Numbered from the stretch's first letter, positions 1 to 64,000 are shown. The stretch: 64,000 bases of DNA from Anaeramoeba ignava BMAN (GCA_028826165.1 JAPDFW010000115.1:62001-126000), one strand, 5' to 3'. Translations and numbers: made by a program. The notes: generated by a model from the letters alone, not told the origin.

Positions 1-170
1 AAAAGGAAAATTGTTGATAATTCTCCTGATGAAATTTGTTTAATTTGTTTTAGATTTTTATTTTCATTTTCATTTTCAAATTTAAATTGAATTGGTTTTT
101 TTATTTTTTTTGGTTTATTTTGAAGAAGTTTTGGTGATTGATTTGAACCAAAAAATAAAATTTCATTCAT
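1..170 (-). CDS. RCC1-repeat-like protein, N-terminal part (runs off the window; not in the ORF track)
   Basis: ATG at 170-168 opens an uninterrupted frame to the window edge: MNEILFFGSNQSPKLLQNKPKKIKKPIQFKFENENENKNLKQIKQISSGELSTIFL. FFGSN and IKQISSGELSTIFL match RCC1 blade motifs (xWGxN; IxQIxCGxxHTxxL). Confidence 0.65.
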   Translation of the reverse strand, partial: MNEILFFGSNQSPKLLQNKPKKIKKPIQFKFENENENKNLKQIKQISSGELSTIFL

Positions 171-318
171 TTTTGAAAAAGAAAAAAAATGAAATTAAAA
201 AAATTTGGAATTTTAATTTTTTGAAAAGAAAAAGAAAAAGAAAAAAAAAAAGAAAAAGAAAAAATTTTGGAAATTTGAATTCTTTCTGTTTTTAGAAAAA
301 TTAATTATTATTGTTGTT

Positions 319-3300
319 TTAATTATTTTCTTTTTTGTTTTTCTTAGATTTCCTAATCAAAATAACTAAAACAACAATAAGTGCAATCACAACAACTGGA
401 ACAACAACAGAAAGTGAAATAACTTTATCTTTTGAAGAATCACTGGCTGTTTCAACAGGTGCTGGTAAAGTTGTAACTGATGTATATATTGGTAATCCTG
501 ATAAATCAGATTCTTCACATCTCCAATCAGCTGATGCAAATATTGAAATTTGATAATATGTATCTCCAAGTAAATTAAAAACCGAATAACTTGTCATTGC
601 TGCTGATAAACAAACATTTATTGAATTGTAACTTAATGAATATCCTTTTAATCCTGTTGATAATTCTAATGCTTCCCAATCACATTCAAATCCACAAATT
701 GTTGCATTGCAATTAATTGAACTCATGTTTCCTAATTTAGGTGTTATTGAGACTGGTGAACTGGCTAATCCTAATGATTGTGTTTCACAACTTGAATCAG
801 TACATCCTCGAATTGAAACAAGATATTCAACATTTCCTGCTAATGGTTTTATTGTTCCAATCATTTCATTTCCATTTGATTGAATTGTTGTGAAATTTTG
901 CCAATTAATTCTGTTATCGATTGAAACTAAATAAGTTTCTGCTTGTGTTAATTTTGTAAATATTATCTCAATTTCTTCAATTTTAGAAATTGATTGATTA
1001 ATTGTTGGTGCTGATAATGGTAAAGTTTTAAGTGATAATGTTGAAGCTAATCCTGAATATTCATTATAATTACAATTTGAATCAGCTGATGCAAATATTG
1101 AAATTTCATAATTAGCTTTTCCAATTAAACTATCAAATGGATAATTTGTTGTTGATGGTGGTAAACAAATTGGTGTTGAATTGAAACTTAATGAATATCC
1201 TTTTAATCCTGTTGATAATTCTAATGCTTCCCAATCACAATCAAATCCACAAGATATTGGATTACAATTAAATGAACTTATGTTTCCTAATTTAGGTGTT
1301 ATTGGAATTGGTGAACTGGCTAATCCTAAATATCCACTTTTGCAATTTGTATCAGTACATCCTCGAATTGAAACAAGATATTCAACATTTCCTGCTAATG
1401 GACTTATTGTTCCAATCATTTCATTTCCATTTGATTGAATTGTTGTGAATTTTTGCCAATCAATTCCATTATTAATTGAAACTAAATAAGTTTTAGCTAA
1501 TGTTAATTTTGTAAATATAATCTCAATTTCTTCAATTTTGGAAATTGATTGATTAATTGTTGGTGCTGATAATGGTAAAGTTGTAAGTGATAATGTTGAA
1601 GCTAATCCTGAATATTCATTATAATTGCAATTTGAATCAGCTGATGCAAATATTGAAATTTCATAATTAGCTCCTCCAAATAATTTGTCAACTACTGAAT
1701 AACTTGTTGTTGATGGTGGTAAACAAATTGGTGTTGAATTGTAACTTAATGAATATCCTTTTAATCCTGTTGATAATTCTAATGCTTCCCAATCACAATC
1801 AAATCCACAAATTGTTGCATTGCAATTAAATGAGCTTATGTTTCCTAATTTAGGTGTTATTGAGACTGGTGAACTGGCTAATCCTAAATATTCACTTTCA
1901 CAATTTGGATCAGTACATGTTTTAATTGAAACAATATATTTAACATTTCCTGCTAATGGACTTATTGTTCCAATCATTTCATTTCCATTTGATTGAATTG
2001 TTGTGAATTTTTGCCAATCAATTCCATTATTAATTGAAACTAAATAATCTTTGATTTTTTCTTGATATTGTGGTGTAAATATGATTTCAATTTCTTCAAT
2101 TTTGGAAATTGATTGATTAATTAGAGGTGGTGGAAGTCGAGAAGTTGTAATAGATAATGTTGTATTAGTTCCTGAATATTCATTATAATTGCAATTTGAA
2201 TCAGCAGATGCAAATATTGAAATTTCATAATTAGCTCCTCCAAATAATTCAGTTTTTGAATAACTTGTTTCAAAAATTGATAAACATTTTGATGATGAAT
2301 TGAAACTTAATGAATATCCTCTTAATCCTATTGATAATTCTAATGGTTCCCAATCACAATAAAATCCATAAAGCAATGGAACACAAGTAATCATAACATT
2401 TCCTAATTTAGGTGATATTGAAATAGGTGAAGTAGGTAATCCTAAATAATCAACTCCACAACTTGAATCAGTACATCCTCGAATTGAAACAAGATATTCA
2501 TAATTTCCTGATAATGGACTTAATGTTCCAATCATATCTGTTTCATTTGAATAAAGTGTTGTGAAATTTTGCCAATTTGTTCCATTATTACTTGAAATCA
2601 AATAATTTCTTCCTTGTGTTAATTCTGTGAAAATTAATTTAATTTCTTCAATTTGAGAAATTGATTGTTTAATTAAAGGTGGTTGTAATCTTTCAGTTGT
2701 AACATTAACAGTAGAAATTAATCCACAAAAATCATTTGAATTACAACCTGAAACATTGATTTTATATTCTTCAACTTGGAAATTTGCTCTAAAACTTTGA
2801 TTTGTTGAATTTGGATAATAAGTATCTGAATCTTCTTTTGTTGTTGCTTCATAAGTGAAAGTATAATAAGAAGGTGTTCCTGAAGTTGAAGGTTTTAACC
2901 AAGAACAATCAATAACTAATACATCTGAAACAACACAATTAAAAGAATTAACATTTGGGAATCCTGTTGAAATTGATGATGAAACAACTTCTCCTTTTTC
3001 TTCATATTCATCTTCACATTCTTCTGTTGAACAAGCCCACATTGAAACATAATAAGTATATCCAAACTCTAATTCATCTACTTGAAAAGAAGTTGCTGAT
3101 GGATCATCTATTGAAATGGTTGAAGGTGGATCTGTTTCTTTTTGAATAGAAACTTCATAATGATCAAGATTTGGAATTCCTTCAATAATTTCCACATCTG
3201 GATAATCCCAAAAAATATCAATATAATCATAATATCCATCTAAATCATAATTCTTTACAGAATCAATTCTTGTTATCAAATCATATATTGAAGAAGGTTT

Positions 3301-5625
3301 TCCACATTCATTTAAAGTTAAATTACAAGCTCTTATTTGAATTAAATATTCTTCATTTCCAGTAATATTAGGATAAAAAGAAGAATTGAATTCTTGATAT
3401 CTAATATCAAATACATCTATCAAAACTGGATCTTCAATAATTGTCCAATTAAATCCATAATTAATTTGATATTGAAGTTGTTCATCATTTTCAATTTTAA
3501 ACCAATAACATTCAAATTTCGAAAATAAAGAATTACAACCAAGCAAACGGACTTTCGGAACAAGAGGTTCTTCAATGGAAAATTGAGCTAAAGGAACTGG
3601 ATAATTTCGCCATGCTGTCAAATAATAAAAGTTTGTTGTTGGATCAAAAATTCCAAATGGCCAACCAAAATATTCATCTAATACATCTAACTCAATTGTA
3701 TCTTGAATAAGATCAAGTTGGAATACTGCTGTTATTGGCTCTTCAATTTCATAATCATAAAATTCTGTGAAAAAAAATCCAAAATTACCATCACCATCAA
3801 TAAATGAATCTGTGAAATAATAAACTCCAGAAATTTCTTGGCAACTAATCATTTCCATATAATACAAATCAATTGAACAAATTTCAGAAAACATACTATC
3901 TTCTAATTTCTCTTCTTGATTTTTTATCAATTCAATTTCAGTTCCAAAATACATTCTTTGATTTGCTTGATCAAGACTCATTGTTGAAATATCATAAGAA
4001 GTTATATTAATATAATCTTCAATATCCAAATTTGATGGGTTTATTTTGATAAGATAATATTCTTCTTCTTCTGTTTCCCAATATTCAAAATAACTGTAAA
4101 TATATCCAGTAGAATAATCAAACTGAAAATTATAAATTTCACCTTCTATATAAATTGCAAGCAAAATATTCAAATCAGGACAACTTAATATTACGAATAA
4201 AGGAATTTCTGCAAGATCAAAATAATATGAAACATAAAGAATATTATTATTAGGATTATATACAGCATCATCTACATATCCAGAAGGAAGAATACTCACA
4301 TATTCCATATTTGTTAAATTAAACATATCAACTTTAAGAATTAGAAGACCTGAATCATCAATAAAATAATAGAGAAATCCATTTTGAATATCAATATCTC
4401 CAACATAGATATCATCATAATAATCAAGAATCACATAATCAATCATTTGAAATGATTCAATATCAACTTTGGCAATTATCATGTATTCAACACTTTCAAA
4501 AAGAAGATAAATTGTTTGATTTAATTCATCAAGTAAAATATATTGAGCTCGAATAAAAAGAGGTTCCAAAAATTCAGTTTCTTGTTGAAATTCAGTAAGA
4601 TCAAATTTAATTATCTCTGCATATGCTAATGGAATGAATGAATAATTATATTGGAAATCAAAAGAAGCTGTTGAAGAATAAGAATAACCATCAAGATATT
4701 CACCATCTATAAATGAGAAAGAATCAAGATCAACTCTCACTATTGCTGGATCTTCTGTAACAAAATATCCAATATTCTCATTTTCATCAATTGCTGCTGC
4801 TACACACCATGCATAATCCTCTAATTCTAATGCATCATCATAAGAAAAGGTTTCAACATCAATTTTCACAACTAAAAATGGATAATCATAATTTCCAAAA
4901 TAGAGAAATTCTTTTGAAACTCCTAAAAATCCTTGACAAGCTCCATAAACATCATATTCACTCAAATCAAGATCTGCAATAATTGTGAAATCTGTCAAAT
5001 TGATTTTGAAGATTAATGAATAATAACCATCTTCATTTTCAGTTTCACCAGATACATAAAGGATGTTGTTTTCAAGATCAATAACCAATCCCCAAGAATC
5101 TTCATCATTCAATTCTAAAGGATCTCCTTCTTGTTGGAAAGTATTCAAATCAATTTTGATAACTTGAGTTGGATAAGATAAAAGAAAATATGCTTTTTGA
5201 TTTTCAATATCAATCTGAGCAGACTCAAATCCATCAGAATCTGTGCTCAAAGTCAATACACCAACAACTTGGAAAGTATTCAAATCAACTTTGGAAATTC
5301 GACTTGGAGAATCATAAGATCCAAAATAAGCTAAATTATTTTCATTATCAAAAATTCCACATCCAACTCCCCAAATTCCCAAATCAAGCGAATCAATTAA
5401 CTCAAGTGTGCTCATATTGAATTTGTAAAGTTTTCCTTCTAATGTATATTCAATCATACTCCAAAGATCATCAACAAAATAAACTAATTGATTTGGAGCA
5501 TCAACAAAAGAATAAGTAAGATATTGAGTCCCTTCTGGAAAATATAATTCTTGATTAAGAGTAAGTTCAGATTTAATAAATGAAATGAAGAACAAGAAAC
5601 CAAAGAAAAAAAGCAATTTTTTCAT
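319..5625 (-). CDS. Type I membrane surface protein: signal peptide, acidic beta-propeller-like region, multiple fibronectin type III-like domains, TM helix, 11-aa tail
   Basis: Likely start is the ATG at 5625 (MKKLLFFFGFLFFISFIKS = signal peptide). Propeller-like IxKIDLxTF repeats span about the first 700 aa. FN3 signatures (W...Y.V.....L....Y.ISI.A) follow. TM VISLSVVVPVVVIALIVVLVILI is followed by basic RKSKKNKK. No intron needed. Confidence 0.85.
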   Translation of the reverse strand: MKKLLFFFGFLFFISFIKSELTLNQELYFPEGTQYLTYSFVDAPNQLVYFVDDLWSMIEYTLEGKLYKFNMSTLELIDSLDLGIWGVGCGIFDNENNLAYFGSYDSPSRISKVDLNTFQVVGVLTLSTDSDGFESAQIDIENQKAYFLLSYPTQVIKIDLNTFQQEGDPLELNDEDSWGLVIDLENNILYVSGETENEDGYYSLIFKINLTDFTIIADLDLSEYDVYGACQGFLGVSKEFLYFGNYDYPFLVVKIDVETFSYDDALELEDYAWCVAAAIDENENIGYFVTEDPAIVRVDLDSFSFIDGEYLDGYSYSSTASFDFQYNYSFIPLAYAEIIKFDLTEFQQETEFLEPLFIRAQYILLDELNQTIYLLFESVEYMIIAKVDIESFQMIDYVILDYYDDIYVGDIDIQNGFLYYFIDDSGLLILKVDMFNLTNMEYVSILPSGYVDDAVYNPNNNILYVSYYFDLAEIPLFVILSCPDLNILLAIYIEGEIYNFQFDYSTGYIYSYFEYWETEEEEYYLIKINPSNLDIEDYINITSYDISTMSLDQANQRMYFGTEIELIKNQEEKLEDSMFSEICSIDLYYMEMISCQEISGVYYFTDSFIDGDGNFGFFFTEFYDYEIEEPITAVFQLDLIQDTIELDVLDEYFGWPFGIFDPTTNFYYLTAWRNYPVPLAQFSIEEPLVPKVRLLGCNSLFSKFECYWFKIENDEQLQYQINYGFNWTIIEDPVLIDVFDIRYQEFNSSFYPNITGNEEYLIQIRACNLTLNECGKPSSIYDLITRIDSVKNYDLDGYYDYIDIFWDYPDVEIIEGIPNLDHYEVSIQKETDPPSTISIDDPSATSFQVDELEFGYTYYVSMWACSTEECEDEYEEKGEVVSSSISTGFPNVNSFNCVVSDVLVIDCSWLKPSTSGTPSYYTFTYEATTKEDSDTYYPNSTNQSFRANFQVEEYKINVSGCNSNDFCGLISTVNVTTERLQPPLIKQSISQIEEIKLIFTELTQGRNYLISSNNGTNWQNFTTLYSNETDMIGTLSPLSGNYEYLVSIRGCTDSSCGVDYLGLPTSPISISPKLGNVMITCVPLLYGFYCDWEPLELSIGLRGYSLSFNSSSKCLSIFETSYSKTELFGGANYEISIFASADSNCNYNEYSGTNTTLSITTSRLPPPLINQSISKIEEIEIIFTPQYQEKIKDYLVSINNGIDWQKFTTIQSNGNEMIGTISPLAGNVKYIVSIKTCTDPNCESEYLGLASSPVSITPKLGNISSFNCNATICGFDCDWEALELSTGLKGYSLSYNSTPICLPPSTTSYSVVDKLFGGANYEISIFASADSNCNYNEYSGLASTLSLTTLPLSAPTINQSISKIEEIEIIFTKLTLAKTYLVSINNGIDWQKFTTIQSNGNEMIGTISPLAGNVEYLVSIRGCTDTNCKSGYLGLASSPIPITPKLGNISSFNCNPISCGFDCDWEALELSTGLKGYSLSFNSTPICLPPSTTNYPFDSLIGKANYEISIFASADSNCNYNEYSGLASTLSLKTLPLSAPTINQSISKIEEIEIIFTKLTQAETYLVSIDNRINWQNFTTIQSNGNEMIGTIKPLAGNVEYLVSIRGCTDSSCETQSLGLASSPVSITPKLGNMSSINCNATICGFECDWEALELSTGLKGYSLSYNSINVCLSAAMTSYSVFNLLGDTYYQISIFASADWRCEESDLSGLPIYTSVTTLPAPVETASDSSKDKVISLSVVVPVVVIALIVVLVILIRKSKKNKKENN
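470..2700 (-). repeat. Four tandem ~557-bp intragenic units, each encoding two FN3-like domains
   Basis: The block tcagtacat..attgaaacaa recurs at ~797, 1352, 1910 and 2468. The protein unit (..INQSISKIEEIEIIF...ISIFASADSNCNYNEYSG) repeats four times with near-identical DNA. Confidence 0.9.
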
Positions 5626-5935
5626 CCTATTTTTAAATAAAACAAAAATAAGACAAAAACAAAAACAAACAAAAATACAATAAAAACAAAAATACAATAA
5701 AATGATTTAGTTTAATTACTTTATTGCGAATTATTGAGGAATAAGTAAAAAAAAAAGTTCTTAATAGCAATTTGTTTTTTAATTTTCTTTTAATAAGAAG
5801 ATAAAAAAAGGAAATTGAAAAATGAATAATAAAAAAAAAATTTTTTATTGTTTTTTTGTTTTTTTAAATTGATCTCTAAAATAAAAAATTAAAACAAAAA
5901 AAGAATAAAAGAAAAAAAGAAAAAAAAAAAATTTT

Positions 5936-6430
5936 TTATTAATTAGGTACAAAAATAGTTTAAATTTAATTTTAATTTTGATTTTGATTTTGATTTAAAT
6001 TTTGATTTGATTTTGATTTAAATTTTATTAATTAATTAGGTACAAAAATAGTTTTAATCCCTCTTCAATTTAATTTAAATTTAATTTTGATTTTGATTTA
6101 GATTTTGATTTAAATTTTGATTTGATTTTGATTTAAATTTTATTAATTAGGTACAAAAATAGTTTTAATCCCTCTTTAATTTAATTTAAATTTAATTTTG
6201 ATTTTGATTTTGATTTTGATTTTAATTTTAATTTTGATTTTGATTTTGATTTAAATTTAATTTAATTAATTAGGTACAAAAATAGTTTTAATCCCTCTTC
6301 AATTTAATTTAATTTAATTTTGATTTTGATTTAGATTTTGATTTTAATTTAAATTTAATTTTAATTTTGATTTTGATTTTGATTTTGATTTTGATTTTGA
6401 ATTTGATTTTGATTTAAATTTAATTTAATT
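5936..6430. repeat. Four-copy direct repeat (aattaggtacaaaaatagtt[ttaatccctctt]) separated by (TTTTGA)n spacers, in the divergent promoter region
   Basis: The core recurs at 5941, 6034, 6145 and 6268 (spacings 93, 111, 123 bp). Copy 1 lacks the aatccctctt part. Confidence 0.85.
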
Positions 6431-6562
6431 TGTTAAAAAAAAAAGGAGAAAAAAAAAAGAAGAAAAAAAAAAAAAGTGAATTTAGTTCTTCTGAACCAAA
6501 TCAAAAAAAGATTTTGGAAATGGAAAAAATAAATTCATTTCTTATTCAGCATTCTTCATAAA

Positions 6563-8646
6563 ATGCCGAGAGAAGTAGTATCAATTCATTTAGGACAAGC
6601 AGGATGTCAAATAGGGACATCTTGTTGGGAATTATATTGTGCAGAACATGGAATAACATATGATGGACTTATGCCATCAGACACAACAAAAGGACAAGAA
6701 ACAGATGCATTCAACACATTTTTCTCAGAAACAAGTGCAGGTCAACATGTTCCAAGAGCAGTATTTTTTGATTTGGAACCATCAGTAGTTCAAGAAGTAA
6801 AAAACGGAAAATTTCGAAAATTATTTCATCCTGATTACATGTTGACAGGCAAAGAAGATGCAGCAAATAATTATGCTCGGGGGCATTATACTGTGGGCAA
6901 AGAATATCTTGAGGATGCTATTGACCGAATTCGCAAGATTGTTGAGCAATGCAGTTCGGTTCAGGGATTTTTGCTTTTTAATTCACTTGGTGGAGGAACT
7001 GGATCTGGTTTTGGATCTTTACTTTTGGAAAGATTTGCTTCTGATTACAAGAAAAAATCAAAGCTTGATTTCTGCATTTATCCTGCGCCCCAAGTTTCTA
7101 CCTCAGTGGTTGAGCCTTATAACACTGTTCTCTCAACTCACTCAATGATGGACTATTGTGATGTCACTTTCTTAGTTGATAATGAAGCCATTTACGAAAT
7201 TTGCAAGCAAAAACTCGGGATCGAAAGACCAACGTATGTCAATTTGAACCGATTGATTGCTCAAGTTCTTTCTTCGATTACAGCCTCTTTGCGATTCGAA
7301 GGTGATTTAAATGTGGATTTGAATGAGTTCCAGACAAATCTTGTGCCGTATCCAAGAATCCACTTTCCATTAGTTTCGTATTCGCCAATTATCAATTCAA
7401 AACGAGCAGCACATGAAGCAATGACAGTTAACGAATTGACATCATCTGTTTTTGATCCAGGAAGCGTTATGATCAAATGTGATCCTCGACAAGGAAAGTA
7501 CATGGCTTGCACAATGCTTTATCGAGGAGATGTTATTCCAAAAGACACAACAGCTGCTATTGCGAATATCAAGACAAAACAAAACATCCAATTTGTTGAC
7601 TGGTCGCCAACTGGTTTCAAAGTTGGTATTAATAAAAGACCTCCTTCAGTTGTTCCTGGTGGTGATTTGGCTCTTGTTAAAAGAGCTTTGTGTATGTTGG
7701 CTGCTACTACTGCTGTTGGTGAAACTTGGAATAGAGTCAATCATAATTTTGATTTGATGTTTGCTAAACGTGCTTTTGTTCATTGGTTTGTTGGTGAAGG
7801 TATGGAAGAAAGTGAGTTCAAAGAATCAAGAGATGATTTAGCTGCTTTAGAAAACGATTATGAAGGTATTTACTATTAAAATCAAAATCAAAATCAAAAC
7901 CAAAATCAAAATAAAATCAAAATCAAAATCAATATCAAAATCAAAATCAAAATCAAAATCAAATTAAAATCAAAATTAAAATCAAAATCCAAATCAAAAT
8001 TAAAATCAAAATTAAATTAAAATTAAAAACAAAATCAAAATCAAAATCAAAATCAAAATCAAAATCAAAATCAAAATCAAATTAAAATCAAAATCAAAAT
8101 CAAAATCAAAATCAAAATTAAAATCAAAATCAAAATCAAAAATTAAAATTAAATTAAAATCAAAATCAAATTAAATAAAATCAAAATTAAAATTCAAATC
8201 AAAATCAAATTAAAATCAAAATTAAATTAAAATCAAAATCAAAATAAAAATTAAATTAAAATCAAAATCAAATTAAAATCAAAATTAAATTAAAATTAAA
8301 ATTAAATTAAAATTAAAATTAAAATCAAAATCAAATCAAAATCAAAATCAAAATCAAAATCAAATCAATATCAAAATCAAAATTAAAACAAAATTTAAAT
8401 CAAAATTAAAATCAAATCAAAATCAAAATTAAAATCAAAATTAAAATCAAATCAAAATCAAAATTAAAATCAAAATCAAAATCAAAATCAAATTAAAATC
8501 AAAATCAATTTAAAATTAAATCAAATCAAAATCAATTTAAAATTGAAATCAATATTTGTTTTATTAAAATAGTTGCAGGAAAAGATACTGATGAACTTGA
8601 AGAAATGTCTGATGGTGATGATGCAGATGAAAAAGATTCAAATTAA
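6563..8646 (+). CDS. TUBA: Alpha-tubulin, divergent; 2 exons (6563-7865, 8573-8646)
   Basis: Motifs [40 protein letters not shown] and [14 protein letters not shown] phase-1 intron GTATTT(7866)...TAG(8572) supplies an acidic tail: [29 protein letters not shown]. Confidence 0.95.
7866..8572 (+). repeat. 707-nt intron filled with (AAAATC/AAAATT)n microsatellite
   Basis: GT...AG boundaries restore the tubulin acidic tail. The interior is hexamer satellite. Confidence 0.9.
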
Positions 8647-8850
8647 ATCTAATTCAAAATTAAAATTAAATCTAAATTAAAAAAGAATCAAATCAAGATT
8701 CAAATCAAATTAAAATCAAAATCAAATCAAATTAAAATCAAAATCAAGATTCAAATTAAATCTAAATTAAAAAAGAATCAAAATTATTTTTTTTTAAAAT
8801 TTCATTTTTCACTTTTCAATAAAACCAAAAATAATTTTTAAAAAACAAAA

Positions 8851-9786
8851 ATGAAAAAAACCCAACAAAATTTTCTTGAAGCAGAAAATCCAACAGAATT
8901 AACTGTTGAAATTGAGAATGAAGGGGAAGAATTATCATTTCAAACATGTTCAGATATACATTTAGAATTCTTTTCTGAAGAAAAACCATATCCAAAAGAT
9001 ATGATCACAGCAATAGCACCAATTCTTTTACTTTGTGGAGATATAGGAAATCCGGATCAAGAATACTTATTACAATTTTTAGAAGAACAATCAAAACAAT
9101 TCAAATATATTTTTTATGTTGCAGGAAATCACGAATTTTATAACGTCAGAAATGAAGAAGAAAAATCAACTTATCAAGAAAGAATCTCAAAACTCAAACA
9201 AATCAACAGCAAAATATCAAATGTTTTTTTTCTTGAAAGGACATCAGTCAAAATAATTGTTCATCGAAAAGATAACTCAAAAGATTACGTGATTCGCCTT
9301 TTGGGAACAACATTGTGGTCATCAGTCCCAAAAAAACATTCTTTAAATATCCAAATGATGCTCAACGATTATCGAGCAATTTATAAAACAAAAACAGATA
9401 ATATCAAAGTAACTGATACAGATGAACTATTCAATAAAAACTTACTTTGGATTCAAGAAGAATGCAAAAAATCAAAAAAATCAAAGGAATCGCAAGTTAT
9501 CATCATTTCTCATCATACTCCTTCAATGAAAAGCACTTCTCCTGATGATGAAACTGGTGTTATTCAACATGCCTTTTGTTCTAAATTGGATCATTTGCTT
9601 AATTTTAAGAAAACTCATATCTCTTGTTGGTGTTGTGGTCATACTCATAGAAGTTTCAATTATTTCACAAAAAATACAAAATTAATTGGAAATCAAAGAG
9701 GTTATTTTTGGGAAGTTGAGAAAACTGGTTATAAACCTGATTTTGTTTTTAATTTAAATCTTAATCCAAATCAAAAAAAGAAATGA
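8851..9786 (+). CDS. Calcineurin-like metallophosphoesterase
   Basis: All five motifs are present in order: SDIHLE, GDIG, GNHEFY, ISHH, GHTH. Intronless, 311 aa. Confidence 0.9.
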   Translation: MKKTQQNFLEAENPTELTVEIENEGEELSFQTCSDIHLEFFSEEKPYPKDMITAIAPILLLCGDIGNPDQEYLLQFLEEQSKQFKYIFYVAGNHEFYNVRNEEEKSTYQERISKLKQINSKISNVFFLERTSVKIIVHRKDNSKDYVIRLLGTTLWSSVPKKHSLNIQMMLNDYRAIYKTKTDNIKVTDTDELFNKNLLWIQEECKKSKKSKESQVIIISHHTPSMKSTSPDDETGVIQHAFCSKLDHLLNFKKTHISCWCCGHTHRSFNYFTKNTKLIGNQRGYFWEVEKTGYKPDFVFNLNLNPNQKKK

Positions 9787-10106
9787 AACAAAAAATAAAA
9801 TAATAAAATAAAGAAATTTGAACTTCTCTTTTTATTAAAAAAAAGTTGTTTTTTGTTTTTTGTTTTTTGTTTTTGAATCAAAAAGAAAAGTAAAAAAAAA
9901 AAAGTAAAGCAAAAGAAAACAAAGTCGGAACCTTTTTTCTTTTTTTTTTGCTAATTCAATTCCAACTCAAATCAAAAAAAAAATTTTTTTTTTCGTGATC
10001 CAAATTTTGGTTTTGCTAAACAACAAATCAAGAAACTTAAAAGTAAAAGTAAAAGTAAAAGTAAAAGTAAAATGAAAGAAAGGAAAGAAAAGAAAAGAAA
10101 GAGAAA

Positions 10107-13100
10107 TTAGATTTTTTGGAAATAATTATAAGGGAAAAAGCCTTTTTTTCCATTCATACTGCCTTCCCACCAACCATCATCATGTTCCTTTTCGACTTCT
10201 ACGATATCATTAACTCTAAAAGAAAGTTCACCTTCTTGACCATCATAATCATACAAAGCCTTCATTCTTGGTTTAGAAGGTTTTGGTGGAGATCTTGCAC
10301 CAAAAGGTCTTGGTGGTTTTTGGGATTGTTGAGGACTAAAAGAAGGTTTTGGTCCTGCTCCAAAAGAAGGTTTTTGAGATTGTTGAGGACTAAAAGAAGG
10401 TTTTTGGGATTGTTGAGGACTAAAAGAAGGTTTTTGAGATTGTTGAGGACTAAAAGAAGGTTTTGGTCCTGCTCCAAAAGAAGGTTTATTTCCTCCTCCA
10501 AAATTTGGGGATTTATTTGCACCTCCAAAACTGGATTTAGGACTTGCTCCAAATGATTTAGCTCCGCCACCAAATGAAGGTTTATTTCCTCCACCAAAAG
10601 AAGGTTTTTGATTTGCTGCAAATGATTTATTTCCACTAGTAAAATTTGCTGGTGATGCTCTTTTTGCTCGTGCTGCTAATGCTTGTCCTAATCCCATTGG
10701 ACCACCCATTGGACTTGAATTAGTAGTTGATTTATCAGAGGTTAAAGAAGGAGCAGATCTATCGTTAGTAACAGCTTTTTTCAATTTGCCTTTTTTAAAT
10801 GATTCAATTGATCCAAGAAGAGCGGATCTTGATTTTGTAGTTGGTGGTGGATTTGAATTGTTTGGAGGTGGATTTCCTTTAGGAGGAGGCGGACCACCTT
10901 TAGGTGGAGGAGGACCGCCCATTGGTGGAGGAGGACCGCCCATTGGTGGTTTTGGTCCCATTGTTGGTTTTGGACCTAATGTTGGTTTTGCTCCAAATGT
11001 TGGTTTTGGTCCAACTGCTGGTTTTGGACCTAATGGTGGTTTTGGTCCCATTGGTGGTTTTGGACCTAATGGTGGTTTTGCTCCAAATGTTGGTTTTGGT
11101 CCAACTGCTGGTTTTGGTCCTGGTTTTGGTGGTGGTGATTTTGGGCTTGGTGGTTTATTTGCTCCGAATGATCTCGGACTTGGTGATTTTTTGGCTCCAA
11201 ATGTTGGTTTTGCTCCAAATCCACTTTGTTGTGCCATCGGTGGTTTTGCTCCAAATGTTGGTTTTGCTCCAAATCCACTTTGTTGTCCCATCGGTGGTTT
11301 TGCTCCAAATGCTGGTTTTGCTCCAAATCCACTTTGTTGTCCCATCGGTGATTTAGGTTTAGGTGGTGGACTTGCTCTTACTGTTTCTTCTATTATGTCT
11401 AAGTAGTTTAGTGGTACTACTCCTTTTTTTCCGTTCAATACTGCATCTCCCCATCCATCTTGATGTTGTTGAGTAATTTCTAATTTATCTCCTAATGAAA
11501 ATGATAATTCTGATGGATCTGATCCTTGAAAATCATATTTCGCAATTCCCATAGTTTTTTTAACAGCCGCTTGTGGCTTTTATCATTTTAATTTTAATTT
11601 TAATTTTAATTTTAATTTTAATTTTAATTTTAATTTTAATTTTAATTTTAATATTAATATTAATTTTAATTTTAATTTTAATTTTAATTTTAATTTTAAT
11701 TTTAATTTTAATTTTAATTTTAATTTTAATTTTAATTTTAATATTAATATTAATTTTAATTTTAATTTTAATATTAATTTTAATTTTAATTTTTAATTTT
11801 AATTTTTAATTTTTAATTTTAATTTTAATTTTAATTTTAATTTTAATTTTAATTTTAATTTTAATTTTAATTTTAATTTTAATTTTAATTTTAATTTTAA
11901 TTTTAATTTTAATTTTAATTTTAATTTTTAATTTTAATTTTAATTTTAATTTTAATTTTAATTTTAATTTTAATTTTAATTTTAATTTTAATTTTTAATT
12001 TTAATTTTAATTTTAATTTTAATTTTAATTTTAATTTTAATTTTAATTTAATTTTAATTTTAATTTTAATTTTTAAATTTTAATTTTAATTTTAATTTTA
12101 ATTAATTTTAATTTTAATTTTAAATTTAAATTTTAATTTTAATTTTAATTTTTAATTTTTAATTTAATTTTAATTTGATTTTTAATTTTAATTTTAATTT
12201 TAATTTTAAATTTCAATTTTAATTTTTAATTTTAATTTTAAATTTCAATTTTAATTTAATTTTAATTTTAATTTTTATATTTAATTTTAATTTTAATAAA
12301 TGAATTTTAATTTTAATTTTAATTTTAATTTTAATTTTTTAATTTTAATTTTTAATTTTAATTTTAATGAATATTAATTTTAATTTTAATTTTAATTTTA
12401 ATTTTAATTTTAATTTTAATTTTAATTTTAATTTTAATTTTAATTTTAATTTTAATTTTAATTTTAATTTTAATTTTAATTTTAATTTTAATTTTAATTT
12501 TAATTTTAATTTTAATTTTAATTTTAATTTTAATTTTAATTTTAATTTTAATTTTAATTTTAATTTTAATTTTAATTTTAATTTTAATTTTAATTTTAAT
12601 TTTAATTTTAATTTTAATTTTAATTTTAATTTTAATTTTAATATTAATTTTTAATTTTAATTTTAATTTTAATTTTAATTTTAATTTTAATTTATAAATG
12701 AATTTTAATTTTAATTTTAATTTTAATATTAATTTTAATTTTAATTTTAATTTTAATTTTAATTTTAATTTTAATTTTAATTTTAGTTTTAATTTTAATT
12801 TAAATTTTAATAAATGAATTTTAATTTTAATTTTAATTTTAATTTTAATTTTAATGAATCTATTATTGAACATTTTATTTACAGGAGATCTATTTTGAGG
12901 ACTACCAAAAGATTTTGGACTAGAATTAAATTTAGGAGGTGAAGTTTTAGCACCTCCACCAAAAGAAGGCTTAGCACCTCCACCGAAAGTAGGAGGTTTA
13001 GCACCTCCACCAAAAGAAGGTTTAGCACCTCCACCAAAAGTAGGAGGTTTAGCTCCTCCACCAAAAGAAGGTTTAGCTCCTCCACCAAAAGTAGGTTTAG

Positions 13101-14646
13101 CTCCTCCACCAAAAGAAGGTTTAGCTCCTCCACCAAAATTTGGTGGTGATCCTCTTTTTGCTCGTGCTGCTAAAGCTTGTCCTAATCCCATTGGTCCTCC
13201 TCCTTGTGTTGGTGTTTTTTCTGCTGTTAAAACTGGTGCTGATCGATCGTTTGTAACTGCTTTTTTTAATTTTCCTTTTCTAAATCCTTCTATTGATCCT
13301 AATAAATTCTTTCGATCTTTTGTTACTGCTGGTGGTTCTGTTTATTTTGTTGTTTTTTTATTTAGTTTTTTGTTTTTCTTTTAAATTTTTTTTTGTTTAA
13401 TTTTACGTGATGTTGGAGGTGGTGGTCCAGCTATTTTAAATTTAATTTTATATTTATATTTAATTTTAATTTTAATTTTAATTTTAATTTTAATTTTAAT
13501 TTTAATTTTAATTTTAATTTTAATTTTAATTTTAATTTTAATTTTAATTTTAATTTTAATTTTAATTTTAATTTTAATTTTAATTTTTAATTTTAATTTT
13601 AATTTTAATTTTAATTTTAATTTTTAATTTTAATTTTATTTAATTTTATTTTAATTTTAATTTTTAATTTTAATTTTAATTTTAATTTTTATATTTATAT
13701 TTAATTTTAATTTTTAATTTTAATTTTAATTTTAATTTTAATTTTAATTTTAATTTTAATTTTATAAATGAATTTTAATTTTAATTTTAATTTTAATTTT
13801 AATTTTAATTTTTAATTTTAATTTTAATTTTAATTTTAATTTTATTTTTAATTTTAATTTTAATTTTAATTTTAATTTATAATTTTTAATTTTAATTTTT
13901 AATTTTAATTTTGATTTTAATTATAAATTGAACATCCTAAAAATTTTTCAAATAAAAATCAAATAAAAAAATACCTCCCATTGGTGGTGGTGGTGGTCCG
14001 CCGCCTAATTATTTAATACGAAAAAAAAAAGCAAATTTAAATCAATAAAATACAAAAAAATAAATTAAATTAATATTAAAAAAAAGCACTAACCCATTGG
14101 TGGAGGTGGTGGTCCGCCTATTTAATTTGAAATAGGAAAATATTTAGAATAAGTTTTTATTATTTATGTTTAAAAAATTTTTATTTAAGAAAAATAGAAA
14201 TTGTTTTATTTTTTTTTTACAAACCTGATGTTTCTTTTTTATAATTAAATTAAAATTGAAAATTAATTGATATTATCAAAATTAATTGTTTTAAAACATT
14301 GACAAGCAAAAACAATATAATTTGAATATGAAAAGCAATTTTGAAATTGGAATTTAAATCAATGTCAATATCAATGTCAATTTTAATGTGAATTTTAATT
14401 TTGAATTTTGAATTTTGAATTTTGAATTTTGAATTTTTAAAGAGAAAAAAAGGGGTGAGTATCATTGATGAGTCAACAAATAATTCTAATCTTTTTAAAA
14501 ATAAAAGAATTTCTTACTATTTTTGTTTTCTATTAATTTTATAAATAATAAAAAAATAAGAAAATTAATTTTTAAATTGAAATTTATTTTTGTTTTCATT
14601 TTTAGAAAAAGAAAAGAAAATAAAACTTACTTTTTCTTCCAAACAT
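10107..14646 (-). CDS. WIP/verprolin-like actin regulator, [polyPro-WH2-low complexity-SH3] x2, ~675 aa. Exons 14631-14646, 14225-14233, 14094-14117, 13975-14004, 13407-13430, 12883-13337, 10107-11576
   Basis: All junctions are GT-AG and in frame, giving MFGRKKTSGGPPPPPMGGGPPPPPMGAGPPPPTSQPPAVTKDRKNLLGSIEGFRKGKLKKAVTNDRSAPVL... Two WIP-type WH2 motifs (LL.SI..GKLKKAVTNDRSAP) and two SH3 domains (AKYDF...ELSF...DGW...G..P.NY; ALYDY...ELSF...GWW.G...GFFP.NY). The 9-nt exon is the least certain. Confidence 0.85.
11577..12882 (-). repeat. 1306-nt intron of (AAAATT)n satellite (TTTTAA on + strand)
   Basis: Donor GTAAAT at 12882 and acceptor AAG at 11577. The phase-0 join gives NRSP|PQAAVKKTM. Confidence 0.9.
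13431..13974 (-). repeat. 544-nt intron of (AAAATT)n satellite
   Basis: GTATTT...TAG between two polyproline micro-exons. Confidence 0.8.
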
Positions 14647-14833
14647 TATTTTAAAAAAATTAAAAAAAAAAATGAAAAATAAAAAGAAGAAAAACTCAAA
14701 AAAATAAGAAAAAATAACTAATTTTTCAAAAAAATTAATAATTTAAATTTCTTTTTTATTTTTTATTTAATTAATTCAAAATAAAAAAAAAAGTGGAATA
14801 AAAAATAAAAAAGTGGAATGAATAGAAAATGTT

Positions 14834-17025
14834 TTAATAATTTTGATTTAGTAATTGTTGTTTTAATTGTTGTTCTCTTAATTTCAACTCTTCTTCTTGT
14901 TTTTTTAATTCAAGAATTTGAATTTTAATTTGTTGTCTTTGAGTTTTGAGTTGATAAATTTGAATTTTCAATTCATTTTGAGGTTTTTTCAAATCAGTTT
15001 CTTGAGATTTCAAATCATTTTGGATATAATTTTGTTGAAAATTTTGTTGATAATCTACTTCATAATTTTGTTGATAATTTGCTTCATAGTTTTGAGTAGG
15101 ATTTTGAGGAGGTGATCCTAATTTTGATATTGATTTTATTTTTAATTTAATTTTAATTTAATTTAATTTAATTTATTTTGATTTTAATTTTGAATTGATT
15201 TTAATTTGATTTCAATTTAATTTTGATTTTGATTTTGATTTTGATTTTCAATTTGATTTTTGATTTTGATTTTGATTTTTGATTCAATTTAATTTTAATT
15301 CAATTTTTATTTTGATTTAATTTTAATTCAATTTAATTCAATTTAATTTAATTTGATTTTCAATTTAAATTAATTGATTTAATTTTTTGATTTTCATTTT
15401 AATTCAATTTTAATTTTTTTTTTTTCCTTTTGAAATTTTGATTTAATTTTTGATTTTGATTTTGATTGGATTTAAAAAGAATAAAATTAATTTAATTAAA
15501 TGGAATAAAGAAATTGCTTATTTTGATTTTATTTTTTTTAATTTTGATTTTTGATTTTTATTGTTATTTATGTTTAAATTTTTTATTTAAGAAAAATTTT
15601 GATTTTGATTTTGATTTTGATTTTAATTTTGTTTTTGATTTTGATATAAAATTTTTGAAAATTTTTGATTTTGATTTTGATTTTAATTGTTTGAAATTTT
15701 GATTTTGATTTTGAAAAAAATTTAAAAAAGCAATTTTGATTTTGGAATTTTGAATCAATTTATTTTGATTTTGATTTTAATTTGGATTTAATTTGAAATT
15801 TGATTTTCAAAATAAATGGAATAAAAAAACGAACTGCTTGGTGGTTTTGGTGGTGGTCCGCCTAATTTTTTGAAAAGGAAAATATTTAGTTTTTCTATTT
15901 TTTTATTTATGTTTAAAAAAATTTTTAAAAAGAAAAATAGAAATTGTTTCAAAACAAACCTGAATAATTTTTATAATTAAATTAAAATTGAAAATTAATT
16001 GAAAATCAAAATTAAAAAAAAATTGACAACAAAAACAATATAATGAAAAAAAAAATTTTGAAAAAATGAATTTAATAATTATATTGATTTTTGATTGTTC
16101 TTTTAATTTTTAATTAATTTGTTTTTGAATTTAAGTTCTTCTTCTTTTTAGTTCCATCATTTGAGTTTGAATTTTTTTTTTTCTAATTCTAATTCTTGAG
16201 ATTTTCAAATCATTTTGTTGATAATAAAAATTTTTTGATAATTAGTTTGTTTCAATTATAATCTTGAGAATAATTTGGTTGTTTCTTTTTTTTGATAATT
16301 TTGTTTTGTTGAAAAAAGAAAAATAATTCTTCAATAAAAAACTGTTGGAATGAAAAATAATCAAATAAAAATTGAAATGATTTTGATTTTGTTTAATAAT
16401 TTTCTTTTTTGATAATCTTGAGATTTAATTTTTGTTTTTTGATTTGATATTTTTGTTTTTAATTCCATCATTTTGATTTTTGATTTTTGCTTTTGAATTT
16501 GATTTTTTTGTTTTTCAATTCATCTTTAATTTTTGATAATTTTCATGTTCTTTTTGATTTCAAATCATTTTGAATAATTTTTGAGAATTATTTGATTTTG
16601 TTATTTTGATTTTGATTTTGATTTTGATTTTGAATTTAGATATGATTTAATTTAGATTTGAATTTTGATTTTGATTTTGATTTTGATATGATTTTGATTT
16701 TTGATTTTGATAATTTTGATTTTGATTTTGGTTTTGATTTTGATTTTGATTTTGATTTTGATTTTGATTTTGATTTTGATTTGATTTTGATTTGGTTTTT
16801 GATTTGGATTTTGATTTATATTTATATTTTTAATTTTGAATTTTTATTTAAATAAAGTTTTTACTTGAGTTGAATTTGTATTTGCTGGTTTAAAAACGAA
16901 AGTTGCTTTTTTTGGTTTCTAAGAATATTGAAATAGTAAAAAAAATTAAAATTAAAATTATTTTTTTGTTGATTTGCTGTTTTAAAATAAAAATTATTTT
17001 ATTTACTTGTAGGTACAGCTCCCAT
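14834..17025 (-). CDS. Tentative small Pro-rich/coiled-coil protein (~109 aa); exons 17007-17025, 15835-15861, 14834-15117
   Basis: GT-AG, phase-1 compatible joins give MGAVPTSGPPPKPPSRSPPQNPTQNYEANYQQNY...LKIQIYQLKTQRQQIKIQILELKKQEEELKLREQQLKQQLLNQNY*. The last exon is open for 284 nt. The ~190-bp gaps to both neighbours match local gene spacing. The link to the first exon is uncertain. Confidence 0.4.
16070..16918 (-). pseudogene. Decayed copies of the Q/N/K-rich coiled-coil exon plus an orphan exon-like segment (16865-16918)
   Basis: Frameshifted fragments such as YQQNDLK.SQELELE..QTQMMELK..EELK resemble the 14834-15117 exon. 16865-16918 is AG/GT-bounded but phase-incompatible with the 17007-17025 exon. 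Confidence 0.4.
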
Positions 17026-17217
17026 TAAAAATAAATTATAAAATAATCCAAAAATTGAAAAATGAAAAAGTAAAAAAAATGAAAAAAAAAAATGTTTAAT
17101 GAAAAAAATGTTTGATTGTTTTTATATTCTTTTAAAAAAAAATGAAAAGAAAACAATTAGAATAAAAAAAAAGTGGAATTATTTTTTAAGAATTAAAGAT
17201 AAAAAGAAAAAGTGGAA

Positions 17218-20200
17218 TTATTTTTGTTCTTCTTCTTTTTTTTTTGATAAATTGAAAATGTTTTTATAATAAAAATCAAGTAAATAAGATCCTAAAATTG
17301 ATTTTGGATTTAATAGAAAATAATCTTTTACATCAGTAAATTCTTCAAATATTTCTTGGTTTAATTTTGTTTCATCGATTTTATCATGATAAAGAAAATA
17401 AATTAATTGTTGAATTGTTTCAAATAATTTTCCTGAATAATCATGAACTTGATTTGAAGTATCATTAACATTCAATAAAAACATTCCTTTAAATAATTCA
17501 CTTCTTATTTGTAATATTAATTTATGAACTTTAATTTCTTTTTCTTCACAAATTATTGTAAAATCTTTGGTTTCATTTTGTTGATATAATTTATGGAAAT
17601 CTTTTAATATTCCTTTTATTCCTTCTTTTTCTTTAATCCAATTTAAATCAAATCCTGTTTTTTCAAATAAATCATAAGTTAATACTTTTTCAATTTCTTC
17701 AATTTCAATTTCTTTCATTCTTTCATTTTTTCTTTCATCTTGAATTTGTTTCTTTTCTTGAATTTGTTTCCTTTGTTTAATTTGATTTTTAAAATTGATT
17801 AAATTTTGAAATCTTTGAAGAAAATAATCAAAATTAACAAATCCAGTATAAAGAAAATTTAAAGCTAATTGAATATCTTTTTTTGGTTTTCTTCTGCAAA
17901 TATTGATAAATCTTGTTAAATTTGTTTGATTATTATCAAATCTTGTTAAAAGAATTAAATGATGAGCTTTGATTATTTCTCCATCATTACATTTAATTTC
18001 AATATCTGCAAATTCATTTGATTTCAAAAAATTGTTTAAATCTTCATTAAACGAATAAATTTTTGGAAATAAACCAATCATTTCTCGATTAATTTCATAA
18101 TCTTTCAAATCAAAAACATTTCCACCATTAACCATCAAGGATAGCATAAATGGAATATTTTTATTTTTACATGCATAATTTAAAACTGTTTCATTTTTAT
18201 TTGTTTTTGAATTAATATCAATTCCTTTTGAAAGTAAATATTTAATAATTTCAAGTGAAAAGCTTTTCTGTTTGCAAGCATAATGTAAAATTGTTTTCTT
18301 TTTCTCTTTTGTAATTGAATTAATATCAATTCCTGATGAAATTAAATATTCAATCATTTCAAGTGAAATATTTGGATTACGACAAGCATAATGTAAAATT
18401 GTTTTATTTCGATTTGCTTTTGAATTAATATCAATTCCTGATGAAATTAAATATTTAATAATTTCAAGTGAAATATTTGGATTTTGGCATGCAATATGTA
18501 AAGCTGTTTTTTTTAAACCTGTTATTTTTGAATTAATATCAATTCCTGATGAAATTAAATATTTAATAATTTCAAGTGAAATATTTGGATTCAAACATGC
18601 ATAGTGTAAAATTGTTTCATTTTTATTTGTTTTTGAATTAATATCAATTCCTTTTGAAAGTAAATATTTAATAATTTGAAGTGAAATATTTGGATTTTGG
18701 CATGCAATATGTAAAATTGTTTCATTTTGAATTGTTTTTGAATTAATATCAATTCCTTTTGAAAATAAATATTTAATAATTTCAAGTGAAATATTTGGAT
18801 TACGACATGCATAATTTAAAATTGTTTTAGTTTGAATTGTTTTTGAATTAATATCAATTCCTTTTGAAAGTAAATAGTCAATAATTTCAAGTGAAATATT
18901 TGGATTTTGGCATGCATAATGTAAAACTGTTTCATTTTTATATTTTGTAATTGAATTAATATCAATTCCTTTTGAAAATAAATATTTAATAATTTCAAGT
19001 GAAATATTTGGATTCAAACATGCATAATGTAAAATTGTTTTATTTTTATTTGTTTTTGAATTAATATCAATTCCTTTTGAAAGTAAATATTTAATAATTT
19101 CAAGTGAAATATTTTTATTTGGATTCAAAAATGCATAATGTAAAACTACTTCATCTTTATTTGTTTTTGAATTAATATCAATTCCTTTTGAAAGTAAATA
19201 TTTAATAATTTTAAGTGAAATATTTGGATTTGGATTCAAACATGCAATATGTAAAACTGTTTCATTTTGATTTGTTTTTGAATTAATATCAATTCCTTTT
19301 GAAAGTAAATATTCAATAATTTCAAGTGAAATTTTTGGATTCAAACACGCATAATGTAAAGCTACTTCATCTTGATTTGTTTTTGAGTTAATATCAATTC
19401 CTTTTGAAAGTAAATATTCAATAATTCCAAGTGAAATATTTTTATTTGGATTTAAGCATGCATAATGTAAAACTGTTTCATTTTTATTTGTTTTTGAGTT
19501 AATATCAATTCCTTTTGAAAGTAAATATTCGATAATTCCAAAGGAAATATTTGGATTTAAGCATGCAATATGTAAAATTGTTTCATTCCATCCAGTTTTT
19601 GAATTAATATCAATTCCTTTTGAAAGTAAATATTCAATAATTTGAAGGGAAGTATTTGGATTTAAGCATGCAATATGTAAAAATGTTTCATCTTGAATTG
19701 TTTTTGAGTTAATATCAATTCCTTTTGAAATTAAATATTTAATAATTCCAAGTGAAATATTTGAATTTTTGCATGCATAATGTAAAACTGTTTCATCTTT
19801 ATTTGTTTTTGAGTTAATATCAATTCCTTTTGAAAGTAAATATTCAATAATTTCAAATGAAATATTTGGATTTAAACATGCAATATGTAAAAATGTTTCA
19901 TCTTGATTTGTTTTTGAGTTAATATCAATTCCTGATGAAATTAAATATTTAATAATTCCAAGTGAAATATTTGGATTTAAACATACATAATGTAAAACTG
20001 TTTCACCATAAATTGTTTTTGAATTAATATCAATTCCTTTTGAAAGTAAAAATTCAGTCATTCCAAGTGAAATATTTGGATTTAAGCATTCAATATGTAA
20101 AACTGTTTCATTTTGATTTGTTTTTGAATTAATATCAATTCCTTTTGAAAGTAAATAGTCAATAATTTCAAATGAAATATTTGGATTTAAACATGCAATA

Positions 20201-20391
20201 TGTAATGAATTTCTTCTTTTTTCATCAATTAAATTTAGATTTGCACCTTTTGAAATTAAAAGTTCAATTATTTCTTTTGAAACTTGTTTTTCTATTGCAA
20301 AATGTAAAATTGGTTTTTGTTCTTTTATTAATTGATTTTCTGGAATTAATTCAATTTCTTTTAATTTTTGAAAATTGTTTTCTTCAATCAT
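17218..20391 (-). CDS. Ankyrin-repeat (~21) + tandem BTB/POZ protein (type B); true start possibly 21413 via a (DNK)n leader
   Basis: 35-aa ankyrin units (ETxLHxACxNPNISLEIIxYLxSKGIDINSK). BTB1 FADIEIKCNDGEIIKAHHLILLTRF...ALNFLYTG; BTB2 KDFTIICEEKEIKVHKLILQIRSELFKGMF...QLIYFLYHD. Confidence 0.92.
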   Translation of the reverse strand: MIEENNFQKLKEIELIPENQLIKEQKPILHFAIEKQVSKEIIELLISKGANLNLIDEKRRNSLHIACLNPNISFEIIDYLLSKGIDINSKTNQNETVLHIECLNPNISLGMTEFLLSKGIDINSKTIYGETVLHYVCLNPNISLGIIKYLISSGIDINSKTNQDETFLHIACLNPNISFEIIEYLLSKGIDINSKTNKDETVLHYACKNSNISLGIIKYLISKGIDINSKTIQDETFLHIACLNPNTSLQIIEYLLSKGIDINSKTGWNETILHIACLNPNISFGIIEYLLSKGIDINSKTNKNETVLHYACLNPNKNISLGIIEYLLSKGIDINSKTNQDEVALHYACLNPKISLEIIEYLLSKGIDINSKTNQNETVLHIACLNPNPNISLKIIKYLLSKGIDINSKTNKDEVVLHYAFLNPNKNISLEIIKYLLSKGIDINSKTNKNKTILHYACLNPNISLEIIKYLFSKGIDINSITKYKNETVLHYACQNPNISLEIIDYLLSKGIDINSKTIQTKTILNYACRNPNISLEIIKYLFSKGIDINSKTIQNETILHIACQNPNISLQIIKYLLSKGIDINSKTNKNETILHYACLNPNISLEIIKYLISSGIDINSKITGLKKTALHIACQNPNISLEIIKYLISSGIDINSKANRNKTILHYACRNPNISLEMIEYLISSGIDINSITKEKKKTILHYACKQKSFSLEIIKYLLSKGIDINSKTNKNETVLNYACKNKNIPFMLSLMVNGGNVFDLKDYEINREMIGLFPKIYSFNEDLNNFLKSNEFADIEIKCNDGEIIKAHHLILLTRFDNNQTNLTRFINICRRKPKKDIQLALNFLYTGFVNFDYFLQRFQNLINFKNQIKQRKQIQEKKQIQDERKNERMKEIEIEEIEKVLTYDLFEKTGFDLNWIKEKEGIKGILKDFHKLYQQNETKDFTIICEEKEIKVHKLILQIRSELFKGMFLLNVNDTSNQVHDYSGKLFETIQQLIYFLYHDKIDETKLNQEIFEEFTDVKDYFLLNPKSILGSYLLDFYYKNIFNLSKKKEEEQK

Positions 20392-20439
20392 TTGCCAAAT
20401 ATCTTCAATCTCTTTTATTTTTGAATCCTTTCAATAATC

Positions 20440-21413
20440 TTCAATTCTTCTTTATTATCTTTTATTATCTTTATTATGTTTTTAATATCTTTAATATCTT
20501 TATTATCTTTAATATCTTTATTATTATCTTTATTATCTTTATTATCTTTATTATCTTTATTATCTTTATTATCTTTTAATATCTTTATTATCTTTAATAT
20601 CTTTATTATCTTTTAATATCTTTATTTTTTCTTTAATATCAATTTTTTTTAAATATTTTTTATTATCTTTATTATCTTTATTATCTTTATTATCTCTTTA
20701 TTATCTTTATTATCTTTATTATCTTTATTATCTTTTATTATCTTTATTATCTTTATTTATCTTTATTATCTTTACTTTATTATCTTCATTATATTTAATA
20801 TCTTTATTATCTTTATTATCTTTTTTATCTTTAAAAATTATGAAATTTGTTTTGCTCTTTATTATCTTTTTTATCTTTTTATTTTTATTTATATTTTTTT
20901 CTTTATTATTTTTTTTCTTTTTTTTCTTTTTCTTTCTTATCTTTATTAATATTTTTATTATCTTTATTATCTTTATTATCTTTTTATCTTTTATTATCTT
21001 TTATTATCTTTATTATCTTTATTATCTTTTATTATCTTTTTATCTTTATTATCTTTATTATCTTTTTATCTTTTTTTATCTTTATTATCTTTATTATCTT
21101 TATTATCTTTATTATCTTTATTATCTTTATTATCTTTATTATTTATCTTTATTATCTTTATCTTTATTATCTTTAATATCTTTTATTATCTTTAATATCT
21201 TTTAATATCTTTATTATTGTTTTTGTGTGTTTTTTATTATCTTTATTATCTTTAATATCTTTAATATCTTTAATATCTTTATTATCTTTTTATTATCTTT
21301 TAATATCTTCATTATATATCTTTATTATCCTTAATATCTTTATTATCTTTATTATCTTTAATATCTTTATTATCTTTAATATCTTTATTATCTTTATTAT
21401 CCTTATTATTCAT
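20440..21413 (-). repeat. (GATAATAAA)n 9-mer satellite headed by ATG AAT AAT AAG GAT (degenerate DNK-coding leader)
   Basis: (TTTATTATC)n on the + strand. ATG at 21413-21411. Many indels break the frame. Confidence 0.85.
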
Positions 21414-21516
21414 TTTTGTGTGCTTGTTTGTGTTTTTATTAAAATAAAAAAATGGAAAAAAAAATCTTTTTTTTTTATATTTTTGAATAAAAAAGAAGAA
21501 GAAAGCAAAAAAAAAG

Positions 21517-21632
21517 TTTGTTTGTTTGTTTGTTTGTTTGTTTGTTTGTTTGTTTGTTTGTTTGTTTGTTTGTTTGTTTGTTTGTTTGTTTGTTTGTTTG
21601 TTTGTTTGTTTGTTTTTTTGTTTGTTTGTTTT
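21517..21632. repeat. (GTTT)n microsatellite
   Basis: Direct reading. Confidence 0.95.
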
Positions 21633-21678
21633 ATTTTATTTGCTTTTATTTTATTTGCTTTTATTTTATTTGCTTTTA

Positions 21679-24600
21679 TTAAATAATTGAACTTTCAGAC
21701 TTAATCCTTTTCATTTGAGTATAAAGATCATTAAACTGTTGAATTGAATTAAAAGATATCCAAAAAGTAAAAGGGAAACCAATTCTTGTAACAGATAATC
21801 TTCTTCTTTTTTTGTATTTGGAACGTTCTTCTTCATGAATAATACAATGTGAATCAATTTCTATAAGATCCATTGGTAATAACGAAGCTTTTTGTGCAGA
21901 TTCAAAAATGGCTAAATACTTTCCTTTTAAAACCAAGTATCTTTTTTTCCATTGTTTTTTCTTTCCTTTGATTTTAACACAGACTTGATATTCTCCTTCA
22001 AATAAAGTATTTTTCTTTGATTTTAATTCATTTTGGGAATAATGTTCAATTTTATTATTTGTTGAAAATTTCAAAAACTTTTGATATTTTTTCAGTTCAT
22101 GAGGTTCTTTTCCTAATAAAATTCCCAAATCTGTTATTTTTGATTCATCCTCTTCAAAAAGAAAGAGGAAATCTTGGAAAAAACGGAAAAATGTTTTAAA
22201 ATGTTTTAATTCTTTAAGTATTGTTGAGATTTTGTTGATAGATTGTCCTATTTTATAAAGTCCAGTTTCTGTGAAATATTTGAATTTTTCTTGATCAATA
22301 AATTGGGTTGTTATTAAGTAAAGATCTTGTACAATTAAGTCCATTGGTTGTTGATTTTGTTTTTGAAGATGTAAATTTTGTGGATGAAGAGTAAATATTT
22401 GTAGTTTTGGTTTTTGAGTTTCATTTAACGAGTTTTCGAACATTAATTGTGAATGTTCCTAAAAGAAAAAAATTTAATTTAAAATTTAATTTAAAATTTA
22501 ATTTAAAAATTTAATTTAAAAATTTACAGTTATGCTTGCAAAAAATCGTTTCATTTTCTTTTCATTTTTAGATATTTCTGAATTCATAAATTTCATATAA
22601 GGTCTAGAATCTCCAAATTTAATTCCAGTTGCCATAAGAGTTAAAACTGAAGCAATTAGAACTAAACCTCTTTTTGTAGATTCATTGATTTCCCCTTAAA
22701 ATATTAAATATTTTAAATATTTTATAATTTATATATTTTATATTTTAAATATTTTATATATTTTAAATATTTTTTGAATATTTTAAATATTTTATAATTT
22801 ATATATTTTATATATTTTGAATATTTTATATATTTTATATATTTTGAGTATTTTATATATTTTATATATTTTATATATTTTAAATATTTTAAATATTTTA
22901 TATATTTTTACAATCTATAACCCCAAATGATTTGGGTGATACAATTGCAGGACAAAAACATCGAATAAAAAGAAAATTTCCTAAAGCTTCAAATTCATGA
23001 TTTGGAAATTTTCTAGCAGTTTCTGATCTTATATGTTGACAAATAATCTTAAATTGATAAGGAATTAAATGAACGGAGTTAAAAATTGCTTGAGCAAAAA
23101 TTTTAAAATATTTCTTTAAATGACTAGTGTTTTTAGAATAACTGTAAGATTGCTCAGGATTGACTTCAAAATCCAATCCACTATCATTAATATTCTGAAT
23201 AATTTTTGTCAAAATCATTTTCAAATAATCATTTCCATAAAATTTGGCAAAATTCATTAAAGAAATTGATGTAATTTCATTTGAACGAAATAGAAAGGAT
23301 GCTTCAGTTGTTTGTAAAATATGTTGTGAAATTTGAAACTTTAAAAATGAAAGATGTGCAAATGGATCCAATAGATTTGTTATTCTTGTGCTTAAAAGAG
23401 CAATTTTAGTTTGTGTTAAATCTAATTGAAATAATTGATAAACATAATCTATATCTTTTTTCCTCATAAATGATCCTAAATATTCCTCTCCTTTTTTGAT
23501 ACACATTGGAAGTATTTCATCTTCTGTTGATTCATTCTCATTGATTCTTATTGGTTTTTGAATTGCTTTGTATTCATCAAATAAACTCTTTGTTGTTAAA
23601 CGTAAAATTTTTCCGATTGATTTCTTTCTTGAATTTTCTACGATTTCTTTTGCTTTCTAAAAATTAATTTTAATTTTTAATTTTTAATTTTTAATTTTTA
23701 ATTTTTAATTTTTAATTTTTAATTTTTAATTTTTAATTTTCTTCACTTTTTCATGATCTTCAATCCCAAATTTTTGAAGTAACTTTGAGAAAGAAATTGA
23801 TAGTAAATTAAAATCACAAATTCCAGCAATATTTTCATTTAAATATTTTTGGAAGAAATTATAAATTTTAAAAGAATATGCTAAATTTTGTTTGTTTTTG
23901 AAAAATAAATGAAATGAATTTAGTCCATTTTTCAAAAAAAAGAAATAAGAATAAGAATAATAATCAATTATTATTTATGTAAATAAACCTTGTTGAACAA
24001 TTTGTTCTTCACAAATTAAAGATGTGATTTTAGAGGTAACTTTGTAATTAAAATTAACAGAAATAGAATACAAATCAACAAGCGATAAAATGGAATTTTT
24101 CAATTCTTTTGATGAATTTTTCCAATAGTCATCAGTTTCAAAAAATTGTTCGAGTTCTGAATAAATCTCATAAGGATCAACTTCAAAATAATCACCTCCA
24201 ATTAAAACTCTTTTTAAATCATAAAAAACATCTTTATTTTCTTTCAGAATATCATTTGATTCTAGTAAATTTTTCACATTTTCAATCATTAAATTGAATG
24301 GAGAATTTAAAGAAATTCCATTCAAATCAAGAACCATTTTATAAATTTGTGAAAAAAAATGATTGCTTCTTAATTTGTCAATTTTCAAATTCCCAATTAT
24401 AAATATTAAAATGTGTTGGATTTGATATCTAAAAGCATCAAAAGTCGAAGTTTCGTAATTATTTGCCAAAATAAAATTGTGGAAAACTGTTGAATATTTT
24501 TCAACTTGTTCATCTGAAATTGAGATGTTTATTCCATATTTTTGATTCTCATAAATTTTATATGATTGAACATAAATAGGATTGGTTGATATTTTTTCTG

Positions 24601-26858
24601 TTTTTTGATTTAGTTCTTGAATTTTCTTTTGATTTTGAAGAATTTTTGATTTAAGATTTTGAATAAGTTTAATTTTTTTCTGTTTTTCATTTTGATTTAT
24701 ATTTTGATTTTGATTTTGATTTTGATTTTGATTTTGATTTTGATTTTGATTTTGATTTTGAATTTGATTTTGATTTATATTTTGATTTATATTTTCACTT
24801 TGATTTTGATTTATATTTTGATTTATATTTTCAATTTCATTTTCAATTTCATTTTCTATTTGATTTTCAATTTGATTTTCAATTTCTTTTTCCTTTATTT
24901 TTTCAAGTCTTCTTTTCACTTCATCTTCTATTGATAAAAGATCCATTTTTTCTTTTTCAAAAGCAATATTTGTTTCATTATCATTATCATTATTCTCAGT
25001 TAAATCAACATCCAGATGTTTAGAACTTTTTTGGAGTTGTTTTCTTGCGAATTCATTATAAGAAAAACTTCTAGGACTTAATTTTTCCTTTTGGATTGAA
25101 GAATTTCTGAGAGAAAATTGAGAAGAATCAAATTTGAAATTTTCTGAAAAAGTTTTTGAAGCAAGATTTCTTCTTCGAGGAGAAAGTTGAGGAGAAAGTT
25201 GAGGAGAAGATCTAGTTCTTAAATTTGTGAGTTGATCCTGTCTTGAAATTTCCTTTTCAATTGAACTTTGAAGCCATTTTAATGTATTTTTATTTTGGAA
25301 TTCCATTGACAATCTTTTACGTAAAGGTGATTTTGATAATTTTTGATTAATAGTTGAATCATCCATACTAAAAGGTTGTTTTTTATCAAGTGTTGAATCT
25401 GTATTTAATCTGTTCAATTGAAATCTTGTAACGATTTTGTCTAATTTCATTTGATCTTCTTTTATTTTTTTTTCTCTTAGTTTTGGTGATGATAATTCGG
25501 CTAATATTCTTTTATGTGGAATTTTTATATGTTTTGGTTTTTGTTCTGAAAATGTTAACATTAATTTTTTTTTCTTTTCTGTTTTTTGTTTTTTATTTTT
25601 GGGGAATAATCCTGAGAATATGTGAGTTTGAGAAGAAAGATCCATGTGGTACCAAATATACAGATAAGCTATAAATTTAAGGATATTATTTTCTTTTCCC
25701 TTTTATTTTTTTTTTAATATTAATATAAATTTTAATTTTATAAATGAATTTTAATTTTAATTTTAATTTTAATTTTAATTTTAATTATAATTTTAATTTT
25801 AATTTTAATATTATAAATGAATTTTAATTTTAATTTTAATATTAAATTTAATATTAATTTTAATTTTATAATTTTAATTTTAATTTTAATTATAATTTTA
25901 ATTTTAATTTTAATTTTAATATTAAATTTAATTTTAAATTTTAATTTTAATTTTAATTTCAATTTTAATTTTAATTTTAATTTTAATTTTAATTTTAATT
26001 TTAATTTTAATATTAAATTTAATTTTAATTTTATAAATGAATTTTAATTTTAATTTTAATTTTATAAATGAATTTTAATTTTAATTTTAATTTTAATTTT
26101 AATTTTAATTTTAATTTTAATTTTAATTTTAATTTTAATTTTAATTTTAATTTTAAATTTTAATTTGAATTTTAATTTTAATTTTAATTTTAATTTTAAT
26201 TTTAATTTTAATTTTAATTTTAATTTTAAATTTAATTTTAATTTTAATTTTAATTTTAATTTTAATTTTAATATTAATTTTAAATTTAATTTTAATTTTA
26301 AATTTATAAATGAATTTTAATTTTATAAATGAATTTTAATTTTAATTTTAAATAGAATTTGGAACTAAATTTGGAATTTGGAATTTTAATTATAATTGTA
26401 ATTTTAAGTTTCTACATTTGCAATATCTTTTGGAGAACATAAATATCCTCTATAATTTGATTCTGAAACTTTTTCAAGAATTTTTTTAGCTTTAGATTGA
26501 TTTCCATGAATTTTCTCAATTTCAGAAAAATTTAAATCAGGAAATAATTGAGATAAAAATTGAATTAAAACAATTCCATTCTAATAAAAAAAAATAATTA
26601 AAAATTAAAATAAGAAAAAAGCAAAAAAAAAAAAATTAATAATAAAAAATTAAAATTAAAATTATTTAAAAATTATACTTTCAAATCTTTTGAGAAATTT
26701 GAAATTTGATTTGTTTTTTCAAGAAAAGAATTAATCCAATTCATTAAAATTAGTTGAGGTGAAGAAAATATCTCTTTTTGATCAGCATCTAAAGAAATTG
26801 CAAGTTGATTAACATGAGAAAGTATCGTTATTAATTCTGGAGTTTTTGTTCTTGACAT
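21679..26858 (-). CDS. CH domain - low-complexity/coiled-coil - RasGAP - PH protein, ~1293 aa. Exons 26679-26858, 26416-26580, 23989-25699, 23747-23880, 22912-23656, 22528-22694, 21679-22458
   Basis: Six GT-AG introns join five ORF-track fragments in frame. CH: LMNWINSFL..ISNFSKDLK|NGIVLIQFLSQLFP...SPKDIAN|GKENNILKFIAYLY. RasGAP: LFRSN arginine finger, FIRCFCPAIVSP, KRGLVLIASVL. PH: KQWKKRYLVLKGKYLAIF. Confidence 0.88.
25700..26415 (-). repeat. 716-nt intron of (AAAATT)n satellite splitting the CH domain
   Basis: GTAGAA...AAAAG. The phase-0 join restores the last CH helix. Confidence 0.85.
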
Positions 26859-26999
26859 TTTAAATAAAATAATTTAAAAAAAAAAATTTAAAAAAAAAAT
26901 GAAAAAAGAAAAAAAATGAAAAAGGAGATTTTTTTATTTTTTATTTATTTTAAAAAAAAAATTATTTCAAAAATAAAAAAAATAAAAAAAATAAAAAAA

Positions 27000-29328
27000 T
27001 TAAATTTGATTTGTTTTTAAAAGTTGATGCCAAGATTCAAATTCTTGTTGGTTATTAAAATTTAAATAAAAAATTCCTTCTTTTGATTTTATTGAAATAC
27101 AATTATCTTTTTTTGTTATAGCTTTTGGAATTCTATTAATTTTTACTGAAGAAATAAGTTTAATTTCCAAAATTGGATCTGTATCCTAAATATTAAAAAA
27201 AAATAAAAAAAAATTAATTAAAGATTTGATTTGATTTAAATTTGATTTAAATTTGATTTAATTTTGATTTAATTTTGATTTAAATTTGATTTAAATTTGA
27301 TTTAATTTTGATTTAATTTTGATTTAATTTTGATTTAATTTAAATTTAATTTAATTTTGATTTAATTTTGATTTAATTTAATTTTGTTTTGATTTTGATT
27401 TAATTTTGATTTAATTTTGATTTAATTTTGATTTAATTTAAATTGATTTAAATTTGATTTAATTTTAATTTAATTTTGATTTAATTTGAATTTGATTTAA
27501 TTTTAATTTTAATTTTGATTTACATTTGATTTAAATTTGATTTAATTTTGATTTAATTTTGAATTAATTTAATTTGATTTTGATTTAATTTGATTTAATT
27601 TTGATTTAAATTTGATTTAATTTTGATTTAATTTAAATTTGAATTGATTTAATTTGATTTAATTTAAATTTGATTTAGATTTTAATTTAAATTTAATTTT
27701 GATTTAAATTGATTTAAATTTGATTTAATTTTGATTTAAATTTAATTTTGATTTAAATTTGATTTAATTTTAATTTGATTTAATTTAAATTTGATTTAAT
27801 TTTGATTTAAATTTAATTTTGATTTAAATTTGATTTAATTTTAATTTTAATTTTGATTTACATTCTTCGCTTTAAAAAAACATAAATATCCTTTCCAAAT
27901 TCCAACTCCAAATTTTCCCCATCCACTTTTTTTGGAAAGAGCTTTTTGATTTTTTTCTTCTTTAATTCGAATTATATCTTTTCTAATAGGTGGACCTGAA
28001 CGACTTAAAACAACCTCAATTTTCGGTTCAGATTTTGAAGTATTGGATTTTGGAATTTGTTGAGTTGGTTGAGTTAATTGAACTGATTGAGTCGGTTGAA
28101 TTGATTGCTTTGTTTGATTTGTTGAAAATTTATTCGATGAAACTTTTGGTTGTAAAATTTCTTTTTTTGATTGAATTGGATTTTCCATATTTGACTTATC
28201 ATTTGGATTAATAATTGGACTCTTTGATTGAGTTGTTCTTGGTAAAGGATTTGGTGATATTCTACTGGGTCTGTTTTGTGTTCTTGATGGATTTTCATTG
28301 GGAGATTGTAAAGTATTTTTTGGTGAATTTTCATTTTCATTTGCAGATTTTAAATTTTTCAATTCTTCTTCAAGTTCATGAGTTTGATTGACAAGATTGC
28401 TCATTTCTTTTTGATGATTCGCATCTATTTGTGATTTTTCACTTTGTAGAGATTGGATAAAGTTCTGTAAACTTTCGATTTTTTTTTGAGAGATTCCATC
28501 AACAGGAGCAATTTTACTTTCTTCAACTTTTAAAATTTCATTTTCATTTAAAAGATTTTGTAATTTTTCTCTAAATTGAATAATTTCTTTTTTTTGAGAT
28601 TCAATTTCTTGATTTAGTAATTGATTTTCTTTTGGGATTGATAAATAATCTTGATTTGCTTTTTCAATTGATGCTTGAGTTTTTTGAGTAATTTCAACAA
28701 GATCATCTCTTTGTGAAATTAAAATATCAAGTTCATCTTCACTATCGCTATAAGTATTGGGTTCATTAATTGCTGTTGTGTTTCCTGTTTTTTGTAAATA
28801 GTTTGAAATGTATTGAATTAATTGATTTTTCTCTCTTTTTATTTCAGAGTTGTTTTGTAATAGATTGTTAAGTGAGCTTTGAAGTTTGGTAATTTTCTCG
28901 TTTTGTTCATTCAATAATGTGGTAAATTCTTCAATGATTAATTTTTCTTCTTGATGATAATTTGTTTGAATTTCCTTAATTATAATTAATTTTATAATTT
29001 TATAAATAATTTTATATTTAATTTTATAAATAATTTTATATTTAATTTTATAAATAATTTTATATTTAATTTTATAAATAAATTTATAAATAATTTTATA
29101 TTTAATTTTATATTTAATTTTATAAATAATTTTATAAATAATTTTATAAATAATTTTATTAATAATTTTATAAATAATTTTATAACTAATTTTATAAATA
29201 ATTTTATAACTAATTTTATAAATAATTTTATATTTAATTTTATAAATAATTTTATTAATAATTTTATATATAATTTTATAATAAATTTATAAAGGATTAT
29301 AAAAGAATTTTACTTCAATAGAAGACAT
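27000..29328 (-). CDS. Coiled-coil + C-terminal PH domain protein, ~437 aa. Exons 29314-29328, 27862-28974, 27000-27185
   Basis: MSSIE|EIQTNY... then a long heptad region and a P/S/Q linker. The PH domain is split by intron 2: SGWGKFGVGIWKGYLCFFKAKN|DTDPILEIKL...FYLNFNNQQEFESWHQLL. All joins are phase 0. Confidence 0.82.
27186..27861 (-). repeat. 676-nt intron of ~11-mer (TTAAATCAAAA)n satellite
   Basis: GTAAAT...TAG with ttttgatttaa repeats on the + strand. Confidence 0.85.
28975..29313 (-). repeat. 339-nt intron of 13-mer-like (TTATTTATAAAAT)n satellite
   Basis: GTAAAA...TAAG with aattttataaat repeats on the + strand. Confidence 0.8.
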
Positions 29329-29491
29329 TAGAAAAAAAAAAGGAAAAAATGAAAAAAAAAATGAAAAAAAAATTTTTGTTTTTAAAATTCATTTTTTTTC
29401 TTTTTTTCTTTTTTTAAAATTATTTTCTTTTTTAATTAATTAGTTGCAAAAAACAAAAAACAAAAAACAAAAAACAAAAACAAAATTTAAC

Positions 29492-30986
29492 ATGCTTGAT
29501 GAAATTGAAGATTATGATGAAAGACTTACAAAAATTTGTAATGAAATTAGTTCATCAATAAACTCATTAAGAAGTTTAAAAGGAAGATCTAGAGACCAAA
29601 AATCTGAAGAAATTTCTGACCAATTAAATAAAGCTAAAACACTTTATCGGAGTTTTAAAGCTGAATTAAGAGAATTACCTTTTAATGAAAAAGAAAGTTG
29701 GCAAAAGGTTTTTAATTCTTTTAAATTATTTTTTTTTGTTTACGTTTTTTTTTTAATTAAAAATTTTTTTTTGATTTTTTTTTTTAGAAATCAAGTCAAC
29801 ATAACGATACAATTACTGGGTTAATTAATGATTTTAATTATGTTAGAGAAACTGCAGAAAAAGATGAATTAATGGATGGAAGAACAGGTAAAATTTTTTC
29901 TTATTTTTTTTTAACTTGATCAAAAAAAGAAATTTTCAATTTTTCCCTTTTATAAATAAATAAATAAATAAAAATATAAAATCTAAATATAATTATAAAT
30001 ATAAATATAAATATAAATATAAATATAAATATAAATATAAATATAAATATAAATATAAATATAAATATAAATATAAATATAAATATAAAAATAAATATAA
30101 ATATAAATATAAATCTAAATATAAATATAAATATAAATATAAATATAAATATAAATCTAAATATAAATATAAATATAAATCTAAATATAAATATAAATAT
30201 AATTATAAATATAAATATAATTATAAATATAATTATAAATATAAATATAAATATAATTATAAATATAAATATAAATATAAATATAAATATAAATATAAAT
30301 ATAAATATAAATATAAATATAAATATAAATATAAATATAAATATAAATATAAATATAAATATAAAAATATAAATATAAATATAAATATAAATATAAATAT
30401 AATTATAAATATAAATATAAATATAAATATAAATATAAATATAAAAATATAAATATAAATATAAATATAAATATAAATATAAATATAAATATAAATATAA
30501 ATATAAATATATTTTAAATATAAAATTTAAATAGATAATACGGTTGATAAAGAACAAATGACACCACATCAATTACTTGATAGGGGATTAAACATTCAAG
30601 ATGAATCACTTGAGTCAACAAACAGAATGAAAAAAACAATTGCACAAACAGATCAAGTATTTTTTAAAAAAAAAATATCAAAATTCAAATTGAAATTTTA
30701 ATATTAAAAATAAAATAAAATAAAAAAGGTTGGAATGAATACACTTGTAACTTTAAATGAACAAACAGAACAAATCCAAAGAATTAGTGAAGGAGTCGAT
30801 AAAATTGATTCCAATTTGAAAATTGCAGATCGAGAAATTCGATTATTTGTGAAAAGAATGGCAACTGATAAATGCATTGCAGTTTTATTTCTTTTAGTTG
30901 TTCTTGGTTTTATTGCAGTTATAATTTATGCTATTGTTAAGAAAAACAAACCTCAAAATGTCCCTAATTCAGCAAAAGACGTTTAA
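29492..30986 (+). CDS. NPSN: NPSN-type (novel plant SNARE) Qb-SNARE, ~231 aa. Exons 29492-29707, 29788-29887, 30535-30656, 30729-30986
   Basis: The spliced product has an N-terminal helical bundle, then MTPHQLLDRGLNIQDES...TDQ|VGMNTLVTLNEQTEQIQRI...KRMATDKCIAVLFLLVVLGFIAVIIYAIV. The QTEQ zero layer and ATDKCI before the TM helix are NPSN hallmarks. Confidence 0.88.
29888..30534 (+). repeat. 647-nt intron of (ATAAAT)n satellite
   Basis: GTAAAA...TAG, phase 1. Confidence 0.88.
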
Positions 30987-31211
30987 TTCAATTTTTCTCA
31001 ATAACAAAAAACAATCAAAAAGAAAAAGAAAAAACTTTTTTCAATAAGATTTTTTTTTTGAACTAAAAATTTCCCTTTTAATTTTTTCTTTCTTTTGTTT
31101 TTTTTTCCTTTTTTTCTTTTGCAAAAAAAAAACTTACAAAAAAAAATTAAATTCATTTTTTTTTCTTTTTTTTCTTTATTAAAATTTTTTTATAAAATAA
31201 AATAAAATAAA

Positions 31212-33548
31212 ATGTCAAACATTGAACTTAAAGAAATTAATGTTAAATTTAAAAAGAATTTAAAAAAGAAATGGAAAAGCAGAAAAATGGTTTTAACTCC
31301 AACTCATATAAAAATTTATTTAATGAAAAGACATTCAGAAAATAAAAGAAAAAGCGCTCAAATCTCAATTGAATTAAATAACCAACTTACAATAAAACAA
31401 TTGGATCAAACAATATTTTTACTTAAATCAAAAAAACGAAATTATTTCTTTGAATTTGATTTAATTGCTCAATGCATTGAATGGAAAGACTTGATTAATA
31501 TGACAATAAAAGAAAATGAAGAAAGAATCAAAAAACAAAATGAATTCAAAAAAAATAAATCAAGACCAATGTCTTTGCGATTCTTCAGAAAAGAAGGCTC
31601 ATTCACCTCCAAATCTAAGCAAGACGTGATGGATTTTGCAGAGAAGGAAAATCGCAAAACTCTTGATAAGTTAATTCCTTCAGATCCAAATACAGAAAGT
31701 TTAATAATTCAAAAAGTCTCTTTAACGTTAACTCCAAATTCTTTAAAGAAATTCAAGAAAATCAAAAATATCGAAATTGTCGAGTGCAGCTTGACATCTT
31801 TATCACAAGATTTCACCCAATTAACATCACTCACTTCCCTTAATCTTTCCAGAAACGAATCTCTTAATCTTCCCAAGTCTTTTTCCGAACTCAAATTACT
31901 TAAAAAACTCAACTTGAATTTTTGCAAATTGAACGAATTCCCAAAATCATTTACTCATTTGGTTAATTTGCAGTTTCTTTATTTAAAAAATTGTTCCATT
32001 CCATCCATTCCTGAAAAAATATCAAGACTGCAAAAGCTAAAACTTCTTGATTTATCAAATAATTCTATCGATTTTATTCCTCAAGAATTTTCAAACTTGA
32101 TTAATTTGCAATTACTTTATTTAAACTCAAATTTCTTGCATGAAATTCCTCATTTCTTTAGTTTATTCCCAAAATTGGATCATTTGGATTTAAGTTCAAA
32201 TTTCATTTCCTCGATTGGTGAAGGTTTATTAACATTGAAATCAAAGTTGAAATTTTTGGATTTGAGTTCCAATTTAATTGATGCAAAAATTTTGGATGAT
32301 TTTCAAAAGAATTCTTCTTTTGAACAATTGAATATTAAAGATAATATAACTTTTGAAAAAGGAAATGATTTAAATAATAATGAAATTGAAAATTCAAAAT
32401 ATGAAAAATTAAAAGAGGAAAGGAAAGAATTATCGCATTCATTTATCAAGAAAATTATATCAAAAATTTTTGATAAATATTTTGAATTACAAAATATAAA
32501 TCAAAATGAAAATGAAAATCAAAATGAAAATGAAAATGAAAATGAAAATCAAATTGAAAATATAAATCAAAATCAAATTGAAAATATAAATGAAAATCAA
32601 AATCTAAATCAAAATCAAAATATAAATCAAAATATAAATCAAAATGAAAATCAAAATGAAAATGAAATATATCTTACAGAAAACTCAAATACAAAAACTT
32701 TCCCAATTTGGATCACACAGAAAACAGATTTAACAAGCTTAAAAATGCAAAAATTTACCAGAATATACAAAATACCCAAAAAAATATCCAATTTAATCCA
32801 TTTAGAACAATTTTCATTCCAAAATTGTGGATTACTAAACTTTCCAAACCAAATATGCAACCTTTTTCAATTAAAATTCTTGGATTTATCAAACAATAAA
32901 ATACTCATAATTCCTCCAGAAATTGAATCACTAAAGAACCTCAAAGAAGCAAATTTTGTAAATTGTGAAATTTATTCAATTCATAAAAATTTTGGGAAAT
33001 TAACCAATTTGGAAAAACTCAATTTTCAACAAAATATCCTTAAAAAATTACCAAAAACTTTCCACAAACTCAAAAAAATTACTGATCTAAATCTTTCAGT
33101 AAATCGACTCAAAGAATTCCCAGAAGAAATCATTCCACTAACTTCTCTAACTTCCTTAGACATAAGCAACAACAGATTGGAAACAATCAAAAATTTGAAA
33201 AATTTCGTTTCTTTAATTGATTTAAATTTATCAGCAAATTTTATTCAGGAATTTAATTTTGAAGAATTATTTGCTCTTCCTTCTTTAAAAAATTTCAATT
33301 TAAGCAAAAATTTAATCAAAACAATAACCGTTAATGAATATTCCGAAAAAGTAATTATGCTTGAAAATTTTGATCTTTCTCAAAATTTTATTGAAGATTT
33401 TTCCTTTTCTTTTTTGAAAAGGCTTTGGTTTGTTAAAAAATTTTCTGTTTCTGGAACTGTTGTTGCTGATAAAATGATGAAAGTGTTAAACGATGAGAAA
33501 TTAAAAAAGCAATTTTTTGAAATGTTTACTCCCAAATTCGTTAAATAA
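31212..33548 (+). CDS. PH domain + two blocks of typical leucine-rich repeats
   Basis: N-terminal KKWKSRKMVLT...FFEFDLIAQCIEWKDLI (PH). LxxLxLxxNxI/LxxIP repeats on either side of an N/E/Q linker. Confidence 0.85.
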   Translation: MSNIELKEINVKFKKNLKKKWKSRKMVLTPTHIKIYLMKRHSENKRKSAQISIELNNQLTIKQLDQTIFLLKSKKRNYFFEFDLIAQCIEWKDLINMTIKENEERIKKQNEFKKNKSRPMSLRFFRKEGSFTSKSKQDVMDFAEKENRKTLDKLIPSDPNTESLIIQKVSLTLTPNSLKKFKKIKNIEIVECSLTSLSQDFTQLTSLTSLNLSRNESLNLPKSFSELKLLKKLNLNFCKLNEFPKSFTHLVNLQFLYLKNCSIPSIPEKISRLQKLKLLDLSNNSIDFIPQEFSNLINLQLLYLNSNFLHEIPHFFSLFPKLDHLDLSSNFISSIGEGLLTLKSKLKFLDLSSNLIDAKILDDFQKNSSFEQLNIKDNITFEKGNDLNNNEIENSKYEKLKEERKELSHSFIKKIISKIFDKYFELQNINQNENENQNENENENENQIENINQNQIENINENQNLNQNQNINQNINQNENQNENEIYLTENSNTKTFPIWITQKTDLTSLKMQKFTRIYKIPKKISNLIHLEQFSFQNCGLLNFPNQICNLFQLKFLDLSNNKILIIPPEIESLKNLKEANFVNCEIYSIHKNFGKLTNLEKLNFQQNILKKLPKTFHKLKKITDLNLSVNRLKEFPEEIIPLTSLTSLDISNNRLETIKNLKNFVSLIDLNLSANFIQEFNFEELFALPSLKNFNLSKNLIKTITVNEYSEKVIMLENFDLSQNFIEDFSFSFLKRLWFVKKFSVSGTVVADKMMKVLNDEKLKKQFFEMFTPKFVK

Positions 33549-33571
33549 AGAAATGAAGCAAAAAATTATTT

Positions 33572-35590
33572 TTATTTCAATAAGGAATCAAGTATTGATT
33601 TTGGATTTAATAGATAAAAATCTTTTAAATCTTCAAATTCTTCAAATATTTCTTTTGGAATTTCTTTTTCAAATTCATCATGATAAAGAAAGTAAATTAA
33701 TTCTTGAATTGTTTCAAATGATTTTCCTGAATAATCATGAACTTGATTTGAAGTATCATTAACATTCAATTCAAACATTCCTTTAAATAATTCACTTCTT
33801 ATTTGTAATATTAATTTATGAACTTTAATTTCTTTTTCTTCACAAATTATTGTAAAATCTTTGGTTTCATTTTGTTGATATAATTTTGATAAATCTTTTA
33901 ATATTCCTTTTCTTCCTTCTTTTTCTTTAATCCATTTTGAATCAAATCCAATTTCTTTAAATAATTCATTCACTTTTTCTTCTTTTTCTTCTTGAATTTG
34001 TTTCTCGATTGTGTTTGAAATTAATTTTTGTTCATTTTTTTGTTGAAGTCCAAAGTGAAATAGGAATGAAGAGTGATGAAAAGAACGAAATGGATGAAAT
34101 GGAAGACTATTTAAAGAATCTTTTTTTTGAGAAATTGATGAAAATTCTTGAATTAATTGTTGAAATCTCTGGTTGAAATTATCAAAATCAATTAATCCAG
34201 TATAAAGAAAATTTAAAGCAAATCGAATAATATCTTTTGATTTTTTTTTGCAAATATTGATAAATTTTTGGAAAAGTGTTGGATTATTATTGAATCTTAT
34301 TAAAAGAAATTGTTTGTGAACTTTGAATTTTGATTCATCATTGGATTTAATTTCAAAATCTTTAAATTCATTTGATTTCAAAAAATTGTTTAAGTCATAA
34401 CTAATTGAATAAAATCTCTCAAATAAATCAATCATTCTTTGTGTCAAGTTTTTATTATCAATTTCAAAAATATTTAGATAATTCAGTAAAAGAATCAAAA
34501 TCTTCATCGATAATCCATTTTTAAAAGCCAATTCAAAAGGTGTTTGATTGGCTTTATTTTTTGAATTAACATCAATTCCTTTTGAAATTAAATATTCAAT
34601 AATTTCAAGTGAAATATTTCGATTCGAACAAGCATAATGTAAAGCTGTTTGATTATTTGTTGTATTTAGTTTTGATCCTTTTTCAACTAATAATTCAATA
34701 ATTTCAAATGATGGGTAATTGTTAGACAAAGCAATATGTAAAGGTATTTCATTCCATCGATTTTCTGAATTGATTTCACATCCTTTCTCAATTAAAAATT
34801 GTATTATTTCTTTGGATAGATTAATCTTCTTCAAAATGATATGCAAAATATTTTCTTGATATTGATTTTTTGTGTTAATATCAATTCCTGATGAAATGAA
34901 TAATTGGATAATTTCAAGAGAAATATTTGGATTTTTACATGCAATATGTAAAGCTGTTTCTTGATATTGATTTTTTGCGTTAATATCAATTCCTGATGAA
35001 ATTAAATATTTAATAATTTCAAATGAAATATTTGGATTTAAACATGCATTATGTAAAAATGTTTCATTTCGGTTTGTTTTTGAATTAATATCAATTCCTT
35101 TTTCAATCAGAGATTTAATAATTTCAAGTGAAATATTTGGATTTTTCAAAGCAAGAAATAAAGTATTCTCATTTTGTTTATTTTTTGAATCATCATCAAT
35201 TTCTTTTTCAATTAAATATAAAATCACTTCATTGGAATAATTCTTTTTCAAAGCAATATTTAAAGGTTTTTCTTTCCATCTGTTTGTTAAGCTAATATCA
35301 GCTCCTTTTGAAATTAATAACTCAATAATTTCTTTATCTAATTTATTGCAAATTGTTGAATGTAAACATCCATTTCCAAGTGAATCAACCCAATTCAAAT
35401 TTGTTTCTTTTTCAATTAATAATTTTATAATTTGAATTGATGAATTTTGTTCAAAAGCAAAATTTAAAAATGGTTGATTTCTTTCTTCAAATTGTTTTGT
35501 TGTTTTTAAACTTGAAATTGAATTGAAAAATTCAATGTTTTTCATTTTAATTGCTTCATAAACTTTTTTTAATTCATTTTCTTGATTCAT
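33572..35590 (-). CDS. Ankyrin-repeat (~10) + tandem BTB/POZ protein (type A)
   Basis: Ankyrin TxLH motifs, BTB1 FKDFEIKSNDESKFKVHKQFL..., BTB2 KDFTIICEEKEIKVHKLILQIRSELF. Confidence 0.92.
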   Translation of the reverse strand: MNQENELKKVYEAIKMKNIEFFNSISSLKTTKQFEERNQPFLNFAFEQNSSIQIIKLLIEKETNLNWVDSLGNGCLHSTICNKLDKEIIELLISKGADISLTNRWKEKPLNIALKKNYSNEVILYLIEKEIDDDSKNKQNENTLFLALKNPNISLEIIKSLIEKGIDINSKTNRNETFLHNACLNPNISFEIIKYLISSGIDINAKNQYQETALHIACKNPNISLEIIQLFISSGIDINTKNQYQENILHIILKKINLSKEIIQFLIEKGCEINSENRWNEIPLHIALSNNYPSFEIIELLVEKGSKLNTTNNQTALHYACSNRNISLEIIEYLISKGIDVNSKNKANQTPFELAFKNGLSMKILILLLNYLNIFEIDNKNLTQRMIDLFERFYSISYDLNNFLKSNEFKDFEIKSNDESKFKVHKQFLLIRFNNNPTLFQKFINICKKKSKDIIRFALNFLYTGLIDFDNFNQRFQQLIQEFSSISQKKDSLNSLPFHPFRSFHHSSFLFHFGLQQKNEQKLISNTIEKQIQEEKEEKVNELFKEIGFDSKWIKEKEGRKGILKDLSKLYQQNETKDFTIICEEKEIKVHKLILQIRSELFKGMFELNVNDTSNQVHDYSGKSFETIQELIYFLYHDEFEKEIPKEIFEEFEDLKDFYLLNPKSILDSLLK

Positions 35591-35758
35591 TTTTAAATTT
35601 TTTATTTTTTATTTTTGAATGAAAAAAAAATGAAAAAAAAAATTAATTCAAAATAAAAAAGAAAAGAGGAATTATTTTTTAAGATATTAAAGATAATAAA
35701 GAAAAAGTGGAATTATTTTTTGAGATATTAAAGATAATAAAGATTAAAAAAAGTGGAA

Positions 35759-38668
35759 TTATTTTTGTTCTTCTTCTTTTTTTGTTTTTGATGAATTGAA
35801 AATGTTTTTAGAATAAAAATCAAGTAAATATCCTAAAATTGATTTTGGATTTAATTGATAAAAATCTTTTACATCTTCAAATTCTTCAAATATTTCTTTT
35901 GTTAATTTTGTTTCTTCAATTTTATCATGATAAAGAAAATAAATTAATTCTTGAATTGTTTCAAATGATTTTCCTGAATAATCATGAACTTGATTTGAAG
36001 TATCATTAACATTCAATAAAAACATTCCTTTAAATAATTCACTTCTTATTTGTAATATTAATTTATGAACTTTAATTTCTTTTTCTTCACAAATTATTGT
36101 AAAATCTTTGGTTTCATTTTGTTGATATAATTTATCAAAATCTTTTAATATTCCTTTTCTTCCTTCTTTTTCTTTAATCCATTTTGAATCAAATCCAATT
36201 TCTTTAAATAATTCATTTACTTTTTCTTCTTTTTCTTCTTGAATTTGTTTCTCGATTGTGTTTGAAATTAATTTTTGTTCATTTTTTCGTTGAAGTTCAA
36301 AGTGAACTGAAAAGGAATTATAAATACGAAATGGAAGACTATTTAAAGAATCTTTTATTTGAGAAATTGATGGAAGTTCTTGAATTAATTGTTGAAATCT
36401 CTGGTTGAAATGATCAAAATCAATTAATCCAGTATAAAGAAAATTTAAAGCAAATCGAACAATATCTTTTGATTTTTTTTTGCAAATATTGATAAATTTT
36501 TGGAAAAGTGTTGGATTATTATTGAATCTTATTAAAAGAAATTGTTTGTGAACTTTGAATTTTGATTCATCATTGGATTTAATTTCAAAATCTTTAAATT
36601 CATTTGATTTCAAAAAATTGTTTAAATCATAACTAATTGAGTAAAATCTCTCAAATAAATCAATCATTCTTTGTGTCAAGTTTTTATTACCAATTTCAAA
36701 AATATCTAGATAATTCAGTAAAAGAATCAAAATCTTCATCGATAATCCATTTTCAAAAGCAAAATCAAAAGGTGTTTGATTGGCTTTATTTTTTGAATTA
36801 ACATCAATTCCTTTTGAAATTAAATATTTAATAATTTCAATGGAAATATATGGATTTTGACATGCATAATGTAAAATTGTTTCATTCCATCTTGTTTTTG
36901 AATTGATATCAATTCCTTTTGAAATTAAATATTCAATAATTTCAAATGAAATATTTGGATTTTCACATGCAATATGTAAAACTGTTTCATTTTCATTTGT
37001 TTTTGAATTAACATCAATTCCTGATGAAATTAAATATTTAATAATTTCAAATGAAATATTTGGATTTTCACATGCAATATGTAAAACTGTTTCATTTCTA
37101 TTTGTTTTTGAATTAACATCAATTCCTTTTGAAATTAAATATTTAATAATTTCAAATGAAATATTTCGATTCGAACATGCAATATGTAAAACTGTTTCAT
37201 TTCTATTTGTTTTTGAATTAACATCAATTCCTGATGAAATTAAATATTTAATAATTTCAAATGAAATATTTCGATTCGAACATGCAATATGTAAAACTGT
37301 TTCATTTTCATTTGTTTTTGAATTAATATCAGATCCTGATGAAATTAAATATTTAATAATTTCAAGTGAAATATTTGGATTTTTACATACATAATGTAAA
37401 GGTGATTCATTTCTATATTTTGTTTTTGAATTAACATCAGATCCTGATGAAATTAAATATTCAATAATTTTAAATGAAATATTTGGATTTTTACATTCAT
37501 AATGTAAAATTGTTTCATTTTTATATTTTGTTTTTGCATTAATATCAATTCCTGATGAAATTAAATATTCAATAATTTCAATGGAAATATTATTTTTATA
37601 TGCAATATGCAAAGCTGTTTCATTTTCATTTGTTTTTGAATTAATATCAATTCCTGATGAAACTAATAATTTAATAATTTCAATGGAAATATTTGGATTT
37701 TTACATGCATAATGTAAAGGTGATTCATTTCTATATTTTGCTTTTGAATTAACATCAGATCCTTTTGAAATTAAATATTCAATAATTTTAAATGATGGAT
37801 AATTGTTGCACAAAGCATAATGTAAAGCTGTTTGATTATTTGTTGTATTTAGTTTTGATCCTTTTTCAACTAATAATTCAATAATTTCAAATGATGGGTA
37901 ATTGTTAGACAAAGCAATATGTAAAGGTATTTCATTCCATCGATTTTCTGAATTGATTTCACATCCTTTCTCAATTAAAATTTGTATTATTTCTTTGGAT
38001 AGATTAATCTTCTTCAAAATGATATGCAAAATATTTTCTTGATATTCATTTTTTGTGTTAATATCAATTCCTGATGAAATTAATAATTGGATAATTTCAA
38101 GAGAAATATTTGGATTTTTAAATGCAATATGTAAAAATGTTTCATTTCGGTTTGTTTTTGAATTAATATCAATTCCTTTTTCAATCAGAGATTTAATAAT
38201 TTCAAGTGAAATATTTGGATTTTTCAAAGCAAGAAATAAAGTATTCTCATTTTGTTTATTTTTTGAATCATCATCAATTTCTTTTTCAATTAAATATAAA
38301 ATCACTTCATTGGAATAATTCTTTTTCAAAGCAATATTTAAAGGTTTTTCTTTCCATCTGTTTGTTAAGCTAATATCAGCTCCTTTTGAAATTAATAACT
38401 CAATAATTTCTTTATCTAATTTATTGCAAATTGCTGAATGTAAACATCCATTTCCAAGTGAATCAACCCAATTCAAATTTGTTTCTTTTTCAATTAATAA
38501 TTTTATAATTTGAATTGATGAATTTTGTTCAAAAGCAAAATTTAAAAATGGTTGATTTCTTTCTTCAAATTGTTTTGTTGTTTTTAAACTTGAAATTGAA
38601 TTGAAAAATTCAATTTTTTTCGTTTTAATTGCTTCATAAACTTTTTTTAATTCATTTTCTTGATTCAT
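35759..38668 (-). CDS. Ankyrin-repeat (~18) + tandem BTB/POZ protein (type A N-terminus, type B C-terminal tail)
   Basis: Near-identical tandem paralogue of 33572-35590 with extra repeats. Confidence 0.92.
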   Translation of the reverse strand: MNQENELKKVYEAIKTKKIEFFNSISSLKTTKQFEERNQPFLNFAFEQNSSIQIIKLLIEKETNLNWVDSLGNGCLHSAICNKLDKEIIELLISKGADISLTNRWKEKPLNIALKKNYSNEVILYLIEKEIDDDSKNKQNENTLFLALKNPNISLEIIKSLIEKGIDINSKTNRNETFLHIAFKNPNISLEIIQLLISSGIDINTKNEYQENILHIILKKINLSKEIIQILIEKGCEINSENRWNEIPLHIALSNNYPSFEIIELLVEKGSKLNTTNNQTALHYALCNNYPSFKIIEYLISKGSDVNSKAKYRNESPLHYACKNPNISIEIIKLLVSSGIDINSKTNENETALHIAYKNNISIEIIEYLISSGIDINAKTKYKNETILHYECKNPNISFKIIEYLISSGSDVNSKTKYRNESPLHYVCKNPNISLEIIKYLISSGSDINSKTNENETVLHIACSNRNISFEIIKYLISSGIDVNSKTNRNETVLHIACSNRNISFEIIKYLISKGIDVNSKTNRNETVLHIACENPNISFEIIKYLISSGIDVNSKTNENETVLHIACENPNISFEIIEYLISKGIDINSKTRWNETILHYACQNPYISIEIIKYLISKGIDVNSKNKANQTPFDFAFENGLSMKILILLLNYLDIFEIGNKNLTQRMIDLFERFYSISYDLNNFLKSNEFKDFEIKSNDESKFKVHKQFLLIRFNNNPTLFQKFINICKKKSKDIVRFALNFLYTGLIDFDHFNQRFQQLIQELPSISQIKDSLNSLPFRIYNSFSVHFELQRKNEQKLISNTIEKQIQEEKEEKVNELFKEIGFDSKWIKEKEGRKGILKDFDKLYQQNETKDFTIICEEKEIKVHKLILQIRSELFKGMFLLNVNDTSNQVHDYSGKSFETIQELIYFLYHDKIEETKLTKEIFEEFEDVKDFYQLNPKSILGYLLDFYSKNIFNSSKTKKEEEQK

Positions 38669-38855
38669 TTTTAAATTTTTTATTTTTTATTTTTGAATGA
38701 AAAAAAAAAATGAAAAAAAAAAGAAAAAAAAAAATTAATTCAAAATAAAAAAGAAAAAAAAAAGAGGAATTATTTTTTAAGATATTTAAGATAATAAAGA
38801 AAGAAAAAGAGGAATTATTTTTTAAGATATTAAAGATATTAAAAAAAAAGTGGAA

Positions 38856-41800
38856 TTATTTTTGTTCTTCTTCTTTTTTTGTTTTTGATGAATTGAAAAT
38901 GTTTTTAGAATAAAAATCAAGTAAATATGATCCTAAAATTGATTTTGGATTTAATTGATAAAAATCTTTTACATCAGTAAATTCTTCAAATATTTCTTTT
39001 GTTAATTTTGTTTCATCAATTTTATCATGATAAAGAAAATAAATTAATTCTTGAATTGTTTCAAATGATTTTCCTGAATAATCATGAACTTGATTTGAAG
39101 TATCATTAACATTCAATAAAAACATTCCTTTAAATAATTCACTTCTTATTTGTAATATTAATTTATGAACTTTAATTTCTTTTTCTTCACAAATTATTGT
39201 AAAATCTTTGGTTTCATTTTGTTGATATAATTTATCAAAATCTTTTAATATTCCTTTTATTCCTTCTTTTTCTTTAATCCAATTTAAATCAAATCCTGTT
39301 TTTCAAATAAATCATAAGTTAATCCTTTTTCAATTTCTTCAATTTCAATTTCTTTCATTTTTTCTTTTTCTCTTTCATCTTGAATTTGTTTCTTTTCTTG
39401 AATTTGATTTTTAAAATTGATTAAATTTTGAAATCTTTGAAGAAAATAATCAAAATTAACAAATCCAGTATAAAGAAAATTTAAAGCTAATTGAATATCT
39501 TTTTTTGGTTTTCTTCTGCAAATATTGATAAATCTTGTTAAATTTGTTTGATTATTATCAAATCTTGTTAAAAGAATTAAATGATGAGCTTTGATTATTT
39601 CTCCATCATTACATTTAATTTCAATATCTGTAAATTCATTTGATTTCAAAAAATTATTTAAATCTTCATTAAATGAATAAATTTTTGGAAATAAATCAAT
39701 CATTTCTTGATTAATTTCATCATCTTTCAAATCGAAAACATTTCCACCATTAATCATCAATAATTTCATTAGTGGAATATTTTTATTTTGGCAAGCATAA
39801 TACAGAGCTGTTTCATTTTGATTTGTTTTTGAATTAATATCAATTCCTTTTGAAATTAAATATTTAATAATTTCAACTGAAATATTTGGATTTAAGCATG
39901 CATAATGTAAAATTGTTTTCTTTTGTTTTGTTTTTGAATTAATATTAATTCCTTTTGAAATTAAATATTTAATAATTTGAAGTGAAATATTTGGATTTTT
40001 ACATGCAATATGTAAAGCTGTTTCATTTTGATTTGTTTTTGAATTAATATTAATTTCTGATGAAATTAAATATTTAATAATTTCATTTGTTGAATTATTG
40101 CAAAAATAATCCAAAACTTCTTTATTTTGTTTTGTTTTTGAATTAATATCAATTCCCTTTGAAATTAAATATTCAATAATTTGAAGTGAAATATTTGGAT
40201 TTGGATTTTGATAAGCATAATGTAAAACTGTTTCATTTTGATTTGTTTTTGAATTAATATTAATTCCTGATGAAATTAAATATTTAATAATTTCAACTGA
40301 AATATTTGGATTTAAGCATGCATAATGTAAAACTGTTTTATTTTGATTTGTTTTTGAATTAATATCAATTCCTGATGAAATTAAATATTTAATAATTGGA
40401 AGTGAAATATTTGGATTTAAGCATGCATAATGTAAAATTGTTTCATTATAATTTGTTTTTGAATTAATATTAATTCCTGATGAAATTAAATATTTAATAA
40501 TTTCAACTGAAATATTTGGATTTAAACATGCATAATGTAAAATTGTTTTATTTTGATTTGTTTTTGAATTAATATCAATTCCTGATGAAATTAAATATTT
40601 AATAATTTGAAGTGAAATATTTGGATTTAAACATGCAATATGTAAAACTGTTTCGTTTTGATTTGTTTTTGAATTAATATCAATTCCTGATGAAATTAAA
40701 TATTTAATAATTTCAAATGAAATATTTGGATTTAAGCATGCAATATGTAAAATTGTTTCATTTTGATTTGTTTTTGAATTAATATCAATTCCTGATGAAA
40801 TTAAATATTTAATAATTTCATTTGTTGAATTATTGCAAAAATAATCCAAAACTTCTTTATTTTGTTTTGTTTTTGAATTAATATAAATTCCTTTTAAAAT
40901 TAAATATTCAATAATTTGAAGTGAAATATTTGGATTTGGATTTTGATAAGCATAATGTAAAATTGTTTCATTTTGATTTGTTTTTGAATTAATATCAATT
41001 TCTGATGAAATTAAATATTTAATAATTGGAAGTGAAATATTTGGATTTTTACATGCATAATGTAAAATTGTTTCGTTTTGATTTGTTTTTGAATTAATAT
41101 CAATTCCTGATGAAATTAAATATTCAATAATTGGAAGTGAAATATTTGGATTTAAGCATGCATAATGTAAAATTGTTTCATTATAATTTGTTTTTGAATT
41201 AATATTAATTCCTTTTGAAATTAAATATTTAATAATTTCAACTGAAATATTTGGATTTTTACATGCATAATGTAAAATTGTTTCATTTTGATTTGTTTTT
41301 GAATTAATATCAATTCCTTTTAAAATTAAATATTTAATAATTTGAAGTGAAATATTTATATTTAAACATGCATAATGTAAAATTGTTTCATTTTGATTTG
41401 TTTTTGAATTAATATTAATTCCTTTTGAAATTAAATATTCAATAATTTGAAGTGAAATATTTGGATTTTTACATACATAATGTAAAATTGTTTCATTTTG
41501 ATTTGTTTTTGAATTAATATCAATTCTTGATGAAATTAAATATTTAATAATTTTAAGTGAAATATTTGGATTTTTACATGCATAATGTAAAGCTGTTTCA
41601 TTTTGATTTGTTTTTGAATTAATATCAATTCCTGATGAAATTAAATATTTAATAATTTGAAGTGAAATATTTGGATTTAAGCATGCATAATGTAAAACTG
41701 TTTCATTTTGATTTGTTTTTGAATTAATATCAATTCTTGATGAAATTAAATATTTAATAATTTTAAGTGAAATATTTGGATTTTTACATGCAATATGTAA

Positions 41801-44800
41801 AATTGTTTCATTTTGATTTGTTTTTGAATTAATATCAATTCCTGATGAAATTAAATATTTAATAATTTCAAGTGAAATATTTGGATTTTTGTATGCATAA
41901 TGTAAAATTGTTTCATTTTGATTTGTTTTTGAATTAATATCAATTCCTGATGAAATTAAATATTTAATAATTGGAAGTGAAATATTTGGATTTTTACATG
42001 CATAATGTAAAATTGTTTCATTTTGATTTGTTTTTGAATTAATATCAATTCCTGATGAAATTAAATATTCAATAATTTGAAGTGAAATATTTGGATTTAA
42101 GCATGCATAATGTAAAATTGTTTCATTTTGATTTGTTTTTGAATTAATATCAATTCCTGATGAAATTAAATATTTAATAATTTCATTTGTTGAATTATTG
42201 CAAAAATAATCCAAAACTTCTTTATTTTGTTTTGTTTTTGAATTAATATAAATTCCTTTTAAAATTAAATATTCAATAATTTGAAGTGAAATATTTGGAT
42301 TTGGATTTTGATAAGCATAATGTAAAATTGTTTCATTTTGTTTTGTTTTTGAATTAATATTAATTCCTGATGAAATTAAATATTTAATAATTTGAAGTGA
42401 AATATTTGGATTTTTACATGCATAATGTAAAGCTGTTTCATTTTGATTTGTTTTTGAATTAATATCAATTTCTGATGAAATTAAATATTCAATAATTTGA
42501 AGTGAAATATTTTTATTTTTACATGCATAATGTAAAATTGTTTCGTTTTGATTTGTTTTTGAATTAATATCAATTCCTGATGAAATTAAATATTTAATAA
42601 TTTCAACTGAAATATTTGGATTTTTACATGCATAATGTAAAATTGTTTCATTTTGATTTGTTTTTGAATTAATATCAATTCCTGATGAAATTAAATATTC
42701 AATCATTTCAAGTGAAATATTTGGATTTTTACATGCATAATGTAAAATTGTTTCATTTTGATTTGTTTTTGAATTAATATCAATTTCTGATGAAATTAAA
42801 TATTTAATAATTTCATTTGTTGAATTATTGCAAAAATAATCCAAAACTTCTTCATTTTGTTTTGTTTTTGAATTAATATAAATTCCTTTTAAAATTAAAT
42901 ATTCAATAATTTGAAGTGAAATATTTGGATTTGGATTTTGATAAGCATAATGTAAAATTGTTTCATTTTGTTTTGTTTTTGAATTAATATTAATTCCTTT
43001 TGAAATTAAATATTTAATAATTTCAAGTGAAATATTTGGATTTAAACATGCAATATGTAAAGCTGTTTCATTTTGTTTTGTTATTGAATTAATATCAATT
43101 CCTGATGAAATTAAATATTTAATAATTTCAACTGAAATATTTGGATTTTTACATGCATAATGTAAAATTGTTTCATTTTGATTTGTTTTTGAATTAATAT
43201 CAATTCCTGATGAAATTAAATATTTAATAATTTCAACTGAAATATTTTGATTTTTACATGCATAATGTAAAATTGTTTCATTTTGATCATTTTCTTTTGA
43301 ATTAATATCAATTCCTGATGAAATTAAATATTTAATAATTTCATTTGTTGAATTATTGCAAAAATAATCTAAAACTTCTTTATTTTGTTTTGTTTTTGAA
43401 TTAATATAAATTCCTTTTAAAATTAAATATTCAATAATTTGAAGTGAAATATTTGGATTTGGATTTTGATAAGCATAATGTAAAATTGTTTCATTTTGTT
43501 TTGTTTTTGAATTAATATCAATTCCTGTTGAAATTAAATATTTAATAATTTGAAGTGAAATATTTGGATTTAAACATGCATAATGCAAAATTGTTTCATT
43601 TTGATTTGTTTTTGAATTAATATCAATTCTTGATGAAATTAAATATTTAATAATTTCAACTGAAATATTTGGATTTTTACATGCATAATGTAAAATTGTT
43701 TCATTTTGATTTGTTTTTGAATTAATATCAATTCCTGATGAAATTAAATATTTAATAATTTCAACTGAAATATTTTGATTTTTACATGCATAATGTAAAA
43801 TTGTTTCATTTTGATCATTTTCTTTTGAATTAATATCAATTCCTGATGAAATTAAATATTTAATAATTTCATTTGTTGAATTATTGCAAAAATAATCCAA
43901 AACTTCTTTATTTTGTTTTGTTTTTGAATTAATATAAATTCCTTTTAAAATTAAATATTCAATAATTTGAAGTGAAATATTTGGATTTTTGTATGCATAA
44001 TGTAAAACTGTTTCATTTTGATTTGTTTTTGAATTAATATCAATTCCTAATGAAATCAAATATTTAATAATTTCAACTGAAATATTTGGATTTTTACATG
44101 CATAATGTAAAATTGTTTCATTTTGTTTTGTTTTTGAATTAATATCAATTCCTGATGAAATTAAATATTCAATAATTTCAAGTGAAATATTTGGATTTAA
44201 GCATGCGTAATGTAAAATTGTTTCATTTTGTTTTGTTTTTGAATTAATATTAATTCCTGATGAAATTAAATATTTAATAATTTCATTTGTTGAATTATTG
44301 CAAAAATAATCTAAAACAGTTTCATTTTGATTTGTTATTGAATTAATATTAATTCCTGATGAAATTAAATATTTAATAATTTGAACTGAAATATTTGGAT
44401 TTAAACATGCATAATGTAAAATTGTTTCATTTTGATTTGTTTTTGAATTAATATCAATTCCTGATGAAATTAAATATTTAATAATTTCAACTGAAATATT
44501 TGGATTTTTACATGCATAATGTAAAATTGTTTCATTTTGATTTGTTTTTGAATTAATATCAATTCCTGATGAAATTAAATATTTAATAATTTCAACTGAA
44601 ATATTTGGATTTTTACATGCAATATGTAAAATTGTTTCATTTTGATTTGTTTTTGAATTAATATCAATTCCTGATGAAATTAAATATTTAATAATTTCAT
44701 TTGTTGAATTATTGCAAAAATAATCCAAAAATTCTTTATTTTGATTTGTTATTGAATTAATATTAATTCCTTTTAAAATTAAATATTCAATAATTTGAAG

Positions 44801-47800
44801 TGAAATATTTGGATTTGGATTTTTGTATGCATAATGTAAAATTGTTTCGTTTTGATTTGTTTTTGAATTAATATCAATTCCTTTTGAAATTAAATATTTA
44901 ATAATTTTAAGTGAAATATTTGGATTTAAGCATGCATAATGTAAAATTGTTTCTTTTCGTTTTGTTTTTGAATTAATATCAATTTCTGATGAAATTAAAT
45001 ATTCAATAATTGGAAGTGAAATATTTGGATTTTTACATGCATAATGCAATATTGTTTCATTTTGATTTGTTTTTGAATTAATATCAATTCTTGATGAAAT
45101 TAAATATTTAATAATTTCAACTGAAATATTTGGATTTTTACATGCATAATGTAAAATTGTTTCATTTTGATTTGTTTTTGAATTAATATTAATTCCTGAT
45201 GAAATTAAATATTTAATAATTTGAAGTGAAATATTTGGATTTAAACATGCAATATGTAAAATTGTTTCATTTTGATTTGTTTTTGAATTAATATCAATTT
45301 CTGATGAAATCAAATATTTAATAATTTCAAGTGAAATATTTGGATTTTTACATGCATAATGTAAAATTGTTTCATTTTGTTTTGTTTTTGAATTAATATC
45401 AATTCTTGATGAAATCAAATATTTAATAATTTCAAGTGAAATATTTGGATTTTTACATGCATAATGTAAAATTGTTTCATTTTGATTTGTTTTTGAATTA
45501 ATATCAATTCCTGATGAAATTAAATATTTAATAATTTCATTTGTTGAATTATTGCAAAAATAATCCAAAACTTCTTTATTTTGTTTTGTTTTTGAATTAA
45601 TATAAATTCCTTTTAAAATTAAATATTCAATAATTTGAAGTGAAATATTTGGATTTGGATTTTTGTATGCATAATGTAAAATTGTTTCATTTTGATTTGT
45701 TTTTGAATTAATATCAATTTCTGATGAAATTAAATATTTAATAATTGGAAGTGAAATATTTGGATTTTTACATGCATAATGTAAAATTGTTTCGTTTTGA
45801 TTTGTTTTTGAATTAATATCAATTCCTGATGAAATTAAATATTCAATAATTGGAAGTGAAATATTTGGATTTGGATTTAAGCATGCATAATGTAAAATTG
45901 TTTCATTTTGATTTGTTTTTGAATTAATATTAATTCCTTTTGAAATTAAATATTTAATAATTTCAAGTGAAATATTTGGATTTTTACATGCATAATGTAA
46001 AATTGTTTCATTTTGATTTGTTTTTGAATTAATATCAATTCCTTTTAAAATTAAATATTTAATAACTTGAAGTGAAATATTTGGATTTTTACATGCATAA
46101 TGTAAAATTGTTTCATTTTGATTTGTTTTTGAATTAATATAAATTCCTTTTGAAATTAAATATTTAATAATTTCAACTGAAATATTTGGATTTAAACATG
46201 CATAATGTAAAATTGTTTCATTTTGATTTGTTTTTGAATTAATATCAATTCCTTTGGAAGTTAAATATTCAATAATTTCAACTGAAATATTTGGATTTAA
46301 GCATGCATAATGTAAAATTGTTTCATTTTGTTTTGTTTTTGAATTAATATCAATTTCTGATGAAATTAAATATTCAATAATTTGAACTGAAATATTTGGA
46401 TTTAAACATGCATAATGCAAAATTGTTTCATTTTGTTTTGTTTTTGAATTAATATCAATTTCTGATGAAATTAAATATTTAATAATTTGAAGTGAAATAT
46501 TTGGATTTTTACATGCATAATGTAAAATTGTTTCATTTTGATTTGTTTTTGAATTAATATCAATTTCTGATGAAATTAAATATTTAATAATTTCATTTGT
46601 TGAATTATTGCAAAAATAATCTAAAACTTCTTTATTTTGTTTTGTTTTTGAATTAATATAAATTCCTTTTAAAATTAAATATTCAATAATTTGAAGTGAA
46701 ATATTTGGATTTGGATTTTTGTATGCATAATATAAAATTGTTTCGTTTTGTTTTGTTTTTGAATTAATATCAATTCCTTTTGAAATTAAATATTTAATAA
46801 TTTTAAGTGAAATATTTGGATTTTTACATGCATAATGTAAAATTGTTTCATTTCGTTTTGTTTTTGAATTAATATTAATTCCTTTTGAAATTAAATATTT
46901 AATAATTTCAACTGAAATATTTGGATTTTTACATGCATAATGCAAAATTGTTTCATTTTGTTTTGTTTTTGAATTAATATTAATTCCTGATGAAATTAAA
47001 TATTTAATAATTTCAAGTGAAATATTTTGATTTTTACATGCATAATGTAAAATTGTTTCATTTTGATCATTTTCTTTTGAATTAATATCAATTTCTGATG
47101 AAATTAAATATTTAATAATTTCATTTGTTGAATTATTGCAAAAATAATCCAAAACTTCTTTATTTTGTTTTGTTTTTGAATTAATATAAATTCCTTTTAA
47201 AATTAAATATTCAATAATTTGAAGTGAAATATTTGGATTTGGATTTTGATAAGCATAATATAAAATTGTTTCGTTTTGATTTGTTTTTGAATTAATATCA
47301 ATTCCTTTTGAAATTAAATATTTAATAATTTTAACTGAAATATTTGGATTTTTACATGCATAATGTAAAATTGTTTCTTTTCGTTTTGTTTTTGAATTAA
47401 TATTAATTCCTGATGAAATTAAATATTCAATAATTTCAACTGAAATATTTGGATTTAAGCATGCAATATGTAAAGTTGTTTCATTTTGTTTTGTTTTTGA
47501 ATTAATATTAATTCCTGATGAAATTAAATATTTAATAATTTCATTTGTTGAATTATTGCAAAAATAATCCAAAACTTCTTTGTTTTGATTTGTTTTTGAA
47601 TTAATATTAATTCCTTTTAAAATTAAATATTCAATAATTTGAAGTGAAATATTTGGATTTGGATTTTTGTATGCATAATATAAAATTGTTTCATTTTGAT
47701 TTGTTTTTGAATTAATATTAATTCCTGATGAAATTAAATATTTAATAATTGGAAGTGAAATATTTGGATTTAAGCATGCATAATGTAAAGCTGTTTCATT

Positions 47801-49579
47801 TTGTTTTGTTTTTGAATTAATATTAATTCCTTTTGAAATTAAATATTTAATAATTGGAAGTGAAATATTTTTATTTGGATTTTTACATGCATAATGTAAA
47901 ATTGTTTCGTTTTGATTTGTTTTTGAATTAATATAAATTCTTGATGAAAGTAAATATTTAATAATTTCAAGTGAAATATTTGGATTTAAGCATGCATAAT
48001 GTAAAATTGTTTCATTTTGATTTGTTTTTGAATTAATATCAATTCTTGATGAAATTAAATATTTAATAATTGGAAGTGAAATATTTTTATTTAGATTTAA
48101 ACATGCATAATGTAAAGCTGTTTCATTCCAATTTGTTTTTGAATTAATATAAATTCTTGATGAAATTAAATATTTAATAATTGGAAGTGAAATATTTGGA
48201 TTTAAACATGCAATATGTAAAATTGTTTCATTTTGATTTGTTTTTGAACTAATATCAATTCTTGATGAAATTAAATATTCAATAATTTCAACTGAAATAT
48301 TTGGATTTTTACATGCATAATGTAAAATTGTTTCATTTTGATTTGTTTTTGAATTAATATTAATTCCTTTTGAAATTAAATATTTAATAATTTCAACTGA
48401 AATATTTGGATTTTTACATGCAATATGTAAAATTGTTTCATTTTTATTTGTTTTTGAATTAATATAAATTCTTGATGAAATTAAATATTTAATAATTTCA
48501 AGTGAAATATTTGGATTTAAACAAGCATAATGTAAAGCTGTTTCATTTTGATTTGTTTTTGAATTAATATAAATTCCTGATGAAATTAAATATTTAATAA
48601 TTTCAAGTGAAATATTTTTATTTAGATTTAAACATGCATAATGTAAAACTGTTTCATTTTGATTTGTTTTTGAATTAATATCAATTCTTGATGAAATTAA
48701 ATATTTAATAATTGGAAGTGAAATATTTGGATTTAAACATGCAATATGTAAAGTTGTTTCATTTTGTTTTGTTTTTGAATTAATATCAATTCCTGATGAA
48801 ATTAAATATTTAATAATTTCAAGTGAAATATTTGGATTTTTACATGCATAATGTAAAGCTGTTTCATTTTGATTTGTTTTTGAATTAATATCAATTCCTG
48901 ATGAAATTAAATATTCGATAATTTCAAGTGAAATATTAGGATTTAAACATGCAATATGTAATGAATTTCTTCTTTTTTCATTAATTAAATTTAGATTTGC
49001 ACCTTTTGAAATTAAAAGTTGAATTATTTCTTTTGAAACTTGTTTTTCTATTGCAAAATGCAAAATTGGTTTTTGTTCTTTTATTAATTGATTTTCTGGA
49101 ATTGTTTCAATTTCTTTTAATTCTTGAAAATTGTTTTCTTCAATCATTTGCCAAATATCTTCAATCTCTTTAATATCTTTAATATCTTTATTATCTTTAT
49201 TATCTTTATTATCTTTATTATCTTTATTATCTTTATTATCTTTATTATCTTTATTATCTTTATTATCTTTATTATCTTTTTATTCTTTATTATCTTTATT
49301 ATCTTTAATATCTTTAATATCTTTAATATCTTTAATATCTTTATTATCTTTAATATCTTTATTATATTTAATATCTTTATTATATTTATTATCTTTATTA
49401 TCTTTATTATCTTTATTATCTTTATTATCTTTATTATCTTTAATATCTTTATTATCTTTAATATCTTTATTATCTTTATTATCTTTATTATCTTTATTAT
49501 CTTTATTATCTTTATTATCTTTAATATCTTTAATATCTTTATTATCTTTATTAACTTGATCAACTTGTTGATTGTTCAT
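38856..49579 (-). CDS. Giant ankyrin-repeat (~88) + tandem BTB/POZ protein (type B), ~3570 aa if the 1-nt deletion at ~39300 and the TAA at 49282-49280 are errors
   Basis: The 3287-aa ORF 39284-49147 leaves frame at a T5 run (T6 in the paralogue at ~17658), and BTB2 continues to 38856. The upstream ORF 49280-49579 is in the same frame (offset 432 nt) and is separated only by one TAA. Confidence 0.85.
39790..48970 (-). repeat. ~87 tandem 105-bp ankyrin-coding units with 12 interspersed 99-bp variant units
   Basis: A 105-bp period is visible directly. The variant tttgttgaattattgcaaaa occurs at ~40086, 40821, 42186, 42816, 43344, 43872, 44286, 44700, 45540, 46596, 47124 and 47544. Confidence 0.95.
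49165..49552 (-). repeat. (GATAATAAA/GATATTAAA)n 9-mer satellite encoding (DNK/DIK)n
   Basis: Direct reading. It is in frame with the giant ankyrin ORF. Confidence 0.9.
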
Positions 49580-49756
49580 TTTTTTTTTTGTTTGTTTTGT
49601 TTTGTTTTTGTTTGTTTGTTTGTTTTTTGTGTTTGTTTTTGTATATTTGTTTTTGTTTTTTTGTTTTTGTTTTTGTTTTTGTTTTTTTTTTTTTTATTAA
49701 AATAAAAATGGAAAAAATTTATTTTTTAATTTTTAATTTTTGAATTTAAAAAGCTT

Positions 49757-50192
49757 TTGTTTGTTTGTTTGTTTGTTTTGTTTGTTTGTTTGTTTGTTTG
49801 TTTGTTTGTTTGTTTTTTGTTTGTTTTTGTTTGTTTGTTTGTTTTTTTTTGTTTTTTTGTTTTTTTTTGTTTGTTTGTTTTTTTGAATTTTGTTTGTTTG
49901 TTTTTTGTTTGTTTTGTTTGTTTGTTTTTTGTTTTTGTTTTTTGTTTTGTTTTTTGTTTTTTTGTTTTTTTGTTTGTTTGTTTGTTTGTTTGTTTGTTTG
50001 TTTGTTTGTTTGTTTGTTTGTTTGTTTGTTTGTTTGTTTGTTTGTTTGTTTGTTTGTTTGTTTGTTTGTTTGTTTGTTTGTTTGTTTTGTTTGTTTGTTT
50101 GTTTTGTTTGTTTTTGTTTGTTTGTTTGTTTGTTTGTTTGTTTGTTTGTTTGTTTGTTTGTTTGTTTGTTTGTTTTGTTTGTTTTGTTTGTT
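49757..50192. repeat. (GTTT)n microsatellite between the HUWE1-like stop codon and the giant ankyrin gene promoter
   Basis: Direct reading. Confidence 0.95.
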
Positions 50193-50199
50193 TTTTAAA

Positions 50200-53100
50200 T
50201 TAAACAAAACCAAAACCTTTTGTTTCATTAATAGCATAAAGTAATCTTTCTCTCATAATTTGAGAATTTTGATATTCAGGTAAATCAAGTTGATTAAAAC
50301 AAGTATGAGCAGTAGGAAGTCTTTCAGTATCTCTAGTTCTATGAATTTGAAGTTTTTGTAAACCATGCATTCCTTGAAGAGCAGAAAATCCATCAAGAGG
50401 AACTTTAGAAGTTCCAGTAATAAAAAGAAGAAGTTTAGCTCTTTCTTCTTGATCAAAAGATTCAACAATTTCCCAAAACCATTTGATTTCTTGACTTGAA
50501 GCTGTATATCCTTGATAAACAATGTTTTCTTTTAGATCTTTTATATCAATAGTTGGAAGACCCGAAATCAATAATTCAAGTTCATTTTCATCAAAAATAG
50601 AAATCATTTCGTGTGGGATTATGGAATAAAACCCTTGAAGAAAAGAATCGGTTTGAATTTGGATTGCTTTTGTCATTTTGAGCTCGCAAATCAATTTAAC
50701 ATATTCTCTTTTATTTTCTTCATTCACTTGAATATTTCTTCCATTAGGAATTAAGTCAACAATAGTGGATTGTCCAAGTTCATCAAAATCAGCTGAAAAA
50801 GTTAGATCAAGAACATCAGTGATATCATTTTCAAGCATCCATTTAAGATTTTTATAATATTCGTTATCAATAGCTTCCATATCATGATAAGTAACTGGTA
50901 TTTTAAGCATGTGTTTATAAAATGAACGAGTAAAATAAGCATCCAAATAAACTCCATCTCGTATTGCTTTTCCTATTACTTTTCCAATTACATTGAAATA
51001 GTCAAGATGATCAGGATTTATATATGAAAATCGATTTGGTTGATATGTTGAATCCTTCTTGTTTGTAGGTGTAAATAAAGCATATCCAGGATTGAACATT
51101 GCTTTTGTTAATGTTGAATACCAATCTCGTGTAACTCCTCCTATATCAACTGCTTCTTCTCCTGTGAATTGAACTCTAAATGGTGATTTTAATTCCTCTA
51201 ATTTTCTGTGACGAAGTTGATGGAATGTATCTTCTAATACATGCTGTCTTCTCACTGATAATGATACTCTTCCATGATAATATCGATTATTTAAATCTGG
51301 TTCTTGTATTTTTTCAAAGAAATATTTCCTTTTATTATCAAAATCAAGTAATTTAGGTGTATTTTTCAATCTACTGAATGAAGTATTGAGAAGAGATGGA
51401 TTATCATGAATAAGATCATTGATTAATTTACGATGTGTATTTACAAAACTAGTGAAAATATCTGGTGATAAATTATCAAGATTAGTATAAGAATGAGATG
51501 ATGTTAATACAAGAGATTCAAATAATTCTTTTTCTTTTTCTTTTTCTTTTTCTTCTTTTTTCTCTTCTTTTTCTTTCTCTTCTTTTTCTTCACGTTGTTT
51601 TGGTCCATTTAAAATAAAGAAAATTTCAATAAGTGAAAGAAGTGGTTCAATTAATTTCATTGTTGTTGTGGTTGTTCTTTTGATATATTGTGGTTCTCTT
51701 GCTCTATCATAATCTTCTTCAAATGAATCTGAATAAAATGAAAATGGATTTCTTGGTTGATTTCTTGATCTTTCTCTTGTAAGTGTGATTTTTTGATTTT
51801 CTTTCTTCTCAATTTTTGGTGCTGCATTGTTTTGTATTTGAAGAATTGAATACAAACAATCATTCAAAATTTTCCAAAGTTCTTCAAATTTTAATTGAGA
51901 TCTGATATAATTGATATAATATTCTTGTTTTTTTTCAGATTCTAATTTTGGATCTTGATTTGATATTTCTTTATCTAAATCTTCATCAGAAAATCCTATT
52001 TTGGTTATTATTGAATCAAGTGTTTTTATAACTCGAAGGAAATTTGTGTTTCTAATTTTTGTGTGTTGAGAAAATGTTGGTAAATCTTTTAGTTTTTTTT
52101 CAACTGCTTCATGTAAATCTTGTTGATATTTTTTCAAGTTTCCTTGTAGAATTGTTGATAATCTATTGGAAACATGAATTAATTTTGAAATGAGGATTTT
52201 TCGATTTTGTAAATTTTGTGAAACTCCTTCTAAAATTATCATTGTGTTATCAAATTCTGGTTTTTGTAAATTATCAATAAGTAAAACATTAACGAATGAT
52301 TTTAAATAATTTGGAGGAATATAAGGAATTGGAATTTCTTCAACTTTCTTCTCTTCAATTTTCTCTTCTTCTTTTTTTTTCTCTTCAACTTTTTCTTTTT
52401 CTTTTTCTTCTTCTTCTTGTTTTTTTGTTTTCTTTTTCTTTGTGAAATGAGAAATTATTTTTGAAAGGAAAATTAATAATTTAGAAACTAACATTTCTTG
52501 AGTTGAAGAAAATGCTGGTTTTGTAAATAAATTCATTAATTTAGCAAATGGAGAAAGTTGAGAATCATTTAATTGATTTTCTTGATTTTCTTGATTTGAA
52601 ATTATATTTTCTTTTGATGTTTGAATTTCAGAACTTTCTTTAATTAGAAAATCACAAACAGATTTAATTTGGGAAAGATAAATAAGATAATCCAAAACTT
52701 GACCAATAACTTGATTTGAAATTACTTTTTCATTAATTTTCTTTTCTTCAATTTGAATATTATTATTATTATTGTTGTTATTATCAATATTATCACTATT
52801 ATTTTCTAAAGTTGAGAATCCAATATTTTTAATAAATTCATTTTCAGTTGTAATATTTGAAAAAAAAGTTTCTTGATGAATTGGACCTTTTTGATACCAA
52901 ATATCATCCAAATCTTTATCAGAACATCCCAAAACAGATAATAAAATTTCAAGTAAATTTTCTCGAGAAATATTATGAATACATAAATGTCTTAAAATTC
53001 TTTTCAATAAATTTGATTCTTTTGAAGATAGATCAGAAATTAATCTTATAGCATTTGTGATATTTTGGATTCCAGATTCATTTATTAATGGTGGTTCTTT

Positions 53101-56100
53101 ATTCATTTCTTCTATTTGTTGTTTCATGATTAAATTGATAACATTTGCATTTTCATGAATACTTTCATATTTTTTCATTTTGGATTTCATTGATTGACTT
53201 GATAATCCAAAAGGATTTCTGAAGTTAACTTCTTCTCTAACAGTTTGTGCTTCTGCAACTAAATGTGGAGGAAGAGATGCCAAGAATGTTTCATCACAAG
53301 TCAAATAAACTTCTCTTCGAAGATCTTGAGGTAAAGAAGCAACAAATGTTGCATTATCCATAGCATTTTGTTGAGGTTGAACAGGATTTCTTTCTCTATT
53401 TTCTTGTTGAAGGATTTCTTGTGCAATATCTTCAGGAAGAGAAGCAAGAAACAAATCTCTTTCTGTTTGTTCTTGATTTTCTGTTTGATTTTCTGTTTGA
53501 TTTTCTGTTTGATTTTGATTTTGATTTTGATTTTGAGTTTGTTGATTTTGAGTTTGATTTTGTTCTTGATTTTGTTCTTGAGTTTGATTTTGTTCTTGAG
53601 TTTGAGTTTGTTTTCTTTTTTGTGATTTTTCACTTAAATGTTGAGCAATAACTTCATTTCTAATATCTTCAGGAAGTTCAGCTAAAATTGACATATCTAA
53701 ATCACCTAAATCATCTTGTTCTAAAGTATTTTCAACTTTTGTTTCTTTTTCAACTTTTGTTTCATCTTTTATTTCATCTTTTATTTCTTTTTCATCTTTT
53801 ATTTCTTTTATTTCTTTTTCATCTTTTATTTCTGTTTTTATTTCATCTTTTATTTCTTTTTCATCTTTTATTTCTTTTTCATCTTTTATTTTTTTTTCAT
53901 CTTTTTTTATTTCATCTTTTATTTCATCTTTTTTTTTTGTTTTTTTTTTCATCTTTTTTTTATTTTTGTTTCATTTTTTTTTATTTTGTTTTTATTTTTA
54001 TGTTTCATTTTTATTTCATCTTTTATTTTTTTATTTCTTTTTCATCTTTTATTTCATCTTTTTTTTTTTTTATTTTTATTTCATTTTTATTTATCTTTTT
54101 TTTTTTTTTTTTTTTTTCATTTTTGTTTTTATTTTTTTTTCATCTTTTTATTTCATTTTTATTTTATTTCATCTTTTATTTTTGTTTCTTCTTTTATTTC
54201 TGTTTCATCTTTTATTTCATCTTTTATTTCATCTTTTATTTCTGTTTCATCTTTTATTTCTGTTTTTATTTCATCTTTTATTTTTATTTCTGTTTCATCT
54301 TTTGTTTCATCTTTTATTTTTATTTCTGTTTTTATTTCATCTTTTGTTTCATCTTTTATTTCTGTTTCTGTTTCATCTTTTGTTTCATCTTTTATTTCTG
54401 TTTCATCTTTTATTTCTTTTATTTCTTTTTCATCTTTTATTTCTTTTATTTCTGTTTCATCTTTTATTTCATTTTTTTTTATCTTTTTCATCTTTTATTT
54501 TTGTTTCTGTTTTTATTTCATCTTTTGTTTCATCTGAAGAAAATTTCTTCGTTTCTTCAATTACTTGCTCTAAAAGTTTCTTCTCAAATTCTTTTTGTGA
54601 ATTTTCTTCAATAGTTATTTGTTGAAGAATTTCCATTATTTTTCTTTCAAATAATCTTGCAAATTGTCTAATTTCAGTATTATCTTCATTATGTCTTTGA
54701 TGTTGAGAAAGAGGATTACGATAATAATCATAATCATAATTATGTTGTTGTGGACGGAAATTAAACAAATTAACTCCAAATAAATTTTCAAAAGGAAGTG
54801 AATCAAGAGTTCCTAATTGAATTGGATTATATTCTCTTCTATTTTGAGATTGTCTCAATGGAGGATAATATCTTAAAGCTAAATCTTCTCTTCTTCTTCT
54901 TTCTCTTTCAGGAAATGTGATTCTTTCCAATTCAGAAATTCTTCTTTCTTCTTGTTCTAATCTTTCAATTTCTCTAAGTCTTAATTCTCTTTCAAATAAC
55001 TCACGTTCTCTAGCTCCTCTTGAAAAGAATCCAGAATTAAAACCTCTACCTCTTGATCTATGAGGTGAATAAATTGAAGGCTCAATTACTAAATCTCTAT
55101 TATATAAATGTGGTATTGGAGGAATATTGCGTAAACCTTGATCTCCTCCCAAACTAATATCATATTCATCTTCATCTTCAGAATCTGAACTTGAATCACT
55201 TTCAATAAGTGCTTGATCCTGATTTCTTGATCTTCTTTCTTCTCGGATTAAATCTTGTAATCTAATTTCTTCATTTGAAGGATTTGATAAATAAGGATGA
55301 AGTGTTGGTAATCTTTGTTCTTCAACAACTGCTTCTTGATGTCTTGCTGCTCTTTGTTCAATTTCATTTCTAACTAATTCGTGGAAATCAATTCCAAATT
55401 GTTCTCCTAAATTATTCAAATCATTTTCGATTTGATCATGAACATGAACATTATGTCTTGATAATTCAATTAAATGAGAAATTGGTTCTTCCATATTTGA
55501 TAGAATTTCATCAATTTGATCATCATTTAAATCAAGATTTTCTGTTTGAACAATTTGAGATAAATCACTTTCAATTGCTTCTTTATCAATTTCATCTTGA
55601 ATTTCATTTTCAAGTTGTGATTCTATATTTTGATCCTCTTTATTTTTCAATTTCTTTTGTTTTTGTTTTAATAATAATCTATATTGAGGTGAAGAAAAGA
55701 AACGTGTGAATAATTCTAATAATTTCAATGATGAGAAAATGAATTTTTTGGATTCAACATTTTTTAAATTAATTTTCTTGAAAGAATTCATTAAACTTTC
55801 AATAATTTGATTTCCAAATGCTAAATAAAAAACTTCAAATACTTGGGAAGAGAAAAATTTCTTCATTCCAGAATTTCTTATTGTAAGATTATGTGAATCA
55901 ATTAAAGAAAACATCAATTCAATAAGAGGAAGAATTTTAGAGAAAATATCATGATCTGATGAATAAATATCTGAAAATTGTTGAAATATTTTAACGATTT
56001 CTTGCAATGCTAATTTACTTTCTGGATTATTTTGAGCAGTACAAAGTAGAGTTAATAATTTAATTGTTTTTGTGGAAATTTCTGTAATTTTATTTTCTTC

Positions 56101-59100
56101 GGGTATTGATAATAATTCATTGATAGAATAAGAAAGGAAACTTCTTGATTCAATTTTGATATTGAAGATTAATTCTATTATTTTTGAATAAGCACCAACA
56201 AAATCATTTAAAATTGTTAATATGTTTGATTCATTTAAAATTCTTTTCATTTTTTCCTCTTTTTCTGAAGATTGATTTTTATGTTGTTTTTCAAGTGATT
56301 TAATTAATAATTCAATTACTTGATTTGAAAAAGATTCAGTTCCAATTTCAGAAGTTTTTTTTGTTTGTTCTTCTTTTTTTTCATCTTTTTGAGTTTCATT
56401 TTGTATTCTATTTGCAATTAAAATAATTCTTGGTTTTGAATTTCCTTTTGGTTGAGTTACTCTGCATGTTTTTGAGACTGCTTTAATAAAGATTTGAGGA
56501 TCTCTTGCAATCAATTTGGAATAATTTCTAACAAATGTAGAAGGATCAACAGTATAATTTGTAATTTCTCCATTTTGATCAGTCAAATATAAAGTTGGGA
56601 ATGAATTGATAATTTCTTTTTCCATTGCATTTTGTAAAGTAATTGGATCTTCCATTATACTTCTAATAATTGATTTTGTCAATTCAAACAATCCATCGAA
56701 AAAGTTTTGGTGTTCAATTTCTAAATTAATTATAAGTTCCAAACCACCTAATTTTGTAAAAAGAGAAGCATAATCAAAATGATAAACCATTTTGGATATA
56801 AATTGTAAAAGAGCTTGAATTCCAAGAGCATCTGATTTTATTTTCAAAAGATTAATAGAAATATCAATAAATCTTTGTTTGTAATTTGAATCCAAAATAA
56901 ATTTCACAGCTTTTTGTTGTTGTTCATCTTCCATTGTTTCAATTTGTTCTGGGATTTTCAAAATATGAGGAAATAAAACTTCAAGTAATAATAAAGAAGA
57001 AGTAACAAAAGGTTCCCAAATTAATGTTTTCTTTTCTGAATCAGTAATTGAAATTGTGGGTTCTGATGTATATGATTGAATAAATTTATCCAGTATTGAA
57101 CACAATGTTTCAACAATTCCATCTTGTATTGAGATCATGATTAATTGTTCATTCTGTTCTTTTTGTTTCATAATTTCAATATCTTCTTTTGAATCAACTT
57201 TGTAATTTGGATAACTATAAGGTGATCTTGGTCTGACTTTTGCTTCTGAAGATTGTTGTTCTTGATAATTTAAAAACAGAAGTAAAAATTGAATGAAATT
57301 CTCCATTTTACCAATTTTTGGCCATTGTTCAAGATGTTTTTTAATTCTATTATGTAAATCTGAGATTATTGAAATGTAATAAACATTTGCTTCTTTTTTT
57401 CTTAAACTGTGATTTTTGATAATTTTAGAAATTGGTTCTTCTAATTCACCAAAATTTCTAGCTTCAAGAATTTCAAAAAGTTGTGAAACAAGATTATTTT
57501 CTATTGAATTAATTTGACTAATTTCATCTTGATCTTGGTCTTGTTTTTGTTGTTCTTGTGTTTCATCTTCTGCATTTTGTTGAAGAGACATTTTAAGAGC
57601 CTTTTCAAGTTCAGATTCTTCAAGAGTTTTTGAAACATCTTCTGTAATAGGATTATTCAAAATCCACTCTGTTGCTGCTTCAATATCATCACCACCAACT
57701 TGTCTTAATCCCTCTTCTGCTCTTTCTCTTGGAAATCCCATATCAACCATAATTTCAACAAGTTGTGGATTTACATAACTTCTTTGTCTACTTGGATATA
57801 AAAATGAGTTGAATTGATTCACTAGAGTTTTGCTTTCTGTTTTGGTTTTTAATTTCTCAAAAACTTCCTCATTAGTTCCTTCAAGTGCTGTATCAAGCAT
57901 AGATAAAATACTGTTCAAAAATTTATAAGGTGCAACACTTAGCTCTTTTTTCCCCCAAACTAATGCTAGGAAATTATTTGTTACTTTGTTTTGAATAATT
58001 TTCATGAAGTTCTTCTCATCAAATTTTTGTTTTAAATTTGGAAATTCAAAATTTTTTAATGAGGATGTTATTGGTGAAGAAACAAATTTTTGAGTTGAGA
58101 TCATTTGTTGAATTGAATTGATAAATTTTTCTATTGTGTTGTCAAATAGAATTTGATGTTGGCGAGTAATATTTTCTGTTTTGGGTTTTTCTTGTAAATT
58201 TTGATCTGGAATGTTTTCATTATTTGAAATTGTTTCTTTTGGTTCAGAAACGAAAAATGGGGTTTGTTTAACTAATTCGTTTAGAATTTTGATTAAAAAT
58301 TCAAAACATCCATTTTGATAAACAAGAACAAGTAATAAAGAATTGAATATTTCAGGAAGATGAAGAGCGGGAACAGAAGGATTCATAAACGATTTAAAAC
58401 GATCCAAAAAGGAAAATAGATAATATAATTCAGAATAAGACATTGAAGAAAGTTGAGAATTTCTGTGTGAATTGAAGAATTGAGTTGAAGTTTCTAAATT
58501 TTGTGAAATTTGTTGAGCTAATAAAATAACAGGTTTTGGTGGTGATTTACTTTCTTGAGCAATTGCAGGATTAAAAGAAGATATAACAATATGATTTAAT
58601 CCTGAAAAGAAATCAATTAAAGATGATTTAAGTTGGTTTCTGATCATTATTTGATTTTTATCTTCTTTAATTTTATCTTTTTCTTCTTTTTCTTCTTTTA
58701 ATTTTTTTTCCATTCTTTTCTTGTTTTTTTCTTCCTTTTCATTACAATTTATCCATTCAATTTGATCCAATAAATTTGAAAATGATAAACATAATTCAAG
58801 AGCTTTTGGTTTTGTCCATTCTGTTAATAATGTAAGTGGAGAACCATCTCTTATACTGTGATAAGAAGCTTGTTTAACTAAATCAGAAAGTAATTGAACA
58901 AGACTTGTAAATCTCGAAAGTTGATTTTTAGAATCTGTTTTGAGAAGAAATTCAGAATCAATATTTAATTTTTTAAGTTGTTCAAGTGTTTGATTAACAA
59001 GAACTTGAGAAACTTCTGAAATTTTTTGAGATCCAATATTTTGGAATAAACGATTGAAAAATTCAGTTCCTGTTGATAAGAAAAAGTTTGTTGGAACTTC

Positions 59101-61484
59101 ATCTGAAAGTAAAATATTCAAGAAGAAAACAAGTCCTCTTTTTTGTATGAACATGTTTGTGTGATTGTATGAAACTAGAAATCTTTCAAGGAATTGAGAA
59201 ATGTTTTCAATATAACCTCCAATATAAGTTTCAACTATTGAATCAACTTCTTCTTTGGGTTTTTCTTTGTTTTGTTCTCTAATAGTATTTGAATATATTC
59301 CTTGGTAAATGTATTTGATCATTTCAATAATCATATTAATCATTGGTTCAAGAATTTCTGGAAGATATTGAACAACAAATTCAAAATTCAATCCTAATTC
59401 TGTTAGTGTTCTTTTTGATAAAATTGGCAAATATTTATAATCAACAAGACAAGATAAAATTGGTTGGTAAATCTTTGATGCTTTGATGAAAATCTGGCCT
59501 TGTTCATGTGAAGTGAGTCTATTGAGAATTCTTGAAAGAGTTATTAAAGAATTTGAAGAGTTTGGAACTATTTTATGAATTAATGAAGAAAGATTTTTGA
59601 ATATTCCTGCAGATATTGTAAGTGGGATATATAAAGGTTGAGCAATAATTTGATAAAGAATTTCAATAACTGTTGTGAATAAATTAGGGTTTTTTTCACA
59701 TAATTCATGATTTAATAAAATTTCATTGATTTGTTTTTTCATTGGAGAGTTTGTAATAAATTCATCAATTTCTGTATCATTTTGTGGGAGTAAATGAGAG
59801 ATTAATTTGAAAGACATTTCCAAACATTTGATTCTTTTTTGGCTGATTAATTGTGCTTTTGAATCTGAAATTTCCTTTTGTAAATTTACGAAATCTGTTT
59901 CAATTCTTTTAAGAACATCTGTATAAAAATTTCTTTGAATAAAATATTGAACAGCATTTGTATTTCTATTCAATAAAAAGAACCAAATCTCAATAAAATT
60001 TGTGATTATTGGTAAAATTTCTGGATTTTCATCTTTGATTAAATTAATAGTCCCAAGAATCCATTGACTTTCATTTGTAAATAATAAAATTGCATTTGGA
60101 GTTTTTGTAATCATGAGAATAAATTTGGATAATTTTTTAAGGAATCTAAAATTATATATTGGATCTTCTTTTAATTGATCTTCAAGATCTGCCATTAAAT
60201 ATTCCATTAAACCTGGAATTGTTTTTGTATCAATAACCTCTATTCTTGATGTAAATCCTGCTTTTTCAATAATTTCAGCTTGTAAAAAGGCATGTCTATA
60301 AATTGACATGAGTATTTGAATTGATAAAAATCTTAAATCCTAAATTTAATTTAAATAAATTTAATTTACAATTAAAAAAACAAATTATTATTTATTATTT
60401 TTTTTACATTTTCAATTTTATAATCTGTTAAAGCAAGTGAATAAAGTTCTTGAACTAAATCAGGATAATTTTTTGAGATTTGTTTAATATAAGGATTATT
60501 TTGAGATGAAATTGAGAATAAAGTTTCAAAAGCTATTAATTTTGTTTTGAAATTTTGTTTCATTCCATCAACACCTTTTTGGAAGCTTTTGAATCTATTA
60601 TAATACTGATGAATTATTGGGAAAAAATATTCAGGAAGATTTTGTGTTTCTGATAAATTTTTTAGTTCATCAATTTCTGAAAACCAATTTGAAAAATTAA
60701 GTTGAATTTGTTGTAAAAGTTTTTCTTGATCTTTTTCTTCTTCTTTTTTGATAACAAATGAGAAATTCATTAAACTAGAATCAGTAATTAACTAATAATT
60801 AAAAAAAAAATAAATATTAATAATTGAAAAAAGATGAAATGTTTTTTTTTTTTACTTCTTTTTGCATTTTTAAATTTTCATCAATTTTTGCAAAATCTAA
60901 AAATGTAAATTTATGCACTTCATTTGTAATTAATGATATTTGAGAATATGTAAATAAAGATGAAAACAATTCATTTTGCCAAATTTTTGTAAATGAAGGA
61001 TTTTTTGAAAATTGAGCAGAAAAATTAGAATTTGAAGGTGAAATTTTTGAATAAAGAACTTTAACTAATTCTAAAACATAATCAGCAAAAGGTTCTCCAA
61101 TATCAAGTAATCTTTTAATATATTCTTCTGAATTGTATATTCCAATGTGTGTTTTTGATTTTTTAAGGATTTGTTTTGTAAATTTTAGAACTCCAATTAT
61201 TAATTCTTTATTAAATTGTTCAATGTTTGTTAAATTTTCAATAAATGATTCTTTAAGTTTTTCTTTTTCAAAAATTTCATCAAATTTGTTTAAAACTTCT
61301 ATCCATCCAAAAATATCAATCTATTTTTTTTTTCCAAATAAAAATTAACAAAAATAATAAAAATAAAAATAAAATTTTTTTTTACTTCTTTAAATGGGAA
61401 TTTTTCATTTAAAATTTGAATAAATTCTTGAGAGTTTGAATCTAAACTTAAAATTTTTTTGATAAATTCTTGTTCTTCCAATGT
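50200..61484 (-). CDS. HUWE1: HUWE1/Tom1/UPL1-like giant HECT E3 ubiquitin ligase, 5' end outside the window. Exons 61386-61484, 60856-61320, 60408-60791, 50200-60339 (frameshifted repeat zone ~53940-54530)
   Basis: DUF908-like IDIFGWIEVLNKFDEIF; UBA (MVDMGFPRERAEEGLR...AATEWIL); UIM (EESELEKALKMSL); UBMs (LAELPEDIRNEVI, DNATFVASLPQDLRREV); HECT LLDFDNKRKYF...LPTAHTCFNQLDLPEY...GFGFV*. All four acceptors and three donors are phase 0 and in frame. Confidence 0.9.
53740..54530 (-). repeat. Coding minisatellite (KDEI/KDET/KTEI) within the HUWE1-like disordered region, with frame breaks
   Basis: Repeated tttcatcttttat units on the + strand. ORFs 54469-60309, 54159-54491 and 50200-53952 all translate it as KDEIK-type repeats but are separated by stops or frame shifts. 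Confidence 0.8.
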
Positions 61485-64000
61485 CTAAGCAAAAAAAGGA
61501 ATTTTATTTATAATTTTTTTAATATTATTTTAATTTTTTTAATATTATTTTATTTTTTTTAATATTGATTTTAATTTTGATTTTGATTTTGATTTTGATT
61601 TTGATTTTGATTTTGATTTTGATTTTGATTTTGATTTTAATTTTAATTTTGATTTTGATTTTGATTTTAATTTTGATTTTAATTTTAATTTTGATTTTTA
61701 TTTTGATTTTTATTTTGATTTTAATTTTAATTTTAATTTTGATTTTTTTAATTTTAATTTTAATTTTAATTTTAATTTTTAATTTTTAATTTTATTTATA
61801 TTTTTATTTATATTTTAATTTATATTTTAATTTTATAATTTAATTTATAATTTTATTTTAATTTTATAATTTTATTTTATTTAATTTAATTTATAATTTA
61901 ATTTATAATTTTATTTATAATTTTATTTATAATTTTATTTTAATTTTTTAATTTATAATTTATTTATAATTTAATTTATAATTTAATTTATAATTTTATT
62001 TATAATTTTATTTATAATTTTATTTATAATTTTATTGAATTTATTTATAATTTAATTTATAATTTTATTTATAATTTTTTATAATTTATTTTTAATTTTT
62101 ATTTATAATTTTATTTATAATTTTATTTATAATTTTATTTATAATTTTATTTTAATTTAATTTATAATTTTATTTATAATTTTATTTATAATTTTATTTA
62201 TAATTTTATTTATAATTTTATTTATAATTTAATTTTATTTTATTTATAATTTCAATTTTTTAATTTATAATTTTATTTATAATTTTATTTATTTAATTTA
62301 TAATTTTATTTATAATTTTTATTTATAATTTTATTTATAATTTTATTTATAATTTTATTTATAATTTTAATTTATAATTTTATTTATAATTTTATTTATA
62401 ATTTTTATTTATAATTTTATTTATAATTTTATTTATAATTTTATTTATAATTTTATTTATTTTTATTTTTAATTTTTATTTATAATTTTATTTATAATTT
62501 TATTTATAATTTTATTTATATTTTATTTATAATTTTATTTATAATTTTATTTATAATTTTATTTATAATTTAATTTATAATTTTATTTATAATTTTTATT
62601 TATAATTTAATTTATAATTTTATTTATAATTTTATTTAATTTTATTTATAATTTTATTTATAATTTTATTTTAATTTTTATTTATAATTTTATTTATAAT
62701 TTTATTTTTTTTATTTTTATAATTTTATTTATTTATTTTATTTTAATTTTTATTTATAATTTTATTTATATTTTATTTATAATTTTATTTATAATTTTTA
62801 ATTTATAATTTTATTTATAATTTTAATTTATTTTAATTTTTATTTTTTTATAATTTTATTTATAATTTTATTTATAATTTTATTTATAATTTTATTTATA
62901 ATTTAATTTATAATTTATAATTTTATTTTATTATTTTTGTAATTTATAATTTAATTTATAATTTTATTTATAATTTTATTTATAATTTTAATTTTATTTT
63001 AATTTTTATTTATAATTTTATTTATAATTTTATTTATAATTTTTATTTATAATTTATTTTATTTATATTTTTTTAATTTTATTTTAATTTATTTATAATT
63101 TTATTTATAATTTTTATTTTTAATTTTATTTTATTTAATTTTTATTTATAATTTTAATTTTTATTAATTTTTAATTTTATATAATTTTATTTTAATTTTA
63201 TTTATAATTTTATTTATAATTTTATTTATAATTTTAATTTATAATTTTTATTTATAATTTTTATTTATAATTTTTATTTATAATTTTATTTATAATTTTA
63301 TTTATAATTTTATTTATATTTTATTTTATAATTTTATTTATTTTTTATTTATAAATTTTTATTTATAATTTTATTTTATAATTTTATTTATATTTAATTT
63401 ATATTTATAATTTTATTTATAATTTAATTTATAATTTTATTTTATAATTTTATTTATAATTTAATTTATAATTTTAATTTATAATTTTATTTATTTATTT
63501 TATTTATTTAATTTAATTTAAATTTATAATTTTAATTTTATTTTTAATTTATAATTTTATTTATAATTTAATTTATAATTTTTAATTTATAATTTTATTT
63601 ATAATTTGATTTTATTTTTATTTATAATTTTATTTATAATTTATTTATATTTTATTTTATTTTTTTATAATTTTATTTATAATTTTATTTATAATTTTAA
63701 TTTATAATTTTATTTATAATTTAATTTATAATTTTATTTATAATTTTAATTTATAATTTAATTTATAATTTTTTTATTTAATTTAATTTATAATTTAATT
63801 TTTAATTTTAATTTATATTTTTAATTTATAATTTTTTATAATTTTTATTTATAATTTAATTTTTATTAATTTTTAATTTTAATTTTATTTATAATTTTAT
63901 TTTTTAATTTTATTTATAATTTTATTTATAATTTTATTTATAATTTTATTTTTTATTTATATTTATTTTTAATTTTAATTTTATTTTTTTTTATTTTTAT
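61485..64000 (-). repeat. >2.5-kb satellite intron of the HUWE1-like gene: (AAAATC)n followed upstream by ~12-mer (TTATAAATAAAA)n
   Basis: Acceptor TTAG at 61485-61488 precedes an in-frame exon that has no ATG. The remaining sequence is almost pure A/T satellite. Confidence 0.75.

Follow-up and report, generated by a model that had tools for sequence, protein, structure and literature searches.

The locus and its four genes

The window analysed here is a stretch of 64,000 nucleotides from Anaeramoeba ignava BMAN (GCA_028826165.1, JAPDFW010000115.1:62001-126000), a host with a genome of 42.8 Mb and about 80% A+T. An ORF search of the window finds four ANK-BTB genes, here called A, B, C and D, all of them on the minus strand (Table 1). 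Pfam gives strong ankyrin matches in all four proteins (in A, Ank_2 at 1.8e-162) and a BTB match in A, B and C (5e-13 to 1.6e-15; in A at 5.1e-13, residues 932-1012), but no RCC1 match in any of the four. With caps included, a unit HMM counts 21, 9, 17-18 and 89 ankyrin units in A, B, C and D, which agrees well with the ~21, 10, 18 and 88 repeats given in the original prediction; those of A are mostly 35 aa long. The genes had also been described as a tandem cluster. This is true of B, C and D, whereas A lies 13 kb off and is separated from them by genes that include PH-domain and LRR genes.

Gene C matches the N-terminus and the first units of B (best-hit unit identity 95.7%). It is a mosaic, with a 5' part and a BTB1 that are B-like and a 3' end that is D-like. 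Homology between A and D reaches ~430 nt upstream of both ATGs. In the case of D, this flank had been counted as part of the gene family span, but it is non-coding: 44 codons before the ATG there is a stop in frame. The four genes are best explained as recent local and segmental duplicates within a large Anaeramoeba-specific family.

Table 1. Features of the ANK-BTB locus, in positions of the 64,000-nucleotide window.
Feature	Start	End	Strand	Description
Gene A	17218	20391	-	ORF of 1057 aa: N-cap, ~21 ankyrin units, BTB1, helical linker, BTB2
Gene B	33572	35590	-	ORF of 672 aa: ~9 ankyrin units and BTB1-BTB2, with a shorter C-terminal tail
Gene C	35759	38668	-	ORF of 969 aa: ~17 ankyrin units and BTB1-BTB2
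BTB2 of D, shifted frame	38856	39302	-	148 codons open to the stop at 38856-38858
Gene D main ORF	39284	49147	-	3287 aa: N-cap, 87 full units and C-cap, BTB1
Frameshift site of D	39299	39303	-	A5 homopolymer in D against A6 in gene A (DNA alignment of the four C-terminal modules)
Ankyrin array of D	39815	48970	-	87 units: 61 of 35 aa, 14 of 37, 9 of 33, 3 of 34
5' flank of D	49148	49579	-	(DNK)n-like microsatellite, (GATAATAAA)n-like; non-coding; common to the 5' flank of gene A
HUWE1-type HECT ligase gene	50200	60309	-	Two ORFs, 1250 and 1946 aa; Pfam HECT 8e-106, UBM, UBA, DUF913

The long ORF of D stops prematurely after BTB1, just before BTB2, and BTB2 itself is found in the shifted frame, where it is 97-100% identical to A and C. 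A separate protein of 89 aa (P0059) matches the same stretch. The frame is fully open past the shift, as would be expected if the assembly were wrong here or the event were very recent. If read as assembled, the D protein would be without BTB2.

The original prediction also pointed to the HUWE1-like ligase that adjoins the cluster. A gene of this type does lie 1 kb upstream of D. However, a functional link is weak, since there are more than 100 dispersed family loci and the second HECT/ANK-BTB neighbourhood examined, the 3' part of a HECT gene together with a D-like gene on contig C125, is a block duplicate of this one.

The C-terminal double-BTB module

At the nucleotide level the C-termini are of two types, A/D and B/C. 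Within these types the identity is 96.5% (A-D) and 94.6% (B-C), but in cross pairs only 77-82%, so the BTB-BTB C-terminus is not "almost invariant" as a whole. BTB1 is 73-82% identical among the genes and the linker is unalignable. The sole near-invariant part is the BTB2 core, 92-100% identical in all four genes. As this includes the synonymous sites, gene conversion is the likely cause, and BTB2 has likely been homogenised among neighbours in this way. In a sliding comparison, B and C are 95-100% identical up to BTB2, after which their identity falls to 82, 60 and 4%; from BTB2 onward, where B-C falls, C and D are 93-100% identical.

Between recent paralogues, the BTB module has a pN/pS of 0.6-1.0 by a crude count, which is high for a conserved effector. 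The duplicated HECT domain gives 0.80 by the same measure, and therefore composition, or the decay of one copy, may inflate the value for the module. The proposal of a constant effector joined to a reshuffled array holds in that the BTB module is shared while array length differs greatly, but it fits less well with such a ratio in the supposedly constant domain.

A family profile of 22 C-termini matches, in its BTB2 part, the BTB domains of KBTBD4, KBTBD2, SPOP and KLHL3 (E down to 2.6e-10), and in its BTB1 part that of CP190 (4e-7). The last 330 aa of gene A give an AF2 model of high confidence (pLDDT 91.6, pTM 0.89). Foldseek and VIA-align place the module among BTB structures and assign it a BTB fold. 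In VIA-align, the tethered Miz1-BCL6 POZ dimer (4u2m) matches with Z 13.2 over 203 residues across both BTBs, and Cul3-bound BTBs (A55, KLHL11, KEAP1, KBTBD2 and SPOP BTB/3-box) with Z 11-12. BTB1 has no third strand in the model. The module is predicted to begin with a trimmed BTB1, followed by a long helical hairpin and then by BTB2 in its full long form, which has a C-terminal helix, and the two BTBs are predicted to pack together as the two subunits do in a BTB dimer.

In the Cul3-contacting alpha3-beta4 loop, the L-K-E of KBTBD4 (phi-x-E) aligns with V/I-x-D in BTB2; its aspartate, D250, is present in at least 90% of the 22 members and is a conservative substitution, not the canonical phi-x-E. 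The C-terminal helix (module residues 306-329) falls inside the ranges aligned with SPOP BTB/3-box and KEAP1 BTB plus 3-box. A BACK domain is missing from the module, one helix at most stands at the place of the 3-box, and most of this tail is absent from gene B. Contig C58 carries a Cul3 orthologue (best PDB match Cullin-3, 4e-119), and exon 1 of this gene contains the motifs LSFEELYR and DILMYL, which we take to correspond to the BTB-binding helices of human CUL3. With a BTB2 that resembles Cul3-binding BTBs and a Cul3 orthologue in the genome, the family members are probably substrate adaptors for Cullin-3 ubiquitin ligases, the type of BTB protein that was first proposed.

Units and variation in the giant array

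The 35 aa units of D have a two-residue insertion in the inter-helix turn, and the array also includes 12 copies of a doublet of 37 and 33 aa. An AF2 model of residues 60-390 (pLDDT 87.2) consists of helix-loop-helix repeats. The units have a mean nucleotide identity of 92%, and 57 of the 61 equal-length units are distinct. Not one indel or stop is found in 9.9 kb of 82% A+T sequence. There is no shared multi-unit run of more than three units within the array, which argues against a very recent burst.

Across the 61 units, 25 of 35 positions are invariant and about ten vary in nearly free combination, including the toggling residues that had been listed (HY/HI, ACK/ACL etc.). All four gametes are present at 173 of 231 site pairs. 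These mosaic units, the mosaic 3' end of gene C and a paralogue with ~64 units are marks of unequal crossover and conversion, the processes invoked by the original prediction. The toggling is best read as a few old unit variants, also found in gene A, being reshuffled.

The variable canonical positions in D are 2, 7, 10, 13, 17, 18, 21, 26, 27 and 29, mostly in the outer helix and the following loop. Of the six canonical binding positions, only two (2 and 13) are among these ten, against ~1.7 expected by chance, and positions 3, 5, 14 and 33 are nearly invariant. Among units, a Nei-Gojobori count, crude for a recombining genome of 80% A+T, puts pN/pS at 1.76 for D, 1.09 for A, 0.98 for C and 1.37 for a paralogous array on contig C64. 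The value for D is not significantly above 1 (codon bootstrap 0.68-5.88, with 12% of replicates at or below 1). In the D array, the proposed check on binding positions thus finds no concentration of variation there, and the estimate for diversifying selection is above 1 but short of significance; a hypermutation of its binding surface is not demonstrated.

Family size and paralogous arrays

The module has 131 matches in the genome's own DNA, about a third of them with in-frame stops. Some 110 span the whole module at 47-70% identity. They are found on more than 60 contigs, often in tandem, and make up a large, clustered and lineage-specific family, for which at least about 110 loci in the A. 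ignava genome is a lower bound. In addition, 312 cluster representatives match the module at E <= 1e-10. Among 150 matches listed, 30 were looked up, of which 27 are from A. ignava, two from A. flamelloides, and one is an unrelated spider BTB protein. The module is also found fused to Kelch, Sel1 and Rab domains, as would be expected of an adaptor cassette.

Array lengths differ between paralogues (21, about 64 and 88 units), and the copy of ~64 units, on contig C125, has at least 7 frame switches. Several other arrays of the family exceed 2,000 residues, and giant arrays with other unit types are found on contigs C91 and C21. In the C64 array nearly all variation falls on positions of the hairpin (canonical 1-4) and the inner helix (10, 12, 13), and the scaffold is otherwise identical. 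Family-wide, the most variable ankyrin positions include 2, 3, 13 and 14.

Comparison with known systems

IBTK, made up of ankyrin repeats, RCC1 and two BTB domains, serves Cul3 as a substrate receptor and depends on its BTB region to bind it (PMC4447969). Human IBTK and Btb1 from S. pombe share with the proteins described here the order of ankyrin repeats N-terminal to two BTBs in one chain, and the best structural neighbour of the module in the ESM Atlas is an RCC1-plus-BTB cluster, 'Claret isoform a' (TM 0.61, 228 residues). However, the Anaeramoeba proteins lack both the RCC1 repeats and the long C-terminal substrate-binding region, they have 9-88 ankyrin units and not 2, and there are more than 100 paralogues in place of one gene; the likeness observed is one of architecture. 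By language-model features, the nearest named clusters are of the ABTB1/BPOZ type (scores 0.93-0.94), though with an overlap of only 125-133 of 256 this is no more than a lead. This type (ABTB1 in chordates, At2g04740 in plants, YIL001W in yeast) also combines ankyrin repeats and BTB in this order, and ABTB1 has two BTB domains. In contrast to the present family, these proteins have few ankyrin repeats and are single-copy, and there is no sequence match to them among the 30 looked up of 150 matches listed.

The MATH-BTB expansions of nematodes and grasses are a similar case of a BTB effector with a fast-evolving recognition domain in large clustered families. It has been proposed that their recognition domain is under positive selection and that they act against foreign proteins. 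Here, the recognition part is an array of repeats in which change comes from the number of copies and the shuffling of units, and not from point substitution in a single MATH domain, and pN/pS among units is not significantly above 1. DARPins and consensus ankyrin arrays likewise have near-identical scaffold units with few variable positions in combinatorial order. The variable positions of the C64 array largely coincide with those of DARPin libraries, whereas the arrays in the window vary at only canonical 2 and 13 of the six library positions. Furthermore, these are natural arrays of up to 88 units, and their 35 aa units carry the inter-helix insertion.

Interpretation

Our preferred reading, at a probability of about 0.6, is that this is a duplicated ANK-BTB family in which BTB2 docks on Cul3 and the array holds the substrate, with arrays that are reshuffled by recombination. 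BTB2 would dock on the N-terminal domain of the organism's Cullin-3, the ankyrin array would hold a substrate, and every paralogue would thereby supply a CRL3 ubiquitin ligase with its substrate receptor; such a role has been shown for IBTK/Btb1 and proposed for ABTB1. Comparison of the copies shows that unequal crossover and short-tract conversion between 105-bp units lengthen, shorten and shuffle the arrays. It also shows family copies being born and dying, as with the broken copy on C125 and the frameshifted D.

A less likely alternative is a neutral runaway expansion of repeats by unequal crossover, with little or no selection on content, in which the giants are young or decaying and the toggling is leftover variation of ancestral units. 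Amplifying a stop-free unit yields a long open frame for free, unit pN/pS does not differ significantly from 1 (bootstrap 0.68-5.9), and eight of the ten variable positions lie outside the canonical binding set; yet 25 of 35 positions have stayed invariant over 61 units, and the array is too well mixed for a very recent burst. The frameshift of D before BTB2, the at least 7 breaks in the C125 duplicate and the stops in about a third of family matches also point to decay. In D, however, the frame past the shift is still fully open and the 9.9 kb before it are free of indels and stops, and it is the C125 copy that shows what real decay looks like.

Beyond the preferred reading, it is conceivable, if rather improbable, that more than 100 ankyrin-array Cul3 receptors, with solenoids continually rebuilt from a small alphabet of unit variants, provide a germline-encoded combinatorial recognition of symbiont, giant-virus and prey proteins. 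If true, this would be nature's equivalent of a DARPin library, tied to ubiquitination. The related idea of the original prediction, an intracellular variable-receptor repertoire whose rapidly reshuffled arrays bind proteins of symbionts, viruses or prey and pass them to Cul3 to be ubiquitinated, we consider unlikely, and surveillance by such a repertoire is speculation by analogy. The literature on the grass MATH-BTB expansion reportedly cites work on how ubiquitin-ligase adapters evolve adaptively. In favour of the idea, this is a large, clustered family specific to its lineage, its units are assorted combinatorially, and pN/pS among them has point estimates of 1.0-1.8, but the selection tests are not significant. 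The C64 array, and family-wide the positions 2, 3, 13 and 14, would fit variation at a binding surface; the arrays in the window show no such focus, and ankyrin families in general are highly variable at binding positions. Also in favour of the idea, A. ignava keeps bacterial symbionts (PMC11550330).

A non-ligase scaffold, in which the BTB pair would do no more than cap the protein or oligomerise it and the solenoids would be elastic or membrane-cytoskeleton elements (as in ankyrins or NOMPC), for example around the symbiosome membrane network, is very improbable. In its favour, the two BTBs are predicted to form a pseudo-dimer within one chain and so to satisfy each other, BACK domain and clear 3-box are missing, and 60-90 repeats seem more than a substrate receptor needs. 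Against it, the nearest relatives of BTB2 are BTBs of Cul3 adaptors, Kelch, Sel1 and Rab domains are found joined to the same module, and no membrane-binding or cytoskeletal domain is present.

Two other proteins that match the module (P0035 and P0154) have transcriptome models in EukProt, and one fragment of the family carries the source label 'btk-binding protein-related'.

Four ankyrin-array genes and their double-BTB module

In the 43-Mb genome of Anaeramoeba ignava a known protein design, ankyrin repeats followed by two BTB domains, has grown to more than 100 loci, and the longest array in the window consists of ~88 nearly all-distinct units that arise from about ten toggling positions. 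The window has a G+C content of ~20% and long uninterrupted ORFs; the assembly comprises 42.8 Mb in 147 contigs, and an A+T content of 80.65% has been reported for the BMAN genome (PMC11550330). Four minus-strand genes, called A to D here, carry the design in the window. All four are uninterrupted ORFs with very strong ankyrin matches in Pfam, and in A, B and C a BTB match is found near the C-terminus. The unit counts agree with the original prediction of four paralogues with ~10, ~18, ~21 and ~88 repeats (B, C, A and D, respectively). The predominant unit is 35 aa long, which corresponds to the canonical 33-aa ankyrin repeat plus two residues in the inter-helix turn. In an AF2 model of nine D units (pLDDT 87) these form helix-turn-helix repeats, with helix 1 at positions 3-9 and helix 2 at positions 15-23.

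Locations of genes and other features (window coordinates, or contigs of the same assembly where prefixed with G000)
Feature	Location	Strand	Description
Gene A	17218-20391	-	1057 aa, 21 ankyrin units
Gene B	33572-35590	-	672 aa, 9 ankyrin units
Gene C	35759-38668	-	969 aa, 17-18 ankyrin units
Gene D	39284-49147	-	3287 aa, 89 units with caps (87 full)
Frameshift homopolymer in gene D	39299-39303		G-AAAAA-C
5' flank of gene A	20392-20822		microsatellite
5' flank of gene D	49148-49579		microsatellite
HUWE1-type gene	50200-60309		adjoins gene D
Nearly G+C-free stretch	62001-64000		2 kb, G+C 0.002
Block duplicate (L042, L045)	G000:C125:1-13440		duplicates window 53518-38717
Paralogous ANK-BTB array (L047)	G000:C64:640954-643014		34-aa units
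Array with frame changes (L022)	G000:C64:644450-646000		family ankyrin array
Cul3 orthologue (L041)	G000:C58:18813-24257		intron-split

The shared C-terminal part, a module of 330 aa, was modelled from an alignment of 22 family members (pLDDT 91.6, pTM 0.89). In the model the last ankyrin cap is followed by a trimmed BTB1 of two strands and three or four helices, a long helical hairpin, and a complete long-form BTB2 with a 24-residue C-terminal helix. With a family profile, BTB2 matches the BTBs of KBTBD4, KBTBD2, SPOP and KLHL3, and BTB1 matches that of CP190. Structural searches agree with the profile, and their best match is the tethered Miz1-BCL6 POZ heterodimer 4u2m (Z 13.2, 203 residues, 4.2 Å). 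Because this match to a dimer spans both BTBs, we read BTB1-BTB2 as a predicted intramolecular pseudo-dimer. The alignment puts a conserved V/I-x-D in the place of phi-x-E, the motif that contacts Cul3. A BACK domain is absent from the module; its last helix lies at the place of the 3-box helices in SPOP and KEAP1, and most of this helix is missing in gene B.

Exchange between neighbouring genes

An almost invariant BTB-BTB C-terminus had been claimed for the four genes, which holds for the BTB2 core (92-100% identical across A to D, including synonymous sites) but not for BTB1, which is 73-82% identical between the A/D and B/C pairs, nor for the linker, which is unalignable between them. For the whole module, nucleotide identity is 96.5% in A/D and 94.6% in B/C, and 77-82% in the cross pairs. 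Gene C is B-like up to BTB2 and then D-like past the stop, and this mosaic is direct evidence that neighbouring genes have exchanged sequence. Genes A and D also have common flanks, ~430 nt on the 5' side and ~60 nt on the 3' side. The 5' flanks of both contain (GATAATAAA)n-like microsatellites with a (DNK)n-looking frame that has in-frame stops. In D this was considered as a coding leader and ruled out, since an in-frame stop lies 44 codons before the ATG; the end coordinate of the original prediction, 49579, thus falls at the end of a non-coding microsatellite shared with A.

The D ORF stops directly after BTB1. Where gene A reads G-AAAAAA-C, D has one A less, and its BTB2 continues in another frame with 148 open codons down to 38856. 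The tail of this BTB2 is matched by P0059, a separate 89-aa database protein, so that the same shift seems to be present in the deposited annotation. Either an error in the homopolymer or a genuine mutation of very recent date may lie behind it.

The giant array of gene D

Of the 87 full units in D, 61 are 35 aa long; the remainder includes a 37+33 aa doublet that occurs 12 times, irregularly spaced. The 61 equal-length units have a mean nucleotide identity of 92%, and 25 of the 35 positions are invariant or nearly so, while at ~10 positions two to four residues are found, at intermediate frequency. These correspond to canonical positions 2, 7, 10, 13, 17, 18, 21, 26, 27 and 29. Almost every unit is a different combination of the alternatives (57 distinct units among the 61), and all four combinations occur at 173 of the 231 pairs of polymorphic sites. 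Similarity between units is independent of their distance apart, and a unit-matrix analysis found no repeated block of more than three units in the array. Together these two results indicate that the array is thoroughly shuffled at a scale below that of the unit, a pattern expected from repeated unequal crossover or short conversion tracts, and the mosaic toggling that had been ascribed to unequal crossover and gene conversion is thereby borne out. The array represents neither recent block amplification nor assembly collapse. A higher-order periodicity was dropped for the same lack of distance dependence, as only the doublet recurs, and that irregularly. An assembly artefact is unlikely, with nearly all units distinct and no longer block repeated.

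Several of the alternatives in D are two bases apart within one codon (TAT/ATT, AAA/TTA, TCA/AAA), with intermediates rare or absent, and these alternatives are also present in gene A. The unit variants are thus older than the present arrangement of the D array.

Where the units vary

Designed ankyrin (DARPin) libraries are varied at positions 2, 3, 5, 13, 14 and 33. A comparison of binding with scaffold positions had been proposed for the units, and in the D array the variation is not concentrated at the former: just two of the six library positions, 2 and 13, are among its ten variable ones, with ~1.7 expected by chance, and positions 3 (Q), 5 (E), 14 (N) and 33 (K) show almost no variation. 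By the helix limits of the AF2 model, variable positions 7 and 10 belong to the inner helix, perhaps at the edge of the groove; 17, 18 and 21 are part of the outer helix, and the loop after it holds 26, 27 and 29. The changes at position 27 include G to R or E. The dN/dS comparison proposed for the units was made as a Nei-Gojobori pN/pS count, which is crude given the extreme A+T bias of the genome and its recombination, and gives 1.76 for D, 1.09 for A and 0.98 for C. The point estimate for D is above 1 but its codon bootstrap (0.68-5.88) spans 1, so positive selection among the D units is possible only. By the same count the BTB modules have values of 0.6-1.0. The duplicated HECT domain has 0.80 and was set aside as a calibration, being a poor control since one copy may be decaying.

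A paralogous ANK-BTB array on contig C64 differs from the arrays of the window in this respect. Its units are 92.5% identical, on an otherwise near-identical scaffold, and vary almost exclusively at positions 1-4 in the hairpin and 10, 12 and 13 in the inner helix, which resembles the variable pattern of a DARPin library. In a set of 385 family units, positions 2, 3, 13 and 14 are likewise among the most variable. On this basis a variable-surface picture fits some parts of the family better than the window's own arrays. An immune-like recognition role of the family is a possibility of low probability.

The family in the genome and beyond

With the module of gene A as query, 131 matches are found in the DNA of the genome itself. 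Some 110 of the matches cover the whole module, at 47-70% identity, and they are spread over more than 60 contigs, often in tandem. The open frames of the matches range from fewer than 300 to 3408 codons, and in-frame stops occur in about a third. Very long arrays are found on contig C91 (L050; a 2684-codon frame with units of 36/37 aa) and on contig C21 (L051; a 2250-codon frame with units of 36/40/44 aa), and as their unit types differ, such arrays have arisen repeatedly in the family. At a further locus on C64 (L022), a family ankyrin array changes frame several times near inter-repeat hairpins, and at one junction the start of the array looks duplicated.

An exhaustive protein search gave 312 representatives at E <= 1e-10. 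Among 30 that were looked up, 27 were from A. ignava, two from A. flamelloides, and one was an unrelated spider BTB protein. All of the close relatives that the C-terminal module has bear A. ignava accessions. The module is also found without ankyrin arrays, fused to a Rab GTPase, Kelch or Sel1-repeat part (P0046, P0047, P0050 and P0175 in A. ignava, P0167 in A. flamelloides). Two proteins that match it, P0035 and P0154, are transcriptome-derived models in EukProt.

Cullin-3 and known ankyrin-BTB adaptors

The genome has several cullins. Compared with solved structures, one on C71 is Cul1/2-like, those on C74, C64, a second C71 locus and C109 are Cul4-like, and that on C58 is Cul3-like (4e-119 to Cullin-3 versus 2e-101 to Cullin-4B). 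The Cul1/2-like gene and one Cul4-like gene are single ORFs, and the Cul3 orthologue is split by introns, one of ~2.5 kb after exon 1. This exon (118 aa) carries the motifs LSFEELYR and DILMYL, which correspond to H2 and H5 of human CUL3, the helices that contact the BTB. A complex prediction of the 330-aa module with this exon alone scored 0.00, which weighs neither way on binding.

Known ankyrin-plus-BTB adaptors are encoded by single genes and have few repeats. ABTB1-type proteins have two BTB domains, and thus the same design of ankyrin repeats and then two BTBs; the MATH-BTB adaptors, expanded in nematodes and grasses, resemble the A. ignava family as a family. The same design is also seen in IBTK/Btb1, a proven Cul3 receptor (PMC4447969). 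The present family differs in its scale of more than 100 loci and in arrays of up to ~88 units, in a recognition domain that is a tandem array evolving by copy number and unit shuffling, and in the predicted BTB pseudo-dimer. Ankyrin and BTB are not mentioned in the main text of the genome paper, and its supplements hold generic family names only (PMC11550330); a description of the expansion was not found in a search of the literature on Anaeramoeba and BTB. If the proteins are receptors of Cullin-3 ubiquitin ligases (CRL3), as in the variable-receptor system originally proposed, they would form one of the most extensive sets of repeat-based substrate receptors in a protist, and the host lives with bacterial symbionts. 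The arrays also serve as a natural experiment in the evolution of very long, consensus-like ankyrin solenoids and in how such solenoids keep their reading frame. Should they be neutral run-aways, the locus would still illustrate concerted and birth-and-death evolution clearly, in a genome of extreme A+T content.

Genomic neighbourhood

The genes had been described as a tandem cluster adjoining a HUWE1-like ligase. Gene D does adjoin a HUWE1-type gene, but gene A lies 13 kb from B-C-D, with PH-domain, LRR and unassigned ORFs between. The first 13.4 kb of contig C125 duplicate part of this region as a block, in which the HECT 3' end is 93.6% and the D-like gene ~88% identical. In this D-like gene of ~64 units the frame switches at least seven times, which makes it a probable pseudogene. 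In the genome, an ANK-BTB locus is found within ~21 kb of six of the roughly 20 HECT loci (C116, of which the window is positions 62001-126000, C125, C7, C27 and two loci on C69), a raw count in which at least one of the six proximities is a block duplicate. Beyond the HUWE1-type gene, the window contains a stretch that is essentially free of G and C.
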